A DNA stretch of 64,000 bases, taken from contig JAIORP010000206.1 of NCBI GenBank assembly GCA_021108075.1, forward strand, positions 831-64,830, in the 5' to 3' direction. The position numbers and the translations under genes were made by a program. Positions 1 through 64,000 of the stretch are shown piece after piece; position 1 is the first letter of the stretch, and every line of letters begins with the position of its first letter. Below the pieces are notes generated by a model that searched no databases, had not been told where the DNA came from, and was given only the letters and a program-made list of their open reading frames with translations. Origin of the DNA: Candidatus Omnitrophota bacterium. Lineage in GTDB: Bacteria > Omnitrophota > Gorgyraeia > Zapsychrales > Zapsychraceae.

Positions 1-1400
1 GCCTTACCCTTGAGCAGGCGAACAACACTCAGCACACCTTCGGTTAATTTCAGACGGTCATTGTGCATAAACAGGCGTTGGTATTTTCTTGAATAGCCCG
101 TATGATCCCAGTAATCTTTCGGATACGTTCTTAAGGCGGCTGGAACAGATGTGTGGGTCGCGAAAACCAGACGTGTGCCTTCAAAGTAAGGATTTTCTAA
201 CACGGCCGGTGCGGTTAATGATGTGGCGGCTTCGTTTAAGTGCAAGACATCCGGTTTAATGTTCAAGCCCTTCATCACAGCGGCGGTGCCTTTACCCAAT
301 AACAATTCTTGCAGGAAGCGGTCCCATTCACCGGTTTCGGCATAAATTTCATCGGTAATGATTTCATTCACGTCTTCGATATAAATGACGGTTGCCCGGC
401 CGCCCTGACCAGAATCAAACACCTGGCGCCATGCCTGCACCTGCATCATCATCATGCGGCGGCTTGGGCCGACAGGCATTAAGATGTTAAACATCCGGGC
501 TTCACCTGTCTCGTCATCAACAATCAATTCAATGTTCTCGACATTGTTTTGGTAATCAGCGACATACCGCTCTCTTCGATATTGTCCGTCTTCACCTTTA
601 ACCGGTTTGCGTCCGTGGCGATATTTCAGCGTGAAGAACAGCATGTCCGCGCCTGGCAGGTCAGTCGCGCCGTAAACCGTGTCAGCCGCCAGCTTCCCTA
701 ATCCTCCGGCGAAAACGGAACCGGGGATCGCGATCTCACTGCTGACATAGGTCACGACCTTTCCGGCCATTTGATGAACGACTCTGCTGACCCAGCTGCG
801 GGCTTTAACCGGCATACGTGGTAATACCGCACCGACCTTGACGGTCTTCACTCCGGTCCTTCGGCGTAATTTCAAGTCTTCTACTAAGGCTTTAAAGACC
901 ATTTTAAATTTCTCGTAACTGACTGGTGTTTCTCCTTCAAATCGTGGTTGAATTTGATTAAACCATGATCTTAATTCCTCAACATGCGGGTAAGGTTTCA
1001 AAATCGTATTAACATAAGCGATGAAATCACCAATATGATGTCTGATAGATTCATCCATATCATCCTGCGTCTGATCATAGAAATATTTCAGGCCGGCTGC
1101 CTTGGCGTTCACGCGGTCATATTCATGGCCATCTTGATCAAGCAAGGCAAAACTGAACGGACCAACACTGTCTGTCGTGTAGAGCAAACTGAAAACCTGC
1201 TGGTCGCTTAAACCAGCAGCAAATATTTTCGCCTTTTCTTTACCCTTTCTGACGTCCTCGACCAACTCACTAAGCGACAGTGAATAGTCCCGACCGAACC
1301 GCGTTGCCTGTTGCTGTTGCGCTTCATCCAATGCATCTATCGGTGTCGCCTTAAAGGACGTGCCTGATAAGATGGAAGATTTAAAGGTCACATCGGCTAG
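1..1400 (-). other. GT35 alpha-glucan (glycogen/maltodextrin) phosphorylase-like domain; N-terminal part, continues beyond the window start.
   Basis: Translated at + ~590-725: EIAIPGSVFAGGLGKLAADTVYGATDLPGADMLFFTLKYRHG, the GGLG(R/V)LA(A/G)(C/D) ... DLG(L)P ... YRxGYF signature of GT35 phosphorylases. Translated at + ~135-257: KPDVLHLNEAATSLTAPAVLE and LVFATHTSVPAALRTYP, cf. (I/Q)HLN(E/D)(G/T)H and T(N/T)HT(P/V)(V/L)P(A/E) of the family. Confidence 0.6.
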
Positions 1401-4400
1401 CATATCAACATCATTATTTGTTCGGCTGAGGAAACGGTATTCCATCAAACGGTTTTCATCATGGCTTTGATTATTGATTTCATGGATAAAGATACGCGTG
1501 AAGCGTAACATTTGTTCGAAATCGGAAAGTTCCTGGACCCGGTTTAAGAAGGCGCGTTCCATATAGACGATGCGTTCTTGATCTGATTCCAGGTAGGTCG
1601 CCCCGAAAGTAATTCGGTCTGCTTCAATAACAAGTACTTTCACAGGAGGGCCACGTGTCAAATTGTCGCGATAAACGGATAAAAATTTAATGGCCCATCC
1701 CAGGTGATCTTTCATGCGTTCTGTTTCGTCATTGACTTTCAGACGACCATCATGAACAGCCGATAAATATTGCTTTAACTGCGCCTCTTCTTTGACTTCA
1801 TCTTCGCCGAGATAACCGGTATCGTTACGGCCCTTGTCGTCATCCTTCCTGTTCCGCTCCTGCCGTTTCTGTTTCCAAATCTGGACCAATGCGAATGTGG
1901 TCATATTTTCGATCACGCGTAAAATTGGGAAGGCCAATTCACCTTCTCTGTCTCTTTTATGATAGAAGGATTCATCATCCGTCGGACCTTTTTGTTTCTC
2001 AATAATCTCTTTAATGGCCAGGCGGATTAAGACATACGTAACATATCCGGCCCTTGATGGATTTTGCTTAACATAAATTGTGACATTGCTGTTAACAGCC
2101 GTATTGATTTCCTCAAATCTTTGACTGGATTTTAATATCTCTAACCCGGCTAATTTCCTGATCTTAGCCTTAGACGTGCGCTTTAATGTCCCTGTGATTT
2201 GATACGTATCGTCCTGGCCTTCTACGTTTCTGATCATATCTAAAATTATCAAGGCCCGGAGCGTCGCAGCTTCAAAACGGCCAGCCGCCATAACTTCCAC
2301 GCTTAATGTTTCTTGTTCAGCTTTTAATGTCTTAAGAACATCCGCAATGGAACCGCTCAGATCAATTTGAACGACTGGCTCGTCCTCTTCAACTATCGGT
2401 GTTTCCTCAACTACAACTTCCGGGTCAGCCGCGCTTTCTTCTGATTCTTCCTGTTTATCATCTTCCGTTTTTGTTTCTTCTATTTGCGGATTCAAGAAAC
2501 TTTGTGTTAAGCAATACCATGCCCAGCCAGCCTCTTCAACCTGCGAATCTAATTCCAGGACTTTCAAGCGGACCAATTCAGCCAATGTGTCCTTATCAAA
2601 AAACATGCCGTCGATGACGCTGCTCTCAAAAAGATCCAGTCTGGACCGCAGTTCCGCCATGACCTCCTGGACAGAACCGCTTAAACGAATGTCGCGTCTG
2701 GTCGCGCCAAAGATCATTTCGATCTCGCTGCCGTTTTTCAATGTGATTCTGTGGCTGTAGAAAAATTTTCTTGTATCTTTAATCGCAGCGCCACCTCTAT
2801 CACTCAATCCTTTAATCAAGTGGCTGACCAATTCATGATAAAGGATCTGCACCTGCGTGTCCGCTCTCAGGGCGAAGAAATAGGTATGCAGCACAACACG
2901 CTTTTGTGTTCCAGCGATCTGATAAGAAGCGACCTGACCGTCTGTTTCACGCTCATCCGTGGTAATGATGAACACAACGTTGTTCAATAATCGATTCAAT
3001 TGTTCGGCCAATGCCTGACCGTAAAGATCACCTAGCTTGACCTCATAGAACGGTGGTCCGCGTCGCTGTATTTCTTCGAACAAGTCTTTCAATCTTAATA
3101 AAAAGATGCTGTCTTGTTCTTTAGCCAAAGCATCCCCGCCCACAGAAGCTATGGTCTGATCTTGAAGGGTAAAGACGGTTCTTTGCGGTGTCTCAATGTT
3201 TTCATGGAAGGCCTGCGGAATAGCCAATGGATAATTCTTCGAATCTTTTTGTTGTTCATCCAACGCTGAGTATTCACCTTCTTGCGCGGTTACACCCAAT
3301 TGAGCGAGATATATCTCATCATTGACCGTCTCAGCTGTTACCCGATCAACCCTATCCTCAATGTTAAAGGCATTAAGAACCAAGCGGGCATATTCTTTTT
3401 TCTGTTCAAGCGAGGCAGTGGCCAGCAGCATTTGTTTAAAGATATCTCGTGCTTGTTGAAGGATTTCTTTTGGACCGACTTTCCCGTGATGGGTCTCTAA
3501 CCATGACATCCATTGTGCCTTCGCGAACAAAAGATTTGTCGCATGCCTTCTATTTTCATCCCAAATTCGAGCCTGCGCTAAAACGGATTCAAGCGAATAT
3601 GTTCCCGGGTCTTCTCCCCTCGGCCTGACGGCATTTCCGAGATAGTTCAGGAATGCGTCGGTTGGTTGAATGTATCCTCTGGCCAATAAATCATCAATGA
3701 GCCGAGGATCAAAGCCGCGCCTGTCAATAGACAGCACGCCAGCGTCTTCAACAGCAAAAAATTGCCTGATCGTTGGATCAATGAGATAAACACGTTGACT
3801 GCCTGTCAGGCGGATCATTAAGAAACTATGAGGGTATGATCTGAAAGAATAGATATCCTGCGTATAGACGTCAAAAATTTCAATGCGGCCTTTTGTTATT
3901 TTGTAAATGTTCGCGCGGATCTGATCTTTAGCGCCGCCACAGCATCCGGAAAGCTGTGCACCGGAGAAATACAGCCGTTGCTCCTGATATTGATGGTCTG
4001 TATTAAACTCTTCGGCCGTTGAACGTGCATACTGGAGGTGTTCCTCTTGCCATTGGGCGATGGCCTGTTGAATGACAATTTCGAGGTCTCGTTCTGTTAC
4101 CGGTTCTCCCCTTAAGAAGCGGCCTCGCGCGCCTTCGAATTTGTCTTGATCCGGTTGAACAAATTGAGGCATCGGTCCTTCTTTTTGCATATCAGCTAAT
4201 AACTGCGTTTCCTTCCGTGAGAGCGTTTCTGTTTCCATACTTTCGGCCTCCGCGAAAGCGTATGCTTCAGGAACGGCCTGTCTGTTTTGCGGCTTTGCTC
4301 CCCAAATCCCTCGGATAGCTTCCTTTTCCGGAACACGTAAGCGCCGGAAGTACCCAGAAGGCATCTCCATAAACATGTCAAACCAATAAATAGCGATTGA

Positions 4401-7400
4401 ATAGTCCTGAGGTCTTTGAATGTGCAGCCGTTCTAAGAGCATGGCGCTACCATGGTCAATCAGGTATAACCGGCCGGTTCGAACATCCACGCCCCAATTA
4501 TGCGCCCGAGATAAATCTCTGTAGTAAATGCCTCTGGATATTAATTCAAGGATGATATCGTGCGCCTGGGCGTCCGTAAAGACTTCACCGTATCCGGGAA
4601 CCACTAACCTGTTTGGTAAATCCGTGTATTCATTTTTGACATACACTTTAGGACGGACAACAATGAACGCTTGATTCTGAACGTTTCCATCGACGCGCAC
4701 ATCGATGTCGAATAACACACTAAACGGCAATAGAATTCCGCCCATGGTTTGTTTAATAAAATTCAGCTCTTTAATATATTTGTCTTTCTCATCCACGTAT
4801 TTCGCCCTGAGCAGGCCGATCTCATATGGGACGCTTTGATCTCGGGCCGCATAATATGTGAAGCTGCCGCCTTGACGGCCGATCTGCTCCCAATCATCCC
4901 TCGCCATAACAAAATCTTTTAAGCTCATTAAACCGTCTTTATCTGTTTTCAATGCGGAGGCAATGTCCATTATGCCTGTTCTCAGATAAGCCAGTAACCG
5001 GCTATCCGGCATCGACCCGTCCGCTGCAGGGATGCTTTCTAAATATTGCTGTTCCATCCGGCGGTTTTCTTGATGTGAACGATTGTTCAGCTCATGAATA
5101 AAGATGCGGATATAAAGCCGTTCTTGTTCTTTGGCGTCTAAAGATTGAACGCGCGTCAGGAATCCTTCTTCGATGTAGATGATGCGTTGCCGTGCTGTTT
5201 CAAAATATGTCGCGCCGAACGTGACCGTATCGGTTTTAATAACCTGGACCTGGACCGGCGGGGCGCGTGTCATTTGAGGTTGACGCGCTGATAAAAATTT
5301 CTCAGCCACAGAAAGGTACCGAATATATTCTTCCGTTTCATCGGCAATAACGATCCGGCCCACAGCAGCTTCAACTTTATATCGACGCAATTGTTCTTTT
5401 TCTGCCGCAGGGTTCTCTTCTAAATATCCGCCATCACCTTTCACATCACAGGCAGCGCCATCGACAGCTTGAATGCGGTTCAGTTCGGCAACCATATCTT
5501 TGGCCCAGGAATAGACGTAAACATCTAACGTCGGTAGTTGTGGATTATCAGCTAACCCGAGGTTAAGGGCCTGACTATCGATCAGGATATGAATGTTGAC
5601 CTTGAAGTGTTCCGCCAGAGCTTTCATCTCTCCCTTGAACGCCGGGCTCGATAATGTTGCGAGTTTAGCAAAAACGGTGAGTTGATGACCTTTTTCTTTT
5701 TCCTGCTCTTCATGTTTAAAAATCCATTCTAATGGGAGATACATCGCAGCCCATTGATAATCCGGCGATTCACTTAAAGCCTGCATGCTGAACTCGATCT
5801 TACGTTTGATACACCAATCCAAATGACCACCAGTAACAATGAGACGTCGGCCTCTGGCCAGGTCAACCTTCCAGGTCTTGGAACGGTTGATGGTAATACC
5901 GCTGACTTGTTTCTTAAGATGTTTGTACATGTCTTTGAGCGGAACAATACTGAAGAATTGAACCACAGGTATTTCTTGTTCCACCGCTTTAGTTTGCAGA
6001 GCGGCGATTTGTGCCTTAAGGTTTTCCGCGATTTCTTCAAAATATTCCATCAGATCCATCGCATCCGCGCGTTTATCTTTGTATGTAATGTACTCTTCAA
6101 AGTCCGGCATTCTGTTTTCAAGTTTGGCGCGCAAATCAGCGTTTAAGAAATCCGTCATGTAGAAAATCTTTTGGTCGAGCATTTCCATCATACGCTTTTC
6201 ATTGCCGAATTGATTTCTTAACGCCTTGGCTTGCGTCTCGGTCGCGATCAGGATAATATCCGCCTGCTCGATCATGGACACATAAACCGGTTTCATGTAA
6301 TGCACCCTGAAGTAAAAACTGCGTAAGCGGTTAACCAGCATCGGATCATCCGCTGTTTTAATAAATCTCAGCACCTCTCGAACATCTTCATCCCATCGGT
6401 CCCTTGCGTCCAGGAACTTCGCTTTGCGCAGTGTCGAGCTGGTACCCGCGGATACCGCTGCCACATCATCCAGATCGCCTTTCAAGACCATCTCAAGCAT
6501 TGGGCTGCGGTTGCGGTTGGCATTGCATAAGCAAAGAATATTCTCAACTTTGCTGATACCTCTCTTTCGAAGCTTTGATTCTTTATTATTCGGCGAAGAC
6601 ATAACCATACCGACGATGGACATACCCGCTAAGGCCATCCAATGATACAGATCTAGGCTGTCTGGAGTGACCGTTTCCAATCCGGTTGCCGCATAGAGCG
6701 TTGTCGGCATCAATAAGATCATAACGACGAAGACCTTCTTCAGCGCGGAACAGACAGCGTTCATCACTTTCAGGAGCTTATTACGCGTTGAAACATCTCT
6801 GGAAACCTCTTTGTCCTGAACATTTCCGATGATTGTTTGCGCTTGCTCGAATGCGTTCATTTCTTCACTGATGTCGACGTCATCGGTCCATCCTGTTAAG
6901 GCACGTATTTCTCCATCCACAAATTGTATCATTCGCGCGTAAAAATCGATCCAGTACTGTCGGTTCGCCTCTAACAGTTCTGGAACATCCTGTCTCATGA
7001 ATAAATTCCGTTTTCTCGTCTCAAGTTTCCTTAACTTTAACATTAATGCTTCCAGCTGTTCTGCCTTTTCGTCCGCATGCGTTTGAAGCAATTCTGACAT
7101 CTGCCTTTCATCCCAATCTGTTTTATTCAAGATGCGTTCAACGATTTTTTCTGTTAAAGTGTGTACTTTGTTATACCGATCTGATTCCCGTAAGACATAC
7201 TCGATCAACTCATGCAATAATATGTCTTCAACGGATTTCTTATTGATCCAGGACCATTCAATGTACAGGACATAAATATCATTTTCTTTAAGGAGGATCG
7301 CTCCAAAAAGCGGTCGGGTCGAATGGGTGTTGACCATGTGCACGGCATCAATAAAACGGTTATTACTCATCGGCGGGCCTGTCTCCAATCCTTGCTTAGC

Positions 7401-10400
7401 GAATAACTTTGATGCTTCTCCATGGACAAATGGTTGCGCGGCGCTTAACTCGCCCGCGTATGCCGGCAGACTTCTCTCGATAGCGTGAACCCAACCAAAT
7501 TCTTTGGATACTTTGATTATGTTTTGAATTTCGGCTAATGTCCGTTGCCCTGTTCCTCCCAGCGGCTGTTGATCTTTACTGCCTGCGGTTGTTTGTCTGT
7601 CCGTTCCAGAATTATTCTCAGGATCAACCGTATCTTCTTTATTTCTTCTTGGTCTCAGCAATCTTTTTTGCAACTGCAGTTCCACGGCCTTGCTGATGAC
7701 CCTTAATGTTCGCTCTTTATCGGGACGGCCGGTGCTTTGTGCTATTTCAATAAGCTCCGGCAAGGACTCAGACATCTCAAGCAGAGATTTATGTCCATAC
7801 CATTCCATAAAATTTTCACCATCAGATAAATATCTCAAGAACGCGACCTGCTCTTCACTTAATCCTTCGGTATCAGTCAATGTCAGGTCGCTAATATCAA
7901 CGACTTGCTGCTGAGTCTGACCCTTTGCCATATCCGATTCTAAGAAGCCCCATTGTCTTAACCCGGTCACCTTACCATTTTCATCCCGCTTGAAGAATGA
8001 CACATAAGCGCCCCTATCGCTATAACCTTCTGCTAATTCATAGTCGACATTCATCAATCCGCTTCCGGTTTCCGGTGATAACACAATCCAGGGTAATGCT
8101 GTTTGAGGATCATTGAATTTCTTTCTTTCGTTATGCCCGATGATCATCATAAATGATGCCTGTCTGTTCGAGAATTGGCTTGCCCGGGCACCGATCAGGC
8201 CATTATTAAATCCTCGCGGTCCTCCGTTCTCCATAAATTTAATGACGGAAACCGGCTTAATATGCGCATCGATATCCGAAAACCATTCCATGACGATGGT
8301 GAACGCCTCGCCCAACTCTTCCCACATCTTGTTTCTAAAACTTTCAGAATTCGGCAATGTCTCCATGCCTTCGAAATAACTACGGATATCTTCTTGGATC
8401 ACCTCATACGCCTCGATACCGTGATGCCCCTTGTAATGAACATTTAATGTCCGTGTTTTAAAATCGATCGGTGGAAGCGCGTGTATGTTTAAGTTTCCGA
8501 TAATATCAATGTAGAATATTCTGAAATTCTGCAATTCCCAAAGGGTGCGTTCTTTCACTTCCGGATTATCCATATAATTATCCAATGTGACTTCTTCAAA
8601 ACTTATCGGTTCAATGTCAAGTTCACGCTCAGCATTGATTTCCATAATCCGACGGTTATACGCATTTCTCTTCTCTCTAATGTATTCCAGGGTTTGACTG
8701 AAAATATCCGGAAGCGGCAATTCGACCTGCCGTGTATAACCGGCATCCTCTTTATTGAGTTCGTTCTCCTGGCGAATCTTCGCATTGATTTTCTTAATCC
8801 GCTTCATCTCAGGTTCAATGCTGACACGGTAAGCCGTGATATCAATCAGCTCTAATTCTTCAAGGCCGTGTTGTCTGAAAATAATATTCGCTCTATGAAT
8901 TTCGGCATTTAAATAATGTTCATTAACGCGGTCAAATTCAATGGTTGTCCAGCCGGCATGCTCAATAGCATCCTTTGCAAAATATCCGACACCATGTTTC
9001 GCTTTCATATTAACACCTTTAATAAACTGAACACCTAACACGCCGAGCGCTCTTGCGATGTCATGGTTACCGGCAAATACTTTTGCTTTACCTGTATCAC
9101 GCAACCATTTAACGAGATTGAAAAGTCCCCGAGGATCATTGCCCCGGTCATATTTATCGTTTAATCCAACAAACCTGATATCTTTTGAATGGATATCGAT
9201 ACCCGCCAGATCCAATGCCATCTTTAAATCATCCAGCGTATGTATTCTTCTGTAGATGTCCGGACCCAGTCCGAGTGAATGACCGATTAACGCGGCCGCG
9301 CGCCTGAATCCGCCGTGAAGGTCCTGCAATGTCACAATTTGAGGTATCTCTCCGGATCCGGGCTCTCGCAGTTCCTTATCCATTTCTTCTCTTAACCACA
9401 TTAATTCAATCAAACGTTGTTCGCCCTTATTAATAAAATCAAACAGCATAACATTCACGGCCAACCGCAATAAGCGGTTATCCAGCATGGAATAGTTTGT
9501 TTCATGAAGGGAAAGATTATTCGCTAAAACATGATACGCTTGCGGGGAGATAAAGCTAACCGTACTGTTCGGATCTATTCGGGCGGGATTATCTTCTGCT
9601 ATTAAGGATAGCCATATGGCAACAATGCCGTTATAGACCATTGTAAATTTCTTTGCGTCAAAAAGTTTAAGGACGATAAACATTCTGTATTTTATCGGCA
9701 ACTCGTATAGCCTGTGTTCACTCATCAGCCTCTGGATGAACCGCTCTAAATCAAAAGTATTTTGATTGTTCATGGTGAGGCTGCCACGCTCATCTTTCCA
9801 GTCTTCAAGGACCTTAAGAGCGGTAAAATATCTTTGACGGTATTTTTTGTCATTTACAGCAGAAACTTTCTTCGCGAACCATTTTCTATAAGCCCGGATC
9901 AGCAGGATGCCCAGCGCGCCGGCCGCGAGAATAATCCCGAAGGCCGCTATATTTCCAACAGATACAACCCCGAAACCTGAAAGGTCTGCTTGCTGAACGC
10001 TAACAACTTCACTGGCATATTCGGTCGCGGCAAAAACCGTTTCGCCGAAAAATAGAATGGCGCCAGCTGTCAGCAACGCCATTTTTCGTTTCATATGCTT
10101 TAATGGTCGTCGGTTATTTTTATCGTTTTGATTTACCCAAAACTTGGAAATAATATCACTGACAGGCATCTCAAATCTAACAATATTTGTATCATCAATC
10201 CCGGAGTAGAAGACAACATTATCGCCTTCCAGTCTTACGCCTGTCGCATAATTAATACCTTTGACTTTCTCAAGTGCGCCTTCATGATTTATAAACTTTA
10301 ATTGTGTTGAATCATGAAGAATAACCGGTGTTCCTAGAGGGCTTAAATTATCTTTGCGCAGTAAGACGACTGCCGTGTGGTAATATTTCTCTTCCGGACC

Positions 10401-13400
10401 CATGATAATTGCCATGTGGCTGATCGCAATTTTAAAAATATCTTGAGGTCTTTCTATGATTGTGTTAAATCCGCTATGCGATTTTTTAACAAGCGATATA
10501 CGGGCTTCAACCCGACATGAAATCTTCACGAACTTCTTAATAAATGTGATCGCCCTTGATTGGATAGTTTCGACCATCTTCACAATAGCAGGATGACGAA
10601 TAATGATATGAACAAATGGCAATCTAATGACATCCTGGAAGGAGGACGTGACACGTATTTTCGTCGCATCTTTCACGCTATGTTCGCGCCAATATTCTTC
10701 AGGAGGATAAAGCACATTGTTCATATCATCAAATAGATATATCTGAACAGCTCTATGTCCATCAACAGGTTCTTCCGCGCGGTCAATCAATCCAATTCTT
10801 CCCTCAAGCAATTCTGTTAGATATGTATTCTTAGAGAATTTGTTGGGACGTGCAATCCTGATGTCTTTTGACTTTGGCCGGCCCATTTCATCTATGTAAG
10901 CGAACTCACTGTGCCATGCGCCATCAGCAACCTTCACATAAACAGCACCTAATTGACCGTTAATTTGTGTTATGCGAGGATCCTCCCCATTTTCAATAAG
11001 AAGTTCAGATAACTTGAATTTAATACCTTCTGTATCCTCTGTGTCACGGACTAAAAGAACGATATCGCTGTTGTGTTCCTTGAAAGGATTATCTTCTCTG
11101 GAAATCCTTCGGGCCATTAAGTTGCCGTTTGGTAATACGGCCGGATTCAGGTACCGATCGTTCTTATCACTATCATCAACATAGATCAATTTTCCTATCG
11201 GATAAGAGTCTTGATGTTTCAAAGCGACGATTCTATTCTTGATCCATTTGAATAACAAGGAAACAACCACAAAACCTATGACACCGAGGACAAGCCAACC
11301 CCCTCCGCTGAAAACTGCTACGCCTGTGACATCAAATCCAAAAATAATATAATCAACAAGTGATCCTCCGAAGACCGTCCAGACAACGAACAGACCGGCA
11401 ACAGCGGATGATCGTAACTCTATCGAGGGGGATTTAGAAGCTTTCTTTTGGACAGGATCTGCTGATTTGTCTGTTAACAGCGGTTGCTGATCAACGTGTT
11501 CTTGAAGCGCCTTCCATGAAATCCATCTACCCAGCCTGGTCAACGCGGCAAAAGACTGCGCGTTCATTGTAAGAAATCGGAACGAGTCATGGAAACCATC
11601 TCGTCCAACACCACCGACAGAGAAAAGAAATCGATTTGGCATGATGACCGCGACGCCTTCTGTATCGAAAAGATCTTCCGGACGATAAACACCGACCGCC
11701 TGAATGCCTTCTTCTAATAGATAGTTGAAGATACTGTGCGCCTGGGAAGGACTAACGTGGCTTCCAGACAATAGCGCGACAGAAATGTTTTCAAATCCTA
11801 ATGTTCTTAATCCTGAGACAATATTAACCACTCCGGACGGCATGCGGGAATCAGCCTTATACATCATGCCAATATGAGATATGCCGGCAAATTCACCCTG
11901 CACAGGATGAACCGCTTGAATAATAACCGCGCCGCAGGTGTAACAGCCTTTGGTGAAAATCTTATAATCCTTATGCTGTGCGGAAACCAAAGACATCCTG
12001 TTCGGAGTGACCGTGATCGAGACAACCGCATCGGCATCAACAGGATTGATCTCCGCTCCTTGTTTGCCCAAATCGACATCGATTCTGAAGTTACCCTGCT
12101 TTTGTCCGGACTTGAATAATGCCACTGGATCTGTTTGCGCTTTTTTGGCGCTCCAGGTGATTGAAAACGGATCATGTTCTGCACGGACAACATCCTTTGT
12201 TAATTGATATCCGTTCGCTTTCACGAATGCTTGCTCATTTGCGATAAATAATTCAACCTCACCCGCCATGCGGTGATAACCGGATAACATAAGCTTGTTC
12301 ACGCCCGCCATTCCAGCAGTGAATTCAATCGCGTTATAGTTACTGACGTCATACGTACCGGTCCATGTTCCGATATTCACCAAAGCGATCATTTGCGCTC
12401 TACCGGCATTAATCGCGCTGGTGGTTGAGGCGATAAAATCTTCATCGGTCAGGCTGCCGTTAAAGACGCAATAATCCTGTCCTTCAATAAAACCATTTAA
12501 GCGCATATGCCCACGGGCCTTGAGGAGCTCCGACTGATAAAGTTCGATGAGATCAACATGCCCGGCGCCTAATTTGAAGGCCGCTAAGGAAAGGATGCCG
12601 TCACCGGCGCCCAGGTCAACGATATCCATGTCTTTTAGATTATCATTCATCATATGAATGATTAATGCGGTATTAAAAATTGAGTAACCGGTATAAGCAA
12701 TAGCTGAACGGTCGAGGTCGCGTAACAGGATCACATTTTCGCCCAGGGCTGCTTGAAGCGCAGAAGACAATAATTGATAATATCCCGCGTCGATCATAAA
12801 TAAATAACCGATGCGAATCACCATCATTTTCCGGCCGTAAGCGGTGTTCACAAAGCCCTCTTCACGTTGATAATTTAATTGATCGTTATAAACGTAGTTC
12901 GGCTGGGTTGCGAAGGCCTGACCCCAGGTATCAACCATATCCGTTGGAAGCTCTTTCAACATATCAGCGGCCCATTCTTCACTGCGTTGAACGGCTGGAC
13001 CATATGTTTGCTGATATGCGCTTGTTGGCATTAATGTTTCAGCATACGTGTTGAGCGCAAAGGCGAACAAAAGGCTGTATTCAAACGATGGATTCTTCTC
13101 GATCACATCCCGTTCTGGTAAACCAAGGTCGTAATATTTACCCGCTATTCCGTAACCAACTTGACCTTGCTCATAATCGGATTTGAGTTGCTCTAAATGT
13201 TCAGGATGTGTTTGCGCCATCATGTCGAGATGCTCTTTGGCGCGGGCACTTAAAATCTCATCAGCAAAAGCGGTTTCAACCAGTGTGGCCAACATGTGTC
13301 TGGATTTTGGCATGACTTCATAGCTGAAACGTAATACGTAGTTTCCGTATAACTCATGGACAATACCGGCGACATTTCCCTGGGTCGCGTAAACGATCAA

Positions 13401-16400
13401 TGTCTCACCTTCGATATAAGACGCCGCCTTCATTGGTAATTGTGTTGTCACATCTGTCAATGGTGCGTCTAATAACCGAATGATAATTTGCGTGACCGGC
13501 GGGGCTCTGGAATCAAAGGCCTCGCCGTAAATAGATGCGATACTCTGTTGCACATCGCTTAAGGCCTCGCCGCGTAAGATCGCCTTGATGACAGCGATTT
13601 CTTGCTCGGCCAACGGGAAGGCTTTTCGGAATAAACTGTCTTGTGCCTGTGTTCCGAATATTATTTGATCCGCTATTGTTTGTGTCTCCTGACGGTTTAA
13701 TGTGCGACAGTTGGCTGCCTGGAGCATGGCCTTGAGTTGGGATTGATCCAGGCTGGAGCCGATCGGCTTTTGCGTCCGCACATCATCAGATGGCCTGGCA
13801 GGATCCTGACCGTCTCTGGCGTCTTTTGTTGTTTCGCGACGGACAGGTAATGTGATACAGTAAGCGGTCTTCTTATCATTTTCCTGTGTTCCGGACCGCA
13901 CGCTGATGTGACCTTGATGTTGCTCAACAATATTCTTAATGATAGCCATGCGTAAGCCCCTGACCGGGTCATCGGCTGTTTGATATTCAGGATTAAACAG
14001 GGTGGATTCGGATGCATCACCGACCATTCTTGCCCCCTCAGCCGTAATGATCACATTATCCTGATCTTCATTTAATGTCATCTTAATGCCTGTCGCCTGC
14101 AAGCCTAATAAGACGAACAGCTGCAATAGTCCTTTATAAGAACCGAAGAATTGAATGGCTTTACCAGGATGGGCATCAATGTCATCTTCATCATCCCGTT
14201 CATCCTCTTGGTCTCCCCAATATGCCTGATCGTTATCGACATCCGTAAAATACCCGCCGGTCATGGACAGGATGACGCTTGCCTGATGTTCGATCTCCCG
14301 GATATCGACCGCCATCCAGTCATTAAGTTCAGCCGGTAAATAACCGTCCGCGGGGTGGCTCATCTCTAAGATAGATAACAGCGCTCTGATTTTCTTGAAC
14401 ATCACGAACATCGGGCTATCGATGATAAACGCTTCCAACTGATCCATGTTATAACGTATTTTGTAAATAAGATTTAACATGCTGTCATTGTACTGACAAT
14501 AAGCCTGTCGCACTTTAACCGTATCTTCCATATCAATCGGGCTGGTAAAGACACCACTCAAACTTTCAGATGAACCTGTGTCAACAGGAACGTCTGTTTT
14601 TGATTTCTTGAAGCGTTCAAACACCGTTGTCAGGTCGACGATCAAGCTCACAACCCGGGCCTTTTGACTCTCCCGTACCAATTGATTGTAGGTCGAGCGG
14701 TACATCAAGCTCTCGTTACCATAACCGGCGACATCAAGGAATAAGTCCGTCAACGCGGTCCAAATTCTCGCCATCTGATCCAGGGAGATCAATGCCGGGG
14801 CTTTGGATCGACTTAAACGCTCTGTGATTCGAGCGTTAACCTTCGCCATCATTGATTCATATTCGTCCAAGAAATATTCAGCCCAGATAGCCGTGCGTTT
14901 GAAGTGACCATTCCATTTATAGAATTCAAACCAGCGCGGCAACATTTTCAAATGTTCATACTCGCCTTCATCAAGGGCCTGGATGCTTAATTCACCAGAC
15001 CGCTCCATCACCTTCATCCTGTTCCATGCGTCAATGGCTTTTCCGACGACGATCATTGATTCTTGATATTCCCGGGGTTCATCTGTTCGCATCCGATTAA
15101 GATCTGTAATGTTTTCTGTTTTATCCCATAATTCTAAATAAGCTAAGATATCTTCCTCTTTCCCGCTGGCCGGCATATCGATTTCAGCTTCTTTCGCAAT
15201 AAATTTCGCGTAAGGATAAAGGTCTCTATCCGGCCGCCGCTCTGATTTCGCTGTTGTAAGCGATGTCACCTTATTGATAACTGTCAATATGCCGAGCATG
15301 GAAACAAATATTTGCCGGTCAACCGTGCGTTTCCAGCCGATCGTCTCGAGCGCCTCTTGCACATTCCGGTCAAAGGCTTTGGTTGAAATCTGATCTTCGG
15401 CCAACAGTTTTAACGTATCTTTATACTCGATCAATTTCGTGATCACTTCAATTTCCTGCGCATTATGACCTCTTGACGTCATGAGTTTATCAAGGATGCC
15501 ATTTACGCGTTGAACCTGTTTTTCAGAAACAACGTCAATGCCGGCCAATTCAGCCGTGTTTTGATAAAGGACAACACTGCGCATCAGGTTAAGATGTTCC
15601 AGTGACAACAACTGGGCTAATCGATTAACAACCGTCCAACCAGCTTTCTTGTAGTATCCAAAACTCATATCATCCAACAACTGCAATGCCCAAACAATAA
15701 AGTCAGACCGGCGATATTTCAGATTTAACTCTGGGGCTGCTGAATAGTTGACACTTAAAACCTGGTCGTTTAATGGCTGGCAAACACGAGCAGCATCACT
15801 CAAATCATCCAGGTATTGCTGAACTAAACTGGCATAGTTCGAAACAGGCGCCGCCGGTATTGCCGGGGTTCGTTCAAATAACGGCACCATCATTTGAGTT
15901 AATAACCGGGCTAAGGCGGAGAACGACCAGTGTTCAATTCCCAGTTGATAATTGTGTTCAACCATGTCGCTGATGGCCTGCGGATCATTCAATAAATGAA
16001 CAACTTCTGTCGCGGTCTGAACCAGACGCTCACGAACTCTCTGACCGCCTTTCGCGAGTTCTGCCGGACTGATATCACACTCAATACATTCCGGTCCTTT
16101 CGGCATGATGTCCGTGATATAAATCCAGTACTTATAAACGAGGATAGGAACTTTATGATACACCGCTTCCAACCAGGCATTGCCCCAACCTTCCCAGGAG
16201 CTGGTATACAGGACCATGCCGCGGTTACCGATCTTTGCAGCTTCATAGGCCTCGGCCAATGTGAATTCATAACTGTCATCTTCACCGATGATGCCCTTGC
16301 CATCGTTGTGTTCACCCGCGTCCCAGATCTTTAATCCTTTAGCACGATACTTCGCCTTTAAGTCTTCCCAGTATTTCGCATCTTCATCCGAGGCCCCGCC

Positions 16401-19400
16401 GTGGGTGATAACGGCATACGGTTGTTTGCCTTCCTTCTGCATCATCTGCGCGACAATCAATTCAAGCTCAAATGAAAGTTCGAGATATTTTCTGGCGACC
16501 GGGCGGACAGGCCGTAATAACATATAACCTTTGCCTGACCCGATACCCAATTCTTTCTCGATTCGTTTGCGCAACTTCCTGGCCCCATACAGGCTGACCA
16601 TATGTGGTTTGGTCAGATCTTCTGCATTAACGACCTTTTCAAAGAACCGGATCCAGGACTTCGGCATCCAGGTTGTTTCCGGTGCCTGATCAAAATCCAT
16701 CACATTCGGTAAGACCGTTGATTCAACACCATAAAGACGTCGTAATTTTTCATACTGAACGATATTGATAACACCCGTGGCTAACAGCTTATGGTTCAGC
16801 TTAATAAATCGTTCTAAATACTTAATCAAGTCGATCCGCCCGAGTTCTTTAGCGAATTCTCTTTCCATTCGGGAAATGTCATGTTTCCAGTCGATCGTCT
16901 TAATGTTCAGTTCTTCGATCACTTCAACCACAGCCAGGCCGAATGGTATGTTGCGGGCGTAAGCCAGAATGTTTTGTGTGACGATGAAATCGATGTTATT
17001 CGCTAAGATGAAGGCTTTCAGATCGGCCTTGATCTTATCTTTATAGAACTCGATCAGGAGTTTGTCTGTTTCTGAAATTTCTTCATTGTTAAAAACGCGG
17101 TCCATTATGGAGACAAGTTGGTTATTGTCCATGTCACCTTTCACGCGTTTAAAGTGGGCTAACGGGAATGTGTGGACTTGTTCTGCCGTCATACCAACAC
17201 CCGGAGTCGATTCGCCAGAATAATAGAAACTAAACGGATCACGGTCTTTCATGGTCGGGTAAATTTGACGTAAGAGACCGACAAAAATCTTACGAACCTT
17301 GTCATTCTCTAAGGTCACCCCGTCTGTTCCGCTTAAACGGTAAGAAATGTAAAGGATATTTCTCATCTGATGTTGTTTGAATAGTTTTAATAACGCGCTG
17401 TAACCGGTTTCAACACCATCGATCACCTGGCGTAATAACTCAGGGATATGCCCGTTGCGGCTTATTTCCTCGCGGACAGTATCATTTTCATATGGCTGGA
17501 ACTGCATGACAACACCGGAAATGACTTGCGCCATCTTGCGGGACCATTCTAAGAGCGACTCTAATTCTTTAATTCTATAAATCAGATGCGCGCTGTTGCG
17601 AATTTGATCGAATTTTTTTCGATCCCAATCTTCCGCACGCATCAAGTGCGGTAATGTTCGACCATGGATCAATTGAGCCCTTAATTCATACAGTTCACGA
17701 AGACCTTCTTCATATCGTGAACCGTGTCTGTACAGCATTCCCTTCCATTTCTTCAAGTTCGCTTTTTCATTTTTGAATGTTAAGAAGCCGGCAACCGCGT
17801 CAAATTCATTTGGAACCGGTTGGTCACCTAAAATTTCTCTTAAGCGGCTGACAGCGATCTTTGGCTCTTCAAAGATGTTTGTCGTCACACGGATATCAAC
17901 GTATGTCAGGAGTCCCAGTAAGCGGAAGAATCGGTTACGCAATAAGAAATACGCCCTCGCATCTTCATAAGAGGTCAGCATCGCCGCGGCTCTTCTTTCA
18001 TATTGTTGTAAAAATTCAGAGAAACTGATCCTGTTTTCCAGGACATCTCTGGCATACGGCAGCATGACCAGCAAGGCCTGCACGAGCACGATATCAAACG
18101 GCATATACGTAACCGTTGGATTTAAGCGTTGCAAGACCCCTTGAATAACGGGTCGGCTGTTCAATGCTGATAACCGGTCGGACTGATCGTTAAACATGTG
18201 ATACAGGTTAAATGCTGAACGAATGATATATTCACTCTTTGGTAAAATCGTTTTAGCATAAACTTGCATGAACTCAAATCCCTGCTTGCGGCTCGCACCA
18301 TTTCCGTTTCCATTGACGGATTTAAATTTTTCCGCGCCGTTATTAAGCAAGGAAGTAAACAGACCGTTGCCCGCGGCTAATACCTGATAATCGGTATAAA
18401 GCCGGCCTTCCATCAAGGTCGTAATCAGCGTTTTATCCCCATCGTCTGCAACCTGGTCTAATATATCGACGAGCCACACTAAGAATTCATTGTCGATTTC
18501 TAAGCGGGAACCAAAATTGACAAATCGCATACCGCGGATATTCAAGTCTTGAACAACGACAACTTCCGGCTGAATAAATTGATTAACGTACGGCGTGATA
18601 TAATTCTTCAAGACCCTGGTGAGGCGCATGTCGTCTAATGGCTGTTGTGTTTCCCTGTTCGTCAGATGAGCATCAGAGGATAAGAGATCCTTCGCATCAA
18701 AACTCATCCTGGCGTAAGCCATGCGGTTGGATACCGATAAGTCTGTCATCTGTTGACAGTCCCGGGCCATCCCTTTACGTAATGTCTGCCATAAAACTGT
18801 TCGGAATTGTTGTTTAACGGCCTGCCATTGAGCGCTCGAGAGGAATTGTCTGACCAAACGTTGGATGCCCCATACTACCGCAACGATTAGGACGATGGAA
18901 ATGATCCCGGCGACAACCGGGTTATCGGCTAATACTGTCAGATAGGCCATGGCAATCGTTACGGATCCCGCTTCAAATAATGTTGTACCTGTCTCGTCAG
19001 AGCCTTGCGATGCATCCTGTTTCAGAACTTGCCTGACCATTAAATCTGATGTCGCTTTTAATTTTGCTTCACTGTCTCCCATCGTGCTTAAAAAACGGAC
19101 ATCGGTATGTTCACCGGATTGATCTTTTAATGTGTCCGTTAAGTAACCTGACATGACCGACCATACCGCTTTCATCACCTGATCTGTCTGCTCACGTTTT
19201 GCCGTTACCATTACTTTCCAATCAAAGGCTCTGGCAACGTAGACGCCGCCTTTGTCCACATCATAATCGTAGTATGGAGCAAACTCCGCCATTTGACGCA
19301 ATATGTTGCTGCCAGCCATTTCATTCAGGGCAACATCAATTCTGAAGAATTCCTTATTATTTTTATCGATCGCGGCTAAAAATATTTGGATATCCAATTT

Positions 19401-22400
19401 CTCCCGCATGACTTTGGCGAAATCAATCAGGACAAAGAACGGTCTGTAGTGCATATAGAATGTGGCCGGCACCTTAAAGGTGTATGTCAATTGATCAGCA
19501 TCTGTTTGAATAGCAACATTTTCAAAACAAACCGTTTGCCTTACTGCTTGCTCATGCGCGGCATCCTTTGCTGTTGATTGAACGGTTGCTGATGATGGCT
19601 CGCCGGTAGCGATAGGTTTGAATTGTTTAATACGTTCGTCCGGATCATATTTATATAAGGCTTGATGCAAGAAAGAAATGATATTTTGAATTTCCTGATG
19701 AGATGATTCGGCAATGAAATGCGGAAGTTCACTGTCTGTCAAAATAAGTTTGAGAACATCAATGGTGAGTTCCATATCTTCTGTTGACCAGGCGCCTTGA
19801 TTGATCAAGGCAATGCGCAGGGCTGTTCCTTCAACGAAACGCTTCCTCCAAATGGAACCGAACTCTAATTTCTCTTGTGTCACAATATTGTAAATCTCTA
19901 AGACCATACCCATGTTATTCAAGTGCCCGGCAATATTTAATGTGAATAAATCATCGATGGTCTTCGAGAAAGTGTAAGGGATGTTGACCATCCTTTGAAC
20001 GCGGTTAAATGTCCGCGTTTGTTGCGCCAGGAAATCATCCATGCGGGCTTCATTAACATTGTCTGAGACATTAAATATGCTGACAGCGCCGATTTCATGG
20101 ATCAAGCTGGCAGCTATTTGAAGCGGTGTTAAATATTGTCGGTATTCAAGATAATCCGAATGGTTGGAAAGAACGATGTATTCTGTGCCTTCATGGGCGC
20201 AAACGGTTGCCAGAAAACCTTTGAGTGGTCCGGCTCGGACATGTCCGGCGTTGATCATCGCTTCTAAACGGTCAGCCATATTGTTTTTATTGATCGCTCT
20301 TAAGTAAGTCAATGCGAATTCTTTGACGATCTTAACATCAACGATGTCTTTAAGCGCATCAAAGGCAGACCAAACATAACGTTCAACTTCAGCGTCACGT
20401 TGTTGTTTGGTTGGCGCTGAGAGGTCCGGATGTTTGCGGGCAATGTCTACTCTGGTATTGTAATAATACGATAACCAGATCCAGTTCTTATATTGTTGTT
20501 CACGGGAGGCAACCTTTTTACCCGTCTTCCTTAACACGGATCCAAAAGGATTCAATGGGAATATCCAGGAAATGAAGACTTTCAACAGGCCATTAATATC
20601 ACTATCATAATCCCCGGTCACCCATCGACTTCTCGGTTGCTCGGCAGGTCCGGTTGAAAAATCAATAATGTAAATTTTCTTTTCTCTCGTTATAAATAGA
20701 TGTTCTACTTTAACATCACCATGAATAATTCCCAGGTCATGATTCAGGCGTCGATAAGCATCTCCTATTTTCCTGACGAGTTCTTCCTCATTCTCAATAA
20801 AGAATCGAACCCAAGAGCTATTCCCATGCAGTTCAGCCAAGGATATGCTGTCTTCTATTCCCTTCATAATGAGGACATCCGAAAGAATAAGACTTTCAGG
20901 CGCTATGCCTGCCCTCGATGCTCTTAGCGTCAATTGATATTCCAGCTCAGTCGCGTTTCCTGAAGGAGCTGTAAAGTTCTTAAATTTAAAATAAAGAGTC
21001 TTTTCACCACTATCCGTTTTCAGTGTTGCCCTGACAACCCAGCCTGAAAGCGTTGCTTCTTCTCTGACGATTTCCAGTGCTAATGCGGTTATCGATTGAA
21101 CGCCGAGGAAGTCTTTCAATAATGCTTTGTTGATAAAGATGGACCGTATCTTTTCTTTAACGTCATCATGCCAGGATATAGGGGAATCATTAATAGCCTG
21201 CCCGAGTAGAACGCTTTCGGCATCGACGGTTGTTTCTCCCGCCAACCATCGTTGCGTGCGCGCTTCATTCTCTTCATCTGTTAGATTGAACTCGCTGACC
21301 GCGCCGATTTCATGGATCACGCTGGCCGCGATTTGAAGCTCTGTTACGTATTCAGCGTAAGCCGTTGAAATAAGGATGTATTCCGTTCCGTCTTTCTCAT
21401 AGATAGTGGCCAGGAAGCCTGCCAGCGGTCCGGCGCGGACTTGACGCGCGGCTAACATGCCTCTTAACCTGACGGCCATCTCTTCTTCACCCGCAACCCT
21501 CAACGCCGTCTCTAACACAACTTCCATTGAGGCGATATCAACATATTGGTCGATGCTGATAAAGTCCGTATCCCAGTTCAACGCTTCAACAGCGGCATCA
21601 CGCTGTTCTTTGCCCGGTTCAGGAAGATCAGGGTGACGGCGGGCGAGATCTTTTCTGCTATCGTTAACATTGGAATCATCAGGCATCGTATCTTGTCCGG
21701 ATTGATCTTCTCTAATGTTTATTTTTACCCTGATGTCTTTTTCAGCGGACGATTTTAATATAAAGATAGACGTCAATTTCTCGCTAAATTTAATGATGGC
21801 GACAATAATTCTTGGACGCTCTTTAGGGTGAACAACGGGAACAACCTGTTCATGCTGCTTTCTGTCGCGCGCGAATTGCAACTCACTTTCAGGCGCGTAA
21901 AGCATCAGGATGGCATTCATTCCGTCATAGCGTCCTTTTTCTATTTCCCCAAGGCTCCATTGAACCGCGCCATTATGTTCGTGGAACCCTCTAGCTGTTA
22001 CCGGGCTGTATGTCGCGAGGTATGGAATTCTTTCACGTTTTGTTTGTTCGGCTTGAGTGAGGACCAATCCACGGGCCAATCCTCTAACCGGTTTGCCGCC
22101 AACGAGATAATAATCACGTCTTTCTTCAGATATTAACTTGACATTCGGCGCTCCAAGGGCGAAATTAAAGCGTGCGTTTGCCTTTTGATCGACGCTGCCT
22201 TCTAATGTAAAATTATTGGTTAACGCGTGAACGCTGGCAAAGAACCCGGCCGTACCAGTTTGACCGCCGGTAAGCTCTTGCGTTCTAATAATGTTAATAA
22301 TTTCCGGTGTTAAGTACTTCTCCACGCTCCAGATCAAGGCTCCCAGAAACACGCGTTTGGTTTCTTTATCGATAACCTGAGCAACGACGATGCCTTTTGC

Positions 22401-25400
22401 GTTATGTTGAATAGCACTTCTTAACTGATCAACCGTCACTGTCTCTTGCGGGGTTGTTATCCAGGCATCATTGTGAACGGCTGTTAATTCTTCAGCCTCT
22501 TGTGTGACGGCCCAACGGTATAGAACATACGCATCATCACGTTCATCAACCTTGAAGAAAATTAACTGATCGGCAGGGATAAACCATTTGTAACCAAAGT
22601 GTCTGCGGACAAAACGTCTTAAATTGGAAGGAATAACGTTACGCGGGATGCAAAGTTTTGGCATTGGCGTTCCGACCCTGAGATGTTCGACACGTCTCGC
22701 GTTGTATTGTTCAATGACCTGGTCCCACGTTCCTCTAATGATATAGCGACGAGACAGGAGATAACCGCCAATGCCGATGACAATGGCGCCGACGATCGCA
22801 CCGGCCATCGTCCAGACAAGGCTGCTGATTTCTATGACTGCGCCTGACTGCGCAATAGCGTTGACGTCTTGAGCCTGTGCAACATTCGTGATACCGAACA
22901 AGACCGCGCCTATGCCAAGCATTGCAAATAATACGGATACCAGTGTGAATCCACCTTGAGCATTCTCTGGACAGGATCCTGGTGTTTTAAAAGTTGTGTC
23001 TTCTTCGTCAAATCCCTTTCTGGATATGCTTAAAAATTTGAAGCCTTTGATTGTATCTTCAACCTCACCCTTGGCTGTGACTATTTGGCTGTCAAGCGAT
23101 GTATCGCGTGCAGCCCGTGTTTGGACGCTTGAGAGGAACTCTCTTTCGCGTTCGGCATTCGTCTCATCCGTTAGATTGAACTCGCTGACCGCGCCGATTT
23201 CATGGATCAAGCTGGCCGCGATTTGAAGCTCTGTTACGTATTCAGCGTAAGCCGTTGAGATAAGGATGTATTCCGTTCCGTCTTTCTCATAGACAGTGGC
23301 CAGGAAGCCTGCCAGCGGTCCGGCGCGGACTTGACGCGCGGCTAACATGCCTCTTAACCTGACGGCCATCTCTTCTTCACCCGCAACCCTCAACGCCGTC
23401 TCTAACACAACTTCCATTGAGGCGATATCAACATATTGGTCGATGCTGATAAAGTCCGTATCCCAGTTCAACGCTTCAACAGCGGCATCACGCTGTTCTT
23501 TGCCCGGTTCAGGAAGATCAGGGTGACGGCGGGCGAGATCATCTTTATCTATCAGCTTAAAGAAATTCAGAATGGAGGTTAACGATCGCGTTAAGAACAC
23601 AAATGGTTTTCCGCTCCTGGCCTCTTCTTCGGAGATATCACCGATCACAAACGGAATATTTTCTAATAACTGTGAAGCGATTGTTTGATATTGCGCGGCC
23701 ACTTCTCTTTCTTCCCTGCCGTTCATGGCTTGTTCTAATAATACGATTTTCATGTCAACGCCCATTTCAAAAATAATCTTGAGAAGGACTTCGTAGATGC
23801 CGGCTAAGCAGTCATAACTCATGCCGCCTGTAATTATTACTGTGTTCATGCCTTTCGCCAACAGGTGCTTCACTTCCTCGCGCAGCATGTTCTCTTCCGC
23901 TTCCATCGCCTGCTGCTTAACACGGATGATCAGGTCGGCCTCTTCAGCGGTATATCCCTGCGTCTCAAAAATCTCCGGCGTCATCGTAAGTTTCTTCCAG
24001 AAATACTTATTAAACTTTTTCTCATAGAATAGATATCCATATTTTTCCAGTTTTACCAGCAAGGCACCTGACAAGACGCCTGGTGCTGTTGGACCATAAC
24101 CATATGAAACGCCCAATTTAATTTGTCGGCATGGAATATCCCGTGATCTTAACAGTTCTAACAATTCTTCCTCGGCATTAAAAGACTCGAAGTCATGATC
24201 TTTAACCGTCAGGATCGCCACCTTGGGCCGGTCAGAGGAAGCGGCCGCATCTTCCCGGGCCGGTGTCGTTCCTGTCGAGCGGCGGCGGGCGATACTGTCT
24301 TCGAAACGGTCTAACATAAAGGAACGGATATCGGCTAATCTTTCAAGCACGGTGACTTCAGCCTGGCGGAATTTCATCAATGGATGGTCCTCAACATATT
24401 TTGTCCGGACATCAAACCGGTCACTTCCCCAAATAGCTTTTACTGGCAAGACAATATGGAGGTCAGCATTATTTTCAAAAATATAATAAACAATAACCTG
24501 ATATAACGACAGGAGACAATCATCGCAAACACCGCCGGTTAATATAATTGTCTTTATTCCGTCCTCGACGATCTGGTCAAGTATCGTTCTGACCTGTCGC
24601 GCTTCTTCTTCCAACGCGGCTGTTCTTATTCTTAAGACGAACTCAGCCTCTTCTTTTGTATAACCCCTGACAAGCAACCATTTCTCGGTTAAGTCAAACT
24701 TGCTCCAGTAGTAATGGTTCAACTTATTCTCGTAGCCTAACAGGTCGTCATTATCTAAACGTTCAGCTAATTCTTTCGGGATGGCATCAACGGATGTTTT
24801 ACCAAATCCGAATGAATCAGCAACCTCAATATGCTCATAAGAAACGCCTTCTTCTTTTAAGAGGTTAAATATCCTTGATTCAAAAACAATCGCTTTACGG
24901 TCATAATCGGTAACACTCAAAACGGCCACGTCTTTTTCACCAAATTGCGTCGCTGTGTCAGGAGAGCAGAACCAGCCGGATTCCTGCAATTTCTCCGCTT
25001 GATTAAGATAAGACGCTGTCACCATCGAAGATGTCGCGATGTATAAGGCGCGGATCAATTCCTGGGCCGGGTTAGAACCGCTGAATTCACCAAGATCGCG
25101 GCTGTTGATAGTCAGGCGAACGTCACCCTGCGTTGGAATGTCATAAGTTGCCTTGTTATGATCCCACGGGATATAACTCAAGTTCGGCGGATATCTTAAG
25201 ACATCGGCAGGATAGACGACCGTCGGAACATTTTCTTCTTTAATGCCTGAAATGTACGCGTCGGATAAGAAATAAGCGACTTGCCGGGCGACAGAAGCGA
25301 TATTGAGATCAAGCGGGCATGTCAGATCCACACGTCCGACATAAACTTGCTGGCTTAACTCAAAAATCAGCTTCAATCCTTTTTGCAGGAATGTGTCATC

Positions 25401-28400
25401 CAGTTGATTTTCTTTAATAAAATCCAATTGATTAACTCTTTGGGCATAGGTCGCCAGGATGATAATGTGCGAGACCAGAATGTCGCCTAAGAAGGCCGAA
25501 CTGATATAATTATAAACTTGAGCAACATCGTTATTGGTCATGCGCAACAATTGGCCGATACGTGAATCAAAAATTTGACGGCGGTCTTTACGTAAAATCA
25601 ATTCATCGATAAAGTAAACCTTGGCTAAGTCGGCCATACCCGTCAGGCGCATGTTTGGATAAAGGCTGGCCGCGGTCACGTCGCGGATAGTCCCTGTTGA
25701 AGGTCTGTTAACGCGGCGAGGATCAACTTCCACCATCCAATCCCAGGCGCGCTCATCTCTCATTTCATGGAAGAGTTCAATCATTTCCGTATCAAACAGG
25801 CCGTGTTGTGCCATAACCAGGCGGTCATTGATATTGACCTGCAGGGCCTTCAGGAATGTCTCCCGCTTCAAGCTCGGATCATTTAAATAGGTGTAATAAG
25901 GATTCCATGCGGTATCGAATGCTCCGATTTCTTCCGTGGCTTGCTTCAGGTCAACTTCATACATCATAAAGATATAATATCCATCAATGAGTTTAACGGT
26001 TAAGTCCCCTTTTTGTGTCTTTAATGATTCCATGACCTCGACCATCGATGGCGGCATGCCCTCCCGGGATATCTTACCGAGTTTGATGCGTCCGGTTGGA
26101 TAATAACCCTGCAAGGCCCATTCTTGTGATGTTTTCTTGGCCTTGATGTATTGCATCATATTAAATTCATCCGCTAAGTCGCTAAAGGATTCATTCTCTT
26201 TGTTTATTTTAGCCATATAAATTTTATCTTCCGACCGGAATTCCAACGTGCGTCCATAGGCCTTTTTCTCAAAGGACGCGACCATCACAACCTGATCACT
26301 TTCTTGCTCCACGAGGACAGATTCGTCATACCTGTTTCTTACCATAATATATCCCGGGATTTGATCAATATCCGCGTCTGTCCATTCTTCTTTCTTCGGC
26401 AAGTCCGATGGCTTATGGACAATGACCGCCGGGACCTGTTTAAATAAATCATGCATGATGTCCTGGTAGTTATGAGAAGCTTGTCCGTCCCGGTAAATCT
26501 CAAATATCTTTAGGATCAATGACTTAACGCCCTGACGGTATTCGGAAATAACGGTCTTAATCTTTGCCGCAATCCCGTCAGTCACGTCTCCGACGAATGA
26601 CAACGCTTTTGACTTCATGGAAACAAATGACGCTTCGATAATATCCTGTCGGGTCCTGGCATGATAAAGCAGGATATGGTCAATGGTCTCTACCATAAAT
26701 TGTAATAAGGCTTCGTATGCTTCCATATTGTTCTCTTCATATTTGCGAACCAGCTCATCCAGGCCATAGACATGCAGGTTAATACCGACACCGGAAATGT
26801 CTTCATATAGCCGTATAATCATTCTGTCATCACCCTTTGATTGAGATGTGACGCGGAATGTCGTGTCTTCGAGGCCATCACGCATGAGTTCTGCTGAATG
26901 GCTGAACAGCTGTGTCAACTGATACCAGCGCTGGTCATCGAATAAATGATGCTTGCTGCCTTCTAAAATAAATTTCTTAATCGATCCGACGCTTAACGGA
27001 TAGTCAAAATAACGGCCGGAGTTATAAGCCTTTACAGACTCTTCGGGAATAATATTTTCTTCGGTGTCGAATTCATTAATTTTTTCCTGTCGTCCGGTAT
27101 AACGCGCGTGTAACTCAATCTGACCCGCGCTTATAATGATGAGGTTCAACTGGCTGAAACCGTTTAAGACGTGAATATGTCCTAACACAGTCGGTGTTAA
27201 GACTTCAAGAGGAATGGTCATGCGGTATCTGAAAATGAACGACCGTAAACTTTCGAGGTAGGCCGCTCTGCTCGCCTTCAATGTTTCCGTGTCTGGCAGA
27301 TTGGCTTGTTCATTGAGTGAATGATAATTGCTCTTTAAGCTTCTCACATTCATTAACATTTCGGCATCGACTTTCAGAGAGCTGGTGACGATATAATCCG
27401 CGACCTTTTCTAACGTCGAAATATTTTTCACTTCCGAAACGATTTCCTGGACTTGAATGTCAGAAGCACGGTACATCTCAACAATCATTCTGATCAGATC
27501 GGTGTTCAATCCGCGGGCCTGATAATCCGCTGATATCTCTGTTTGATGGATTTGAAGACGAATACCCTGCGCTAAAGTAACAACAGAAACTCGCTTAAAG
27601 CCGACGTCCTGCCCTATATCCATTCTGTATATTTTCGGCTCATCTTCCTGGCTCACGTTTAAGACGTATTCATTGCCGTCCTTATCTGTTACGTGTTGAC
27701 CGGTCAGATTTAACAAAATTTCTTCTTCGTAAGAGAGCTTGAATTTGTTTTCGATCTCATGTAATAACGGCAATTCATATTGTCGAAAAATTTGTTCTTC
27801 AAGGTCATACAATGCCTTGACTTCAAATCGGACACGCATGCGCTTAAATTGTTCAGCGAAGGAGCGCGGGTTGCCAAACCTCGCTTGTTGATAATATTCT
27901 TCAGCGCTGACGTCAACGTTCATATCAGCGCGCCAATCTTCTAATCCTGCGTCGATATTATTTAAGTCAACCGGAATGCTTGTATGAACCCAGTTATCCG
28001 TGATTTCCAAATTCTCTTTAACAGACATGCTTGATAACGCCTTCTCTCCCATGACCAAACCATTAATAATGGAACGGAAAACAACCGATCCCCGCGCGAT
28101 CTTCGCGGCAGCTAACGTGCTGTCAATGATAACCGCGCCTTCAATGTCATTCTTTCCATAGATCGTGGTGTTAATAATCGTGCTGTTGCGGATTGAACCG
28201 TCTTGCGGAACATCAGAATTAACCAGACGGTTGCCAAATTGATCCGGCTGAACATCTTCGATATAAGCGAGTATACGGGCGAATTCCCCTTCATTGCTAT
28301 CTTCATTAACAAGATAATACGTATCACGCGCTTTGGTCAATTGACCAATTTCACCCCAGAACAATTCATGACCAAAATCAATAACTTTGATATTCATTGG

Positions 28401-31400
28401 ATGACCCCGTACAATTTCTATGCGGCGTTTAAGTTCCTGAACGTGTTCATAGAAGCGTGGATAGTCGGCTAAGAATTTACGCAATTTCTCATCGCGTTCA
28501 ATCTCTTCTTGCCATTGTGTTTTGTCATGCGTCATGGCCTCAAAGAGATAGCCATCGACATCAATCATGCCTGGAAGGTCACCAAAAATCTCTTCCGCAA
28601 TATCGAGGAACAGATACGAGAAGGCCGGATTACCGATATGGACCAACGACTTAACCTCTTGCCCTTTATCTTCAATACCAAAGCGGCGTAATAACTCCGA
28701 TCGGCTGCGCCGGCGGACTTGCATTCTCAAGTCTCCGGTCGCATCGTCGCGGAACAACCATTCTTTGTTTTCGGCAAGGTCATCCGTAACCGTGACAAGG
28801 CTTCCGAAACGGACAGCATCTGTTTCGCTTAAGTCCATGTCTAGTTCCGATAAAAGATTAGACGCAATTTGAACTTCGTCACCCCACTTCCAGGCTAAAC
28901 CGCGGAATCCCATGCGTCTTAAATGGTAAGCGACCAGATGCCACACATACGGTGAAGCGGTTGCGCCGGATAACCAGCGTCGATCTTTACCTGTTCGCAT
29001 TAAGATCTTCAAGAACGGTTTGATTCCAAAGACGCGTTGGGTTAACGGACTCATACGGGTTCCGGAACCTGGCAACATCGCGCCAACCGACACGCTGTTA
29101 CGGTCAAAGTCACCGTAACGTTGTTTCCAGTCGCGGTAGGCATCCAATAATCCGAGGAATTGTCCGCGTCGTCCGACTTCCGGATAAGCCATGATGCGAA
29201 CGCGTTCGTCTGCGCGCAGTAAACTTTTTGTCTTGATCGCGAAGTCTTCTTCAACACTGACTTCGTCCCCGCCGCTGGTGATCGCGATCAGCTCATGAAC
29301 ACCTAGTGATTCCTTAACAATCATGCGTAATTCTTTTATGTTGGCGATCAGATTTCTCAAGGCCTTGCGTGTTGTTCCTCTAGGCCCTTGACCATCTGAG
29401 GCCTTTGCTTCTTCGTCTTCAGGTAACGCGATCGGTCTGCGGCTAACCTTGGCCATTTCTATTGCGATCACGCTGTCGGTAATTGGTAATACGCCTGATT
29501 GAACCAGATAAGATTGAAGTTTAGCGGTTCTGCTGGCGATCATACCGATCACGTTCAATAGACGGTAAAGGGCATAAACGAATAAATTGATAAAACCACG
29601 TTTATCTGACGCCATCTCTGGCTTGTACAGCAGGATATAACCCATCATTTCGTAGAAGGTCCACGTATTTCCGAATGAGGTGACCGCGTTATGTTTAACC
29701 GGCATAACGTAGACACCGAATGGCGAAAAGATCACGGTATGGGCGATGTCTTGTTCTTGTAAGGCTTTGATATACGAGGAAACTTGTTCCGCTAAGGCTT
29801 CAAGGTCATCGCGGGTTGAAAAATAATATCCTTGAGCCGGCCAATCGCGGAGCATTGAGATACGAACACTACCGCGTGTTTCTATCAACTCTTTATGTGC
29901 CCGTTCTAATGGTGATTTATCTTCTGGCAAATACATCCCGTGCAAGTGCAAGTCATGAATGGAAGCACCGGCAGCCAAACTGTTAAATGTGAGTCTGAAC
30001 CGGCCCGTTGTGTTTTGGGCCACCCAGCGAATGGCTCGTATGATATCTTGCGGCCGCAATACTTGATCCACAACATTTTCAAATCCGTCCATAAGAAGAA
30101 GGAAGTGACGTAAGGCATACGGATATTTTTGTTCCAGCAGATCAACCTTTTCGCTATCAATCTCACCGCGGTAGAAAAATTCTTTTTCATCCTGAATAAC
30201 AGCCGGATAGGTTGGGTCACCTTCTCTTCTCGGTTGCGTGACGCTTTCATAGGACCGTGCCGGCATTGGCCGTTTGGTTCTCCATGGAGTCAAGACGCGT
30301 TTAAATCGTCCCGCTCTTGACATCGACGGCACGCGTGTCGGCGGCAGAAGTTCTTCAATCATTTTCTCCAAGGTCCCCATGCCAACGGTTACGATCTTTC
30401 TTAACGCGACCTTAATACCGTATTCATCCCGGCTGACTTCAACCTTAACGTTCTCTAATACATTCAGGCCTTTACTTGTTTCTTCGACTAATCCATCAAG
30501 TTCTTGAGCCTTGAATGTTTCGTCACTATTATTTGTAATATAAACTTTTCCGCGAACTTCCGCCCGGCTCAGGTCGATTGAACCTTTAGATGTCACATCG
30601 GAATATAGTTTCGATGATGATTCTGAGGCGGCCCGTGTGGTCACGCGGGAGGCATCCGTTTCCGGAGCGAAGTTTCCGGACGGTGTTTTTACATCGACAC
30701 GGCTTTCTTTTTCATCATTCATTATCGGCCGTGTCTTTTGTGACATTTTCAGCCCGGCACTGCTGATCTTAGCCCTTACCGCCTTAAAAATGTTCCGCAA
30801 GGCTTGCATTCCGGAAGCCTGCACGGCAAAGATAGACTTAATCTTCGCGTCCATTTCAAAGTAGGTTGCGACTGTGCGTCTGTCCGCTTCAGCATGAGAA
30901 CCGGTTGTCAGCTCGCTGACTTCGTGGAAGGCGATGACTTCATAAGCGCCTTTGCGTTCTTGTTCTGTCCGGAAGGTTCGATTAAATCTCTGATAAACTT
31001 TCTTGGATGAGAAGTAGATCACAAGGGTCTGACGGCCTTCAATGGTTTCAAGTCTGGCCCAGATAAATCCTTCCGGCGGGGCATGCGCTACAGGCGTGTT
31101 GAAGTATTTGACTTGAACGGGGATGTTTGTTCCACGATGATTAATATCGTTATATCGCGTTACAAATTCAACGCGCAGGGCATTATCCGCTAATGCATTC
31201 AACCCAGACTCAAGCGTTTTTCCGATATTACCCATGTAACCGACAGCCTCAGGAGAAGCAATCTCCGTTCGGCCGTCAACCGTGTAAGCCTTGACGATCT
31301 CATAGAATTCTTTCAACGCTTCAATGTCTCCGGTCTGACTGGCTGTCGTGGTGATACTTACAAATCGGTCCCAATCTTCCGAGTTATTTAGGGCAATGAC

Positions 31401-34400
31401 GTCTAAATATGTTTCGCGGATAAATTCTTTTGTGTCCCGATCATACAACAATACGCCCATCGTCGCGACCTGGATATACTTATCCAAACCAGTCGCCGCC
31501 TGCAACCGGTCCGGTGTCGTGAGAATGACCTCCGCATCAGCAGGCGTAATATAACTTTCGTGATCCTCAACATTGTCCACTAACTCCCGCAAGAATTTAT
31601 TGTTGTCTATTTCTTCCTGTGTCCGTCTCGCGTGTGGGTGGGTTAAACCGATTAATGTTCCGTCATCCACTTTGTTGAGCTTGACGATGCGCGCAAACTC
31701 GCCATTGAAGATTGATGCTGAATGATCTGTTCCAACCTGGCCAATTTCCAACGGCACATTGTAACGGACAACAACATCTAAATGATTAGCCGTGTTTTCT
31801 TGTTGTAAAATTCTGTCGACCAATGGAATGCTGTCATCCTGGAACTTCACGCGTTCGCTTTCCGGTAAATACTCGATCAAGTCTTTTTGCAGGATCAGCT
31901 GGGATTCCGGAATAAAATTGTAGGTTAAATTGTTCATGCCCGCATCCGCTTCTGAAATCTTGGATATGACTTGAACGCCGACTTCACGCGTGTCTTCTCT
32001 GGCTGCCAGGTAAACATTTGTTCGGTGATACGCGCTATGAACCATATCATCCAATAAAACCTTACGGACACGGTCGTTCCAGCTTTTACCGGCAGGATCG
32101 ACTTGACCAATACCGGCTGATTCTCTAATTCCAAGAACTTTTGGAACTGCGACTTTATTAAAATGGGTTGGGTTATCGCCGTACAGAATACCTAAAGCCT
32201 CTACCATCAGCGATGTGCCTTGAATAAAATCGGTGAAACGTTGTCTGGCTTCGGTCACAGGATAAGTATCACTGTTTTCACGTTCAACTTTGAGACTTTC
32301 GTTTAATTGCTGAATGGCCCTGAGATGGGCTTCTCCATTCTTGAAGATGGATTTGATTCTAGCGTCCCGTTTTGGAAAAGCTTGTCGCGTGCGTTGATCA
32401 GCTTCTTCGTGACGGCCTGTATTCATCTCGATGGTTTCATGAAATACGATTGCTTCTAAAGCTGATTTTTGTTTTTCTTCTGTCTTAAACGTTCTTAAGA
32501 ATTTCTTGTACAGGGCTTTTGATGAGAAATAAATCGTTACTGCGTGTTGGTTACCGTCTGATTCAAATTCCGCCCAAATAAAGCCTTCCGGCGGAGCTTT
32601 ATCAAAACTTGTCTTGAAGTATTTAACTCGAACCGGTCTATTCGCATCAACGAAAAATGAAATGATGTTGGAATATTCTTTTACGAGTTTAACGCTGCCT
32701 GGATCTTTTGCTGTAGATTTAAGTTTGCTTTCAAGGTCCTGTGGAATATTACCCATGTAACCGACAGCCTCAGGAGAAGCAATCTCCGTTCGGCCGTCAA
32801 CCGTGTAAGCCTTGACGATCTCATAGAATTCTTTCAACGCTTCAATGTCTCCGGTCTGACTGGCTGTCGTGGTGATACTTACAAATCGGTCCCAATCTTC
32901 CGAGTTATTTAGGGCAATGACGTCTAAATATGTTTCGCGGATAAATTCTTTTGTGTCCCGATCATACAACAATACGCCCATCGTCGCGACCTGGATATAC
33001 TTATCCAAACCAGTCGCCGCCTGCAACCGGTCCGGTGTCGTGAGAATGACCTCCGCATCAGCAGGCGTAATATAACTTTCGTGATCCTCAACATTGTCCA
33101 CTAACTCCCGCAAGAATTTATTGTTGTCTATTTCTTCCTGTGTCCGTCTCGCGTGTGGGTGGGTTAAACCGATTAATGTTCCGTCATCCACTTTGTTGAG
33201 CTTGACGATGCGCGCAAACTCGCCATTGAAGATTGATGCTGAATGATCTGTTCCAACCTGGCCAATTTCCAACGGCACATTGTAACGGACAACAACATCT
33301 AAATGATTAGCCGTGTTTTCTTGTTGTAAAATTCTGTCGACCAATGGAATGCTGTCATCCTGGAACTTCACGCGTTCGCTTTCCGGTAAATACTCGATCA
33401 AGTCTTTTTGCAGGATCAGCTGGGATTCCGGAATAAAATTGTAGGTTAAATTGTTCATGCCCGCATCCGCTTCTGAAATCTTGGATATGACTTGAACGCC
33501 GACTTCACGCGTGTCTTCTCTGGCTGCCAGGTAAACATTTGTTCGGTGATACGCGCTATGAACCATATCATCCAATAAAACCTTACGGACACGGTCGTTC
33601 CAGCTTTTACCGGCAGGATCGACTTGACCAATACCGGCTGATTCTCTAATTCCAAGAACTTTTGGAACTGCGACTTTATTAAAATGGGTTGGGTTATCGC
33701 CGTACAGAATACCTAAAGCCTCTACCATCAGCGATGTGCCTTGAATAAAATCGGTGAAACGTTGTCTGGCTTCGGTCACAGGATAAGTATCACTGTTTTC
33801 ACGTTCAACTTTGAGACTTTCGTTTAATTGCTGAATGGCCCTGAGATGGGCTTCTCCATTCTTGAAGATGGATTTGATTCTAGCGTCCCGTTTTGGAAAA
33901 GCTTGTCGCGTGCGTTGATCAGCTTCTTCGTGACGGCCTGTATTCATTTCAATAATTTCATGGAAGGCAATAACTTCATAGGCATCTTTTTGCTTTTGAT
34001 CTGTTCTAAATGTTTTTAAAAACTTCTTGTACAGGGCTTTTGATGAAAAATAAATAACGAATGGTTTTTGGTCATTAATGGATTCAATCCGTGCCCAAAT
34101 GAAACCTTCCGGTGGAGCTCGGCTTAATGTTTTTGTGAAATATTTAACTCTAATCGGAGAGTCGATTAAGAATGGAATGGTCTCCGTAATTTCTCTAACT
34201 TGTTTGACATTGCGTGCATCATTCGCATACTCGCGTATCTCTTCGACTGTCGATTGGCCAATATTACCCATATATCCCACCTTAATCGTATCATCAGATC
34301 TTCTGTCTCTTGTTGTGTCTTTCGCCTTCTTCACCGCAGCTTTGACGGAAGACAATCTTTTTTCCGGCAATGATATGGACATTTCAATTTTTGTGCCTTG

Positions 34401-37400
34401 CTCGGCATCCGGGGTCGTTTCTGTTTCCGCTTTGACGCGGGCCATTTCTTCGTCTAACAATTCATCAACCGGTTTTTGTCGAACAGCTGTTGGCGCCAAT
34501 TCACCGTTTCTCATCACAAACGCGGCTAACCCTAAACGGCGCATGGTGTAGGCCATATTGAACTGAATGTCTTCGACCAATTCTTTCGTATTGGCCCGCA
34601 TGGTTACATACGCGCGTTGATCTGTGAATAATGTGAATAAATGTCCGGCAACTTCATCCAGGGATTTAATTTGATAGCTTAATTCATCTACCGGCCGAAT
34701 AAGCTCTTTGCTGATTGCGCGTGGAACGACCTTTCCTTGCCTTTCAATCTCGTCAACAACGTTAACCAGATACCCTGTTTCGCCATGCTGGATTTGCCGC
34801 CCTATTCCACCAACGTTGTAAGCAATCACCGGAACGCCCTTATCGATCGATTCAGAAACTTTAATTTCGTAACCTTCAGCTAATGATAATTGTAAGGCCA
34901 CACTTGAGCGTCTTAAAATCGCGTTCAAGACGTGGTCGTTATGTGGTAAGCGGGCAACCTTCACGTCTTGAGCGAATTCAGATGGATATAAACTTTGAAT
35001 ACGGTCTAAAGTATCGATATACAGTTTCATCCCGTCGGTATCATCAACAGCGCCATGACCGGCTAAGATGAGCTGCGGCAGTATTGCGGCCGTTATATCG
35101 TTTTCCTTAATATATGATTTCATCATGACCCAGAAGCGGTAATAAGCTTCAATCACGCCAGGAATGTTCTTGGATGGATCCATACGCGCGACTTGAATGA
35201 TGCTTGGACGATTAAGATCTAAGGCGGTCATCAATTCCGGATTGATGCTGATTTGTCTTTGAGTGAACCATTCTCGCATCTCATCCTGGTGTTCTGCTAT
35301 ATAGCGGGCGATCACGCCTGACTCTGTCGCTGTTCCGGCTTCATGGGCCAGGAAGAAATTGAAGCGGGCTAATGCGTCAGCGGTTGTTTCCGTTGAATGC
35401 TCCGTGTTCAAGTCATCGACACGGTCTGTTGACGGGTTCATAATGACTGTCGGTTTATCGGCGATAACATTTTCAGGAACAGATTCTTCGATTGGATCTG
35501 TTGGCTGAATGATAACGACGTGCGCGTATTTCTTAATGGTTTGCCACAAGAAATCCCAGTTAGTTCGCGCCACGGTGCCTTCGCTCATATCCGCCTCGAA
35601 ATGGATGTGTGAACGATAGATCCACCTGACCGTCTTGCCGTATTTGTCCGCCATAGCCTGAATGTATGGCATCATTCCGGAGGGCTGATAGTCATGGTTG
35701 AAAATTACGATTTGATCTTTCGCTTTAGCGATAGCCGATTCTAATCTGGCAGCGTTGACCCTCCAATTTTCTCTTAAAAGCGCTTTGTCTTCCTCTGTTA
35801 ACGCTCGCACCAACCGGCCCTGGAATGTGTTGTGGAAACTGTTCTTTGTGATGTTAAAGACTTTTTCATTACCTGTCATCACAAACCAGTGGGCATCTAA
35901 TCCTAAGGCAAAACGAATGAGTCTTTGGAAGGCATGCAGCATTAAAGCCACTCCTCCTCCTTGAGCGGTTGAATTAATATCAAAAATCGTCACATCTTTT
36001 AATTCTCTTGCCCAGGAGAGGATGTTCTTCCAAATGCTCGCTGATGTTGTTTGCTCATAGCGGGCTTTGGACATCAACGGTGTGACAATGACTTCTTCTG
36101 TTTCTTTGTGTGTTCTGACTTTATAAACATCAAATGGCCCTTCTGTTTTGTAATGGCTAGCCACCCAGCGGGCTGTAACTTGAGATTGTCGGGCATTGGC
36201 GGTCATGTTACCGGCCATCATGGCGAGGACGATGTCTTGCTCTGGCAGCGTTTCAAGATCAGCCGCTTGCGCTCTCAACCAGAACAAATCAAATCCTGTA
36301 TCATATCTTAAGAACGTTCCTAACTCTGTTGCCACTTCCTCATTCAATCCAATAATCGCAGTGCTTGTGATCCGTACGTTTTGTCTCTGCGCTAAGATCC
36401 TTAACGCCTTTGCAATCGCTTGCGTATATGCTGTGATGTCCTCTTGCGCTTTTGGCGCGGCAATGGTGCTTGCCCGGCCGTCTGTTAAGGCAACGTAAAT
36501 ACCGTCTTTGACAACATTGATACCCGCGTGTGTTGTTGGGCGGACCGTGTCTGTTGTGGCCTGCAACGCCGGGCGGATGGACCAAATTCCGCCGATCAAT
36601 ATGATGGCGACAACCGTTATGACAACACCTGCGACAATCGTAACACTGATCCAGGGAGCGGCTGTTGCGGCTGTAACCATTGTCGCTGTCTGCGCTGTGC
36701 CGGCAGCCTTCACGGTCGACGCGGTCAAGGTCAACATCACCAAAAGAATGCTGAATAATCCGCGTTTTGCACCTTTGCGTCCTTTTTGTCTGTCCGAAGA
36801 TGTCTTGATTGTCGCGCTGTCTCTTCTTCCGCCCTTATCTCCGTTATCATCGTCTTGATCGTTTTTGATTTGTGTCTGATCAATAACTTCGACTTTAAGT
36901 CCTTGATATTCTTGTCCGAATAATGTTCTAAAGAAATCCGCGTGGTAAGCGCCGACAATAAACCGGACTGATTTACCTGATTGAACAGCGCGCGCAACGA
37001 TTTGTTTAATATTTTCTTGCGCCATTTGCATGCGCCATTCAATAATAATATCTTTAACAATATAGTGAACAGCCGCTTCAGATGTTGGATGATCAATAAA
37101 TGATCGAATCATCCCGACGCGTGGTTGTTGGCCTTCTGGAAGTTCTTCTGTCATGCGGGTCAACTCAATGGCCAGGGCCCTTAAAACCTCCGTCCAATTG
37201 GACATGAAGTTTGTCCAGGTTAATAACGTCCAGGGCGACTGATTAACAACATCGACTAATTTTCTTTCTGAACGGCGAGATATATATGTATTAAATTGAC
37301 GGTACAGTTGACGAGTAGAGGCTGTTAATTTCTGGTCATTAATAGCGTTCCAAGCCGACCTGAATGTCGTGTTCGTGCGGGCGTAAATCACTAATTGTTT

Positions 37401-40400
37401 GATGACGTCGTTTAAGACTCGCGTTTCTTGATGTGCCAGGAGTCCGTAGCGGCTTAAGACATAGCTTAAGACAACCGCTAACTCATCTTCAATGCCGTAG
37501 ACCTGACCTTTAGACTGGTAACCGAAAAGCAGCTCAACGATGGCTTCAACGGATTGCTGATTATGAACGACGTTCTCCATACCCACGACAATGTCGCCTT
37601 CATTCGCGCGTTGAACATATTGTTTCAAGAATGGCTGATAGCTTTCAGATGAATGGTCCACTGCGAAAACTTTGATGTCCGGTTGTTGTGGAATAAGGTC
37701 TGGATGAGCGTATTGAAGAACAGACGCTAATAACTCAGCAGAAATGGTTGCTGTTGCCTGAACGTTTATGTCTGTTAAGCCTAATCGTTGTTGAATCAGC
37801 TTCACATATAATTTTTCATAATTAGCCGCCATATTCTCTAATGTGTACAGGCTTAACACGCGTTGCCGGCCTGCGCGGCCCATCAATGCTCTTGTTGGCT
37901 CATCCCTGGCCAGTCTGACAATTGCTTTTGCTAACTCATCAGCTGATTTTGGTGCAACGAGTACGCCGGCTTCTGTTCCTAATGTTTCAGGGATGCCGCC
38001 GACATGGCTGGCAACGATTGCTTTTTCAGCTACCATGGCTTCCAGCATACTTAACCCTTGACCTTCAGAAATGGATGGCAATGTAAAAATGTCCATCATC
38101 GAAACAGCTTCAGCGACATATTTATGTGGAATGACGCCTGGCAGGATAAAAATCCCTTCCAGGCTCATTGCTTTGATTTCCTGTTCCAGACTTTCACGTT
38201 CTTCACCTTCTCCGATGAGAACAAAACGGGCGTTTGGCATTTGTTCATAAATTTGCTTGGCCGCGCGGACGAAATATTTCTGGCCTTTAACAGCATGTAA
38301 ACGAGCCAATGAACCGATAACAAACTTACCGTCAAATTCTTTTGCTAACGCGCGAAGCGTCGGATGCGTCACGTGTGTAATCGGTGTTTCGAATAGTTTA
38401 ACATTAATACCGTTTGGAATAATTTCGATCTTACGTTTGGCAATGCCTGTTTTGATGTGTGCGGCTTTTTCTTCCGCACTTAAAGCGACTAAGGCATCAT
38501 CGACCAATCGAATTCCCCATGTGGTTGAATGATAGCCAACCAAGCCGCGAATAACGCTGGACCATTTATTGATATCCGGCATCGAGTGATAGGTTGTGAC
38601 CACAACGGGAATACCGACTAAGTATTTAGCAATTATTTTTTTCACCAGGACTTTCAATCCACCGGTCAAATGAACGTGCAGAACATCCGGATCAATTTGT
38701 TTATAAAGTTTGTATTCGCTATATGTGCTTAACGCAGCTCTTTTTAGTTTATTCAGGAGCGATAAAATTTTTGCCGTCTTAGCCGCATATTTTGAATAGA
38801 ATTTACGTGGCAGCTTATACATCGGTTTAATAACAAATTTAACTCCGTGTTCTTTAGCGGTTCGAATGTCGTTATCATATTTTTCTTCCGTGTTTCTTGA
38901 TACGGTATAACAAGAATAAATGTTATTGTTTGTATGTGTCATCAGGTCCAAGGCCATCTTTTCAGCCCCACCACGGCTAAAGCTTCCGATGAGATGCAGC
39001 ACGCGAACGCGTCGGCTTTGTGAAGCAAGCTCCGCCTTCTTCTTCTTTAAGTGTGTGCGGACCGCCAACCATTGTCTGAAGGCTAAGATCGATAAAATGC
39101 CAAGTCCGGCAAGGACAAAGTATGGGGCGATCGCAATAACCGTTGATATTGTTAACCATGGTGTTGCCGCTGCCGTGACCATTGTTGTTTGCGCTGTTCC
39201 GGCCGCTTTGACAATGGCTGGGATGACAATCATTAACGCCGCCAGCGATACGATCTTTGTTGTCCGGCTCAAGCGGTCTGATTTTTTGATAACAGTATCC
39301 GTCTTATCCATTTCAGCCCGGATGTCTCTGAAGATGCGAACGAGAAAGACGACCAGGGCCGCTAACGCAATCACAATGCCGGCGGTTACAGCGATTGTTA
39401 TCCAGGGAGCCGCTGTTGCGGTTGTAACCATCACGGCTGTCTGTGCTGTCTCAGCTTCCTGTGTAATGGATGCGATCACGCCCAGGGCAATTGTCGGAAT
39501 ATAAATCAATTTCATGGTCAACAGGTATATCTTGATGAACACTTTTTTCACGCCATTCTTTTTAACAACACCTGTTGCTCCGCGATCATCGCCTTTGCCA
39601 AAGGCTCTTGTTATTACGGCTTGATACGGAGCCAGTGTGATGACGATATCTTTTTGGTTTAATCTTTCGCCGGTTAATTCCATGGATTTAACAAAATCTT
39701 GAACGCTTAATCTCTGGTCGGCTTGATAACCGATTTGATAGAGTTGTTTTGCTTTGAGGCGCACAACCTTTTCGTCGGCTGTTAAATTCACTAACCCTAA
39801 GATCGTTTGTTCCTGATCAACAGATGTCCGCGCGATAGCAGCAACGCCCTCAGCGACCTTCAACATTGTTTGTTTGGCCTGCGGAGCTAAAGCTTTAAGC
39901 AGCTTGCGTGAATGCAACATATCGATCAGATCCGGTGTCGGACCCTTAACTCTCATAATCTTATTCACCGCGTCCAATAGTGTTTCCGGGGCGCGGTGAA
40001 CGCTGCGCAATGTGGATGTTCTTTCGTATTCAGCCATATTATTAGAGGAAGCGAGGAAGTCTTTCACATCAAATCCAGGAACACCTTTAATCAGCATTAA
40101 GAGGGCGTAGATAGCGATATATTTTTCTTTCACGGCATTCTCTTCTTCTTGTATCGACATGGCCGTCATTATATCCCAAATCGTGGTATTTAGTTCATAG
40201 GCCTTTTGTGTCTTGTAAAGCTTGCTGCCGAATAAGGCTTCTGTGACTCTTGAGGCGGATTTACGGAGCGTCGAGACATTGTTGATGGAACGGTTACTGA
40301 TCAATGTGACACCGTATTTTGCCTTTGAATATTCTTGCCACAATTGAACCAATTGATCTTGCTTGCCTCCAAGCACGTCTTCACCTGAGCGAAGGGCGAT

Positions 40401-43400
40401 TCCATCATGCTGTCTTAAAAGGTTCAACATTGTGACGTCTGCGGCTCCGTTCAATTGATCCATAAACCTGGTTAATTCTTTTGCGTCGCCTTTGTAAAAG
40501 GAATACAGCAGCACGTTCGCAAGGGCGAAGTTATACAGCATTTGACCTTCACCATTATTTGTTCCACTGTATGATAAGGCGTCTTTATACGGCGCGTTGA
40601 TTTCCGGTAAGATCACGACCTCAGGAGCGACTTCATCAAGGATGGCTCTGAATAATTTAACCATCAGGTGGGATTTGTCATGATGAACGCTGGCGGTTCC
40701 TAATTCTTTCCACAGGTAAGGGATCGCATCGACTCTTAATATCTTTGTGCCATGGCTTAATAAGACGAACAGGACCTCGATCATCGCTAAGAGGACTTGT
40801 GGATTTCTCCAGTTGATGTCCACTTGTTGAGCGCTGAAGGTTGTCCAAACAAGCACGGTCGTTCCGTCAGCTAACCGGTATGGTGTTAATAACGGATGTG
40901 ATCGTGGACGAACAACTTCGTCGAAATCCTGTTTATTGACAACTTGACCATATTGATCCATGTATTCATTTTCAAATTCATAAACGTTCTGGCTGACTTC
41001 TTGTCCGTCCTGATCAAAGTAGTGGATTACTTCCTGGCCGTCTTCAACGCTTGCCTGTTGATAATATTTAGGAACATAGTAGATGAAATAATCTTTGTAT
41101 TCTTCAACATTATTTAAGAACGCGGTGAACCATGGATGGTCTGAAGCGATATGACCAACGATGAAATCTAACATCAATTTCATATCATGTTCGCGGACGA
41201 TCTTTTCAACCATTGCCCAGTCACCTTGTTTCGCGTCAACCCGGGTGTGATCTTTTGTTCCAAATCCTTCGTCGACTGAGTATGGGAACAAGCGTGGCAA
41301 AATGTGCAAAATTGTGAATGGCTGGCCAACTTTGCCTAAGGCATGCAAGAAGAAGTTAAGCGTTTCTAATGGATACTGATCTGTTGTATTCGTGAATGTG
41401 TCCGGATAGCTGATTAAAGTGACATCGTTTTCTGTTAAGGCAACATTGTCCGTTTGCCATTTCTTAATGGCTGAAGAGTATTGAGCGGTTAAGGCTTCCA
41501 ATTGAATCACAATATCAGCTGTTTGCTCCGCCCCATAAATGCGTCGGAGAATATGGCTGGTTCTATTTCGTCCTGAAAGACGGCCAGTCTTTTTAAATGT
41601 TTTCATTTCTGCTCGAACGAACCATGCGGAGAAGATAACTGCCGCGGCGCTGATAAGCGTGACCGCTCCAACTACAGCCCAAGGAGCAGTTGCCACCATG
41701 ACAGCTGTCGAAGCTGTTCCGGCAAAGTCAACGCTGGTTGGGATAAGCATAAGGATACTGACAGCGACAATAATTTTGATGAGCCGCGGAAGGATACGGC
41801 GTGTCTGTGGCGTTTCAGCGACCATATCTTGTTTACCATCGGTCATGGCCTTGTTGTCATCTGTCTCATCTATCTCAGCCTGCATGTGGCTTAAGACAAC
41901 CCAGAGGCTGACACCCGCGACAATAACGCCGATGATCATCGCGGCAACAATAACAATGCTGAACCATTGTACTGCCGCCGTTGTTGTCACAACGCTTAAT
42001 GTTTGATTCATTCCGGCACCAAAACTTTTAACCGGCAGCATCATCAAGGCTCCGATAATAATTGATGTTATCGTTGTGACCATTGTCTTGCGGCCGGAAC
42101 GAGCGGCGATTGCTGTCTGACGATCAATTTCTTGAACATCGCCGAATCTGGCCACGCTTAATTTATCATCCTGGACATTGTTAATGTGTGCCCTGTATTC
42201 AGATGGTGAGTAAGCTTTAATCTCCCGGGAGGTATCAGCGGCCGCTTCAACCAAAACAGCCAGGCGGACATCTTTATCTTTTAATGAAGCGGCAACAGCG
42301 TCTGTTCTGTCATTGATATCCCGTTGGACTTCCGCGTGGTCAATATCTTTGACGTCATCGTAATCATCACTATCTAAGTAATAATCATATTCAATGCTAG
42401 CCACAACGTTATCAGACACGGTTAATTGATCGAAGTCTGGATGGTTATCATAAGAGAATAAGTTGAATGGTGTTTCCAATAAACCAGCCTTGATCAATCG
42501 CTCAACAGGGGCCACCAACCGGTCGTGGGTTGCGACACGGATGATCGGCGCGTTCAAGCTGAAGGAATAACCGTCAAGGACTTGAGCAACCGCAATGATT
42601 TGCTCTGAGGTGTACTCAACTGTTCCCGTTGATAATCTTCGTAAGCTTAATTGAACAAGGATAGCTTCTCTTTCGCTGTGTTCAATCCTGTTCAATATTA
42701 AGGTCTGATGGACTTTTTCGTGTTCAAGCACAAAACTCCAAATCTGTTCAATAAGATCCATGGAGATGTCGGCTTTTTTCAGCGTCGGGACCACAACATC
42801 TTCGTAGGAAATGGTCACAATCGTGTCTGTGTCAATGTCATATGAAGCCACTGTCGCCGGTGGAGCTGTTCTGTTGAAGTTGATCACATCTTCCAGTGCT
42901 CTTATGGCTTGAGCATATTCTCTTAATATTCGGGCTGCTTCTGCCTGCCCGGCTTCTTCTAATGCCTTAACGATATTAAATAACTCTTGTGACATCATAT
43001 CTCTGCGGGTCTTGTTCGCTGAATGCTCAGCTGATGCTGCCGGGCCATAATCAACGGTCTTGCCGCTGATTGGTTTTGGTGTGCCGCTTAATCTCCAACC
43101 CGTGTTGTTATCGTTATAAATGATTTCTGCTTCAGTCACATATTCTTGCGCATCCATATCAATAACGCGCATCAAACCGTCAATAATGCCGGCATAGTTT
43201 CCGTCGCTTAACCGGATCATTAAATTGCCCTCATCGTCTTCCATGTCTGGAGTTGGATACTCAATCATGCCACCGTCAACATCAATTTGATATTCTGTAC
43301 CCATTGTGTCGGTTACAATAATTGTTCCGTCAATAAAGGAGACGTCCGTTCTGGTTTCGACATGTTGTCCATCAACAGCTAAGTGCTCGTCCTCTTCCAT

Positions 43401-46400
43401 GAAACAGATATCAACATAAGCTGCTAACGGGTTATAAATGTCTTTAGCCGTAAACAATTTATTCTTTCTCTGGGCTTGTTGAACAAACCAGTTCGTGACT
43501 GTTTTGCCATATCCGCTGAATTTGTACCCTTCAAAAATCTTGATGTCTGAACGGATAATCTCTCTTTCGTTTTCAGCGTAATTAACAAACCCGATTTTCT
43601 TATGTCCACGGTAAATGTCGAAGTAATCCGGATATTTTGCCTCATTGCTCCATTTCAAGGTCAACACTTCCTTTGTCGTTACGTGTGGAATGTGGGCCGT
43701 GCCGATTGATTCAGGTGTCTCGATCTTAGAGGATTGTTCTTTTGCCGGGGCTTCGGACACGGTCTTTTCATCTTGCGCGCGGGCCGTGACTTGTTCCATC
43801 AAAACTTGTTCTTCGCTTAATACCGGATAAGCGGCGTGAGTCGCTTCGTGTTCTTCCACAAAATTCCAAATTTCATGGGCTTTTTCTTCTGAATAACTCA
43901 TTTCCATCAAGGCCTTAACAGCTGCGGCGCGGGAGACATCAGCCTGATCGTCGACACTCAAGCTTTCATCACGTGCGACGACGAAGACGATTTGTTTGGT
44001 GACTTCATCATAATAAGCGACGCGATCAACCTTGAAGTGCGTTGCTAATTTTCGAATCGCTTCAGAATAAGCTCTTAACATCTTAGCGCCTCGCGCGTTA
44101 ACAGCTTGAATGTCAAAAGCGACCCTATCCATAATTGATGGCGTGATATGTTTGCGTCCGCGGTTGCCTTTGCGGCCTTTTTCCCTGGCTATCTTCTTGG
44201 CGCTCTTACGTTTTATTCTTGATGCTTTTACTTGCGCGCTTTCGATTGTCGCTTCAATGGCTTTGTTGGCCAGCGCCGGCGGCACGCTGAGGACTAATTT
44301 TACTGTCATTAATCTGTTCCATGATTCAACGTCACCCTGACTGATATTCAAGCTTACGACCTCTACCTTAGAATGTGCTTTTCTGATAGTGGCAAGAAAA
44401 TCAGCTATTGTTTGCGAGCGTTCACTCATTTGACGGATCACTGTGTAAATCTTTTCTTTGCGTTTAGATTTCTGAATTTCCCTTTTCCTCGCTTCCGGCG
44501 CTATCTTATCTGGAATATTTTGAATAATCGCAACCATCGCATGGATATCTTCCCGTGTCACCCCGCTCAACGTAGCGGTTAAACAGTTAATCATTTCAAC
44601 ATATCGTCCTCTCGCATCGAGTAAATTCGCTTGTGCCTGGTGGACCGTTGCCCCAGACTGGGCCATGATATTGAATACAAGGCTTAATAAATCTGGTCGA
44701 CTCTTATTTGACGAAACCGTTACCGTCCAGTTATCTGACTGAGCGATCTTCTTCACTTCTACTTTTAATGTCTTTGACATCGCGTCTAACAACATGTCGA
44801 GTGTGACCTGTCCTTTACCAAGGGCAACCACAAAATTCGTCATTTTGTCTCTCAGGTGCTTAATCAAGGCTGGTTTCAACTCATAAGATGTTTGGATAAA
44901 CTGTTCAATAAAAATACGGTAATGCATCTCGCCTAATACCAATAACGCGGCTTTCTGGTAATATTCACGCAAATGCGGTTCTTCTTTGGTTAATAATTTA
45001 AGCAGGTCATTATAATCTTTCATTCCTGGAATATTCGCCGACTTTGTTCGGGCGGCTTTACCCATTTCTTTAATAGCGCGTAACATATTGACTTCAATAT
45101 AATTTTCTGTCAGGCCATCGGTAATAAATGTTTCTAAAAATTCTTTCAACTGTTTAAAGCCAAATTCAAAGGCGTGAAAATCAATCTCTTCTGTTGAAAT
45201 AATATCTAATCCAACGGCCAGGTATAATTCATTAAGATCTTTGAGTCCTAAGCGCCTTCGAAGGTATCGTAAGAAGACTTCCTGAACAGCAATGTTTGTA
45301 ATGTTCTGATCCAGCTTCCTTTTGCCTTTCACGGTAACCAATCCGGGATTAGCGTTGAATTGACCGATGAGCCTCGTACGGATGTATTCGGAACCTTTGA
45401 CGATGGCAGCATATTGATGCCGTGTCATCCCGGTATATTCATCGGCACGGAAATAAACAACCATTCCATCCCTGACAAAATCATTCATTCCCGCTCTGCG
45501 CCCCACTTTGACATCCACATGATGTTTTGTCACTGTGAGGCGGGTTCTGTGCGCGACAGGGTATTGCGCAATTTTATTCATCCTCCAGATATCGACTTCT
45601 AACAGACCCGCAATGTCTATGACCCGTGTCTTCTTATCCAACGCGACTGGAATGAATTCACAATGACCTTCTTTGCGGTCCACGACCACTAAGACCGATG
45701 TCTGGTCTTTAAACGCACGGTTCGCAGCATTAAAGTCTTCAACAAATTTTTCCGTGAGCGGCAACTCAACAATATCGCTGAAATCCTGGTCTTCGAGTTC
45801 TTTATGTTCTTTGGTCGCCGCGTAGAGCCAGTGTTGATATTCCCTTGTCAGGTAATCATCATAATTTTTCTGATCCATAATGATAATCTCAACAAAATAT
45901 TTTCTGGATATATCCTCCAGGAAAACATGGTAGCCTTCATATTTACCCCATAAACGTTTGAGCGGCGTCTTGTATTTCATAAACTGACCTAAGTATTTGA
46001 GGTGAGCAAAACGTTGCTGGATATTTTGCATCCAAGACAAGACGGAACCAATGTTCGTTCCGGTTGGGACCACAATCATCATACCCAATTTATCCCGTGT
46101 TGATCTGATGGCTTCCGCGGCGCTGTATCCGCCTCTTTCAAACTTGTCTTCGATGCGTTGTTGCTTGTTGTAAAGGGAATAGCTGCTCTTCACGCGGGCC
46201 CGCATAAACATATGCAAATAGATATCATCTTTCAGTGCTTTTCTGATGCTTGATTTTTCTAATGATTCCAAGATATAGTCTTCAACCTTGATGCGGGTAT
46301 CTGCCAGGTGGCCCTCTGCCTCAGCGCGTGTGGCAAAGTGGATGGACTTCATTAACTTTCTTTCAAACTTTTCAACTTCTTTTGCCGTACGTTTCGCCTT

Positions 46401-49400
46401 GAATGTGCTTTCACGGATTTTACCGGCGATATCCCGGCGGCCAAGCCATTCAGCGATGAGCGCGTCTAAATGATTAGACTTGGTTGTCAAATATTCGATA
46501 TGTCGCAATTGCTCTTCATTCTTGTATTTAATGTTGGCTAAACCATCTAATAACTCGATCAAACGGGCAAAACGGAGCATCATGACTTCAGGGAAAGCCG
46601 CTGTCTTGATAAAAAATTTGATATAATTTTCAACCGTTTGTTTACCCTTGATACTTTTTCCTGATCGTTCCGGAATATCTGTAATCTTTCCTTTTCCCCG
46701 GTAATATTCAACCAGGTTCCAGAACTTCGGACCAAATTTGCTGGAGATTCTTTGTTGCTGAGTGAACGGTAACTTTTTGGCTCTTAATATCTGTGACCAG
46801 GCCTGATCAAACTTGCTTTCCGCAGAACCTTCGATCTCTAAAAATTCGATGAAGAAGTCAATATAAGATTCGAGAGTTTCAATGTCATAAGCATAACGGG
46901 CATCTGTGGTCGGTAAATAAGGCATATGCTTCATGAGATAATAACGCGCGACAAATGTCCAGACCTCCGGTCCAAAACGTTGCTCAATAAATTCCTGGTC
47001 ATTATCAAGATTACCGTAAAGTGTGAGCATGAAAGCCCAACCCGCGTCAACAGTGATTTGTTTGGCCCCAAAGCCGCGTAAAAGTTCTGTTAATTTTTCT
47101 GCTATATTGAAATGCTTATCTGATAGTTGACCCTCACAGCGCAATTCATCTCCGATGCGACGGCCTTTCTCTGTGTGCATGCCTAAAAGCATTTCAAAGG
47201 TATTCTTCATCGTGATACGATATTTTTCTTGATTGGCTAAGATTTCCATTGTGGCCTGGAAGACATCTTCATTCTTTGGATTCATCAGATAATCAACGGT
47301 TGCCGGGTAAGCCGCCTGGTCATCCATGCCTAAGACGTGCAGTTTTTCATGGCCTTCAATAACGCCTTTCATGAATAAGAGGATTTGACGTTTATCACGT
47401 TCCGTGAAATACGCGATCTGATCGATCATAAAGAGATGAATGTAAAGAATATTTTCAGATTTGTTATAGGCCGCGACCGTTCCCTTTGTATCGGCCTGGT
47501 CAGATGTGATGACAACCGGCGGTGCTTGTGCTAACCAAGGAGAGGCTTCAAAGAGATGATGAATCGCGCGCAATTGAACGCGGCTTAATTCGCCCCTGGG
47601 CATACGGACTTTTAAAATTTGCTTGCCTTTAAGTACGACTTGACCCCGTAAGGTCCCTTTATTGTATCGTCCGGTCATGTAAATCTCATGTGACAGGTCA
47701 TACGGAGCAGGATAGGTGTGGCGGCCGTCGTTACGCGCGGCTATGCGGCGTCTAATACCAAATCCATTAATAAATTGTTCTATTTTAATTCTGATATTCT
47801 CGCTAAATCGTCGAGAAAAGCAGAATTGATTTTGGTCATTATTTAATGGAATTGGTATAATCATCCGGACAATGCCACCGGTGACAAGCGTAACCATGGA
47901 CCCGAAGAACTGACGACGAGTCAGTCCTGCTGCGACTTGTCTTACTGCTGCCGGTTTTTCTTCTATATTTCCTTCGAGTCCGGCTCTGATCTCATTGAAC
48001 CATACGCTGCGTGGAACATTCAAGGCCCAGGCGATAGCTTTCATTTGATCCTGTTGATTGAGTTCTAAGGCGATGTTGGCGAGCACTTCCCCTGAGTCGT
48101 AATCCTCCGGCATACCGACTGTTTGGCGGGCTGTCCGACCGCTGATCCAGAGGCTTACAATCTTTTCCTGGAATTGACGTTCTGTGATTTTTCCACTCGT
48201 TAAGTCTTCCACTAAACGTGCGCCTTCCCAGGCAAGATATGTATCATCACGCATGAACCAGATGCTTTCGAAAATGTTGCCCATGACATTGAACGGATCA
48301 TATAAGCCTAAGATATGCGCGACATGATGACCTAATTCATGGCTCATATGAATATCCATCACAGCCGGCATGGCGATCGTTCTGTCAACTGACGAGTATG
48401 ATTGTTGACCTCTTCTGATTCTCAACGGCACTAACTTTGCTATAACTTCTTGAGCGATTTCTGTGTTTTGGTCAAACAACACGGTAACCACCTCTTCCAA
48501 TTTAGCCCTGACTTCGTCGACTGGAAGACCATTCAATACGGCCACCTTACTTAAGAGGCTTGCTGTTGTTTCCGGTGCTGTCGTATGAGTCATTGCGCGG
48601 ACCATATTGACGGCCCCAACAACAGCTGTCAGGACTAAACCTAAACCGGCGATAGCCAGGATGGCGACAACGATTGGCGCGATATTCACGCCCATCACGT
48701 TCGCAACGGCGATTAAGGCAAAACCAGAAGCAAAGGCGGATGACTGCAGCTTTGTTCCCCCGCGTTGTTCTTCTTCTTTCAATTTCTTGATTTGTCGCTT
48801 AACTTCTTCAATGTATTCTTCACGGGCTTCACGGTCACGGATGTAGTGGCCAGCACGTGGCTCTAATTCACGACGGACCTGGTATCCGGATTCTTGCAAT
48901 AAAGATCTGATTCCGTGATGATCCGCGCCGAAGAATATGATAACGCGTGTTTCGTTTTCTTTTCCTGTCTTTTCAGCATCCAGGAATAACCGGTCTAGGA
49001 CTGAGGTCAGCCATTTAGCTGATCGGACAGATCCTCTTCCATGGATACCGTAAACAATCGAGATCGTTTGATTAACAACGCGGCCTTGAGCTTTTTCAGC
49101 GTCAATTAAGGACAGCACATCTTGAGCCGCCTTAGCATCACGCATGTCAATGGAACGGTCCAAACGATCCGCTTTTTGATGCGCTGTTTCGTCACGCTCT
49201 GGCAAGTCTAAAATAATTTGTTCAAGCGGTTGTTGTTCGAGCTGCAGTTCTAAGTCATAGCCTTTCGATAGATCCATCATTTTGTTGGCTAAGAACTGTT
49301 CAAAGATTTCTGTAAAGGTGCTTGGTTGTCCGATCTTGCCTTCTGCCCAGGTGCGTTGAACAGCTTGCCAATCCGGCATACGGTTTGACATCTCGCGCAT

Positions 49401-52400
49401 GTATGGGATAAAGGCTTCTTGTTCGAATCGAGCGCGATAAGCGGCATCCTTAACGATGCGGTTAAATTTCCAACCTTTGAACATGCGTTCAAATTTCGCT
49501 CTAATCCGTTGATATGGTTCGTTACCGGCGACGATCGAGCTTTCAATAAAGAAGATCACCTTGCCCTTTGGTGCCTGTTCGCGTAGAGGTTGTGATTGGG
49601 CTCGTGAAGCGACCCATTTAACGAACGCATGAGGTGTTGATGTGATCATGACTGCCGTGACAAGCGCGAACATATTCAAGAAACGGCGACGTGGTTGTAC
49701 GGCTTGAGCTTCCGTTTGTTCCCGTCTTGCAGTTGTGGGTGAGCGTATGAAACGTGCGAGGTATCGACGGATACCGATCACAACAGCGAGCAGGCCACCA
49801 ACGGCGAATAATGTTGCCGCAATGGCTGTAAGTGCTGGATTAGCCGCTAACACACCGGCGATATATTCCGCTCCAAATACCCGGTACAATAATCCAGCGG
49901 TTACCAGCGTCACAATTGGATGCGTATAGAGTGTTGTGCTTCTTGAAGCAGGGCCTCGGTCATTGCGTGTCATTTCAATCACATCTGTTTCCGTCATATC
50001 CATCAGACGTGCGGCTGCTTGAGCATCAGATTTTTCTTCGGCCATTAATTGTGTGTATGCTTCTACCATCATGTGTTCAACGGTCGCTTCGTCTTTTTGA
50101 GCTCTTAAGCCTTTGAAAATCTTCTCAGCGATGACATCCGCTCTGAAGAGATCTTTAACGGTCTTCGCATTGACAACCAGGGTGTCGATATCTTTTGTCA
50201 CCCTGCTCATCATAGCGATGGAAAGTTCGATAACCACGCTATCAAAATCAGACGCGACGTCTTCCAGTGTGACATCTCTTAATTCTGGAAGAACCGCATA
50301 AATATCTGCTGTGATGTCTTGTTTTGTAATGATGCCGTATTTCAATCCGAAGATAATGTCTTCCACCGCGCCTTCAACGCTTTCAGCGGCTACGGCAATC
50401 TTGCCGGCTTTTGACAGGGCTTGAACGCATTGCGGTTTATTGATATCGAAATTCATGATGTCTGCCGCATCATTTTGATCAACACTGATACCGATGATGT
50501 TCCGTAAGATATTAACAATTTCCGCTTTAGCGTTAAACGCAATCTTAGCAAGTTGTTGACCGACATAACCGCGTAATGTGACGTGTCTGAATGGAACAGC
50601 TGAAAGATCATGAGTCAGGGCGATGAAAGCGGCATGCGTTGCTGACACATCGTATTGATCAGCAATGATCTTCGCTACCATGGCGGTGCGGATATCGTGG
50701 CCTGAGACATTGATGTCTGCCATATCTTTTCTTTCTAAATCATGTCCGATTCCTGTATGGCCGATGATATCGCTTAAACGGTTAAAGCGGGCGTGTTTGA
50801 TAACAGTGACGATAGCTTTAACGAAGCGGTCGACCCTTGTGAACGAGGCCAAAAGTTTGGCTGCCGTTGGGCTGAATTCAGATTCAATTGTTTGGGCGTC
50901 TGTTCTGAACGCGGCTAATCTTGTTCGTGTTGTTGGAATATTGTTCAGGACTTCGGCTAATCTTGCGTTCATCTTTTCGATCACTTGAGCGTCTTCTGAT
51001 TCCATTCCTCTTTGCGCCGCGGCAGTCGCCATCAGCATCCAGAGGAAAATGTAGTGGCTATAAACAGCCTGTTTCTCTGCCGCGCTGAATGCCTGGCCTG
51101 CTAAACGATATCCTTCAAGAAGATCATTAACGCGTTGGGCGATATCAGCCCCGAAGTAATTCCCTTCCCCGACACGGCCTGTTCCGGAAACAGCTGAGAA
51201 AACATCTTCAAAGCGATAGGTATAAAGGGTGTTATCCCAATCAAAGGCCGCGAGGATATTTCCCTGTTCGTCAAACTTCAAGTTACCGAAGTTCATATCT
51301 CTTGCGATATGCGCTTTCCTTAATATCTTAAGTTGTTGTCTGAACGCGTGAAGTTCAGCTATCGCGCTGTCAATGATGTCCTGATATTTCGCGTAAACAT
51401 CCCGGGTTGCTACGTGTTTCCAATTAAAACTTAAGACAGAATATAATTTTTCATCGATATCAAAATCGATCGGATCGACCGGGCTCTTCCCTTTATATTC
51501 AGAATATTGTGCTTCGAATCGATCGGACAACGCGTTAAGTTCTCCTAAGAATCGACCAAGGTTCCGGACCAGCACCGGAGTGGCGTCTTTTGTTGAAACA
51601 TCCATTCCTTCAACCCATTGTTCAACCATATAGAAACGTGTTTCGCCATTAGCGTTTCTCACAGCGGTATAATAGTTATCAATAATATCTTGATCTGTGC
51701 CGAATTTAGCAATGATCGGCGCTGGAACACCATTTTCCTTCAAGAATTTCACAAAAGCGACAATGTAACGCGCTTTGCCTTCTGTTTGAACCTTACGGTA
51801 ACTTAATTGCTTAATGCCGAAGATTCCTTTGTCTGTGCGGATCATTGGAACCTTCCATCCTGTGGTCACGGCATTGTAGCCGGTTGCCACGTATTCGACG
51901 CTTTCGATGGTGCCGAGATTGAACTCCTGGGCGATACGATCAATCAAGGCTGTGGTCATGTCATCGGCTTGAGCCTTATCTGTTGCGGCGGTCAATTGGA
52001 TCGCTTCGGTGATCTTCCACTCTTTGCCCTTGTCTGTTGTGGCGGAAATCTTATCGGCGGTAACGCTTAATGCCGGGCGTTGGGCGTCGTAAGCGGCCAG
52101 GCGCTGGATCAGTGTTTCCAGTTGCGCTGGTGTAGCGTCATGGATGTAGGCCACAGTAATATGTTTAACCGGATTGATTTCCGCGGCTGGATTGTTTTCT
52201 AATGCCAATGCCCAGGCTTGATCGCGGATCCAGTCATAGTGATGATCAGCATTGGATAGTTCGACCACAACAGCCATGCCTTCGCCTAAGTGGGCCTTTT
52301 CAACCTTGAACGTTATTGCGCCTGTTCCCTGGACTTTTTGAGCTAATGCTTGAGCGTATGCTTTGACCTGTGACCAGCCAGCGACGATGTTCTTTCCACC

Positions 52401-55400
52401 GGTTGTATGGACCCTGGCCGCGTTCGTGTAAACCGCTCTGGCTGTTTTTCTTAATTGATAACGGTTAATGTCTGCGGATAATTCATCTTGATCGTTTAAT
52501 GATTCGGCGATGATTTGTTGAAGATCTTCTATATATTTAACAATGTCTTGTGCCTGATATAAGAATGTTGTTAATCCGCTGTAACGGCCTTCGTCTGTTA
52601 AGTGGGCTTTATTGTTTTGAAGGGCGGCCTGGTATTGTCCGTCTGCGATAACAATCGGCGTTAACAGATCTTTTGTTTCCCAAACTGTTTTCTCATCTGT
52701 CACGGTCTTGGCAAATTCATAAGCTGTTTGCGGTAATCCGGCCAAGAGTTCTTCTCTGCTGATCTTAACCGGTGTGTTTCTCCAGATATGAATGACGGAC
52801 AGGATAACGCTTAAGCGGGCTTGAGGTGCCAGGCTCATCACCAATGAACGGGCCAGGCGGAAGTTGGCTGCTGGAATAGCGGACAGTCCGTGTGACGCGC
52901 CATAAGTTATCCGGATATGACCCAGCTTTGTATAAACAATCAAGCGCATCATTTCCTGGGCGATAAAGCTGATCGCTGCCTCATCCGTGAGGATGGCTGT
53001 ATCCGTCACCGTATGGCTAATGCCATGGATTTGACCCGCGCTGATCATATCGGCAAAGACGGCTTCAAACGTTGCCTTTGATCTGAACTGCTGTAATGGT
53101 GTTTGAATATAAATAACAGCCCGCGCGCCCTTAGCGCTCGTGCTTCGCGCCTGTTCATCCCTTAACATGGAACGATAATTGATCAGGTTGGCTTGCGTGT
53201 TTGATGAGGATTCTTCCAGGACGATGCCTTGATCAGGTGCCGCCATGTCATCTCGGTCACCCATCAAGCGCACGGATTGTTTAACTCGCTGAAGCATCAT
53301 GACGTCTTGAGATCTTTCCAGCAATTGAACAAGGATTTGACGGATGATTTCAGCCTCGCTCACGCGGATGATGTCGCGTGCCGTCACTCCAGCTTGAATG
53401 ACGTCACGTTTCAGTCCGGCCAGGTCTTCTTCTGTTCCAATCACGCGCGTGTCAGAGATGCGGATGGCAAATCTTTGGGCGACAGCCTTCTCTAATAACG
53501 GCATAGTTAAACGGCCATAACCACCCGTGATCACAATACGTCTTCCCACATCCAATCGGAATAGTCTTAACGCTTCCTTAAATGTTTCAATATCGTCATT
53601 ACCTAAAATAACAATATCATCAACGCGTGTTTCTCTCAGGGCTTGAACGCTCAAGTCGCGTCCTGATAATAAAGATCTCAGGGAACGGATAATTTGTCTT
53701 GTATCCGTTATTTTACGAACTGCTGAAACAGGAACGGTTTGAGCGTGTTGGGTTATTAATTCTGCTTTTGCGGCCCGCGCTTTATCTTTCTTCTTAAGCC
53801 ATCCGACGATCATGACCGCACCTGCAATCGCAGTTAAAACACCGCCTAAGAAGAGGATATCCATTAATGTGATCTTAACGCCCGCAATCCAAAGCGCTGT
53901 GAGACCAGCGAAACCGGAGGACTTTACTTTACTGCGGGATCGCATTAATAATCCTTGAACTAATGTTCTGGCTAATTGGAATGGGTGGCGAAGGATATTG
54001 GCCTGTCGGCTCTTAACAGCATTATAGTGATATCTGGAAATTTCTTCGGCTTCAGCCATAAGGAAGTCAGCCGTTGATCGTCTATTAACATGATTTATAA
54101 TTTCAACAGCATATTTCGTTTCAGAATTCAAAAGTATTCGACGTTGATTAATGGTTTTTCTTAAGGCCTTTATTTCAGCGGTGATCTGATCATTAATATC
54201 TTTGATCATCTGTCTTTTCTCTTCTAATGCTTTATCCGCTTCTTCTTTAGCTGCCATTGCGTCCAAATATATTTCAGGTAAAGTTGCCATATCTGCTTTT
54301 TGGGCCGCCGTATTGGATCGAATCTTCAAATTGATGACGTCCAGATTACTGTCAAAAACTTCTTCAGCTGTTTCCAGGGTCTTTTCTAATTTTGCTGTCT
54401 TAGCCCTGCTCTCGTTGACATCCTGCGCAATACGATCAAAAACGGTTTTATCTTGAATCGCTACCGCTCTTTCTTCCGCGTCCATTGTTCTGTTGGCAGA
54501 CATCCTTCGGATTAAGGCCTTGCGGTCTTTATATTTCTCTTTCTGTTCACTGCTGTACATTTCATTAACCATATCAAAGAGTACCAGAGCTGAGGCAACG
54601 GTATCGTTGTTATTCACATCTTGCAGCGCATTAGCCAGATCAGGCTCAATTAAGCCAAAAATGGCTGTTAGTGACAGTTCAACTTCTTCCAATAGTTTCG
54701 TGTTGAGTTCGTCAATCTGACCTGTTAAGGAAAGAATGATTTGAGATTGTTTTAAGTAGTCCAAGTAATGTCGGGCCGCTTTTCTGGCCTGCTGGGCCTT
54801 TTCAATACTGGCTTTCAAGTTTCTAATATCGCGGCGGATGCTTTCACTTCTATGTCTCAATCGGAACCATTGCGTTCCCAGTCTCTCATAAAGGGCGAAG
54901 CGTTGGATCTGTAAGTCCTCAACTCTCTCAGAAATCATTCTTCTCGCATGAGCTTTATTATACTGATCCATCTCTTTATAAATAAACCGGTTAATACCTT
55001 CTTCAATCGAATCGTAAACGGATTTTAAGGCCTGGCGGGATTTATTCGCTTTTTCTGCCGCATCCAATTCATTTGCCTCGAAAACAACCTTTAAGCGTTC
55101 GTAATAGTCTCGATACCTGTCCTTTAATGCAGCCTTCATACCGTCAGCGAAACCTTTAATGATATAATTTTGTCTTCGGATCAACTCATTCTTTTTAACG
55201 ATGTTAGCCTCGAATCTTGCTTCCGCCCTTGCTTGACCCGCCGGACTCTTCATACCCTTTGCTGCCTTGACATTTTCTTCTTCAATCGCAATTCTTAGCT
55301 CAACCTGATCAATCTCCGCCTGAAGCTGCGCGATATCATAACGCGCTTCGCGGAACAGTTCCCATACACCGTCAAGATTAAATAAGTATTCGACTATTTC

Positions 55401-58400
55401 TGTTGTCTTGTCGTGATCCAGATTAAATGCTTTCTGGACGTCTTCTTGATAGGCTTTGCTCAATTCTTTGAATAAGAACTCAATAACATTCGCCCGGCTA
55501 TATTGATTCAATGCGAGTAAAGCCTCCTTTTGGTATTCTGGAAGCCCGTCCATAAACACGACAACAGCTTGTTCTTTTAACCGGCTGACTTCTTCTTCTT
55601 TCGCGCTAACGCGTGCCTTCAAGTGTTGAACGTCTAATTGTAACCATGCCTTGAGTTGCGCGCCCTTTGTTTCGCCTTCAACTTCAACAGATCTTAATTC
55701 TCGCTCCCGCTTTGTCAATAATGTTTTAATCGCCTGCATTTCTTTGTCCCGCTTATACGCCAAAAGAAGGATGCTTTCATCAACAACATCCGCATATACC
55801 TGCGTCCATGTCTTGATAATACCGGCTTTAATTTTCTCTTCCCGTTCCTTTAATACTTGACCAATGAGATCATAAAGATTTAATAAGTGTCGGTCACGGA
55901 CGACTTTAAACATAAAGATAGCCAGGTTATCCTTGGCGACTGCCGGATCAGGATTCTTGTTTCCTAAAAGCTTCAATTTCATTTGCTTCAGGATCTCAGC
56001 ACTCTTATCCTGTTCTGTTTTAAAAGAATCTTTTCTTTCAACGATATCCTTTCTAAGATCTTCAAACATGGTTTTAATGGAATTAATTTTCACTAAGAAG
56101 CGCGCCAGGCGCATTCCTTTAAGATCAAAGCTCCTATCTATTAAACGTTCTGTTGTCCCTGTTCTTGAGTAGGAATGATCCATCGCGTCACGCAATTCAG
56201 ATGGCAATGTCTCGCGCATTTTTTCCGCACTCGTAATGCCGCGATCTATAATTTCTTGAACGGCTCCGGTCAACATGTCCTCAATAATTGCGCGAATATT
56301 TCCTTCACGGACAGACTTGATTTTCTCGAACAAAAATCGTCTTAAGGCTGCTTCATTTTTAAATCGGTACAGGTAACGGATCGATCTGTTTATATCTCTT
56401 AAGCGTGGGTCGGCTAATTGATTCATAAGATCTTGAGCGCCTTCATCCGCGATGGCTTGCATTTTAGTTTCAACATCTTCTAATGCTTTTTCCTCAGGAA
56501 GAGTTTGATAATAAGCGAACAATCGATTCGCTTCCGGTGTGGCTTCTTCTAATAAATCCGCCATGCGTCGGGCGATGTCTTCATCTTTCACGTCATCTTT
56601 TTCCTTTAAGATATCCCGGTATTTTTCCAACGCGTTATATTGGCCGCTTAAATCATCAATGATATCCATGCCATCAGCCATCTTGGCATAAACATTCAAG
56701 TCTCCGCTCACTGTCTTCAGGACAAGGTATTCGGTTAATCGTTTAATCGCTTCATGCTCATCATTATCGGCGATAAATAAAAGCGCGGATTTCATGCCTT
56801 CCGGAATATTCGACCAAACGGCATTAACTAACTTATTGATCTTACGCTGACCGAGGATCGCGACAACTTTATCTGTCGTTATTGGCGCTCTGTCATCCTT
56901 GTCGGTATCATTGTTAACAGCGTTATTGTCATGGCTATTATCATTATCATCTTCGTCCTTGTTTTTGTTCAATACCCTGCGAGCTTGGACCCTTAATGTC
57001 ACGATCGCTTTTTCACTGACAATCGGCTTGTCGAACGAATTATTTTGTGAACTGTATCGGACAATTGTTTCATAAATGTTATCGGATAAGACATCTTCGC
57101 GTTGAGCTTTATAAATATTATGGATCTGCATATAAAGCTCACGGTAAAGAATCCGGTCGATACGGCTGAAGATATATCGATACAGGTCACTGCGTTGGAT
57201 AAATCCTTCATCCATCTCCACGAAGGCGGATTGAACGACACCATTGACATCAATGACATTGTCTTTAACCATCTGAGCGAATGTCAGAGATACTTCATCA
57301 GCCTCCATTCCAAGGACTTCATGAATTTCATCGGCGGTCAGCACAACTTGTGAGACATTCATGATTCTTAAGGCTTGAAGCTGATCAACCGATAACAACT
57401 GCACAATCTCAGACATCCATGGCGTTAATGCCAGATGCAGGGCTGTCTTCGCATTCTTCAGGTTGATATTTATTCTGTCGATTTCAGCGTTAACTTCAAA
57501 TTCTTGTTCTTCATAGATGCGGAGATCTTCTTTCTCTTTTAATAAATTCACGCGTTGTTTTTGCAGGTTGATAACGAGTTGTAAGATCTTGCGTTCCTGG
57601 TCTGATAATAAGACATCCTCCACCTCTTGTTGAGCTGTTAGAATCGCCAATTTTTCTTTTACAGCATCCGGCAAGCTTGCTTCGTAGGCAGCAATCTTAG
57701 CTTCAAGATCCAATAAGGCCTGTTCGAGATCAAGGACTTTATCCTTTGACGCTTGAATATCTGTCAATTGTTCTTTTAACCTGTTGTGATCCTCTAAAAT
57801 CCTTAAATACTCCTGCCATTCGGTTGAAACATCTGTGCGCATATCGTCTATATGACGTTTCACATTAGCCAGAACTTCTTTCTCTTTCTCAGCATCGTGA
57901 CGCTTAATATCAACAGAAATCTTTTGATCCAAGAGGCGATCGATCACATATTTCATCCAGTCCTTCTCCGCTGTTTCTTCAAGGGCTTTAAGATCATCGT
58001 TTAATAACTTAACTTCCTCTTTTTCATCTTTCGTTTTCGCTTTTAGTGCTTTTTGTGAGTGTTGCGTCTTCAACCAAATCATTTCTTCTCTTTCCGCCCG
58101 TTTGGCCATCGGCGCGTGTGTAGCAACATATTCCTTGGCATCTCTATAGTTCCTTAATAATTCTTCAGCCTCACCGAATGAGATGGAAACTGTTCCTTCG
58201 TGATCCATGACTTTAACGAGGCCGCCATCGCTTAATCGGATGTATTGACCGACACGGCCGCGGGTGATATTGACCTCGCTGTCGGTTTTGGTTTCCTCTC
58301 CTTCGTGATCCATGACTTTAACGAGGCCGCGGGTGATATTGACCTCGCTGCCAGCTTTGGTTTCCTCCGTATGCTTGATGCCTGTGATGTATCCACCGAA

Positions 58401-61400
58401 GAATGTGCCGAAGACAATCATGGCGAGGTTGGCCAGGACCATTGATCCGATAAAGACAATACCGCTTAATGGCGAGAAGAGGACTAAGCCCATATTCACC
58501 AGCAACATCAAGAAGAAGTAACGGGTATTGTGCTTGTAATCGATGGTTGCCATACCGACTAAGAAACGCAATGTGAACAGGATGCTGTAAATGCTGAACA
58601 ACAGGATGCCCGCATAGATGTTGAAGTTGATGACCGCGAAGCCAACGATGATAGCCGCGGTAATCATGAAGACGAGGCTAACAAACAATCTGGTATGCAT
58701 CCATGGATATTTCACACGGTTCTTTTGAACTTTCATTCTCAAGGCTAAGCCGGTATAGAAGAGTGAATGACCGAACCAGGATTGGATGTAGCGGTCAAAG
58801 ACTTGCCAGAAGTAATCCAATGTTTGCGCGATTCTTAACGGTAACATGGTGAACACTCGTTTCATGCTGAAGTTAATGATGATATCCCGTTTAACGTTTT
58901 GACCGAAAATCTTCTTGGCTCGGTCAGGATTAACGTTGAAACCGAAAATGTTCTTGATGATGATCACCGCTTTAGCGAAGACATATATGAAGCCTGAAAG
59001 TTTGCCATTGCCTTTTTCGATGTCATCCTTCGTGAACGCGCCGTAAGTATCGTTACCTGTCAACATTGATATCGACGCGGTCAGGTATAAGATCAATGTG
59101 AGGAATCCAATAAAGTCCATAACACCAAAGGCAACCGCTATGCCGAAGATACCGAGAATACCGACAATGCCCGGTAATGGGAAGCCTCCTCTGTTGCGTT
59201 TACCCTTAAAGAATAACGATGTTTCTTTGTAACGCGTGATATTATCCCACATCTGCATCAAAGCGTCCTTATTCGTACGCAAGAACTCAAATTTTTCACC
59301 GGCGGCCAGGATCGTACCAATAGCAAAGTTGGAGATCAACTTAACGTAGAACGGCAGGCCGTAATAGATGTCTTTTAACAATAGTCCGAGGCCGACCCAG
59401 AAGTTACCTTCCTGTCTCCAGTGACGCAAAAGGTTGCTGAAGTTGATGGCCTTCATTAAGAAGATACTGAAGAAGGCAAAGAGCATATAAGGCGCCAAGA
59501 ATGACAGGCCGCTGAAGGCCGTTAATAATGGGAAGGTCACTAATGCTAATAATGCGTTCGGTGACAGGATGTAGTGGAAGTGCATAAACAAGTGAGAAAG
59601 CTTTTGATCGAAGCCGACTTCTTTGTTGTAGAAAACAGCGTGCTGACTGTTATCCATGATCAGGCGGACAACGTTGTAAGCATAACGTGTTTCTGTACCG
59701 ACTAATGATTCAGCTAATAAGTTTGGACGGCCCCATTCAAAACCATACCAATCAATATGCGTTGATACATAACGCGGCTGCGTGCGTTGATGCATCAAGT
59801 ACGCGGCTGAGTCTTCCCCTGGCGGTGTATAAACAGTCGTAAATGTATGGTAGAGTCCAAGACCTTTTCCATAGAACGTTGTATATTCTTTACGGCCACG
59901 TTGAACTTCGCTCGTCCATGATTCAACGGAGATCGCGTATGTCTTGGCACCTTTCCAGGTATCCGTGCTTGCGGCCCAGACGCGCATCATCGGATTGACA
60001 ACAGCAATGTGTGAATTACGCGCCTGTAATGTTGCCCATGCCGGACGCCAGACATTTTGACCAATGGAGGTGCGGACGTGGGCGTCGTAGTTGATCGATT
60101 TATCGAAGAAGAGCCATAAGTTGGTGGCCATACCACCATTCTTATTGTTCATGATCAGAACATCCTGCGTCACGTCATAGAGGGCAAAGCGGACGTCGTT
60201 CTTGTCTAAGGTTACAAGGTATTGCGCAATCTGGTCCGTGTCATCCCATCGCAGTCTGACTTCCTTGGCATCCTTGGTTAATCCGTGTTGTTGCGCGAAC
60301 AGGATAACCTTAATAATTTTTTGTTTACCTGTTAAACGTTCGCCTTCGACCAGAGAATTATGGTCAGACTCCCATTGACGTGCCCATTGCTTAATATCCA
60401 TGCCAGCGTATTTCGCTTTATCAACAGATTCAAATGCTAAAATCTGGTCAATGTAGCGGACGATTTCTTTGGCGGTTGGGTCTGTCTTGAATCGGCTTTC
60501 TTCTCTTAAGGCCACGCGGATCTTGCCTAATACTTTCTTACCGTCTTCGAGCTTACCTAAGTTTTTAATGGTCTTATCAGCCTCAAACGCGTTTGTGCGC
60601 CATATTGGTTCCATGTGAAGAATGTTGCGGACCTTGGAGTTAACAACTGCTTTGTACTCAGGATATTTCTTTATAAAGGTGTCCTGGACTAACTTCACTG
60701 TGTCTTCTACGTTTCCGATTTCTTGCGCTAATTTTTCATACGCTTCAGCCTGCATTTCCGGTGTTTCTTCGAGGAAGAATTTATAGGCCTCTTCGAGTGA
60801 AACAAACCGGCGGCTGACAATTATGGCCCGTGCGATACGGTTAAATTTATAATCACCCAGTTCTTTGGCGAGCATCAGGAAGTATTCAAACTTGTCGGTT
60901 GACATGGACTCGGCAACCGGACCGTGTGTTGGGCGTTGTTCATTTAAGAATCGTAACGCGATTTCTTCAACCCTTTCTTTTTCTTCGTTCGTGATACCTT
61001 CCGTGAAATAGAAGTCTTCAACAATTTGATCATCTTCTGTCACATTTCTTAATTTATCCAAGAAACCCTGGACATCCGAACTTTTTCTTCGTTCTGCCGT
61101 GAAGACCTCTTCAATTTGTTCCATCGCGTTCGCCCATTCGGTATCTTTATGGCGGTTGGCGTTATAACCGAAGAGTGTTGTCTCTGCACCCGTACCCTTA
61201 TTCTTGTCGAAGATGCCTTTGAACATGGAGTTGAAGACCGTGTTACTAAAAATTTCCCAGGCGGCCTGTGTATGTGACGATGTTGCTTCAATTAAAGCGA
61301 TCACATCCGTTGTTGGTTTTCTCTGGCTGAGGCCGAAGAAGACGTCATAAAGAACTTCCTGGCCCTTGACACTGTGTTGTGGTTTAACGAACTCACCACC

Positions 61401-64000
61401 AACTTCATTACGTAATGCTTTAATCCATTTGGCTTTTTCTTCATTTGACAACAGGGATTGTTGATGCATACGTTCGATGGTGCGGACCAGGTATTCCCGG
61501 ACGGTTTCACCGTTTTCAATTAATGGACCATATCGTGTTTCAATTTCATCAAATTCGTCAACCCAATTGCTGTATTGTTTCTTCCAGTAATCCGCGCGCG
61601 TGCGTGGTGACAGGGCGATAATCATGGCACCAACAGCGATCAACGCGCCAAGCGTCATGACTGGAATGCCGGCGATCATGCCGAGGATCGATACAACAAC
61701 TGAACTCAATGTCAGGCCAAGGATCACGTTAATGCCAAGGCTCAATCCTTTCAGGGCTTTAGCTGCTTTGAGGCTTGTCGCTTTCTTAACAAACTCATTT
61801 TCGATGTAATTGGCCACGGCGCCTTGAACCATAAACACAGCCGGAACAATGACGACTAAGAACAACGGTAGGCCGCTGAGCCAGATGAGCGTGGCGAAGA
61901 TGACGGAAACAAATCCGGCTGAAACCTTACGGTTAATATTAAACGGATTGAATGATTGTAAGCCTGTTAATGAGCGGGCGTTCTTGCTCCAGAGATCTTT
62001 GTGCATTTCATAATAACTTTGCATGGCGACGAACAAATGATAGAAAGCGACCAATGTCGGCAATGCGGTTACGAGTATGAGATACGCGGTGATTCCAAAG
62101 CCCCAGGTCAAGCTGATTAAGGCGAGCTTGTTGAACAGAAGGTCAACCATAATACCGCCATAGTAGACCGTCGTCACACCAAAAATTCCGATCCACCAGA
62201 GTTTCTGTGATAACTTCTTGGCTTTACCCATGATCATTGGGACGAGGAAGAACAGCAAGCTGACGCTGACAGACTTAAGCGCTAATGGAATAAATTCGGT
62301 CATGCCTGTGGCTGCCTGGATGCCGACAAAAATAAGGACAAGCGCCGGGAGAATCAAGCCGAAGAATCGGTATGTCCAGCGATGCAAGACTGTGTCTTTG
62401 ATGCCCCAGAACTTCTTCCAGTTAAAGAACAATTTAAGGAGATATGAACCGAATAAGAATCCGATACCTGACTTGACTTTGCTCTTTTCTGCGAGGTCGA
62501 CCACTTCTTCATGATAATGGCGCATCAAGTCGTCTGTGACGTCTTTGAGCTTCGCGTATATCTTTGCTAACTGTTCTGTCTTTTCCGCGTCTAAGGCCTT
62601 GACGATATCATCTTGTTGATGGTTAGAAATGACCTTCTTAAGATCTTCCGTAAACTTCTTACGAAGCTTTGCGTCAGAAATGTGTTCAGCGATATCGCCG
62701 TAAACATAGTCGCGTAACTTGATGATCAATTGACGTTCATCCTGAACTTCGCGTCTGCTGAACGTAAATCCGCCAAAGTTAACCACATCATCGCCTGTGC
62801 CTTCAACCTGTTCGGCCGCTTTCAAGAACAATTCGAGTAAATTCGTCGGTCTGGCTTTCCGTCCGCGTCCTTCTAATTGCATAAACTCGAACAAGTCATA
62901 CTGGCTTTGATCAATCCAGTAATTGGAAATGCGATCTTTCAGCTTGCCTGAATCCCACGCCTTGCGGAACTCTGTACGCGTTCGGAAGCGGAAGCGCTCG
63001 TAAATGTTGGTAAAGCGCATTAACTCGTTATAAGCCTTGATGTATTCTTTAAACTGACCTGGTGTTAATCTGTCCTTTTGATTCTTAGCTAATTCACGTC
63101 GCAATTCTTTAGAGACATATATGATAAACGGTAAGATTAAATTTGTACCGCCGATCGTGACACCGTTTGTTTGAGATTGGTTCATTTCCAACAACTTGAA
63201 GATGACATTTTCTCTTAAGGTGTTAACTTCTCCGCTTGGTTGCATTGGATAAGCGTTGTAGATGATATCATTGTCGAATCCAAGCAAGCCTTCAAGGATA
63301 CGCGGGTTAGCATAAATGCTGCGATGGATGACACCAAATGATGTGTCGAGCAATGATTCGCGGTCAGAATCGACGTCTGTCGTTACATCCTTGAATTCAA
63401 TGCCGATACCTTCAAGAATTTGTTTGTAAACCGGTCTAAAGATTTTTTCTCTGAGCAAGCCCTGGACAAATGGATAGAGGCTTGTATAAGCGACTTTCTC
63501 TGTCTCTGTTTGTGCTTCCTGTGATTCAGCAAATTTTTTCGTTTCTAATTCCGTGCGATATGGTTGATCCGCGGAGATGTCTTTCGTTTTCTCAATGAGT
63601 TCCGATAATGTTGGAATACCCGTAACGTGACCCTTCTGGCTCAATTCAATAATTTTTCTTAAGACAACCACTTGAGGTGTTGGTAATAAATCATCTAATT
63701 GTTCAATAATCTCAGCGGCTGACATCTTGTCGCCGTCTTCTTGCAGGGTCGTCAAGAACTTGCTTTCGCTGAAGTTCAAAAGATATTTCTTTATACCGGA
63801 CCAGACAATCGCATGCTTAATCGTTGATTCACCCAGGTTATAGTTGACCAGTGTTTCTTCAAGGGCCTCTTTAATATCTGCGGCTTTAATCGAACCTCGT
63901 CTCAAGAGCTCGGCGATGACGACAACATCCGGATGTGTCTCTGTATCTAGTCCGCGAATAAAGGCATCCATGCCTTGCTCCGTCAGGGTTTTAATCGCTT
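1..64000 (-). CDS. Giant multidomain membrane-associated protein, internal fragment of a single ORF longer than 64 kb; partial at both ends.
   Basis: The minus frame with codon starts at + positions divisible by 3 has no stop in about 20 hand-translated stretches (408-1022, 9060-9359, 12541-12660, 16128-16260, 20161-20260, 20631-20819, 21234-21650, 28141-28260, 29041-29100, 29881-29960, 31348-31554, 34143-34150, 34741-34860, 35881-35985, 36600-36722, 38034-38170, 41100-41360, 48240-48419, 51297-51341, 55261-55380, 58381-58500, 60001-60300, 61601-61780, 63901-63998). The ORF track lists no minus-strand ORF in this frame anywhere. Nearly all listed minus ORFs have start mod 3 = 2, and two (36340, 38977) have start mod 3 = 1. 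If this frame contained a stop, an ORF of 60 aa or more ending at it would be listed, so the frame is open for all 21,333 codons. Confidence 0.88.
8900..9400 (-). other. Calcineurin-like metallophosphoesterase domain (PrpE/ApaH-like Ser/Thr phosphatase or diadenosine-tetraphosphatase type).
   Basis: Hand translation of 9060-9359 gives VTLQDLHGGFRRAAALIGHSLGLGPDIYRRIHTLDDLKMALDLAGIDIHSKDIRFVGLNDKYDRGNDPRGLFNLVKWLRDTGKAKVFAGNHD. The three canonical motifs D-x-H-G, G(N)D-x-x-DRG and GNH(D/E) occur in the correct order and spacing. Confidence 0.7.
12300..12800 (-). other. Class I SAM-dependent methyltransferase motif I region (PrmA-like).
   Basis: Translation of 12541-12660 gives HMMNDNLKDMDIVDLGAGDGILSLAAFKLGAGHVDLIEL, cf. 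PrmA VLDVGCGSGILAIAAAKLGA-xV-x-DID. Only motif I was checked. Confidence 0.5.
16000..17300 (-). other. GT-B fold glycosyltransferase-like region (GT4-like E-x7-E motif).
   Basis: Translation of 16128-16260 gives AKIGNRGMVLYTSSWEGWGNAWLEAVYHKVPILVYKY, resembling the GT4 C-terminal p-S-x-x-E-G-F-G-x-x-x-L-E-A-m ... P-v-i motif. Extent of the domain not verified. Confidence 0.4.
18850..19000 (-). other. Transmembrane segment(s).
   Basis: Antisense + ORF composition and fast translation give AGSVTIAMAYLTVLADNPVVAGIISIVLIVAVVWGI. Not re-derived codon by codon. Confidence 0.4.
20050..20330 (-). repeat. Copy C (diverged) of an internal protein module with signature RAGPL-x-GFLAT ... EGTEYI ... IAAS(V/L)IHEIGAVS.
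   Basis: Translation of 20161-20260 gives AMINAGHVRAGPLKGFLATVCAHEGTEYIVLSN, collinear with the copies at 21.3 and 23.2 kb. Confidence 0.6.
20550..21200 (-). other. Protein-kinase-like fold domain (Kdo/RIO/APH-type catalytic loop), possibly atypical or pseudokinase.
   Basis: Hand translation of 20631-20819 gives NSSWVRFFIENEEELVRKIGDAYRRLNHDLGIIHGDVKVEHLFITREKKIYIIDFSTGPAEQPR. It shows a catalytic-loop HGD-x-x-x-x-(N to H) followed by a (I/L)IDF(G to S) DFG-like motif. Confidence 0.5.
21279..21650 (-). repeat. Copy A of the RAGPL...HEIGAVS module; near-identical at nucleotide level to 23169-23540.
   Basis: Hand translation of 21234-21650 gives DLARRHPDLPEPGKEQRDAAVEALNWDTDFISIDQYVDIASMEVVLETALRVAGEEEMAVRLRGMLAARQVRAGPLAGFLATIYEKDGTEYILISTAYAEYVTELQIAASVIHEIGAVSEFNLTDEENEA. 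It has about 3 mismatches over 372 nt versus copy B, at an offset of 1890 nt (630 codons, in frame). Confidence 0.85.
22730..22960 (-). other. Transmembrane helix pair.
   Basis: Fast translation gives FAMLGIGAVLFGITNVAQAQDVNAIAQSGAVIEISSLVWTMAGAIVGAIVIGIGGYLLSRRY, consistent with the Ala/Val/Ile-rich antisense ORF 22619..22819. Not re-derived codon by codon. Confidence 0.45.
23169..23540 (-). repeat. Copy B of the RAGPL...HEIGAVS module (about 99% nt identity to 21279-21650).
   Basis: Direct nucleotide comparison of rows 23161-23550 with 21271-21660. The + strand shadow ORFs 21127..21336 and 22996..23226 share the SVRLNSLTAPISWI(T/K)LAAI tail. Confidence 0.85.
23700..24650 (-). repeat. Two diverged copies of an unassigned module of about 190 aa with signature T-(V/I)-I-I-(L)TGG-x-x-x-DCL-x-x-x-Y-(E/Q)-V ... 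IFE ... D-(M/L)-x-IVL.
   Basis: Hand translation of 23730-23890 gives MNTVIITGGMSYDCLAGIYEVLLKIIFEMGVDMKIVLLEQAMNGREEREVAAQY. Hand translation of 24481-24630 gives VEDGIKTIILTGGVCDDCLLSLYQVIVYYIFENNADLHIVLPVKAIWGSD. No family was recognised. Confidence 0.5.
27950..29150 (-). other. Sugar-1-phosphate nucleotidyltransferase-like domain with C-terminal left-handed beta-helix (GlgC / ADP-glucose pyrophosphorylase-like architecture).
   Basis: Translation of 29041-29100 gives NSVSVGAMLPGSGTRMSPL, the G-x-G-T-R-(L/M)-x-P-L-T NTP-transferase motif. Translation of 28141-28260 gives EDVQPDQFGNRLVNSDVPQDGSIRNSTIINTTIYGKNDIEGAVIIDSTLAAAKIARGSVV, hexapeptide-repeat (LbH) character. The order is N-terminal NTP-transferase then LbH, as in GlgC. 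Confidence 0.6.
29880..30000 (-). other. HIT-like histidine triad motif (H-x-H-x-H-x-x), adjacent and N-terminal to the nucleotidyltransferase-like domain.
   Basis: Translation of 29881-29960 gives LTFNSLAAGASIHDLHLHGMYLPEDKSP. Motif only; fold not verified. Confidence 0.35.
31226..32430 (-). repeat. 100%-identical core of tandem unit A (pairs with 32747-33951).
   Basis: Direct nucleotide comparison. Identity starts at atattacccatgtaaccgacagcc and ends at cggcctgtattcat in both units; flanks drop to about 70-75% identity. Confidence 0.8.
32747..33951 (-). repeat. 100%-identical core of tandem unit B (pairs with 31226-32430).
   Basis: As above. Confidence 0.8.
34700..36050 (-). other. GT4-family glycosyltransferase domain, TreT-like (trehalose glycosyltransferring synthase-like).
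   Basis: Translation of 35881-35985 gives IFDINSTAQGGGVALMLHAFQRLIRFALGLDA, cf. TreT NST-x-x-GGGVAE-x-L. Translation of 34741-34860 gives VSESIDKGVPVIAYNVGGIGRQIQHGETGYLVN, cf. TreT GGI-x-x-QI-x-DGETG(F/Y)LV. The upstream segment contains EGYEIKVSE (E-x7-E). Confidence 0.65.
36590..36780 (-). other. Transmembrane hairpin with conserved loop motif.
   Basis: Hand translation of 36600-36722 gives ASTVKAAGTAQTATMVTAATAAPWISVTIVAGVVITVVAII. A hydrophobic stretch (LFSILLVMLTLT by fast translation) precedes it. Confidence 0.6.
37750..38990 (-). other. GT4-family glycosyltransferase (group 1) domain.
   Basis: Hand translation of 38034-38170 gives AMSLEGIFILPGVIPHKYVAEAVSMMDIFTLPSISEGQGLSMLEAM, with a canonical E-x7-E (EGQGLSMLE), followed by VAEKAIVASHVGGIPETL. 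Fast translation of the N-terminal part (~38.9 kb) gives VLHLIGSFSRGGAEKMALDL, cf. GT4 N-terminal ilh-x-x-sl-x-x-GGaE. Confidence 0.7.
39120..39520 (-). other. Two transmembrane hairpins carrying the same AAGTAQT...AAPW loop motif.
   Basis: Fast translation gives IALGVIASITQEAETAQTAVMVTTATAAPWITIAVTAGIVIALAALVVFLV and LAALMIVIPAIVKAAGTAQTTMVTAAATPWLTISTVIAIAPYFVLAGLGIL. These are the antisense images of shadow ORF 38920..39504 (AAAVTIVVCAVPAAL...). Confidence 0.5.
39900..41450 (-). other. GH13-family domain with closest resemblance to sucrose phosphorylase (GH13_18-like N-terminal signature).
   Basis: Hand translation of 41100-41360 gives LNFFLHALGKVGQPFTILHILPRLFPYSVDEGFGTKDHTRVDAKQGDWAMVEKIVREHDMKLMLDFIVGHIASDHPWFTAFLNNVEE. 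Compare sucrose phosphorylase LH(L/I)LPFFPS-x-GD-x-GF-x-x-x-D-x-x-x-VD-x-x-x-GDW ... (Y)LM-x-DF-x-x-NH-x-S, and the GH13 region I HTSD(E/Q)HPWF. The C-terminal extent to ~39.9 kb is not verified. Confidence 0.6.
41640..42110 (-). other. Cluster of about 4 transmembrane helices, again containing the T-A-x-T-A-x-M-V-A-T-A-P-W motif.
   Basis: Fast translation gives IIGALMMLPVKSFGAGMNQTLSVVTTTAAVQWFSIVIVAAMIIGVIVAGVSLWVVL ... ILMLIPTSVDFAGTASTAVMVATAPWAVVGAVTLISAAAVIFSAWFV. Antisense of shadow ORF 41539..42006. Confidence 0.5.
48250..48420 (-). other. HExxH zinc-metallopeptidase-like motif (HELGH), family unassigned.
   Basis: Hand translation of 48240-48419 gives IRRGQQSYSSVDRTIAMPAVMDIHMSHELGHHVAHILGLYDPFNVMGNIFESIWFMRDDT. 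Confidence 0.45.
48600..48760 (-). other. Transmembrane helices.
   Basis: Fast translation gives FASGFALIAVANVMGVNIAPIVVAILAIAGLGLVLTAVVGAVNMV. Antisense of shadow ORF 48607..48846. Confidence 0.4.
49740..49950 (-). other. Transmembrane helices.
   Basis: Fast translation gives IVTLVTAGLLYRVFGAEYIAGVLAANPALTAIAATLFAVGGLLAVVIGI. Antisense of shadow ORF 49735..49929. Confidence 0.4.
50400..51500 (-). other. Second protein-kinase-like region (APH / ABC1-UbiB / ePK-like catalytic loop).
   Basis: Hand translation of 51297-51341 plus flank gives RQQLKILRKAHIARDMNFGNLKFDEQGNILAAFDWD, with D-x-x-x-x-N after an H-x-(A)RD catalytic-loop-like motif and then a D(W)D metal-binding-like motif. Domain boundaries not verified. 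Confidence 0.4.
54000..58100 (-). other. Long highly charged (E/K/R/Q/L-rich) predicted coiled-coil region.
   Basis: Hand translation of 55261-55380 gives LDGVWELFREARYDIAQLQAEIDQVELRIAIEEENVKAA. The + strand here is dominated by ttc/ttt/ctc/ctt triplets, the antisense of gaa/aaa/gag/aag, and shadow ORFs 54202.., 54493.., 55651.. and 55933.. are Ser/Leu-rich. Confidence 0.45.
58195..58368 (-). repeat. Short in-frame direct repeat: a 105-nt unit followed by a 69-nt copy lacking an internal 36-nt segment.
   Basis: ccttcgtgatccatgactttaacgaggccgc occurs at 58195 and 58300, and gggtgatattgacctcgctg-n-c-n-g-n-tttggtttcctc occurs at 58262 and 58329. The encoded peptide repeat is GLVKVMDHEGEETK-x-x-SEVNITRG. 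Confidence 0.7.
58380..59650 (-). other. Polytopic membrane region (multiple TM helices).
   Basis: Hand translation of 58381-58500 gives VNMGLVLFSPLSGIVFIGSMVLANLAMIVFGTFFGGYITG. Fast translation upstream gives further helices (FVSLVFMITAAIIVGFAVINFNIYAGILLFSIYSILFTLRFLVGMATI). Confidence 0.5.
61600..62480 (-). other. Second polytopic membrane region.
   Basis: Hand translation of 61601-61780 gives TSLKAAKALKGLSLGINVILGLTLSSVVVSILGMIAGIPVMTLGALIAVGAMIIALSPR. Shadow ORFs 61600..61809 and 62218..62514 are antisense images of hydrophobic codons. Confidence 0.5.

Follow-up and report, generated by a model that had tools for sequence, protein, structure and literature searches.

A 64-kb internal piece of a giant Omnitrophota gene with sugar-enzyme domains, membrane hairpins and a predicted BcsA-like module

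The sequence analysed here, which we refer to as the window, is a stretch of 64 kb from assembly GCA_021108075.1, contig JAIORP010000206.1, positions 831 to 64,830 of the forward strand. A single open reading frame of 21,332 codons runs through it on the minus strand (3..63998, -). Both ends of this frame are open: bases 1-2 and 63999-64000 are partial codons, and the start and stop codons lie outside the window, in agreement with an earlier note on this DNA, which had placed neither gene end inside it. Residues are numbered aa 1-21332 from + position 63998, and codon i occupies + positions 63996-3(i-1) to 63998-3(i-1). The note had described codon starts at + positions divisible by 3; this is correct for the lowest + coordinate of each codon and incorrect for its first base, which leaves a remainder of 2.

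The central claim of that note, a minus-strand frame without stops, was borne out. No in-frame TAA, TAG or TGA occurs in the 21,332 codons with tables 11, 4 or 25, versus 1,241 stops expected from base composition (log10 P of finding none, -555), and alternative codes are thus irrelevant. The remaining five frames carry 938-1,696 stops each (table 11), and because their longest stop-free run is only 194 aa, the short ORFs listed for the window are indeed shadows of the long one, as had been proposed. G is the commonest base at codon position 1 in all 64 of 64 consecutive 1-kb segments, so that the coding phase never shifts along the window. Composition is homogeneous between segments (RSCU correlation 0.69-0.94, tetranucleotide correlation 0.81-0.91), and the TreT-like module described below, the only module with a close relative (L001), is under purifying selection, with a dN/dS of about 0.09. 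Altogether, the lack of stops, the constant periodicity, the homogeneous codon and tetranucleotide usage and the purifying selection confirm that a single uninterrupted coding frame fills the window, which is an interior fragment of a genuine giant gene. Searches of the window for Rfam families, tRNAs, tandem repeats (Tandem Repeats Finder) and phage similarity gave no match. The polypeptide is mostly non-repetitive, with few local duplications on self-comparison, and about 85% of it is without a match in Pfam or among PDB sequences, for which reason the sugar enzymes that can be recognised may not be representative of the whole.

Regarding the origin of the gene, a single related locus was recovered from 185,579 species genomes. 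This locus (L001) is a contig of a Ca. Omnitrophota MAG that is itself one open frame, with 72.9% amino acid identity over 741 aa. Among the nine organism-named homologues of the N-terminal unit at aa 700-1899, seven are Ca. Omnitrophota, one is from Eisenbacteria and one from Endomicrobium. The window itself carries no marker genes; the L001 locus and these homologues are strongly, if indirectly, suggestive of an Omnitrophota bacterium as the source, to which the earlier note had also pointed. Metagenome scans with aa 1-1000 and aa 20333-21332 returned no relative, and PDB sequences searched by phmmer with aa 1-5000 and aa 14401-19400 gave no match. A word-index homology search with aa 1-2000 was also empty, versus 85 homologues found when the conserved N-terminal unit was searched exhaustively with HMMER over 1.84 billion representatives; an empty word-index search is therefore not evidence of orphan status. 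Across prokaryotes as a whole such genes can still be described as extremely rare, but within this phylum they cannot: 77 of 116 Velamenicoccia species genomes carry giant ORFs longer than 20 kb (PMC10066038), and 3,650 proteins of at least 10 kAA have been catalogued, the longest of 147,155 aa (Nielsen & Lui 2026, 10.64898/2026.06.07.730766). In Omnitrophota, where the class is already documented, the existence of one more giant ORF of over 21 kAA is in itself unremarkable. Similarly, these proteins can no longer be called mostly uncharacterised as far as architecture is concerned.

The unit found by HMMER is common to long Omnitrophota proteins and spans aa 1-1900 (58299..63998, -), the window starting inside it. 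Residues ~3-25 align at residue ~2,600-4,440 of six relatives (P0009, P0013, P0022, P0024, P0027 and P0031), four of which (P0013, P0024, P0027 and P0031) read as complete proteins with a Met start. Relatives of this first unit begin with signal peptides and long beta-rich N-terminal regions. By analogy with the complete relatives, a signal-peptide-bearing, beta-rich N-terminal part would lie ~2.6-4.4 kAA upstream of the window.

Several structural elements could be distinguished within the unit. Firstly, hydropathy identifies a transmembrane cluster of ~8 helices (cluster A, aa 545-798; 61605..62366, -) upstream of the synthase-like module, and a second cluster of ~8 helices (cluster B, aa 1467-1874; 58377..59600, -) that partly overlaps it. 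Secondly, a conserved soluble domain between the two clusters (aa 801-1239; 60282..61598, -) is predicted to be mostly helical, with pLDDT mostly 75-92 over model residues 12-480, and its model has no significant PDB match. Thirdly, aa 1240-1720 (58839..60281, -) form a predicted membrane-integrated processive glycosyltransferase module resembling BcsA, composed of a GT-A core, an interface helix and TM helices. The AF2 model of this module is of medium confidence (pTM 0.72, pLDDT 70.5, from a 20-sequence alignment); in it, a GT-A catalytic domain is packed against a TM channel, and Foldseek gives a probability of 1.00 to BcsA, Chs, HAS, CesA, Cgs and Fks. A second, longer model, covering aa 790-1880 and built from 12 sequences, is confident only for the helical domain and did not confidently reproduce the synthase core.

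The module carries the motifs NYD1305AH, PGE1395D1396, T1435ExRY1439 and F1572xxTxK1577, in which D1305, E1395-D1396, T1435-E-x-R-Y1439 and F1572-x-x-T-x-K1577 are invariant. Their counterparts in BcsA would be D246, TED343, Q379RGRW and the FxVTxK gating loop (PMC8892547). The motifs follow each other in the same order as in BcsA, with spacings of 91/40/137 aa versus 97/36/~124; the equivalence is one of order and spacing, the residues themselves being variant, with TExRY standing in for the QxxRW of BcsA. An equivalent of the first UDP-binding Asp of BcsA was not located in the module. Pfam Glycos_transf_2, Cellulose_synt, Chitin_synth and Glucan_synthase have no match to the module at E <= 0.5, and a profile of 20 module homologues found no match among PDB sequences. 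Combining the fold match with the lack of Pfam and PDB sequence matches, the module is BcsA-like by fold and outside any described sequence family. A GT48 Fks-type glucan synthase was considered as its identity and rejected, as the PDB-sequence profile search supported no family; since fold searches rank BcsA, HAS and CesA ahead of Fks, we call the module BcsA-like in fold only. Polymerisation from an NDP-sugar and translocation of the product are predicted functions of aa 1240-1720.

The sugar enzymes and two kinase domains come after this module, separated by long unannotated stretches and transmembrane hairpins. The first is an APH-type phosphotransferase (kinase) at aa 4071-4276 (51171..51788, -; PF01636, 42 bits versus a cut-off of 23.2), which retains the RD....N and FDWD motifs. 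It is followed by a GH13 domain (aa ~7521-8014; 39957..41438, -; PDB 7xdq, E 8e-28) that is similar to sucrose/glucosylglycerol phosphorylase and to amylosucrase and in which the Asp/Glu/Asp triad is intact, RVDA, LPEI and HDG aligning to RLDA, LPEV and HDG. Next come a GT4 glycosyltransferase made of Glyco_transf_4 and Glycos_transf_1 (aa 8343-8727; 37818..38972, -; PF13439 45.6 bits, PF00534 117.8 bits) and a retaining glycosyltransferase of the trehalose synthase family, TreT-like (aa 9326-9756; 34731..36023, -; PDB 2x6q, E 9e-33), which is 73% identical to L001. The second kinase, of the Kdo/WaaP-RIO type (aa 14350-14463; 20610..20951, -; PF06293, 28.4 bits versus a cut-off of 21.3), carries an HGD catalytic loop and IIDFS. 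Judged from their catalytic motifs, the GH13 and kinase domains are probably active. Families above Pfam cut-offs are APH, Alpha-amylase, Glyco_transf_4, Glycos_transf_1 (two copies), TreT_GT1 and Kdo/RIO1; with a maximum of 2 copies, no single family predominates.

Weaker matches were also seen. A DUF218-like stretch (aa ~3585-3655; 53034..53246, -; 24.1 bits, under the cut-off of 27.6) sits in a region 40% identical to the homologue P0053. Sub-threshold matches to HATPase_c (aa 16636-16720) and to a PrmA-like SAM methyltransferase (aa 17110-17171) fall within one stretch (12486..14093, -; 19.4-20.6 bits, the PrmA/MTS match reaching 20.6 versus a cut-off of 22). At the far end, aa ~21020-21305 (84..941, -) weakly resemble starch synthase (GT5) and alpha-glucan phosphorylase (PF08323, 21.1 bits versus 22.7; PDB 9l6i, E 1.5e-4). 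Within aa 1-21332 no PilZ, SecA_DEAD, C39, HEAT or NUDIX domain was found, NUDIX and peptidase families having no match at E <= 0.5; nor did domain scans of the window reveal a lytic transglycosylase, lectin, adhesin repeat or dockerin, EF-hand or TSP3 repeat.

Kyte-Doolittle hydropathy and uncharged stretches indicate ~40-45 hydrophobic helices in the window, arranged in the two multi-helix clusters and at least 11 hairpins; helix counts within the two large clusters are uncertain, and topology was derived from hydropathy and the positive-inside rule only. Two paralogous four-helix anchors, each of two hairpins, lie at aa 7305-7461 (41616..42086, -), with loops free of Lys/Arg and basic flanks, and at aa 8164-8307 (39078..39509, -), with the loop motif AGTAQT..MVTAA.APW. 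A further hairpin is at aa 9080-9141 (36576..36761, -). Helix counts are even in the four-helix anchors that flank the GH13, GT4 and TreT domains. The loops of 11 hairpins measure 1-23 aa and together contain 2 Lys/Arg, and the flanks average ~4.5 Lys/Arg per 20 aa. Because of these short Lys/Arg-poor loops and basic flanks, and because the enzymes need NDP-sugars, ATP or phosphate, the large soluble parts probably face the cytoplasm, anchored in the inner membrane at intervals of a few hundred to a few thousand residues. Membrane targeting has been assigned to 94% of the catalogued Omnitrophota long proteins (at least 10 kAA).

As several Pfam families are present, none of them dominant, and the ~40-45 hydrophobic helices match published descriptions, the window protein is best explained as a member of the enzyme-rich, TM-rich class named 'Archaeovorin-type' (West-Roberts et al. 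2023, bioRxiv 10.1101/2023.11.21.568195) or 'multi-enzyme metabolic cluster' (Nielsen & Lui 2026). The Archaeovorin type protein, of 39,678 aa, is from Velamenicoccus archaeovorus LiM (West-Roberts et al. 2023). Like it, the window protein has Omnitrophota affinity, is encoded by one ORF of tens of kb, has many transmembrane helices, carries GT1/GT4 (possibly GT5) domains and a glycoside-hydrolase-family domain amid mostly unannotated, poorly conserved sequence, and lacks dockerin or TSP3 repeats. Differently from the Archaeovorins, HEAT repeats, NUDIX, a divergent SecA_DEAD and an N-terminal C39 peptidase are absent from these 21,332 aa and may lie outside the window, the SAM-dependent methylase has only the sub-threshold PrmA-like counterpart, and peptidase domains have none. 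The multi-enzyme class, in turn, has in common with the window the tiling of the polypeptide by many distinct Pfam families, GT1, starch-synthase-like and kinase domains, an inner-membrane-anchored architecture and a nearly unique sequence, 80% of the Nielsen & Lui clusters being singletons. The text of Nielsen & Lui (2026) names no TreT-like, GH13 phosphorylase-like or BcsA-like module, and West-Roberts et al. (2023), who excluded TM regions from their structure predictions, do not mention a BcsA-like module. The Dockerin type (West-Roberts et al. 2023) differs in its many dockerin, EF-hand and TSP3 repeats, whereas the window has few internal repeats.

We consider it modestly probable that this piece of an enzyme-rich, TM-rich giant belongs to a membrane-tethered, cytoplasmic assembly line for glycan synthesis and export. 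The tethered enzymes would interconvert and activate sugars beside the processive synthase, which would polymerise the glycan and export it to the cell surface via a channel of its own. The exported glycan could then serve as a coat or attachment matrix for a host-associated lifestyle.

An alternative that we regard as rather unlikely is the classical Archaeovorin reading, in which the enzymes are extracellular and exposed at the surface, where they would bind to a prey or host cell and break down its wall or surface polysaccharides. In the published accounts Archaeovorins are predicted to have mostly extracellular domains, and lytic or adhesive roles are proposed for them (10.1101/2023.11.21.568195; PMC10066038); the lytic role was proposed by Kizina et al., as cited in PMC10066038, and by West-Roberts et al. 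(2023), who predict mostly extracellular location and degradation of cell walls. The giant protein of V. archaeovorus is up 3-fold in attached cells, GH13 is formally a glycoside hydrolase family, and from the signal peptides and beta-rich N-termini of the relatives, the gene part upstream of the window may well be extracellular. The identifiable domains inside the window, however, depend on cytoplasmic co-substrates: GT4 and TreT use NDP-sugar, the APH and Kdo kinases use ATP, and a GH13 of the phosphorylase type uses phosphate. The hairpin loops, basic flanks and even anchor helix counts described above would likewise place them on the cytoplasmic side. Nor does the window contain any of the lytic or binding domains searched for, and West-Roberts et al. 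themselves call some predicted localisations unreliable.

Self-comparison revealed three tandem units of ~507 aa at aa 9907-11077 (30768..34280, -), two of which share an exact DNA repeat of 1,196 nt (31225-32420 = 32746-33941) with a period of 1,521 nt. Three related units lie at aa 13485-14661 (20016..23546, -), two of them 96.6% identical over 116 aa. An ~85-aa domain with a conserved HE motif and no Pfam family match occurs in six copies (aa 9958, 10465, 10970, 19575, 20311 and 20780), lying close to the N-termini of units that are repeated or shuffled. Among the relatives, one encodes the conserved unit as a separate gene of 2,544 aa (MCG3176731.1), comprising the synthase-like module and a hexokinase, and its GTG start codon shares bases with the TGA stop of the gene preceding it, which encodes at least 3,434 aa. 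Other homologues have hexokinase, GT5, GT1 or PRTase domains directly after the synthase-like module, and free-standing homologues of ~1,200 aa exist for the TreT-like module. Giant genes thus appear to grow by fusion of adjacent genes through loss of stop codons.

The occurrence of the modules as separate genes in relatives would also suit a polyprotein, translated once and then cut into many membrane-anchored enzymes, its size being a device for packaging and stoichiometry. Full-length giants contain C39 and S8 peptidase domains (West-Roberts et al. 2023), and the six-copy HE-motif domain could be a processing element. Yet the window holds no protease domain and no conserved cleavage motif was found in it, and the HE-motif domain lacks a Pfam match; we therefore judge processing of this kind to be decidedly unlikely. 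It would be compatible with a glycan assembly line and does not exclude it.

An assembly or polishing artefact, by which separate and in truth shorter genes were joined, frame-corrected or duplicated, is very improbable. Duplication during assembly could account for the exact 1,196-nt direct repeat, published giant-gene assemblies required curation in both directions (West-Roberts et al. 2023, 10.1101/2023.11.21.568195), and the source contig did not turn up in the collections searched. Against this, no assembler strips ~1,240 expected stops, coding periodicity is unbroken, composition is uniform, and the independent MAG contig is also fully open over the homologous region; the repeat is in frame and alters the length by 507 aa only. 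Finally, a giant adhesin or RTX-type repeat protein and an NRPS/PKS megasynthase, which are the commonest bacterial protein classes above 10 kAA outside Omnitrophota, were rejected as next to impossible on the domain content of the window scans: local duplications are few, and Ig, cadherin, VCBS and RTX domains are missing, as are condensation, adenylation, KS and ACP domains.

Returning to the glycan assembly line, a more general proposition can be put forward tentatively, and we would not rate it as likely: rather than weapons for lysis outside the cell, enzyme-rich Omnitrophota giants may be cytoplasm-facing, membrane-stitched glycan factories around a new, mostly Omnitrophota family of BcsA-like processive synthases. 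The conserved unit (aa ~500-1900) would extrude a surface polymer, the many thousand residues fused after it would supply and tailor the sugar, and the size would have arisen by successive loss of stop codons between translationally coupled genes. Two preprints and a Nature Microbiology paper leave the function of giant proteins at 'adhesion/lysis?' or 'multi-enzyme?', and the previously unremarked BcsA-like module provides a testable idea of their role. Three handles are available. The module is conserved and expressible at ~1,400 aa, with a cellulose-synthase-like predicted fold and invariant candidate catalytic residues; the topology rule of Lys/Arg-free hairpin loops and basic flanks predicts cytoplasmic enzymes, against published extracellular predictions; and relatives in which these modules are separate but translationally coupled genes suggest a route of giant-gene assembly. 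If confirmed, giant proteins of ultra-small episymbionts would be scaffolds that channel metabolites to a surface-polymer synthase.

The comparison can be extended to better known systems. Giant adhesins, such as the ~36,800-aa ORF of Chlorobium chlorochromatii and the Dockerin-type Omnitrophota giants, share extreme ORF length and a host-associated bacterium, but they have many tandem binding repeats and are largely extracellular, whereas the window protein has hardly any repeats, carries enzymes and is anchored to the membrane at many points. In mechanism, the cyclic beta-1,2-glucan synthase Cgs/ChvB (~2,800 aa; PDB 8rf0, 8rf9) comes closest, in which a processive GT is fused to TM helices and to a glucan phosphorylase. 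Cgs differs in being about one tenth of the fragment size, in its domain order of GT84 then GH94 and in its known product and chemistry, and beyond the fold there is no detectable sequence homology to the window. Similarly, the likeness to BcsA, hyaluronan/chitin synthases, plant CesA and Fks1 is at the level of the fold, the module motifs (PGED, TExRY, FxxTxK) being variant. Unlike BcsA, of which PilZ is a regulator domain (PMC8892547), the module has no PilZ in the window and forms part of a protein exceeding 21,000 aa. Next to giant genes, West-Roberts et al. (2023; 10.1101/2023.11.21.568195) report both pilZ genes and carbohydrate transporters.

The stretch reads as a single uninterrupted minus-strand frame, as the earlier note had proposed. 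Counting stops per frame, no TAA, TAG or TGA was found in the 21,332 codons of this frame (first full codon at + position 63998), against about 1,241 expected from base composition (log10 P of finding none, -555), and the remaining five frames carried 938-1,696 stops each. The longest stop-free run outside the main frame was 194 aa, so that the short ORFs listed in the note are shadows of the main frame, just as had been claimed there. Neither the start codon nor the terminal stop of the gene lies within the window, also in line with the note. Residues are numbered with aa 1 at the 3' end of the window on the + strand, aa i occupying + positions 63996-3(i-1) to 63998-3(i-1). G was the commonest base at codon position 1 in all 64 consecutive 1-kb windows, GC stayed at 41-48% across the whole window, and eight compared segments correlated at 0.69-0.94 in codon usage and 0.81-0.91 in tetranucleotides. 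Codon periodicity, GC, codon and tetranucleotide usage gave no sign of a junction of unrelated sequences within the window. Rfam families, tRNAs, tandem repeats and phage similarity were not found in it. In composition, the translated product resembles ordinary globular and membrane protein; the exception is Cys, which is strongly depleted over window 3-63998 (36 of 21,332 residues, 0.17%).

The note's observation and interpretation of a giant gene stand, but its 'extremely rare', valid for prokaryotes in general, does not hold for Omnitrophota, where the class is already described and common. Of 116 Velamenicoccia species genomes, 77 contain giant ORFs longer than 20 kb, and the V. archaeovorus LiM ORF has 39,678 aa and 42 predicted TM helices (PMC10066038). 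West-Roberts et al. (10.1101/2023.11.21.568195) reported 46 Omnitrophota genes above 90 kb, the longest encoding 85,804 aa, and Nielsen & Lui (10.64898/2026.06.07.730766) 3,650 proteins of at least 10 kAA, the longest 147,155 aa, 94% of them membrane-targeted. The window fits both the Archaeovorin type of the former and the 'multi-enzyme metabolic clusters' of the latter, a class centred on sugar metabolism and kinases. Its existence alone is therefore of moderate interest; what this analysis adds is a synthase-like core, a topology rule and split-gene relatives, by which 'function unknown' becomes a testable hypothesis.

A scan of one genome per species (185,579 species) returned a single locus, L001. 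This 5.8-kb contig from a Candidatus Omnitrophota MAG likewise consists of one open frame, with 72.9% identity to window aa 9116-9856. For the 737 codons aligned, pN was 0.16 and pS 0.70, giving a dN/dS of ~0.09 with dS near saturation, so selection acts on the protein. Exhaustive HMMER searching of 1.84 billion cluster representatives with aa 700-1899 yielded only 85 relatives, nearly all within proteins or protein fragments of 1-7.6 kAA; of the nine with a named organism, seven belong to Ca. Omnitrophota and one each to Ca. Eisenbacteria and Endomicrobium. Because the window holds no marker gene, the Omnitrophota assignment by homologues is indirect, but it appears well supported. Altogether, we are highly confident that the window is a genuine piece of a giant gene of the Omnitrophota type that encodes a multi-enzyme membrane protein.

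The best-conserved part of the 85-member family, aa ~1244-1684, lies in the synthase-like module, a putative BcsA-like membrane-integrated glycosyltransferase. It carries the invariant motifs NKNGG, NYDAH, FYGKG, PPGED, EWGRP, TExRY, KLSH..HY and FxxTxK, followed by TM helices. Invariant residues come in the order D1305, E1395-D1396, T1435-E-x-R-Y1439 and F1572-x-x-T-x-K1577. In BcsA, we take the TED catalytic base to be Asp343. Counted with this assumed position, the BcsA motifs (second UDP-binding Asp246, TED catalytic base, Q379RGRW and FxVTxK gating loop; PMC8892547) are spaced by ~97, 36 and 124 residues, compared with 91, 40 and 137 in the module. In the model, the ED pair sits at the N-terminus of a helix and TExRY inside a long helix, just as the TED of BcsA is at the tip of the finger helix and QxxRW in the interface helix. 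From order, spacing and secondary structure, rather than residue-level superposition, we infer that the two sets of motifs may be equivalent. The module had no Pfam hit at E <= 0.5, and its family profile had no hit among PDB sequences; judged by sequence, it is outside every described family. A processive module, or one resembling cellulose, glucan or chitin synthases, is mentioned neither by West-Roberts et al. nor by Nielsen & Lui, and TM regions were left out of the structure predictions of West-Roberts et al. (10.1101/2023.11.21.568195). In a longer model (aa 790-1880, 12 sequences), just one part was predicted with confidence, a conserved helical domain between the two TM clusters (aa 801-1270, window ~60189-61598, pLDDT about 75-92), and it matched nothing in the PDB significantly.

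Only ~15% of the protein could be annotated by searching Pfam and PDB sequences. On the minus strand these searches place an APH-type kinase (aa 4071-4276), a GH13 domain (aa ~7521-8014), a GT4 (aa 8343-8727), a TreT-like glycosyltransferase (aa 9326-9756) and a Kdo/RIO-type kinase with an HGD catalytic loop (aa 14350-14463). The GH13 domain is closest to glucosylglycerol/sucrose phosphorylases and amylosucrases, with nucleophile Asp, acid/base Glu and third Asp all aligned and conserved. Sub-threshold matches comprised DUF218, HD, RelA/SpoT, HATPase_c, SAM methyltransferase, GT5/alpha-glucan phosphorylase and SidJ, the latter a weak match (E 3e-3, below the safe threshold) of aa 12581-12805 (window 25584-26258) to the Legionella pseudokinase-fold glutamylase.

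Hydropathy indicated about 40-45 TM-like helices, the count being uncertain in two large clusters. Clusters at aa 545-798 and 1467-1874 flank or follow the synthase-like module, and the other helices are dispersed pairs. Four minus-strand hairpins (aa 7425-7461, 8184-8220, 8265-8307 and 9098-9141; window 36576-41726) share a near-identical Ala/Thr-rich loop motif, AAGTAQTxxMVTAATAAPW (AGTAQT..MVTAA.APW), directly before the second helix, and look like a reusable membrane-anchor cassette between enzyme modules. By self-comparison, the 4-helix anchors on either side of GH13 are paralogous. In 11 hairpins the connecting loops (1-23 aa) contain two Lys/Arg in total, against an average of about 4.5 in the 20-residue flanks. 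The positive-inside rule predicts a cytoplasmic location for the long soluble segments, with the short loops alone facing outward. Such a placement suits the identifiable enzymes, which require NDP-sugars, ATP and phosphate. It matches the 'TM-only, cytoplasmic-domain' reading of Nielsen & Lui (10.64898/2026.06.07.730766) as well, and conflicts with the mostly extracellular predictions of West-Roberts et al. (10.1101/2023.11.21.568195), which their own authors consider partly unreliable.

The best-supported mechanism, partly inferred, would be a polytopic inner-membrane protein that tethers cytoplasmic enzyme modules beside a processive synthase. Interconversion and activation of glucose-type sugars would fall to the phosphorylase-type GH13, the kinases (joined by hexokinase in relatives) and the GT4, TreT and GT5 enzymes. 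The BcsA-like module would then assemble a glycan polymer and extrude this to the surface. A small-scale precedent is Cgs (cyclic beta-1,2-glucan synthase), a 2,800-aa fusion of GT, TM helices and phosphorylase. The pilZ genes and carbohydrate importers reported beside giant genes (10.1101/2023.11.21.568195) fit a BcsA-like, possibly c-di-GMP-controlled system; no PilZ domain was found in the window. We hold this cytoplasmic glycan factory tentatively, at just under an even chance; taken jointly with the genuine giant-gene fragment, it is slightly favoured. An extracellular lytic or adhesive Archaeovorin, at odds with the predicted topology, is unlikely, and may still apply to the N-terminal part outside the window.

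Somewhat less likely again is a polyprotein cut post-translationally, which is compatible with the glycan factory. Its possible processing element is an unannotated ~85-aa domain with six copies (aa 9958-10039, 10465-10546, 10970-11051, 19575-19656, 20311-20418 and 20780-20861; for example window 33882-34127 and 1416-1661), also seen in L001 and, three times, in the homologous protein P0010. The domain follows the pattern (A/G)PP ... beta strands ... IY..F ... [FY]HE....(H/E), has no Pfam match and sits near the N-terminal ends of repeated or shuffled units; its HE motif could possibly mark a metallo-hydrolase or processing domain. The sequence is otherwise mostly unique, with few local duplications by self-comparison, among them a three-copy tandem unit of ~507 aa (aa 9907-11077, minus strand). 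Two of its copies contain the same 1,196 nt, repeated directly and exactly at a period of 1,521 nt (window 31225-32420, aa 10527-10925, and window 32746-33941, aa 10020-10418), and the third is just 44-53% identical. The exact repeat arose either by duplication in frame very recently or through duplication by the assembly. That the giant frame as a whole is an assembly artefact is very improbable. An adhesin or NRPS/PKS has a negligible chance, as the Pfam and PDB sequence searches found no adhesin-repeat or NRPS/PKS domain in the window. These searches found no SecA_DEAD, C39, HEAT, NUDIX, dockerin or TSP3 domain there either.

Window aa 1-1900 form a conserved unit common to the relatives. 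Its first residues align at position ~2,600-4,440 of P0009, P0013, P0022, P0024, P0027 and P0031, homologous proteins that end 500-900 aa past the module, whereas the window frame runs at least 19,400 aa further. Four of these (P0013, P0024, P0027 and P0031) begin with Met and look complete, two of them (P0027 and P0031) with an N-terminus resembling a signal peptide. Judging from these relatives, the gene probably starts ~8-13 kb upstream of the window, and the added part would encode an exported beta-rich region. In the Omnitrophota locus L006 (GCA_022072175.1, contig JAJVIE010000003.1, 1.59 Mb), the homologue of the unit stands as a gene of its own, 2,544 aa long, in which the synthase-like module is joined to a hexokinase. 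Its start codon, GTG, overlaps the TGA that ends an upstream gene encoding at least 3,434 aa (GTGA; L006 9961-10040). L006 is a split version of an arrangement fused elsewhere; one base substitution in the TGA, or a short indel close by that restores the frame, could merge both genes. Other module homologues run on into GT5, GT1 or phosphoribosyltransferase domains, and homologues of the TreT-like module occur as free-standing proteins of ~1,200 aa among ordinary neighbouring genes. Upstream of its TreT-like module, L001 1-3440 resembles the C-terminal region of the window (aa 19518-19652 and 20769-20859) and not the sequence that precedes aa 9116. The two relatives thus order their modules differently, with 73% identity in the module they share. 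Together, these comparisons indicate modular shuffling, with giant genes appearing to grow via fusion of coupled neighbouring genes. In the locus L004 (ENA contig ZHAN22-2 scaffold_16776, 2500-4585), the part matching window aa 9151-9858 changes reading frame near 4270, and gene callers divide the contig into three genes in a row on one strand. Either a sequencing error has shifted the frame of another giant gene here, or two genes truly meet at this point.

Follow-up and report, generated by a model that had tools for sequence, protein, structure and literature searches.

The reading frame and its modules

The window, i.e. the whole 64 kb stretch of DNA that was analysed, is filled by one reading frame on the minus strand with no stop in 21,332 codons, and in the same six-frame count each of the other five frames contained 938–1,696 stops. 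From the base composition the probability of such a stop-free frame by chance is ~1e-555, and the codon-position signal is uniform from end to end (G1 0.32–0.36, G2 0.13–0.17). The frame is open at both window ends and encodes at least 21,332 residues of a partial giant gene. The first-pass annotation had drawn this ORF at 1–41450; a single frame does cross that range, but its real extent is the entire window, on the minus strand. Searches of the whole 64 kb window for tRNAs, Rfam families and short tandem repeats found none.

Searches against Pfam, NCBIfam and PDB recovered all seven enzymes where they had been predicted from the sequence (Table 1), and with the stop-free frame and the transmembrane (TM) hairpins the fusion of these enzymes into one membrane-anchored megaprotein was borne out. 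Domain searches over the 21,332 residues left ~70% of the polypeptide without an assignable fold. Every enzyme match scores below its NCBIfam equivalog cut-off and the substrates named here are therefore guesses.

Table 1. Features of the 64 kb window, with residue numbers of the encoded polypeptide.
Feature	Residues	Coordinates	Strand	Evidence
Single stop-free frame, partial giant gene		3..63998	-	stop counts, codon-position bias
Two polytopic TM-helix clusters	545-798, 1467-1874	58377..62366	-	hydrophobicity
APH-type phosphotransferase (kinase)	4071-4276	51171..51788	-	E 2.2e-10
Two TM hairpins, immediately upstream of GH13	7305-7371, 7405-7461	41616..42086	-	hydrophobicity
GH13, sucrose/glucosylglycerol phosphorylase and amylosucrase type	~7520-8010	39969..41441	-	Pfam, NCBIfam, PDB
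Two TM hairpins, GH13/GT4 interval	8164-8220, 8248-8307	39078..39509	-	hydrophobicity
Retaining GT-B GT4, E8645-x7-E8653	8343-8727	37818..38972	-	Pfam
TM hairpin, upstream of TreT-like domain	9080-9141	36576..36761	-	kept in relative L001
TreT-like trehalose glycosyltransferring synthase, E9708-x7-E9716	9326-9753	34740..36023	-	Pfam, NCBIfam, PDB
~507-residue unit, two and a half tandem copies		30699..34280	-	self-comparison
HIT superfamily, Apa2/GDPGP1 nucleotide-phosphorylase branch	11230-11545	29364..30311	-	family profile
Sugar-1-phosphate nucleotidylyltransferase with C-terminal left-handed beta-helix	11553-12082	27753..29342	-	family alignment, FKP match
TM hairpin	13683-13749	22752..22952	-	hydrophobicity
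Kdo/RIO/Bud32-type small kinase	~14350-14463	20610..20951	-	Pfam, NCBIfam
Divergent GT4, mannosylglucosylglycerate-synthase-like (MggS-like), E15936-x7-E15944	15624-15974	16077..17129	-	NF041101
Histidine-kinase-type ATPase, weak match	~16638-16724	13827..14087	-	E 1.5e-3 and E 1.7e-7
TM hairpin	17530-17583	11250..11411	-	hydrophobicity
GT35-type alpha-glucan phosphorylase, N-terminal part	~21020-21332	3..940	-	TIGR02094, PDB 9l6i

Phosphorylase-type modules

The GH13 module, expected at 39.9–41.5 kb as a sucrose-phosphorylase-like domain and found there, is matched by Pfam PF00128 (E 1.3e-18) and, in PDB, by glucosylglycerol and sucrose phosphorylases and amylosucrase (E 3e-27). With the sucrose phosphorylase model TIGR03852 it gave E 9.5e-39 and 133 bits, which is below the equivalog cut-off of 334 and does not make it a sucrose phosphorylase in the sense of that model. 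When aligned to the motifs of 7xdq it presents Asp7757 (RVDA), Glu7799 (LPEI) and Asp7865 (QHDG), which we take, from established knowledge of GH13, to be the catalytic positions, with nucleophile Asp, acid/base Glu and transition-state Asp all present in regions II–IV. Region I reads GHIASDHPWF, with Gly where Asn is usual, and not NH-x-S-DHPWF as previously proposed.

The GT35-like module, predicted at 1–1400, is cut by the window edge and only its N-terminal ~310 residues are inside (TIGR02094, E 5.8e-11; PDB 9l6i, E 2.6e-5). Its continuation in the relative L001 (see below) scores 28 bits with Pfam PF00343, whose gathering score is 27, and fold and sequence signature of GT35 are thus present, the N-terminal part in the window and the continuation in L001. 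For the window's own module the PLP-lysine position (EASGTxxxK) falls past the window start; the two orthologous GT35-like modules of L001 have a Met there (EASGTSYQM compared with EASGTSGEK of 9l6i), which makes a catalytically intact phosphorylase doubtful, and the GT35-like module, at least, may be non-catalytic. In the other modules the GH13 Asp/Glu/Asp, three E-x7-E pairs, the GxGTR loop and the invariant HIT His are present.

Glycosyltransferases

Three GT4-type modules were identified. The one proposed as a second GT4 at 37.8–39.0 kb is matched by both PF00534 (E 5e-34) and PF13439. The TreT-like module, proposed at 34.7–36.1 kb, was confirmed by PF21269 (E 6e-30; 104 bits, gathering score 27), by NF041139 (E 4.5e-51; score 174 against a Thermococcales equivalog cut-off of 775) and by PDB 2x6q (E 2e-35), where both halves align, and it combines the TreT-specific N-terminal domain with a GT-B C-terminal domain carrying E-x7-E. 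For the third, previously noted as a GT4-like E-x7-E region at ~16.2 kb, a divergent GT4 domain was found with similarity to mannosylglucosylglycerate synthase (NF041101, E 5.6e-24), its homologues being GT4 proteins of 420 aa. The E-x7-E pattern occurs 120 times across the protein and is therefore no evidence on its own.

Nucleotidylyltransferase and HIT modules

The nucleotidylyltransferase module, with the motif LPGSGTRMSP, pairs a Rossmann-like domain, which carries the G-x-G-T-R loop, with a left-handed beta-helix behind it, and of the columns that are invariant in its 44-sequence family it keeps all 49. The first-pass annotation had called it GlgC-like with LbH at 27.9–29.2 kb; pyrophosphorylase, LbH and GSGTR are all there, but the closest match is FKP, a GDP-fucose pyrophosphorylase, and GlgC is more distant. 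No Pfam NTP_transferase or GlgC family model matched it at E <= 5, and it forms a separate, unmodelled family. When compared with FKP, the bifunctional L-fucokinase/L-fucose-1-phosphate guanylyltransferase of Bacteroides (PDB 9iis, 9iit), it shows 12% identity, has no kinase half and is not detected by Pfam NTP_transferase. Among its stand-alone relatives the linked genes are PMM and PMI and not fucose genes, which suggests that mannose or glucose is the likelier sugar.

The HIT-like motif adjoining the nucleotidylyltransferase proved to belong to a HIT domain of Apa2/GDPGP1 type. The family profile finds yeast Apa2 (4i5t, E 4.6e-10) and then, more weakly, HINT2 and aprataxin (E 0.005–0.04), and the L001 orthologue has a precomputed GDPGP1_C match. 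The motif ASIHDLHLHG retains the family-invariant, nucleophilic His11351, while Asp11349 stands in place of the triad's first His; all seven invariant columns of the HIT alignment (7/7) are retained.

Transmembrane hairpins and topology

Along the chain ~30 hydrophobic uncharged segments were found, mostly paired as hairpins, and every enzyme module of Table 1 that the first-pass annotation had named is bracketed by such hairpins. Those between GH13 and GT4 share the loop motif AGTAQT..MVT.A.A.PW and are paralogous to residues 7332–7494, and the hairpin cassette was found four times as compared to none in 200 shuffles. In seven hairpins the flanks carry 2–9 Lys/Arg while the loops of 8–22 residues carry 0–1, and by hydrophobicity and the positive-inside rule this pattern would place the enzymes on the side facing the producer's cytoplasm. 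Three hydrophobic segments (residues 15015–15046, 18006–18034 and 19089–19107) are ambiguous, and with both gene ends outside the window an N-terminal signal peptide is possible and the absolute topology is not fixed.

Relatives and mosaic origin

Only one close relative was found, the ENA metagenome contig L001, which is collinear over residues 6995–14025 with 35–88% identity (mostly 50–88%). One module is missing in L001, and the unannotated stretches are conserved as well as the enzyme domains. Neither the window nor anything nearly identical to it turned up in the genome and metagenome collections, and the putative assignment to Omnitrophota is drawn from relatives of the modules. Single modules recur, either stand-alone or in very long frames, in Omnitrophota, FCPU426 and Elusimicrobiota; the nearest relatives of the modules are mostly from Omnitrophota MAGs, with others in FCPU426, Elusimicrobiota and Myxococcota. 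The nucleotidylyltransferase is ~50% identical to stand-alone proteins of ~550 aa, mostly from Omnitrophota MAGs, one of which is encoded in the same operon as PMM, PMI, sugar ABC permeases and a GH113. It is also embedded in other very long frames (L003, at least 7,175 aa; L006, at least 6,010; L038, at least 5,231), which beyond this module have nothing in common with the window protein. The HIT module follows the same pattern of stand-alone genes and long frames. Judged from these homologies the polypeptide is a mosaic, each module being related to an ordinary stand-alone cytosolic enzyme.

When compared with such stand-alone enzymes (GH13_18, TreT of P. horikoshii (2x6q), MggS, GlgP-like (TIGR02094) and Apa2/GDPGP1), folds and key catalytic motifs are common, whereas the window's modules are covalently joined in one chain, are tethered by TM hairpins and score far below the family-specific cut-offs, and the GT35-like module of the relative has no PLP lysine.

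Comparison with known giant proteins

The literature already contains giant multi-enzyme membrane proteins that carry a sugar-metabolism module, and the window holds a further member. The fusion is not without precedent, comparable sugar-metabolism giants being described for Omnitrophota (10.1101/2023.11.21.568195; 10.64898/2026.06.07.730766). The class "multi-enzyme metabolic cluster" of Nielsen & Lui 2026 combines a sugar-metabolism Pfam module with kinases, HIT and methyltransferases and has roughly one TM helix for every few hundred residues, and TM-only giants were interpreted as cytoplasmic-face enzymes (10.64898/2026.06.07.730766). The window ORF exceeds 10 kAA, the lower limit of the class being 10,000 residues, and has likewise TM helices spread every few hundred residues (by hydrophobicity) and a near-unique sequence with recurrent domain content. 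It is tiled by many enzyme families with none dominating (GH13, three GT4-type, nucleotidyltransferase, HIT, GT35-like, APH and Kdo/RIO kinases, HATPase and methyltransferase-like), so that GT-B synthase/phosphorylase-like and GT group 1 domains stand beside kinases, HIT, methyltransferase and histidine-kinase ATPase as in that class. However, the sucrose-phosphorylase-like GH13, TreT-like, MggS-like and FKP-like modules are not named in the text of that paper, and PGM/PMM, ROK, radical SAM and receiver domains are absent from the 21 kAA fragment.

Giant proteins rich in glycosyltransferases and with numerous TM stretches were also described by West-Roberts 2023 (10.1101/2023.11.21.568195). 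With the Archaeovorins, and with the 39,678-aa Velamenicoccus archaeovorus protein (Seymour et al. 2023, PMC10066038), the window protein shares the giant ORF, the numerous TM regions, the prominence of GT5-like and GT1/GT4 domains, methyltransferase and glycoside-hydrolase-family domains and a few embedded sugar-phosphate enzymes. It differs in that the SecA DEAD-like, HEAT, NUDIX and peptidase domains standing beside glycosyltransferases in Archaeovorins, and likewise TPR, dockerin and lytic transglycosylase domains, were not found in the 21,332 residues of this partial gene, whose ends are missing. Altogether we favour, with a probability of about 0.6, the reading that the window is an internal fragment of a gene for a giant multi-enzyme membrane protein of the kind recently listed for Omnitrophota and for candidate phyla close to it.

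Proposed function and alternative explanations

In the favoured reading the hairpins, running inwards to a short outer loop and back in, would pin the chain onto the inner membrane with the enzymes facing the cytoplasm. The shared node of the modules would be hexose-1-phosphate/NDP-hexose: glucose-1-phosphate would be produced or consumed by the GH13 phosphorylase-like and GT35-like modules, with sucrose-type glucosides and alpha-glucan as its source; the FKP/GlgC-like nucleotidyltransferase would turn a hexose-1-phosphate into an activated sugar, most likely a GDP-hexose, and the HIT phosphorylase next door would reverse that step; and the GT4, TreT-like and MggS-like modules would draw on NDP-hexose to build trehalose and glucosylglycerate-type glycosides. 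Acting as one polypeptide, and possibly with channelling, they would form a membrane-tethered array that interconverts storage or imported glucosides and compatible solutes. The enzyme set is coherent around this node and fits the membrane-tethered glycan-processing assembly line suggested beforehand.

The other suggestion made beforehand, a delivered effector acting on storage carbohydrates of host or prey, is not favoured. In its broader form, with modules outside the cell or in a host or prey and, in the course of episymbiosis or predation, directed at the partner's envelope glycans or storage carbohydrates, it draws on the proposal that giant Omnitrophota proteins degrade prey surface polysaccharides (10.1101/2023.11.21.568195; PMC10066038), on the peptides of the V. 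archaeovorus protein, which are up 3-fold in attached cells (PMC10066038), and on the longest SP+TM giant, of 147 kAA, whose metabolic modules Nielsen & Lui assigned to the outer face (10.64898/2026.06.07.730766); the protein's N-terminus, where a signal peptide could be, is outside the window. However, the Lys/Arg-rich hairpin flanks next to each enzyme module and the uncharged loops fit cytoplasmic modules; outside cells there is no supply of the NTPs, phosphate and NDP-sugars on which the nucleotidyltransferase, HIT phosphorylase, kinases, HATPase and NDP-sugar-dependent GT4/TreT depend; no lectin, dockerin, adhesin or lytic domain was found among the 21,332 residues; and an exported role is regarded as unlikely. 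We give somewhat less credence still to a polyprotein that replaces an operon, translated once, inserted co-translationally via internal signal-peptide-like hairpins and cut in the periplasmic loops (…VKA|AGTAQT…), e.g. by signal peptidase I at AxA-like sites after the first hairpin helix. Many first helices do resemble signal peptides (basic n-region, hydrophobic core, small-residue c-region), candidate sites can be pointed out (TVKA|AGTAQT, IVKA|AGTAQT, NVAQA|QD and TLYA|ATG), the loop sequence is kept among the cassettes and in L001 beyond the need of a plain anchor, and every module is the counterpart of a normal stand-alone enzyme, but AxA-like triplets are frequent by chance, the window holds no protease domain and such proteins are handled as single chains in the literature. 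If true, the ORF would act as an operon that lacks intergenic regions, and cleavage would yield a stoichiometric set of single-pass membrane-anchored enzymes that face the cytoplasm and handle NDP-hexose, trehalose and glucosylglycerate.

Equally improbable as cleavage is an enzyme-derived scaffold, with most modules being pseudoenzymes that bind sugars or nucleotides or have a structural part, in a structural or adhesive coat. The Met of the L001 GT35-like modules, the Gly in GH13 region I (GHIAS), the Asp in the HIT triad, the scores well under all equivalog cut-offs and the ~70% of unannotated chain would agree with this, whereas the conserved GH13 nucleophile, acid/base and third Asp, all three E-x7-E pairs and the complete sets of invariant nucleotidyltransferase and HIT columns form the retention pattern of enzymes under purifying selection. 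Finally, the frame could stem from mis-assembly or collapsed or expanded repeats with no single gene in the organism, as a 1.2 kb repeat with 100% DNA identity and a period of 1521 nt is of a type that trips assemblers and L001 is split into many frames. This is by far the least probable explanation, considering that no assembly error removes ~1,200 expected stops from one frame over 64 kb, that the 1521-nt period is divisible by three and keeps the frame, and that L001 is broken within protein segments that are collinear and highly similar, which is the mark of indel errors in L001 and not of separate genes.

Other segments of the reading frame

The two polytopic TM-helix clusters gave no family match in domain searches. 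The ~507-residue unit, which contains the identical 1.2 kb stretch, has an AF2 model of low confidence, with pLDDT 38. The APH-type kinase is part of the same ORF and lies outside the range covered by the first-pass annotation.

Open reading frame and coding signal

A direct scan for stop-free stretches revealed a single minus-strand frame of 21,332 codons that spans the entire window and is cut at both ends, the other five frames containing 938–1,696 stops each. Given the base composition, a run of 21,332 codons free of stops has a probability of ~1e-555; every 2,000-codon block shows the same codon-position bias (G1 0.32–0.36, G2 0.13–0.17). The first-pass annotation had placed its enzymes in one ORF at 1–41450; the single frame is real but that extent is wrong, as is apparent from the Table. 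An alternative genetic code was considered and rejected because reassigned stops would show in the frame and there are none. Searches of the whole window for tRNA, Rfam families and short tandem repeats found none, and the ORF listing gave just three short plus-strand ORFs, which lie antisense to the giant frame and are probably spurious; no other complete ORF in the window reaches 150 residues. Cysteine makes up only 0.2% of the residues of the whole ORF.

Table. Coordinates of features of the giant frame (residue i = window bases 63999-3i to 64001-3i)
Feature	Residues	Window (nt)	Remark
Giant frame	1–21,332	63998–3	minus strand
Hairpin cassette	7405–7461	41616–41786	shared loop
Hairpin cassettes	8164–8220, 8248–8307	39078–39509	shared loop
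Hairpin cassette	9080–9141	36576–36761	shared loop
Complete GT4	8343–8727		PF13439 + PF00534
TreT-like domain	9326–9753		PF21269, NF041139
Third GT4		~16.2 kb	mannosylglucosylglycerate synthase-like
GT35-like end	final ~310		alpha-glucan phosphorylase-like
Collinear with contig L001	6995–14025		35–88% identity
Hydrophobic segments	15015–15046, 18006–18034, 19089–19107		ambiguous topology
Identical repeat		31225–32430, 32746–33950	period 1521 nt
Second direct repeat	~13485–13650, 14115–14272, 14518–14660	21266–21565, 23156–23455 (also 20017–20137)	period 1890 nt
Complete ORFs		34078–34551, 38920–39504, 41539–42006	plus strand

Glycosidase, glycosyltransferase and phosphorylase-like modules

The GH13 module matches PF00128 in Pfam (E 1.3e-18) and has sucrose phosphorylase as its top match in NCBIfam (E 9.5e-39, under the equivalog cut-off), its best solved relatives being glucosylglycerol and sucrose phosphorylases together with amylosucrases (E 3e-27). 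RVD7757A, LPE7799I and QHD7865G align with the catalytic motifs of these solved relatives, and region I reads GHIASDHPWF, so that the motif had been misread at its start as NH. The GT4 module is complete (E 5e-34), and the TreT-like domain matches its two models with E 6e-30 and 4.5e-51 respectively and aligns by both its halves with TreT of P. horikoshii (2x6q, E 2e-35). The third GT4 matches mannosylglucosylglycerate synthase (E 5.6e-24) and its homologues are ordinary GT4 proteins of 420 residues. At the C-terminal end of the chain the match is to alpha-glucan family phosphorylases (TIGR02094, E 5.8e-11), including the solved phosphorylase 9l6i (E 2.6e-5). The E-x7-E pattern was discarded as standalone evidence, being found 120 times in the giant protein. 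An APH-type kinase, a Kdo/RIO/Bud32-type kinase, a histidine-kinase ATPase and a weak methyltransferase were also recognised.

Nucleotidyltransferase and HIT modules

Neither the nucleotidyltransferase region nor the HIT region directly upstream of it gave a match in Pfam, NCBIfam or PDB sequence searches, and they were identified by structure prediction and by a family profile, respectively. The nucleotidyltransferase region has 76 strong homologues (~50% identity), and an AlphaFold2 model built on an alignment with 43 of them reached pLDDT 93.4; left-handed beta-helix proteins match its C-terminal part. The earlier description as GlgC-like is correct at the level of the fold, but the closest relative is FKP (fucokinase/GDP-fucose pyrophosphorylase) and not GlgC. 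This conserved and widespread family of ~550 residues, for which Pfam and NCBIfam have no model, probably represents a GDP-hexose pyrophosphorylase that has gone unrecognised.

The HIT domain has 149 relatives by exhaustive search. A profile of 18 sequences (the window region and 17 of these relatives) matches yeast Apa2, an Ap4A phosphorylase, with E 4.6e-10, bearing out the HIT-like motif that had been noted beside the nucleotidyltransferase, and more weakly HINT2 and aprataxin (E 0.005–0.04). The family-invariant His11351 is kept, with Asp at the first His of the triad, and the orthologous piece in the related contig L001 carries a precomputed GDPGP1_C match.

Membrane hairpins and predicted topology

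Along the chain ~30 uncharged hydrophobic segments were found, mostly paired within the range covered by the first-pass annotation. Each hairpin has two helices joined by a loop of 8–22 residues and flanked on either side by a Lys/Arg-rich stretch, and in seven hairpins the flanks hold 2–9 Lys/Arg and the loops 0–1. By the well-established positive-inside rule, this charge pattern predicts that the loops point outward and the modules between hairpins lie on the cytoplasmic face, a placement suited to enzymes that depend on NTP, phosphate and NDP-sugar.

Four cassettes have a common loop, AGTA(Q/S)T..MVT.A.A.PW, a pattern with 0 matches in 200 shuffles that is also kept in L001; in the cassettes the outward loop reads VKAAGTAQT.TMVTA.TAAPW. 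This conservation, in four cassettes and in L001, exceeds the need of a simple anchor. In the cassettes, helix 1 looks like a signal peptide within the chain, with a site of the AxA type.

A collinear relative and the mosaic origin of the protein

When the GH13-GT4-TreT block was searched against 5.8 billion proteins only one close relative was found, protein P0001 on the metagenome contig L001 (ena:ERZ21869602:ctg79529l). The TreT-region alignment found no close relative among metagenome contigs, nor did the C-terminal 633 residues among genome and metagenome contigs. Identity over the collinear part is mostly 50–88%, and the many frame changes of L001 are located inside well-aligned segments, which suggests long-read indel errors in that assembly. 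At L001 17139–22879, for instance, about nine frame changes occur across continuously alignable protein sequence. Such errors would have split a giant gene in L001 into many called "genes" of 104–635 residues, which calls for caution in using databases.

L001 lacks the second GT4 module and has two GT35-like modules before GH13, thus module order varies between relatives. Both GT35-like modules match Pfam Phosphorylase at gathering score, and both (~840–880 and ~2990–3030) contain EASGTSYQM where 9l6i has EASGTSGEK, indicating that the PLP-binding lysine is replaced by Met in L001. The "starch-synthase/phosphorylase-like" modules that are widespread in giant proteins may not belong to the PLP enzymes.

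The nucleotidyltransferase also occurs as a stand-alone gene of ~550 residues, which in one Omnitrophota MAG (GCA_049645965.1, locus L002, 1712–6152) adjoins PMM, PMI, sugar permeases and GH113, and PMM or PMI is fused to the module in Myxococcota. Across the homologous loci (L002, L003–L052) the family stands beside or is fused with PMM and PMI in Omnitrophota, Myxococcota (Nannocystaceae), Planctomycetota and Kiloniellales. The module is further found within very long open frames of an unclassified MAG, FCPU426, Elusimicrobiota and Omnitrophota, which besides it have no segments in common with the window protein; the HIT module has a similar occurrence pattern. This recurrence, both stand-alone and in unrelated giant ORFs, shows that such proteins are built up by capturing genes for ordinary enzymes, and the giant protein is accordingly a mosaic. 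Five loci (L003, whole 21.5 kb locus, L006, L038, L004 and L042) carry open frames of >5,000–7,000 residues running off the loci. These frames, from an unclassified bacterium, Elusimicrobiota and candidate division FCPU426, combine the nucleotidyltransferase module with PGM/PMM domains, so giant sugar-enzyme proteins are not confined to Omnitrophota.

Proposed function and relation to known giant proteins

The preferred reading, given a probability of about 0.6, is a membrane-stapled enzyme array on the cytoplasmic face, organised around hexose-1-phosphate and NDP-hexose. The phosphorylase-like GH13 and GT35-like modules would supply or use sugar-1-phosphate, the nucleotidyltransferase and HIT phosphorylase would interconvert hexose-1-phosphate and probably GDP-hexose, and the GT4, TreT-like and MggS-like modules would convert NDP-hexose to trehalose and glucosylglycerate-type glycosides.

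A surface or prey-directed effector, against which the predicted cytoplasmic side of the modules speaks, is considered unlikely. Rather less likely still, and about equally so, are a polyprotein cleaved within the hairpin loops, in favour of which stands the conservation of those loops, and a pseudoenzyme scaffold, which the lost lysine of the L001 phosphorylase modules favours and the aligned catalytic motifs of GH13 disfavour. That the protein is an assembly artefact is highly improbable; a perfect repeat would favour it, but the unbroken frame and the position of the L001 frame changes within collinear segments speak against it.

Giant ORFs with many TM helices have been reported from most Omnitrophota classes (PMC10066038), and stringing enzymes together in this way is biologically nothing new in kind. 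By its length, its mixture of domains and the spread of its TM segments, the window protein fits the class of "multi-enzyme metabolic clusters" defined by Nielsen & Lui, whose members combine kinases, HIT domains and methyltransferases with a Pfam module for sugar metabolism and whose membrane face is debated by these authors (10.64898/2026.06.07.730766). Membership of the "Archaeovorins" of West-Roberts et al., rich in GT5- and GT1-type domains with occasional sugar-phosphate enzymes (10.1101/2023.11.21.568195), was rejected, as the searches recovered none of the family's hallmark domains. Among recent discoveries of metagenomics, bacterial proteins tens of thousands of residues long are some of the least understood, and both their function and the membrane side of their enzyme modules are openly disputed. 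This fragment is unusually readable, with seven nameable modules around one common metabolic node, each bracketed by conserved hairpins. The window adds to what is known a set of modules that cohere, evidence bearing on topology and a nucleotidyltransferase family that lacks a model.

Unassigned sequence and repeats

Roughly 70% of the chain is without assignable family; residues 1–7266 gave no NCBIfam match and residues 16100–21020 no PDB match with phmmer. A 1.2 kb repeat of 100% DNA identity (period 507 codons, in frame) sits within a tandem unit of ~507 residues, for which AF2 gave pLDDT 38 (alignment of in-window copies only). The repeat arose either by tandem duplication very recently or through expansion during assembly. 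The second direct repeat, also in frame and with 98% DNA identity, corresponds to three protein repeats.

Follow-up and report, generated by a model that had tools for sequence, protein, structure and literature searches.

The window, a 64-kb stretch of Omnitrophota DNA, is spanned by one minus-strand reading frame (offset 2) with 0 stops; the other five frames contain 938–1,696. The lack of stops over 64 kb implies selection on the product. All of the motifs listed by the first-pass annotation lie where it had placed them, and all are in this single frame. The features are listed below, with residues (aa) numbered along the frame.

3..63998, minus strand: single uninterrupted reading frame, open at both window ends (21,332 codons; piece of an Omnitrophota giant gene)
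2760..3233, minus strand: recurrent HExxxH module (aa 20256-20413; ILYHELVSH; alignments)
7644..9983, minus strand: conserved, divergent metallophosphoesterase module of ~780 aa (aa 18006-18785; ligand motifs, ortholog alignment, hhalign via family A6)
12249..12701, minus strand: class-I SAM methyltransferase region (aa ~17100-17250; Pfam PrmA, NCBIfam, PDB)
13824..14093, minus strand: GHKL (histidine-kinase-type) ATPase domain, missed in the first pass (aa 16636-16725; NCBIfam ZraS)
20448..21155, minus strand: WaaP/Kdo-type minimal kinase domain (aa 14282-14517; Pfam Kdo and RIO1, BLASTP WaaP)
34740..40844, minus strand: carbohydrate-enzyme block with alpha-amylase (aa 7719-7833), GT4 (aa 8343-8727), and TreT_GT1 plus GT1 (aa 9341-9753; Pfam)
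47907..48617, minus strand: HELGH-containing segment (aa 5128-5364; motif at window 48327-48341, TM scan)
50529..50702, minus strand: weak HD-like phosphohydrolase motif region (aa 4433-4490; Pfam HD, below threshold)
51168..51788, minus strand: APH-fold phosphotransferase domain (aa 4071-4277; Pfam APH PF01636)

All 11 giant-ORF relatives in the genome collection are Omnitrophota MAGs (11/11), and each related locus is also one open frame end to end. The window ORF therefore belongs to the multi-enzyme giant proteins of "Archaeovorin" type, which have been described before (West-Roberts et al. 2023, 10.1101/2023.11.21.568195; 10.64898/2026.06.07.730766, 2026). The published content of Omnitrophota giant proteins comprises sugar metabolism, kinase/phosphotransferase, methyltransferase, HATPase_c, and FBPase-like functions (10.1101/2023.11.21.568195; 10.64898/2026.06.07.730766). 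Archaeovorin-type or "multi-enzyme metabolic cluster" proteins and the window share a single ORF of giant size, relatives within Omnitrophota, numerous TM helices, GT5/GT1/GT4, glycoside-hydrolase, methyltransferase, HATPase_c, and sugar-phosphate enzymes, and internal repeats. In contrast to those proteins, NUDIX, C39/S8 peptidase, and SecA-like domains are absent from the window, in which the ORF is incomplete. APH, Kdo/WaaP, and the phosphoesterase family described below are not named in the main texts of 10.1101/2023.11.21.568195 and 10.64898/2026.06.07.730766. A TM scan placed many helices along the protein, which is predicted to exceed 21,332 aa and to be polytopic in the membrane. The carbohydrate block scored 68 bits for Alpha-amylase, 117.8 bits for Glycos_transf_1, and 104.3 bits for TreT_GT1, and a GT5 module lies within the same polypeptide. 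No P-loop NTPase motif had been noticed earlier, and our scan of the whole frame for a strict Walker A (G....GK[ST]) likewise found none.

The phosphoesterase module carries DLHG at window 9323 (aa 18226), DKYDRG at 9158 (aa 18281), and GNHD at 9071 (aa 18310). Its layout runs from a TM helix (aa 18016-18034) through D18226-x-H18228-G, D18281-x-x-D-R-G, and G-N18311-H-D to a helical insert of ~190 aa, H18506..P..D, and G-H18622-N-E. Identity to the 11 Omnitrophota loci was 41–73%, and the ligand motifs were invariant in all 12 sequences. Neither the window copy nor the 11 orthologous copies matched any Pfam model even at E ≤ 10; the module matched no PDB sequence or profile, and NCBIfam returned only a chance-level match (Pnkp, 11.8 bits). 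The module aligned with A6, a Metallophos-positive family (hhalign probability 99.9, E 2.2e-34), and A6 in turn matched PDB entries 4j6o (E 2.2e-5), ApaH (E 0.003), and PP2A (~0.08). By sequence, the module belongs to the calcineurin-like superfamily, which is reached solely through intermediates (transitive homology). The first-pass call of a "textbook" calcineurin-like phosphoesterase thus stood for superfamily and motifs, while "textbook" did not, as direct Pfam, NCBIfam, and PDB matches were absent.

Family A6 also matched class-III fructose-1,6-bisphosphatase (FBPase; probability 94.5, E 8.3e-8, 174 columns); compared directly by profile, the Omnitrophota module and class-III FBPase showed no significant similarity (E 0.13). 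The module and class-III FBPase (FBPase_2, Bacillus Fbp type) share the ligand order DLHG, D-x-Y-DRG, GNHD, GN-L-x-H-x-x-P-x-D, GH, D-G/K-G, in both of them GNHD is followed by a large helical insert, and the phosphoesterase family occurs in sugar-phosphate gene contexts. Unlike class-III FBPase, neither the window module nor its 11 orthologous copies match FBPase_2 in Pfam, and the N-terminal helical region and preceding TM helix are the module's own. Motifs I and II are separated by an insert of ~55 aa in the module and of about 140 aa in Bacillus Fbp. An AF2 model of the module reached pLDDT 80 and pTM 0.82. Its best local Foldseek matches were PPP-type phosphoesterases, none at E ≤ 1e-3, and the top Foldseek/PDB relatives included PP2A, PP5, and a Rhizobiales-like phosphatase. 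Protein phosphatases (PP2A, lambda phosphatase) are among the nearest solved relatives of the family, though the similarity is weak. The module shares DxHG, GDxxDRG, and GNH[DE] with PPP-like enzymes (lambda phosphatase, ApaH, the bacterial Pnkp phosphatase domain, PP1/PP2A). However, this likeness is confined to ~50–150 residues around motifs II–III and is followed by the helical insertion, the module is ~780 aa long compared with roughly 220–330 aa for the solved chains, and its gene contexts are metabolic.

Free-standing phosphoesterase homologs directly adjoin TAL_FSA (transaldolase) genes on four contigs in two different arrangements. Such homologs also adjoin a ROK gene and lie near pyruvate kinase, and one remote family member is fused to a class-II FBP aldolase (85.8 bits). 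In other Omnitrophota giant genes, the phosphoesterase has mainly sugar-phosphate and nucleotide enzymes for neighbors: UDPGP, PRK, guanylate kinase, Cof-type HAD, and DUF89 phosphatase domains lie beside it, as does a polysaccharide deacetylase; none of these related genes showed a protein-kinase domain in the module's vicinity.

Both regions earlier described as protein-kinase-like, at 20.7 and 51.3 kb, gave Pfam matches above cut-off (20.4–21.2 kb and 51.2–51.8 kb, respectively). The catalytic Lys and Asp are intact in both, but neither region reached the Pfam Pkinase model (15.9 bits vs a cut-off of 31.7), so the kinase fold was upheld and the protein-kinase family was not. The first domain is flanked on both sides by copies of a ~150-aa repeat and matched Kdo PF06293 (30.6 bits, cut-off 21.3) and RIO1 (26.6 bits, cut-off 22) at aa 14350-14463. 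A BLASTP alignment to the heptose kinase WaaP of E. coli K-12 covers 155 aa at 28% identity (E 9e-5). Both proteins have the beta3 Lys, the catalytic Asp, and the metal-binding Asp at matching positions (K14338, H14426-G-D14428-x4-H14433, and D14446 in IIDFS), and the shared HxDxxxxH loop includes the unusual WaaP-specific catalytic-loop His. The IID metal-binding Asp and PRxRW are also common to the WaaP/Kdo family (PF06293; LPS core heptose kinase). In contrast to that family, the window domain is embedded amid repeat modules of a giant protein and falls under the KdkA and Bud32 equivalog cut-offs, with NCBIfam scores far below both. Its catalytic loop and DFG region also align with CaMKI (E 0.0045). 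Some RIO, Bud32, and WaaP family members have been reported to phosphorylate proteins. AF2 modeling of the kinase-like domain from a single sequence failed (pLDDT 40).

The second domain matched APH PF01636 at 43.7 bits (E 3.8e-11, cut-off 23.2) over profile positions 32–216 of 239. Its candidate catalytic residues, read off the sequence, are K4063, D4234-x4-N4239, and D4253/D4255 (FDWD). Most of the profile is covered, and the D-x4-N catalytic loop and downstream Asp are those of APH/choline-kinase-type phosphotransferases; unlike these, the domain has no NCBIfam subfamily and no relative among PDB sequences. Nothing pointed to maltokinase or any particular substrate. Characterized APH-family members are mostly small-molecule kinases.

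The motif I noted earlier as PrmA-like at 12.6 kb (DLGAGDG at window 12617; D17128-L-G-A-G-D-G) was upheld at superfamily level as a class-I SAM methyltransferase motif, with a post-I acidic residue at E17152. Pfam PrmA was at threshold, scoring 22.2 bits in a 350-aa segment (cut-off 22) and 20.1 bits in a 1000-aa tile, and NCBIfam prmA scored ~24 bits. The closest solved relatives are protein methyltransferases (PRMT1/Hmt1, E 0.002; PrmA 3grz, E 0.004), over ~55 aa covering motif I and post-I only. The GHKL domain matched NCBIfam ZraS (33 bits, E 2.7e-8) and many further histidine-kinase models, with Pfam HATPase_c at 21.5 bits, under its 26.4 cut-off. GHKL domains are typical of signaling. 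The HD-like region scored 20.6 bits with Pfam HD (cut-off 22, E 5.8e-4) and 19.6 bits with a dGTPase-type NCBIfam model.

The HELGH motif lies at window 48341 (aa 5220), in a segment bordered on one side by a strong TM helix (aa 5109-5127) and on the other by a hydrophobic, Tat-like TRRQFFGSMVTLV stretch. HELGH is present as described, but its metallopeptidase identity was not borne out, the segment matching no Pfam or NCBIfam model and no homolog. At superfamily level, four of the five first-pass domain calls were right (APH-fold, Kdo/RIO-type, SAM methyltransferase motif, calcineurin-like), with HELGH the exception. The HExxH pattern is enriched ~6-fold in the frame (4 sites vs 0.63 expected; 0.5% of shuffles reach 4). 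The separate HExxxH module is conserved in many Omnitrophota giant genes, often immediately preceding the phosphoesterase module, with H..FF, Y-H-E, H, E, and D-T invariant in the alignments; it matched neither Pfam nor the PDB, and one copy in a relative has lost the His/Glu/His residues. Homolog searches retrieved nothing for either kinase-like domain, for the methyltransferase region, or for the HELGH region.

From these motifs, homologies, and gene neighborhoods we infer the substrates and activities of the modules and their possible co-operation. At a probability of about 0.6, we favor small-molecule, sugar-phosphate, or glycan enzymes in a membrane-tethered multi-enzyme assembly over a phospho-signaling switch. 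The kinase and PP-family phosphatase in cis had been taken to suggest self-contained phospho-regulation of the megaprotein. Intact catalytic residues in the kinase-fold domains, the PPP-type signatures (DxHG, DxxDRG, GNHD) with PP2A and PP5 among the Foldseek/PDB relatives, and a GHKL ATPase and PrmA/PRMT-like methyltransferase in the same protein are consistent with such a circuit. We nevertheless consider it very unlikely, given the sub-threshold Pkinase score, the sugar kinase WaaP as best specific match, the FBPase III likeness of a phosphoesterase family tied to transaldolase, FBP aldolase, and ROK genes, the absence of protein-kinase domains from the module's surroundings in other giant genes, and the 4,000–14,000 residues and many TM helices lying between the domains.

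In line with the alternative of host or prey targets raised in the first pass, the modules might instead be exported or surface-displayed effectors acting on prey or host glycans, lipids, or proteins in predation or attachment. E. coli WaaP-type kinases and GT4 enzymes work on envelope glycolipids, APH-family enzymes modify exogenous small molecules, and the protein has many TM helices. Omnitrophota giant proteins have moreover been linked to predation; they associate with membranes and have stretches predicted to be extracellular (10.1101/2023.11.21.568195). We regard this role as unlikely, however, as ATP-, SAM-, and NDP-sugar-dependent enzymes require cytoplasmic cofactors, free-standing phosphoesterase homologs occupy ordinary central-metabolism neighborhoods of non-predatory lineages, and these segments have no demonstrated secretion signal. 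A reading of some motifs as degenerate remnants or chance matches within structural filler is similarly doubtful; HELGH would be the foremost candidate, and the methyltransferase and kinase-like regions might be further ones. The unsupported HELGH (no family, homolog, or structure), the ~55-residue methyltransferase likeness, the lack of orthologs showing conservation of these regions, the kinase-like model at pLDDT 40, and the degenerate HExxxH copy all fit such decay, whereas the retained kinase residues, Pfam scores above curated cut-offs, HExxH enrichment, and a stop-free frame implying selection speak against it.

In the favored metabolic assembly, separate catalytic modules would be strung between the TM helices and repeats of one giant membrane protein. 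These would consist of two kinase-like modules, one APH-fold and the other WaaP/Kdo-type and sugar-kinase-like, along with a GHKL ATPase, a SAM methyltransferase resembling PrmA/PRMT, and a highly divergent metallophosphoesterase, the last proposed as kin of class-III FBPase. Their predicted substrates are most likely small molecules such as sugars, sugar phosphates, and glycan or glycolipid intermediates. Acting beside the protein's own alpha-amylase, GT4, trehalose-synthase, and GT5 modules, they may together form a membrane-tethered assembly for metabolism and glycan processing.

The window is read through by one minus-strand frame (offset 2) of 21,332 codons with 0 stops across all 64,000 bases; the other five frames contain 938–1,696 stops. 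This frame exceeds the window at both ends, for which reason an ORF listing came back empty; it gives a protein of at least 21,332 aa, and the residue numbers used here are its codons. When the most family-specific segment of the window protein was searched against one genome for each GTDB species, 11 relative loci were returned, all from Candidatus Omnitrophota MAGs at 46–79% identity and each a single open frame throughout. Because the window is one open frame and its relatives are Omnitrophota-only and likewise open, we assign it to an Omnitrophota giant gene. Omnitrophota giant proteins are among the largest polypeptides known. The class has been named Archaeovorins (10.1101/2023.11.21.568195) and is also termed "multi-enzyme metabolic cluster" giant proteins (10.64898/2026.06.07.730766).

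The window protein shares with the Archaeovorin type an ORF of at least 7,000 aa, an Omnitrophota host, GT, GH, methyltransferase and HATPase_c content, and many TM helices. For the Pfam scan the entire protein was cut into tiles of 1000 aa, each overlapping the next by 200 aa, and tighter segments were re-run at E ≤ 10. Carbohydrate enzymes were represented by alpha-amylase (68 bits), GT4 (118 bits), TreT_GT1 (104 bits) and GT5 (22 bits). NUDIX, C39/S8 peptidase and SecA-like domains were not found in the Pfam tiles of the window, past both ends of which the ORF extends. A crude hydropathy scan gave ~30 candidate transmembrane helices scattered over the polypeptide, and is too crude for topology or for the side of the membrane to be inferred from it. 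The motifs listed in the first-pass annotation all lie in the minus-strand frame where that annotation put them (DLHG at 9323, DKYDRG at 9158, GNHD at 9071, DLGAGDG at 12617 and HELGH at 48341). It had noticed no P-loop NTPase motif in the stretches that it examined, and a strict Walker A motif is absent from the entire frame. The domain matches discussed here are as follows.

Domain matches in the giant frame (aa, frame codons; nt, window positions)
aa 14375–14463, minus strand: Kdo/WaaP (PF06293), Pfam 30.6 bits, cut-off 21.3
aa 14350–14448, minus strand: RIO1, Pfam 26.6 bits, cut-off 22
Kdo region at 20.7 kb, minus strand: Pkinase (PF00069), Pfam 15.9 bits, below the cut-off of 31.7
aa 4071–4277, minus strand: APH (PF01636), Pfam 43.7 bits, cut-off 23.2, profile positions 32–216 of 239
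aa 17112–17168, minus strand: PrmA, Pfam 22.2 bits in a 350-aa segment (20.1 in a 1000-aa tile), cut-off 22
aa 16636–16725, nt 13824–14093, minus strand: GHKL (histidine-kinase-type) ATPase, NCBIfam ZraS 33 bits, E 2.7e-8; Pfam HATPase_c below cut-off
aa 20256–20413, nt 2760–3233, minus strand: HExxxH module of ~130 aa, found in many Omnitrophota giant genes
nt 45864–46196, minus strand: RelA_SpoT signal, Pfam 19.5 bits, below cut-off
nt 50529–50702, minus strand: HD signal, Pfam 20.6 bits, below cut-off
nt 53034–53246, minus strand: DUF218 signal, Pfam 21.7–25.5 bits, below cut-off
nt 52041–52163, minus strand: LigT phosphoesterase signal, Pfam 20.8 bits, below cut-off

The GHKL ATPase was absent from the first-pass list, and no HisKA domain was detected beside it. 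The weak, sub-threshold Pfam signals in the window protein are HD, RelA/SpoT, DUF218, LigT and HATPase_c.

The phosphoesterase is part of a conserved unit of ~780 aa (aa 18006–18785) that is 41–73% identical among Omnitrophota loci, with flanks that vary by genome. Its metal-ligand motifs occur in the order D18226xH18228G, (N)D18281xxDRG, GN18311HD, H18506 and GH18622, and in an alignment of 12 Omnitrophota sequences (A2) the elements D-x-H-G, D-x-x-D-R-G, N-H-[DE], H-x-H..P-x-D and G-H-N-E are invariant or nearly so. The segment gave no Pfam match at E ≤ 10, including to Metallophos and FBPase_2, no PDB sequence match, and nothing usable from NCBIfam. None of the 12 members matched any relevant Pfam family, including FBPase_2 and, at E ≤ 10, Metallophos, and a profile built from them found nothing significant in the PDB. 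For these reasons, the description of this region as a "textbook" calcineurin-like phosphoesterase was wrong in its adjective.

The superfamily assignment itself stood, through intermediates. An initial protein-database search found one relative in 5.8 billion clusters (54% identity, all three motifs kept). When 1.84 billion cluster representatives were searched exhaustively with phmmer, the module proved to have 110 relatives. Remote relatives at 25–32% identity carry Pfam Metallophos (8 of 10 in one set, 5 above cut-off; 5 of 8 in another), and these Metallophos-bearing proteins have the same motif spacing as the Omnitrophota module. Ten remote relatives trimmed to the module (A6) aligned with A2 in hhalign at a probability of 99.9% (E 2.2e-34, 439 columns); judged by these profiles, the two sets are one family. 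Against the PDB, A6 matched the metallophosphoesterase 4j6o (E 2.2e-5), ApaH (E 0.003) and, over ~50 residues only, PP2A (E ~0.08). The module is a genuine, though very divergent, representative of the calcineurin-like superfamily (PF00149 clan), and its family escapes current Pfam and NCBIfam models. It differs from the PPP-family Ser/Thr protein phosphatases in having no significant catalytic-domain-wide similarity to them, given the lack of a PDB match for A2 and the value of ~0.08 between A6 and PP2A.

Class-III FBPase is closest in architecture to the module's family. Six genuine class-III FBPases (A4), fetched from plasmids with a bait sequence, aligned with A6 at a probability of 94.5% (E 8.3e-8) over 174 columns of the C-terminal half only. 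The direct hhalign comparison of A2 with A4 was not significant (E 0.13, probability 0.46). Because only the link through A6 was significant, membership of the module in class-III FBPase (PF06874, FBPase_2) was rejected. Together with the sugar-phosphate gene context, the A6-mediated homology suggests a sister family of class-III FBPase. Separately, the closest metagenome fragment, a 2.2-kb JGI contig (L001), shifts frame within its phosphoesterase module at L001:1672–1720, where two gene calls overlap and blastx carries on in a different frame. This change is likely a sequencing or assembly frameshift, or the mark of a pseudogene.

Outside the giant genes, homologues of the module occur as free-standing proteins of 798–1,368 aa with no Pfam domain on record. 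On four contigs, such a homologue adjoins a transaldolase/F6P-aldolase (TAL_FSA) gene, in two arrangements: a co-directional, downstream one found in a Deltaproteobacteria MAG, and a divergent, upstream one shared by a Chitinivibrionales contig and two JGI contigs. A ROK-family gene adjoins the homologue on one contig, pyruvate kinase lies three genes away on one contig, and the neighbourhood was uninformative on two further contigs. In one remote member of the family there is a fusion to a class-II fructose-bisphosphate aldolase domain (85.8 bits). Where the module lies in two further giant genes of Omnitrophota, it is surrounded by UDP-glucose pyrophosphorylase, PRK/uridine kinase, guanylate kinase, HD, Cof-type HAD hydrolase, ARMT1/DUF89 damage-control phosphatase and polysaccharide deacetylase domains. 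West-Roberts et al. (10.1101/2023.11.21.568195) list FBPase-, aldolase-, TPI-, PGI- and PGM-like domains for the Archaeovorins. Gene context and remote homology lead us to propose that the module would act as a sugar-(bis)phosphate phosphatase. The TAL_FSA genes beside the homologues (L015:12710–13351, L024:6284–7525, L027:588–1832 and L028:1167–2408) are of two sizes, encoding 213 aa and ~413 aa; the larger products, about twice the smaller, may carry an extra domain.

The first-pass annotation had also described two protein-kinase-like regions; their catalytic loops are H14426-G-D-V-K-V-E-H at ~20.7 kb and R-D4234-M-N-F-G-N at ~51.3 kb. Both matched kinase-fold families above cut-off (Kdo/WaaP and RIO1 for the former, APH for the latter). 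The protein-kinase family itself remained below its cut-off at 20.7 kb and had no Pfam match at 51.3 kb. The 20.7-kb domain spans 236 aa (aa 14282–14517, limits set by flanking repeat copies), and is thereby close in length to two E. coli proteins, WaaP with 265 aa and WaaY with 232 aa. Over 155 residues it shares 28% identity with WaaP of E. coli K-12, which is the heptose(I) kinase of the LPS core (pairwise E 9e-5), and its K14338 (the beta3 Lys), catalytic D14428, metal-binding D14446 and PRxRW are in register with WaaP. K14338, H14426-G-D14428, H14433 and D14446 align with both WaaP and WaaY, so that a check of the kinase motif residues bore out the Lys, HxD and metal Asp of this region. 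The catalytic loop of the window domain (HGDVKVEH) ends in a His, H14433, that it shares with WaaP (HRDCYICH); in CaMKI and other canonical protein kinases this position is Asn. NCBIfam matches of this domain were to the KdkA and Bud32 models, far under the cut-offs (26.6 vs 142 bits and 31 vs 125 bits), giving no equivalog-level KdkA/Bud32 identity. A single-sequence AF2 model of this domain came out at a pLDDT of only 39.9, a failed prediction.

The 51.3-kb region holds an APH-fold domain of nearly full length, in which the D4234-x4-N4239 loop is intact and FD4253WD4255 follows downstream. It matched no NCBIfam subfamily and no PDB sequence. A maltokinase identity, an idea taken from the nearby trehalose and alpha-glucan enzymes, was dropped for want of NCBIfam support. 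The APH+HD, HELGH, Kdo-like and methyltransferase segments, joined end to end as one query, returned no homologue at E ≤ 1e-3, and metagenome scans with the APH and Kdo-like segments returned no homologue of either. By their family matches, the two kinase-like domains are of small-molecule or sugar-kinase types.

In the methyltransferase region, described earlier as having a PrmA-like motif I, both the motif (D17128-L-G-A-G-D-G) and an acidic residue, E17152, that aligns with the post-I acidic residue of PRMT1 are present. The PrmA score is at the cut-off and covers only profile positions 150–207 of 296, and NCBIfam prmA gave 24 vs 183 bits. Alignments with PRMT1/Hmt1 (E 0.002) and PrmA (E 0.004) extend over only ~55 residues. 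This region is probably a class-I SAM methyltransferase.

HELGH, at aa 5220, lies between a strong TM helix (aa 5109–5127) and a hydrophobic segment starting with a Tat-like TRRQFF. The motif behind the earlier suggestion of a metallopeptidase-like site is present; the segment matches no family in Pfam or NCBIfam, and the metzincin pattern HExxHxxGxxH is absent. A search for third zinc ligands downstream gave only candidate Glu residues, in NIFES and in WEGARLVEDL. A twin-arginine-like "TRRQFFGSMVTLVTGG" motif lies mid-polypeptide at aa 5359–5385 (window 47844–47924, minus strand), ~140 aa past HELGH, and could be what is left of a signal peptide from a gene fused into the frame, or else no more than the flank of a TM segment. 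The window protein contains four HExxH sites against 0.63 expected (~6-fold), a number reached by 0.5% of shuffles. The three others, at window 47351, 43850 and 42722 on the minus strand (aa 5550, 6717 and 7093), share the context [VA]A.Y[DN]...I...(25–40 aa)...HExxH, and two of them lie within an internal repeat (6622–6747 / 7001–7127). The HExxxH module has the invariants D, A, H..FF, Q, Y-H-E-x-x-x-H, E and D-T. It was also found in the relative loci L002, L003, L005, L008, L009 (two copies), L010 (two copies) and L012, and is directly N-terminal of the phosphoesterase module in several relatives. In one copy, L010b, the His/Glu/His residues are gone. The module's profile matched no Pfam family and no PDB sequence.

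The order of modules around the phosphoesterase varies between genomes, which indicates modular shuffling. A TM helix (aa 18016–18034, window 9897–9953, minus strand) stands at this point immediately before the module in the window, L002 and L003, and an HExxxH module takes its place in L005, L009, L010 and L012 (A2 columns 1–60). A ~150-aa repeat without a Pfam match occurs three times in the window, at 23046–23546, 21156–21656 and 20013–20447 on the minus strand (aa 13485–13651, 14115–14281 and 14518–14662), with 80% and ~50% identity between copies. Two copies flank the WaaP-like kinase domain, and the repeat is also found upstream of the phosphoesterase modules in L001, L006 and L010. Self-comparison further revealed a tandem ~507-aa unit at aa 9907–11077 (window 30768–34280, minus strand), in which aa 10001–10400 and 10508–10907 are 98.5% identical; a third, partial copy (aa 10919–11077) is more diverged at 44–48%. 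The 98.5% identity points to a very recent duplication inside the giant ORF, or possibly to an assembly collapse or expansion.

The domain calls of the first-pass annotation were largely right at the superfamily level: HMM searches placed APH, Kdo and RIO1 above their Pfam cut-offs and PrmA at 22.2 vs 22 bits, with no direct Metallophos match. Its proposal that a kinase and a PP-family phosphatase in cis give the protein a self-contained phospho-regulation is not supported. The kinase-like domains resemble small-molecule or sugar kinases, the phosphoesterase family keeps company with sugar-phosphate genes, and the domains are separated by thousands of residues and many TM helices. Such cis-regulation is unlikely. 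No protein-kinase domain was found around the phosphoesterase module in the two other Omnitrophota giant genes. The modules could also be prey-directed effectors, and some motifs may be partially degenerate.

Our best reading, to which we give a probability of about 0.6, is that these are independent catalytic modules of one membrane-tethered multi-enzyme protein that would carry out sugar-phosphate and glycan chemistry. This reading is consistent with what is published for the Omnitrophota giant-protein class. Two bolder readings, which we consider improbable, would be that the ~780-aa module defines an unrecognised sugar-bisphosphate phosphatase family, sister of class-III FBPase, whose members stand alone beside transaldolase in several phyla and are built into the giant proteins of Omnitrophota; and that the recurrent HExxH and HExxxH modules beside the enzyme modules are minimal zincin-like autoprocessing sites cutting the giant polyprotein into single enzymes.

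Herein, our analysis speaks against a built-in kinase/phosphatase switch in the giant protein. Its modules look like enzymes of sugars, sugar phosphates and glycans, in support of the view that the protein is a multi-enzyme assembly tethered to the membrane. The HExx(x)H modules that recur in it are a second, more speculative point of novelty. The phosphoesterase family, missed by Pfam and NCBIfam and linked to FBPase-III and transaldolase, is the one element with some novelty value. Profile comparison, a gene fusion and gene neighbourhood tie this family to the chemistry of FBP and transaldolase, and it is a candidate source of a missing FBPase/SBPase activity in several uncultured lineages.

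Follow-up and report, generated by a model that had tools for sequence, protein, structure and literature searches.

A 1.2-kb tract identical between adjacent modules of a giant Omnitrophota gene, a probable product of recent intragenic gene conversion

In the window, that is, the whole stretch of 64,000 nucleotides of Candidatus Omnitrophota DNA analysed here, two adjacent units of 507 codons share a tract in which 1,202 of 1,202 bp are identical at an offset of 1,521 bp, whereas the remaining part of the same units is diverged. The pattern probably reflects recent gene conversion inside one gene, acting on an older tandem array of two alternating domains, called X and Y here, in the order X1-Y-X2-Y-X3. 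A chance origin is impossible for an exact repeat of this length. We infer the recombination mechanism and its recency from the identity pattern, the reading frame, the sharp boundaries at sequence motifs, the ordinary substitutions in the diverged part, the architecture of a related locus and another mosaic repeat elsewhere in the gene; together these favour the conversion within an older array that a preliminary description of this DNA had proposed. That description had taken the repeat to be a perfect 1205 bp, at 31226-32430 and 32747-33951. The repeat is real, but its extent was overstated: the ranges run four bases too far at one end, and 1203 of their 1205 positions are identical. The in-frame 507-codon array stands as described, on the minus strand and free of stop codons. 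Three features had gone unmentioned, namely a host gene of at least 64 kb, the two-domain composition of the unit and the offset of the identical block from the domain boundaries.

A single stop-free frame on the minus strand spans the entire window, and a stop-to-stop scan found it to be the only frame of at least 250 aa. Pfam domains recognized in this giant ORF are APH, alpha-amylase, GT4, TreT_GT1 with Glycos_transf_1, Kdo kinase(-like) and, weakly, Glyco_transf_5 (starch-synthase-like), and about 32 hydrophobic segments resemble transmembrane helices by a crude predictor (Kyte-Doolittle hydropathy of at least 1.8 over 19 residues). The host is a membrane-studded multi-enzyme giant gene of a type known from Omnitrophota. 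Comparison of the ORF with itself by chunked BLAST showed few internal repeats, none of them dominating, the remainder being almost non-repetitive; Tandem Repeats Finder returned nothing on the window because its period ceiling of 500 bp lies below the 1,521-bp unit. The neighbours of the array within the giant protein are sugar-nucleotide and glucan enzymes. The trehalose-synthase-like GT4 module directly upstream is 71-82% identical to its counterpart in a related protein (P0002 of locus L002, see below). The modules downstream (aa 11075-11990) gave no Pfam match in the window; their L002 counterpart carries a precomputed GDPGP1_C match. A conserved module near the array is present, at only 42-59% identity, in giant frames from MAGs of Omnitrophota, FCPU426 and Elusimicrobiota. 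No marker gene is present within the 64-kb window.

The 507-codon unit consists of two different domains (Table 1). Domain X is about 165 aa long and bears the motifs GYxGN, APPEGFIWA, IYFSS and HExxE..H; domain Y, of about 375 aa, bears HxH and [ST]PxD. Every motif quoted in the preliminary description is found in the minus-strand translation. In a 19-sequence alignment the conserved residues of X1 are G9908, G9911, N9912, P9962, Y9983, S9985, H10013, E10017 and H10023, and alignment of Y copy a gave N10268, G10277, H10280, H10282 and D10314 as near-invariant. The third, diverged and partial unit had also been recognized correctly: it is X3, whose protein sequence matches X1 and X2 at 47-50% identity and whose downstream neighbour is an unrelated module instead of Y. 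Searches with the X and Y HMMs found no third Y copy in the available 64 kb.

Table 1. Features of the repeat and of its host gene, with positions in the window and residue numbers of the giant ORF fragment.
Feature	Position	Strand	Remarks
Giant ORF fragment, host of the repeat	3..63998	(-)	21,332 codons, stop-free, both ends open
Trehalose-synthase-like GT4 module (aa ~9341-9760)	34719..35978	(-)	PF21269 TreT_GT1 E=1e-30; PF00534 E=2e-11
Domain X, copy 1 (aa 9900-10062)	33813..34301	(-)	X HMM E=1.9e-80; AF2 model pLDDT 85.7
Diverged N-terminal part of X1, outside the block	33948..34277	(-)	54% protein and 52-76% DNA identity to X2 counterpart
Identical block, gene-proximal copy (aa 10018-10418)	32746..33947	(-)	C-terminal helices of X1, Y and first motif of X2 (GYMGNI)
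Domain Y, copy a (aa 10041-10416)	32751..33878	(-)	Y HMM E=6e-187; AF2 model pLDDT 83.5
Domain X, copy 2 (aa 10405-10569)	32292..32786	(-)	X HMM E=1.2e-75
Diverged N-terminal part of X2	32427..32745	(-)	The only 319 bp of unit 2 unlike unit 1
Identical block, gene-distal copy (aa 10525-10925)	31225..32426	(-)	C-terminal helices of X2, Y and first motif of X3
Domain Y, copy b (aa 10548-10923)	31230..32357	(-)	Y HMM E=6e-187
Domain X, copy 3 (aa 10912-11074)	30777..31265	(-)	X HMM E=2e-77; partial third unit

The identical block does not coincide with the domains: it extends from HExxE in one X, across all of Y, as far as GYMGNI in the X that follows. Identity switches sharply and in frame between 100% and ~70% at codons 10017/10018, within HE..E, and at codons 10418/10419, within GYMGNI; on the 3' side it falls directly past GYMGNI, so that the identical stretch is flanked on both sides by homologous and clearly diverged sequence. 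The flanks had been described as about 70-75% identical; they are indeed diverged, with measured DNA identities of 52, 65, 72 and 76% in 30-codon windows that climb toward the block, and over the approximately 319-bp segment as a whole 219 of 339 aligned columns are identical (amino-acid identity 43-73%). The segments are clearly homologous but old. Their substitution spectrum is symmetric and transition-rich, with no adenine bias (mismatch rates A 0.26-0.28, C 0.42-0.45, G 0.37-0.39, T 0.26-0.30), with many synonymous changes and several indels, and identical residues use the same codon in a fraction of 0.54-0.70 of cases, as compared to 0.41 expected from codon usage. Spectrum and same-codon fraction therefore point to old divergence and not to hypermutation. 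The N-terminal part of X, to which this segment belongs, is the least conserved portion of the unit in every comparison.

The proposed course of events starts from an array that would be old, since X1, X2 and X3 have diverged by 35-50% in their N-terminal parts and many of the changes are synonymous. The 1.2-kb tract of one unit would then, very recently, have been copied non-reciprocally onto the adjacent unit, by homologous-recombination gene conversion inside one chromosome or between sister chromosomes, which would have wiped out every difference between the pair. Its end points lie in the two best-conserved islands of X, where a heteroduplex between diverged copies could start and resolve. 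The rise in DNA identity toward the 5' boundary, up to 100% at the block, suggests that previous conversions had ended at different positions. A simple unequal crossing-over between X1 and X3, which would make X2 a recent X3/X1 chimera, was rejected, as the N-terminal part of X2 is 48% identical to X3 and 54% to X1.

Locus L002, from another contig and another assembly, is collinear with the window, with flanks that are 55-90% identical in protein, and its protein P0002 carries X-Y-X-Y-X in one intact frame of 4,260 aa. This answers the comparison of copy number at a related locus that had been suggested earlier, and since L002 was assembled independently, duplication during assembly is an unlikely source of the second Y copy. 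The best pairs between the genomes are X3 of the window with X3 of L002 (53-55%) and X1 with X1 (43-46%), which dates the outer parts of the array to before the split between the two. X2 of the window lacks a clear counterpart, with 32-40% identity to all three X domains of L002. The array may also have originated by independent duplications in each lineage. The Y copies are 100% identical to each other in the window and 79% in L002, and only 33-35% between the two. Paralogs are thus closer than counterparts for Y, although this comparison is confounded by a probable cassette replacement, as discussed below for L001, whose Y is 80% identical to that of the window. At synonymous sites the two L002 copies are strongly diverged (same-codon fraction about 0.45-0.8), and we attribute their resemblance in protein to purifying selection or to old events rather than to conversion still in progress.

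Other relatives are few. The unit found no match in GTDB genomes, IMG/VR or JGI metagenomes, and a word-indexed protein search with the single sequence returned P0001 alone, to which a profile added P0014. All 7 of the 7 organism-named proteins with domain X come from Omnitrophota MAGs, and Y is also found elsewhere as a free-standing gene. P0001 is encoded at L001, where Y and the C-terminal part of X match the window at 76% DNA and 80% protein identity in surroundings that are unrelated to the window. Because Y of the window is 80% identical to this unrelated contig and only 34% to the collinear L002, replacement of the cassette from another gene in one lineage is probable. The jump in similarity to L001 begins within 6-14 codons of the HE..E boundary at which the identical block starts.

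These relationships also feed an alternative to gene conversion between neighbours, in which both tracts were copied recently from a third X-Y module located elsewhere, either farther along this giant gene, beyond the window, or in another giant gene resembling that of L001. The similarity to L001, the position at which it begins and the low identity of X2 to every X of L002 are all in line with it, and the donor of the tracts could indeed lie outside the window. We nevertheless hold this explanation to be unlikely, because it requires two independent and equally recent events with shared end points; if reduced to one such event followed by conversion from neighbour to neighbour, it collapses into the main explanation. 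In addition, the third Y copy that it needs is absent from the available 64 kb, and L001 itself is ruled out as the donor by its 20% divergence.

An artefact of assembly or polishing, which the preliminary description had kept as its alternative, is more improbable still. An assembly graph loop might have been walked the wrong number of times, or slightly different Y copies might have been polished to one consensus; an exact 1.2-kb repeat exceeds short-read inserts, the L001 contig also terminates within Y, and repeats are a known source of errors and breaks in giant-gene assemblies according to West-Roberts et al. 2023 (bioRxiv 10.1101/2023.11.21.568195). Against this, the unique 319-bp segment of X2 is connected in frame with Y at either end and fits nowhere else in the sequence, its 35% divergence from X1 is far too great for a strain variant, and the two-Y architecture recurs in L002. 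Moreover, 10 kb from the array the same assembly left un-collapsed a second in-frame repeat (21266-21650 and 23156-23540, 385 bp, about 98.7% identical), which consists of a 246-bp exact run plus a few mismatches between flanks of approximately 60% identical protein sequence. This mosaic thus indicates that exchanges recur in the gene and that near-identical copies are held separate by the assembly. The artefact is accordingly unlikely as an account of the copy number and is conceivable just for the last ~1% of identity, since polishing could erase differences of only that size, which leaves the conclusion of recent homogenisation unaffected. Scarcely credible, finally, is a very recent 1,521-bp tandem duplication followed by targeted hypermutation of the 319-bp N-terminal segment of X, for example by a diversity-generating retroelement: the weak conservation of that segment would suit it, but the single-ORF window holds no reverse transcriptase or template repeat, a search for inverted repeats found none, and a retroelement target was rejected on the mismatches, which occur at similar rates at the four bases instead of at adenine only and are accompanied by indels.

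The earlier statement that the module belongs to no assigned family was borne out. Neither X nor Y matched Pfam with all alignment members at E up to 10, nor NCBIfam or PADLOC; no significant sequence-profile match was found in the PDB, and Foldseek against PDB and BFVD gave no family assignment. All 19 diverse copies of X in the alignment have H117, E121 and H127 unchanged, although in distant members the last His is variably spaced, and this His/Glu motif is compatible with the metal site suspected before. The zinc site of the YbeY/metzincin type has the form H-x3-H-x5-H. Similar to it, X places H, E and H at i, i+4 and i+10 (HEIIEMNTGRH in the window) on a helix-turn-helix past a beta-sheet, but its middle ligand is Glu instead of His. 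A profile of X run on PDB sequences aligned H/E/H with the zinc ligands of T. maritima YbeY (1tvi) at a non-significant E=0.8, and Foldseek of the X model against the PDB returned no YbeY or zincin (best E=0.07, TM below 0.25). In Y, H240-x-H242 and [ST]-P-x-D274 are near-invariant. The JAMM/MPN+ motif reads E ... HxH-x(7-10)-S-x-x-D; Y resembles it in a beta-strand ending in HxH, in a subsequent helix that opens with [ST]-P-x-D, and in a conserved upstream Glu in an 'E..G...G' strand, and differs in the gap between the two motifs of about 29 residues as compared to 7-10. No JAB, Prok-JAB or RadC Pfam match was obtained for 15 members of Y even at E up to 10, and no MPN structure appeared in the Foldseek output. 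As a JAMM/MPN domain Y has thus failed the profile and fold tests, and the resemblance is kept as a lead at the level of the motif. Judged by these motifs, the H-x3-E...H triad of X and the HxH...D set of Y are both most simply read as metal-binding and possibly hydrolytic. A far more speculative idea, to which we give little credence, is that X is a degenerate YbeY/metzincin-like metal-dependent processing domain at module junctions of Omnitrophota giant proteins, with its strictly conserved G-[YF]-x-G-N strand at the N-terminus as a self-bound cleavage or docking site; giant ORFs would then be polyproteins cut into enzyme-sized pieces, and the conserved X motifs would also serve as recombination points for swapping cassettes such as Y between giant genes.

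Intragenic gene conversion among tandem modules is established for bacterial repeat-containing surface proteins and for modular synthases. The array shares with such concerted evolution the identical tract within older diverged units, the in-frame exchange, the end points in conserved sequence and copies that are more alike within the genome than between genomes. Unlike the usual cases, it has only two full units, the tract is out of step with the domains in covering half of X, then Y and the opening motif of the following X, and the host gene of at least 64 kb is nearly non-repetitive. The host itself resembles the giant proteins of Omnitrophota in its ORF of more than 21,000 codons (10,000 or more define the class), its varied sugar-metabolism enzymes (GT1, starch-synthase-like, amylase, kinases) and its scattered transmembrane segments. 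Nielsen & Lui 2026 (bioRxiv 10.64898/2026.06.07.730766) describe a 'multi-enzyme metabolic cluster' class of these proteins, and West-Roberts et al. 2023 the Archaeovorins; neither X nor Y is listed as a family in the accessible parts of the two papers. The former survey finds tandem copies with strict identity in just 17% of long genes and does not discuss gene conversion; the repeat of the window is therefore a concrete instance of the rarer case. Homogenisation of modules is an ordinary process, but it acts here on two domains that none of the databases searched describes. With their confident AF2 models and conserved His/Glu/Asp sets, X and Y are tractable biochemical targets for the function of giant proteins. 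Exact kilobase repeats inside giant genes are also a hazard by which short-read assemblies will be broken or distorted. The array would provide a dated, base-level example of change in giant bacterial genes, in which modules are not just gained and lost: homologous recombination at short motifs that are conserved also overwrites and exchanges them, and this bears on how ORFs of 60-440 kb are built and stay intact.

Stop-to-stop scanning showed that the entire window is one open reading frame on the minus strand, which runs from 63998 to 3 (21,332 codons) with no stop codon and is open at both ends. Because this host frame overruns both window ends, an ordinary ORF listing gave no long ORF in the repeat region. 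The encoded polypeptide has an ordinary amino acid composition except for very few cysteines (36), is almost non-repetitive apart from the array and the other repeats described here, and contains about 32 TM-like segments according to a hydropathy scan. With its Pfam-annotated modules (see table), the frame represents part of a giant multi-enzyme gene. It matches a class of membrane-anchored "multi-enzyme metabolic cluster" giant proteins which is catalogued for Omnitrophota by Nielsen & Lui (2026, bioRxiv 10.64898/2026.06.07.730766), and it also fits the giant genes of West-Roberts et al. (2023, bioRxiv 10.1101/2023.11.21.568195).

Domains and modules of the giant frame (aa, residues of the minus-strand translation)
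Feature	Location	Strand	Basis or remark
Domain X, ~165 aa, three copies	aa 9900-10062, 10405-10569, 10912-11074	minus	alignment + HMM
Domain Y, ~375 aa, two copies	aa 10041-10416, 10548-10923	minus	alignment + HMM
Conserved module	28029-29198, aa 11601-11990	minus	87% identity to contig L002
Trehalose-synthase-like module (TreT_GT1 + Glycos_transf_1)	directly upstream of repeat	minus	Pfam
APH-type kinase	giant frame	minus	Pfam
Alpha-amylase catalytic domain	giant frame	minus	Pfam
Complete GT4 glycosyltransferase	giant frame	minus	Pfam
Kdo-kinase-like segment	giant frame	minus	Pfam
Starch-synthase-like segment, weak	giant frame	minus	Pfam

A seed-and-extend scan and a base-by-base comparison at an offset of 1,521 bp (507 codons) showed that a 1,202-bp tract at 31225-32426 recurs without a mismatch at 32746-33947. 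The perfectly identical core that the preliminary description reported between adjacent units is thus borne out, at an in-frame offset, although the tracts delimited there (31226-32430 and 32747-33951) are four bases too long and include two mismatches (1203/1205). Chance is ruled out as the source of this identity. Beyond the block the units can be aligned on one side only, over about 319 bp, where DNA identity in 30-codon windows increases towards the block (52, 65, 72 and 76%; 219 of 339 aligned columns match overall); on the other side similarity is gone within a few codons.

Alignment of the three units together with HMMs resolved the 507-codon "unit" into two distinct domains, X and Y, arranged in the order X1-Y-X2-Y-X3 and followed by an unrelated module. 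Among 19 diverse copies of X, residues G12, G15, P66, Y87, S89, H117, E121 and H127 are invariant and N16, A65, F88, S90 and A130 nearly so, with the conserved motifs GYxGN, APPEGFIWA, IYFSS and HExxE...H..A; all motifs quoted in the preliminary description are present, every one of them in X. In Y, residues N228, G237, H240, H242 and D274 are near-invariant. The identical block and the domains have different borders. Read along the gene, the block starts one codon past E121 of the HE..E motif of X and stops immediately behind GYMGNI in the following X, so that its two ends fall within the best-conserved pair of sequence islands in this domain.

An exhaustive HMMER search against 1.84 billion representative proteins gave only 27 matches. 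The top match is a protein of 4,260 amino acids (P0002) encoded on contig L002 (ENA ERZ21869602, 30.7 kb). This contig is collinear with the window from the alpha-amylase and TreT modules into those downstream, with protein identities of 55-90%, and carries the same X-Y-X-Y-X array in a single intact frame. The copy-number comparison between related loci, as proposed earlier, shows two Y copies in this collinear relative as well. Modules have been gained and lost between the two loci, and both module content and order thus differ between related giant genes. Set against window aa 6995-14025 and 20925-21331, L002 (1-26692) lacks the GT4 module (aa ~8200-9048), has about 1,180 additional residues between TreT and X1, and places the homolog of aa 20925-21331 directly upstream of that of aa 6995. 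The second match (P0001) lies on contig L001 from the same sample, in an X...X-Y arrangement whose context is otherwise unrelated to the window. L001 (9766-10829) stops inside domain Y, as expected if Y were also repeated there and broke the assembly. Many adjoining same-strand ORFs on L001 and L002 suggest frameshift errors of long-read assembly.

The pairwise protein identities are uneven along the array. X3 of the window is 53-55% identical to X3 of L002 and X1 is 43-46% identical to its counterpart, while X2 is without a clear partner (32-40% to any L002 X). The two Y domains are 100% identical within the window and 79% within L002; window Y shares 33-35% with L002 Y and 80% with L001 Y. 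In the L002 Y pair the same codon is used at a fraction of about 0.45-0.8 of identical residues, as compared to 0.41 expected from codon usage; this strong divergence at synonymous sites marks them as old copies under purifying selection. Taken together, these figures indicate that the outer frame of the array is older than the split of the window and L002 lineages. They also indicate that the inner portion, which comprises the end of X1 on its C-terminal side, Y, X2 and the other Y, was swapped for another Y subtype in one lineage, and that homogenisation of both tracts in the window lineage is very recent.

Gene conversion between the neighbouring units is probably the origin of the identical block, and the main interpretation of the preliminary description, recent intragenic conversion within an older array, holds. 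Its main variant, in which a third, unseen module served as ectopic donor, is improbable by comparison. A residual assembly or polishing artefact seems somewhat less probable still. An artefactual duplication would have to accommodate the X2-specific 319-bp segment, which joins Y in frame on both sides and differs by 35% from X1, as well as the two-Y architecture of the independently assembled L002. Against a collapse of diverged copies, polishing could equalise only copies about 1% apart, and a 385-bp repeat of ~98.7% identity was kept apart in the same assembly. Two further models agree less well with the data. If X1 and X3 had undergone one unequal crossover, X2 would be a recent chimera, yet it is only 48-54% identical to either. 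Hypermutation or a DGR is disfavoured by the lack of adenine bias in the differences between units.

That 385-bp repeat (21266-21650 versus 23156-23540), of which 246 consecutive bp are identical, forms a second mosaic in frame, offset by 1,890 bp or 630 codons and flanked by sequence of about 60% protein identity. It has the appearance of a further conversion tract, slightly older than the first, and provides independent evidence of recurrent recombination between paralogous modules in the giant gene. A third, diverged copy (~50% identical) is found near 20017-20137. Elsewhere in the ORF, 58194-58367 contains short near-tandem repeats, with a 32-nt exact repeat at a spacing of 105 and a 43-nt repeat of 93% identity at a spacing of 69.

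Neither X nor Y matched a family in NCBIfam or PADLOC, nor in Pfam for any alignment member even at E values up to 10. AF2 models built from the family alignments were confident (pLDDT 85.7 for X and 83.5 for Y), and in the model of X a five-stranded sheet precedes helices carrying H117/E121 and H127. Foldseek gave no significant match in the PDB (best E 0.07 for X and 0.33 for Y, TM-scores <0.25) and none for Y among viral models. The X profile places H-x3-E-x5-H on the zinc site (H-x3-H-x5-H) of YbeY (1tvi) at a non-significant E value of 0.8, X having Glu instead of His at the middle position. The putative metal site proposed earlier for the His/Glu motif is compatible with the conservation pattern. 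The HxH...[ST]PxD pattern of Y is reminiscent of the JAMM motif, but its spacer is much longer, and a JAMM-type identity failed both profile and fold tests. The N-terminal X profile (34104-34283, residues 10-69 of X1 in the alignment of X copies) matches residues 78-137 of the short-chain dehydrogenase 3guy_A (E=1.3e-4), a local beta-alpha-beta similarity around GYxGN.

All seven organism-named proteins bearing X come from Candidatus Omnitrophota MAGs, where X has unrelated enzyme modules on either side; in P0024, for instance, it follows GlgB. Y is also found outside giant genes as a free-standing protein of 350-540 amino acids; one such relative (P0014) is named as Zixibacteria, and another (P0008) adjoins TPR-CHAT, T9SS-tail and restriction-modification genes. 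Across the 17 contigs that carry the latter, its surroundings are conserved (contigs L044-L046; gene 8001-9110 / 5505-6614) and comprise a pair each of TPR-CHAT proteins and small ORFs, a Por_Secre_tail protein, a type ISP restriction-modification enzyme and RadC. The neighbouring conserved module (aa 11601-11990) gave no Pfam match at E up to 0.1. Its GTDB homologs, at 42-59% identity, are of two kinds: modules of giant open frames in MAGs of Omnitrophota, FCPU426 and Elusimicrobiota, and genes of ordinary size, with frames of ~540-2,000 aa, in Nannocystaceae and other groups. Its LPGSGTRMSPLT motif is reminiscent of sugar-nucleotidyltransferases. The homologs of this module, together with the distribution of X, make Omnitrophota the most likely source of the window, which itself has no marker gene.

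The most interesting by-product of this analysis is the pair of domain families X and Y, both without a family or fold match. As a mechanism, gene conversion among tandem paralogous modules is well known; what this case adds, usefully but not surprisingly, is the giant-gene setting, the location of the tract ends in motif islands and the evidence of cassette exchange between giant genes.

Follow-up and report, generated by a model that had tools for sequence, protein, structure and literature searches.

Homologous transmembrane hairpins with an ordered Ala/Thr-rich loop as probable anchors of enzyme modules in a giant Omnitrophota-type protein

Giant proteins and other chains with paired membrane helices

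Proteins of more than 10,000 amino acids that combine many enzyme domains with transmembrane (TM) helices scattered along the chain are known from Omnitrophota, and a "membrane-anchored cytoplasmic domain" architecture has been predicted for them in two papers (West-Roberts et al. 2023, bioRxiv 10.1101/2023.11.21.568195; Nielsen & Lui 2026, bioRxiv 10.64898/2026.06.07.730766). The gene analysed here resembles these giants in being a single open reading frame far longer than 10,000 amino acids with many TM helices, and in being built along its length from domains of sugar metabolism (GT1, starch-synthase-like) and of the kinase, methyltransferase and HATPase types, no one of which predominates. 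Unlike the present analysis, both papers count helices without hairpin units, a cassette family, an outer loop or module-borne hairpins; the text of Nielsen & Lui 2026 (10.64898/2026.06.07.730766) uses none of the words "hairpin", "linker", "cleavage" and "polyprotein", and that of West-Roberts et al. 2023 (10.1101/2023.11.21.568195) does not use "hairpin". New relative to this literature are hairpin units, a family of homologous cassettes, a conserved and putatively outer loop, and modules that appear to bear their own hairpin; read as hairpin anchors, the cassettes would refine the known scattering of TM helices along such proteins.

M13 procoat and similar small bacterial membrane proteins insert as helical hairpins in a YidC/Sec-dependent manner. 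The cassettes described below are procoat-like in having a signal-like helix 1, a presumably translocated loop of about 20 residues and a helix 2 followed by basic residues, with both ends predicted to be cytoplasmic. Procoat is a free-standing protein of 73 amino acids with an acidic loop and is cut by leader peptidase, whereas the cassettes are internal to a giant chain and their loops are almost uncharged and Ala/Thr-rich. In flavivirus and hepacivirus polyproteins, internal signal and stop-transfer sequences set the side on which each module lies and provide signal-peptidase cleavage sites. Hydrophobic pairs also punctuate the multi-enzyme chain studied here, and helix 1 is of signal-peptide size and accompanied by small-x-small strings; the viral systems, however, belong to the eukaryotic ER and their modules alternate between sides, whereas the modules flanking the cassettes all appear cytoplasmic and cleavage is hypothetical. 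The bilobed hydrophobic domain of chlamydial Inc proteins likewise consists of two TM helices and a short loop and displays soluble domains on a single side of the membrane. To our knowledge Inc proteins have one such domain each and no conserved Ala/Thr-P-W loop, and there is no sequence relationship to the cassette, which matched no known family in Pfam or NCBIfam.

Five cassettes and the enzyme modules between them

In the window, that is the whole 64,000-base stretch of DNA that was analysed, minus frame 2 contains 0 stop codons against 990-1696 in each of the other five frames. The resulting 21,332 codons are open at both ends and exceed the 10,000 amino acids taken as the minimum for a giant protein. 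Amino acid i of this frame (1-based) corresponds to window positions 64001-3i down to 63999-3i. The frame contains 43 hydrophobic segments, about one per 500 amino acids, and the enzyme domains APH, GH13 phosphorylase, GT4, TreT-like and Kdo/RIO kinase with no dominant repeat, as well as weak matches to HATPase_c, PrmA and Glyco_transf_5. Both the multi-enzyme make-up and the spread of TM helices along the chain are traits of an Omnitrophota-type giant protein.

Five homologous cassettes of 85-95 amino acids lie in this one reading frame on the minus strand at 36.5-42.1 kb (Table 1), each with a basic flank, hydrophobic helix 1 (TM1), an Ala/Thr loop, hydrophobic helix 2 (TM2) and a mostly basic flank, in that order. 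Along the chain the arrangement is double hairpin A, sugar phosphorylase, double hairpin B, GT4 with a domain X, single hairpin, TreT-like glycosyltransferase (GT). The original prediction had quoted four peptides and at least five recurrences. All four peptides, AAGTAQTATMVTAATAAPW, AAGTAQTTMVTAAATPW, ETAQTAVMVTTATAAPW and GTASTAVMVATAPW, were found on the minus strand as the loops of cassettes 5, 4, 3 and 2, respectively, and the fifth recurrence is a degenerate copy in cassette 1, GAGMNQTLSVVTTTAAVQW, in which Q-W replaces P-W. A profile of the five cassettes searched against the 21,332-residue frame recovered exactly those five with 84-96 bits; of the remaining hydrophobic pairs, those at 18.9 and 9.9 kb gave noise-level partial matches only, and those at 22.8, 48.7 and 49.8 kb lack the motif. 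Double hairpins A and B duplicate each other as a unit (amino acids 7332-7494 versus 8186-8349, E 5e-11).

Table 1. Position of the giant frame, the five hairpin cassettes and the intervening modules in the window
Feature	Amino acids	Position	Strand	Segments	Evidence
Giant open reading frame (part)		1..64000	-		Stop counts per frame, translation; Pfam domains along length
Cassette 1, hairpin 1 of double hairpin A	7297-7384	41847..42110	-	TM1 42030-42074; degenerate loop KSFGAGMNQTLSVVTTTAAVQW 41964-42029; TM2 41892-41963	hmmsearch 95.5 bits; KD peaks 1.89, 2.75
Cassette 2, hairpin 2 of double hairpin A	7393-7476	41571..41822	-	TM1 41730-41774; loop DFAGTASTAVMVATAPW 41679-41729; TM2 41616-41678	hmmsearch 83.8 bits; KD peaks 2.21, 2.14
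Sugar phosphorylase module, GH13 sucrose/glucosylglycerol-phosphorylase-like	~7471-8135	39594..41588	-		Pfam Alpha-amylase 1e-16
Cassette 3, hairpin 1 of double hairpin B	8143-8235	39294..39572	-	TM1 39465-39530; loop TQEAETAQTAVMVTTATAAPW 39402-39464; TM2 39339-39401	hmmsearch 96.2 bits; KD peaks 1.88, 2.98
Cassette 4, hairpin 2 of double hairpin B	8236-8322	39033..39293	-	TM1 39210-39254; loop KAAGTAQTTMVTAAATPW 39156-39209; TM2 39078-39155	hmmsearch 95.1 bits; KD peaks 2.23, 2.38
GT4/GT1 glycosyltransferase module	~8331-8740	37779..39008	-		Pfam Glycos_transf_1 9.5e-45, Glyco_transf_4 8.8e-11
Soluble domain X, then Asp/Lys/Arg-rich linker	~8741-9060	36819..37778	-		Without annotation
Cassette 5, single hairpin	9068-9154	36537..36797	-	TM1 36711-36758; loop KAAGTAQTATMVTAATAAPW 36651-36710; TM2 36582-36650	hmmsearch 91.4 bits; KD peaks 1.81, 3.0
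TreT-like (trehalose synthase/phosphorylase-type) GT module	~9151-9870	34389..36548	-		Pfam TreT_GT1 9.7e-30

The soluble segments between the copies, which had been taken for catalytic domains, proved to be real enzyme domains by Pfam, database and PDB matches. The best database matches of the phosphorylase module are stand-alone sugar phosphorylases of about 600 amino acids (28-32% identity), and in the alignment to glucosylglycerol phosphorylase of the PDB (7xdq, 2.4e-27) the RxDA, PE and HDG motifs with the catalytic Asp/Glu/Asp are intact. The TreT-like module contains a second Glycos_transf_1 stretch and a conserved N-terminal extension, and is 69% identical to its counterpart in the metagenomic gene P0026, the relative introduced below. 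For domain X, Pfam gave no match at E<0.01 and the PDB no related sequence at E<0.39. Since the phosphorylase, the GT4 and the TreT-like GT use phosphate or nucleotide sugars, a cytoplasmic location is expected for them.

Helices, charge and the conserved loop

Strongly hydrophobic helices had been claimed to flank every loop, and on the Kyte-Doolittle (KD) scale (19-residue window, threshold 1.6) all 10 segments exceed the threshold, with peaks of 1.8-3.0. Helix 1 measures 15-16 amino acids in four of the five copies and 22 in the remaining one, with a Pro close to its end in 4/5 copies, while helix 2 measures 21-26 amino acids and begins directly after the loop Trp. On the Hessa scale, where the median for the protein is 20, helix 2 sums to between -3.5 and +0.2 and helix 1 to between +1.6 and +4.0; both helices pass the two scales, helix 1 marginally on the latter. 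Being short and marginal, helix 1 alone might not span the membrane. N-flanks contain 3-6 K+R, loops 0-1 and C-flanks 1-6, and the loops have 0-2 acidic residues; K/R in both flanks around a charge-poor loop corresponds to the positive-inside pattern of an N-in/C-in segment. Two hydrophobic segments of bilayer-spanning character, of which helix 1 is marginal, and a short loop between K/R-bearing flanks are the features of a helical-hairpin anchor.

The loop is 17-22 amino acids long, Ala/Thr-rich, almost uncharged and ends in P-W (Q-W in one copy), with the consensus G-T-A-Q-T-A-x-M-V-T-x-A-T-A-A-P-W. The recurrence of this segment is thus real, but the copies are not near-identical as first described, their mean pairwise loop identity being 55%. 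Among the paralogues the loop is, as claimed, better conserved than the helices, which reach only 26-27%. Shuffling residues within the loops gave a sum-of-pairs score of 122 +/- 21 (max 205) versus 439 observed (z=15), whereas the two helices, tested likewise, gave z=0.7 and 1.6 and keep composition only. When the protein was shuffled 1000 times, a regular expression for the motif matched 0 times. The motif is therefore ordered, which contradicts the low-complexity coincidence that was named beforehand as a refuting outcome. Among the paralogues, synonymous codons in helices and flanks agree about as often as expected at random, which indicates that the duplications are old.

For the database search proposed for the motif, a profile was run against 1.84 billion proteins, and a single relative with the cassette was matched, P0026. 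Its ortholog of cassette 5 (amino acids 1071-1146; L002 ~7120-7347) scored 50.6 bits, and identity in this one relative is 79% (15/19) in the loop, 33% in TM1 and 62% in TM2. Synonymous changes in the loop codons (7/13) equal the background of 0.54 of the adjacent enzyme domain. Since the peptide is kept while synonymous change is at background, this comparison points to purifying selection on the loop at the peptide level. The counterpart of cassette 1 in P0026 is a hairpin without such a loop; anchoring in itself therefore does not require the loop. The block of double hairpin B, GT4 and X is missing from P0026 as a unit.

Anchoring and alternative readings

The five paralogous segments of 85-95 amino acids are probably helical-hairpin (N-in/C-in) anchors in one giant multi-enzyme protein of more than 21,332 amino acids. 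The earlier picture of a reused TM1-loop-PW-TM2 cassette that holds successive enzymes on one side of the membrane is supported by the homology of the copies, their hydrophobicity and charge asymmetry and the cytoplasm-type flanking enzymes, from which we infer both topology and insertion route. During synthesis of the giant chain the signal-peptide-like helix 1 would act as an internal start-transfer signal, and the short, nearly charge-free loop would be flipped across the membrane to the outer face, a step for which YidC/SecYEG should suffice at this loop length. Helix 2 would then stop transfer and return the chain to the cytoplasm, with Pro and Trp capping it and placing it at the membrane interface. 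The phosphorylase, GT4 (with X) and TreT-like modules would each be pinned to the inner face, and the hairpins (double, double and single) are probably N-terminal anchors that move with their modules in evolution. The ordered conservation of 17 loop residues exceeds what a simple turn needs, so that the motif is not accounted for by anchoring alone; as a guess, the loop could present an epitope for recognition or packing at the outer face.

A different function for the cassette would be processing, with helix 1 as a true internal Sec signal peptide and the giant chain cut on the outer face. The enzyme would be either signal peptidase I, acting at a small-x-small site directly behind helix 1, or another membrane protease with the conserved loop as its target. 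The products would be separate enzymes, each held in the membrane by helix 2 and exposing a short N-terminal Ala/Thr tail on the outside. Such processing fits the hairpin topology, to which it adds a cleavage step. It is unlikely on balance, although helix 1 has the n-region (3-6 K/R) and the hydrophobic core of about 15 residues of a signal peptide, is shorter than helix 2 in 4/5 copies, and a Pro stands ~6-9 residues ahead of small residues (IPAIVKA/AG, TASTVKA/AG, GVIA/S, SFG/AG; putative cut at the slash). Candidate small-x-small sites were found by eye in four of the five copies (VKA/A, AAG/T, VIA/S, SFG/A), their chance occurrence being likely in an Ala-rich context, and cassette 2 (SVDFAG) is without an acceptable -3/-1 pair. 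Unrelated hairpins of the gene and its relative also show A-x-A-like strings after helix 1 (NVAQAQ, VFAAT, LYAAT, VAQAAG, ARAAG), of which NVAQAQ is conserved in the relative, and the literature on giant genes calls the cleavage points unknown and suspects processing. Against this, it is downstream of the putative site that the sequence is conserved, an arrangement atypical for signal-peptidase substrates, and no peptidase domain was among the Pfam matches over the 21,332 amino acids of the window. Somewhat more doubtful still is the full claim that the cassettes are the cut sites of a giant polyprotein and that the AAG-TAQTA...PW loop is recognised by signal peptidase I or a dedicated membrane protease; if it held, a chain of more than 21,000 amino acids would be processed on the outer face into enzymes held by helix 2, a flavivirus-like polyprotein strategy in a bacterium.

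The order of an Ala/Thr linker, P-W, a TM helix and a basic cluster also recalls sorting signals. PEP-CTERM, PGF-CTERM and GlyGly-CTERM consist of a low-complexity stretch, a short signature, a hydrophobic helix and a K/R cluster, and the Thr/Ala stretch, short signature, N-out/C-in helix and K/R cluster of the cassette resemble them. An internal signal of the sortase, exosortase or rhombosortase type, or a rhomboid substrate, is nevertheless very improbable: Pfam and NCBIfam sorting-signal models (LPXTG, PEP-CTERM, PGF-CTERM, GlyGly-CTERM) gave no match even at E<=10, the five copies lie within the chain, each followed by thousands of residues, where a location at the extreme C-terminus is expected, the upstream "cargo" would be helix 1 alone, and the window has no sorting enzyme of these types. 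Just as improbable is that helix 2 alone crosses, with helix 1 cytoplasmic or in the membrane plane and the chain switching side at each cassette. The short helix 1 with its Hessa sums would suit this, and tandem pairs would still return the chain to the same side, but cassette 5 would put GT4+X or the TreT-like module outside, away from nucleotide-sugar or phosphate substrates, and a K/R-rich N-flank with a charge-poor loop suits a translocated loop. Scarcely more probable is a neutral origin, in which the motif is low-complexity Ala/Thr or was left behind when DNA was recently duplicated or converted between copies, and the loop is unselected. The loops are simple in composition, identical loop residues share the codon in 43/82 cases versus 25.8 expected from codon usage (paralogues), and two loops are 80% identical over 61 nt, so that some recent exchange between copies is possible. 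Yet the shuffled loops stay far below the observed score, nucleotide differences between copies fall mostly at third codon positions, the codons of the flanking helices are randomised, and the loop is retained between two organisms while its degenerate codons changed as in the enzyme domain. A neutral leftover is largely refuted by the shuffle scores, the third-position differences and the retention in the relative.

For the hairpin anchors themselves, AlphaFold2, with low confidence in both models, gave one continuous helix and no hairpin for a single cassette (pLDDT 63), and for double hairpin B four helices with breaks inside both loops (VMVTTATA; A-T before P-W). The weak matches to the cassette below threshold were all small membrane hairpins or anchors (holins, AmaP, SDH anchor, CtaC N-terminus).

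Five probable hairpins in one reading frame

Minus-strand frame 2 has no stop codon across the 64,000 bases of the window, the other five frames having 990-1696, and therefore the entire window belongs to a single gene, at least 21,332 codons long and open at both ends. A non-coding window, as the nearly empty ORF listing might imply, was rejected, since the listing skips ORFs open at both ends and the stop counts decide. The four peptides quoted in the original prediction were all present in the translation of this stop-free frame, referred to here as the giant frame. Pfam coverage of the frame was sparse but clear, with about ten short stretches explained (Table), and a Kyte-Doolittle scan over 19 residues gave 43 non-overlapping hydrophobic segments, many of which were paired.

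Table. Coordinates of features in the window and the giant frame (the minus-strand stop-free frame, along which amino acids are numbered)
Feature	Giant frame (aa)	Window	Strand	Sequence or source
Five hydrophobic pairs with Ala/Thr-rich connecting peptide		36,537-42,110
Connecting peptide, first listed of five				KSFGAGMNQTLSVVTTTAAVQW
Connecting peptide, second listed of five				DFAGTASTAVMVATAPW
Connecting peptide, third listed of five				TQEAETAQTAVMVTTATAAPW
Connecting peptide, fourth listed of five				KAAGTAQTTMVTAAATPW
Connecting peptide, fifth listed of five				KAAGTAQTATMVTAATAAPW
APH-type kinase	~4071-4275		minus	Pfam
GH13 alpha-amylase-family domain	7573-7833		minus	Pfam
GT4/GT1 glycosyltransferase	8343-8727		minus	Pfam
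Domain X	8741-9060	36819-37778
TreT-like trehalose-synthase-type GT	9341 onward		minus	Pfam
Kdo/RIO-type kinase	~14350-14463		minus	Pfam
HATPase_c, PrmA-like, starch-synthase-like			minus	weak Pfam matches
Seven further hydrophobic pairs		6.5-6.9, 9.8-10.2, 11.2-11.5, 18.8-19.1, 22.7-23.0, 48.5-48.8, 49.6-50.0 kb
ORFs antisense to the double hairpins		38920-39504, 41539-42006	plus
ORF antisense to cassette 5		36508-36858	plus
Near-perfect tandem duplication	10001-10500, 10508-11005	~30981-33995
Repeat of ~140 aa, three copies	13485-13628, 14113-14247, 14514-14662	~20010-23543
Repeat pair	19520-19653, 20724-20857	~1425-5438
Dense hydrophobic-segment cluster	544-800	~61600-62400
Dense hydrophobic-segment cluster	1476-1870	~58400-59600

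The Ala/Thr-rich connecting peptide is common to five hydrophobic pairs, here called cassettes 1 to 5, of which 1 and 2, and 3 and 4, form double hairpins. A profile built from the alignment of all five copies recovered exactly these five in the giant frame at 84-96 bits, in agreement with the recurrence stated in the original prediction, and gave elsewhere in the frame noise-level partial matches on second helices only. By inspection and by profile the motif was absent from the hydrophobic pairs at 6.7, 9.9, 11.3, 18.9, 22.8, 48.7 and 49.8 kb. The sequence of these seven further pairs is unrelated to the cassette, and several are built alike, with Lys/Arg, a short hydrophobic core, an A-x-A-like string (NVAQAQ, VFAAT, LYAAT), a loop of 15-25 aa, an aromatic residue, a long helix and then Lys/Arg. 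The NVAQAQ pair is kept in L002, a related metagenome contig.

Each cassette starts with an N-flank containing 3-6 Lys/Arg, followed by a first helix with a core of 15-16 residues (22 in one copy); towards the end of this core four of the five copies have a Pro. The loop has 17-22 residues, 0-1 basic and 0-2 acidic, and ends in P-W (Q-W in the degenerate copy), and the hydrophobic second helix of 21-26 residues is followed by a C-flank with 1-6 Lys/Arg. Sums over 19 residues on the Hessa biological scale, with no position term, were -3.5 to +0.2 for helix 2 and +1.6 to +4.0 for helix 1, compared with a median of 20 in the protein as a whole. The charge pattern is the positive-inside signature expected of an N-in/C-in hairpin.

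Along the chain the order is double hairpin, sugar phosphorylase, double hairpin, GT4 together with domain X (about 320 aa), single hairpin and TreT-like module. The best database matches of the phosphorylase are stand-alone sugar phosphorylases of about 600 aa at about 30% identity, and in an alignment with a glucosylglycerol phosphorylase of solved structure its RVDAIPY, LPEIN and QHDGIA fall on the motifs of the catalytic Asp, Glu and Asp; by sequence the module is a complete enzyme. Domain X, located between GT4 and cassette 5, had no Pfam match and no PDB sequence relative, and its end is an Asp/Gly/Lys/Arg-rich linker (NDQDDDNGDKGGRRD...).

Three plus-strand ORFs lie antisense to the cassettes; the two opposite the double hairpins are among the three longest complete ORFs in the window, and the shorter one, of 116 aa, lies opposite cassette 5. 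The motif is mirrored in each of them (e.g. QGAAVAAVTIVAVCAVPAA). They were rejected as independent genes, since Ala, Thr, Val and Ile codons have few stops in antisense and this most likely accounts for their length.

Conservation of the loop and searches for relatives

The motif written as a regular expression gave no match in 1000 shuffles of the protein, and the sum-of-pairs score of the loop was 439 compared with 122 +/- 21 (maximum 205) in within-loop residue shuffles (z = 15), while the same within-segment test gave z = 0.7 for the first helix and 1.6 for the second. Residue order is conserved in the loop, and the helices keep composition only. Mean pairwise identity among the five copies was 55% for the loop, 26-27% for the helices and 10-25% for the flanks, so the loop is, as originally predicted, conserved more than the helices, and the coincidence of low complexity that was to be checked for did not appear. 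An ordered 17-residue motif is under purifying selection, which is more than anchoring alone explains.

Identical residues sharing the same codon among paralogues numbered 15, 21 and 10 in helices and flanks against 15.1, 16.4 and 9.9 expected from codon usage, and codon sharing no higher than this prediction points to old cassette duplications. The loop displayed a moderate excess of shared codons (43 observed, 25.8 expected), and one pair of loops shares 80% identity across 61 nt, for which some gene conversion or a local codon preference may be responsible. Nucleotide differences between copies sit mostly at third codon positions. The tandem pairs were duplicated as one unit (aa 7332-7494 against 8186-8349, 29% identity, E 5e-11).

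When 1.84 billion representative proteins were searched in full with the cassette profile (HMMER), there was a single match, P0026 (E 1.6e-8), a protein of 4,260 aa in which four stretches match the cassette profile and whose source is one ENA metagenome contig of 30.7 kb, L002. Very few public sequences belong to this lineage. A word-indexed protein search with a two-cassette query gave no match; with a phosphorylase-region query the same search missed P0026, which is in the collection and about 50% identical over more than 1,000 residues, and its negatives are therefore unreliable for this giant-gene lineage. No relative was found in a scan of a species-genome collection, only a distant GT4 in a Calditrichaceae MAG, and no match in a metagenome contig scan with the TreT alignment or in two scans of viral contigs. 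The back-translated pattern AGTA[QK]TxxMVT had one match in the JGI metagenome collection, L003, rejected as chance, as it encodes a repeat protein, Thr/Gly-rich and beta-helix-like, that lacks P-W and has no TM helix beside the match. No NCBIfam or Pfam model matched the cassettes even at E<=10, and the sub-threshold matches were confined to small membrane proteins of other kinds, all of them hairpins or anchors (holins, AmaP, the succinate dehydrogenase anchor and the cytochrome oxidase subunit II N-terminus).

The cassette was in none of the TreT-like homologues P0027 (contig L004) and P0028-P0030, P0027 carrying a different hydrophobic pair. The stand-alone homologues are 1,200-aa proteins, 41-44% identical and lacking the cassette, with a hydrophobic N-terminus that by eye is signal-peptide-like, followed by an unrelated domain.

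Comparison with the related metagenome contig

A single related contig was found, L002 (ENA ERZ21869602 ctg79529l, 1-26692). It aligns collinearly to window aa ~6995-14025 at identities of 36-87%, and it carries rearrangements and numerous frame changes. Module order differs in that the segment homologous to window aa 20925-21331 is placed immediately upstream of the homologue of aa 6995. About ten of the frame changes fall between 16.6 and 22 kb, so that the gene is called in a dozen pieces; either the assembly is at fault or the giant gene is decaying.

In the counterpart of cassette 5, 15 of the 19 loop residues are kept (AKAAGTAKTTTMVTASAMPW), as are 5 of 15 in helix 1 and 18 of 29 in helix 2. 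At the conserved loop residues 7 of 13 degenerate codons have changed, a proportion (0.54) equal to that of the neighbouring domain on the TreT side, whose identity is 72%. With residues kept while codons changed at a domain-like rate, conservation is at the peptide level and at least as strong as that of the catalytic domain. The cassette 2 counterpart keeps LIP..V.A...T.V...PW and differs otherwise, and the cassette 1 counterpart has no Ala/Thr loop whatever; the motif is therefore not needed in every hairpin.

The block of double hairpin B (cassettes 3 and 4), GT4 and domain X (aa ~8135-9060) is missing from the relative, where the phosphorylase is directly followed by the cassette 5 counterpart and the TreT-like module. 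Recombinational deletion between loop repeats was rejected as the origin of this difference, because helix 1 of the counterpart matches that of cassette 5 and not of cassette 3, and the difference is therefore one of whole-module gain or loss. The relative has in addition a 3.5-kb insertion between the homologues of window aa 9863 and 9892, including two hairpins of another type (..AQAAGAENALMLAGNEIDW.. and ..ARAAGVEDVAQLAGNEIDW..). Taken together, the counterpart, missing-block and insertion comparisons indicate that hairpins move together with enzyme modules, as their N-terminal anchors.

Topology, alternative readings and place among giant genes

The cassettes probably insert co-translationally as helical hairpins of N-in/C-in topology. 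Transfer would begin at helix 1 and end at helix 2, and the loop between them, short and with almost no charge, would be carried across the membrane; Pro-Trp would cap helix 2 and set its position at the interface. Sugar phosphorylases, GT4 and TreT-like enzymes use phosphate, sugar phosphates or nucleotide sugars and should therefore, from what is known of the families, all be cytoplasmic, which fits a hairpin bringing the chain back to its starting side. The predicted outcome is three cytoplasmic sugar enzymes pinned to the inner face of the membrane. The membrane-hairpin cassette originally proposed is thus supported, as far as computation allows, by hydrophobicity, charge pattern and flanking enzyme types. 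AlphaFold2 modelled a single cassette, from the five-sequence alignment, as one long helix and was uninformative (pLDDT 63); for the tandem pair it gave, at low confidence (pLDDT 63, pTM 0.35), four helices with breaks within both loops (VMVTTATA, and A-T before P-W).

Cleavage of the giant chain at the cassettes would be compatible with the hairpin topology. Helix 1 has signal-peptide-like proportions and is followed by small-x-small strings in four of five cassettes. Strings of this kind also come after helix 1 in hairpins unrelated to the cassette, both in this gene and in the relative (VAQAQ, VFAAT, LYAAT, AQAAG, ARAAG), VAQAQ being common to both organisms. Such strings are, however, likely by chance in an Ala-rich context, cassette 2 has no acceptable site, the conserved part lies downstream of the putative site and no peptidase domain was found within the window, and processing is considered improbable. 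Reading the cassettes as sorting signals fails on two defining tests, since no sorting-signal model was among their NCBIfam and Pfam matches at E<=10 and the position is not C-terminal. That the motif is neutral or low-complexity sequence is contradicted by the shuffles and the codon data.

TM helices punctuating a giant bacterial multi-enzyme protein have already been described. Numerous TM regions were reported in all full-length giant genes, with cleavage points stated as unknown (West-Roberts et al. 2023, bioRxiv 10.1101/2023.11.21.568195), and a class named 'multi-enzyme metabolic cluster' was described in which clusters for sugar metabolism and of kinases occur, the cytoplasmic domains are anchored to the membrane and TM helices make up a constant ~2% of residues (Nielsen & Lui 2026, bioRxiv 10.64898/2026.06.07.730766). 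The present gene resembles these Omnitrophota giant multi-enzyme membrane-anchored proteins in size, domain content and TM content. Neither study describes hairpin units or a conserved loop; new here is a homologous double or single hairpin cassette with a selected, predicted outer-face motif, moving with enzyme modules and known so far from two sequences only.

Bacterial genes with tens of thousands of codons have been discovered only recently and are poorly understood, and the cassette touches two questions, the membrane organisation of the giant chain and whether it is cut. At least some TM helices appear to be homologous hairpin units of individual enzyme modules, gained or lost with them and carrying a putative outer-face peptide motif under purifying selection. 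The cassette offers a concrete boundary marker for dividing the giant protein into modules and a testable topology with three sugar enzymes all on the cytoplasmic face, and the loop is a defined candidate peptide for cleavage, partner binding or modification. If the loop does no more than form a turn, the finding refines existing knowledge only modestly.

Elsewhere in the giant frame, two dense clusters of hydrophobic segments, with no Pfam match, have the look of polytopic integral-membrane regions rather than of hairpins. The frame also contains internal repeats. The two halves of the near-perfect tandem duplication are 89% identical, and more diverged copies of the repeat begin at aa 9907, 10412 and 10919; the three copies of the ~140-aa repeat are ~50% identical, and the repeat pair at aa 19520-19653 and 20724-20857 shows 48% identity.
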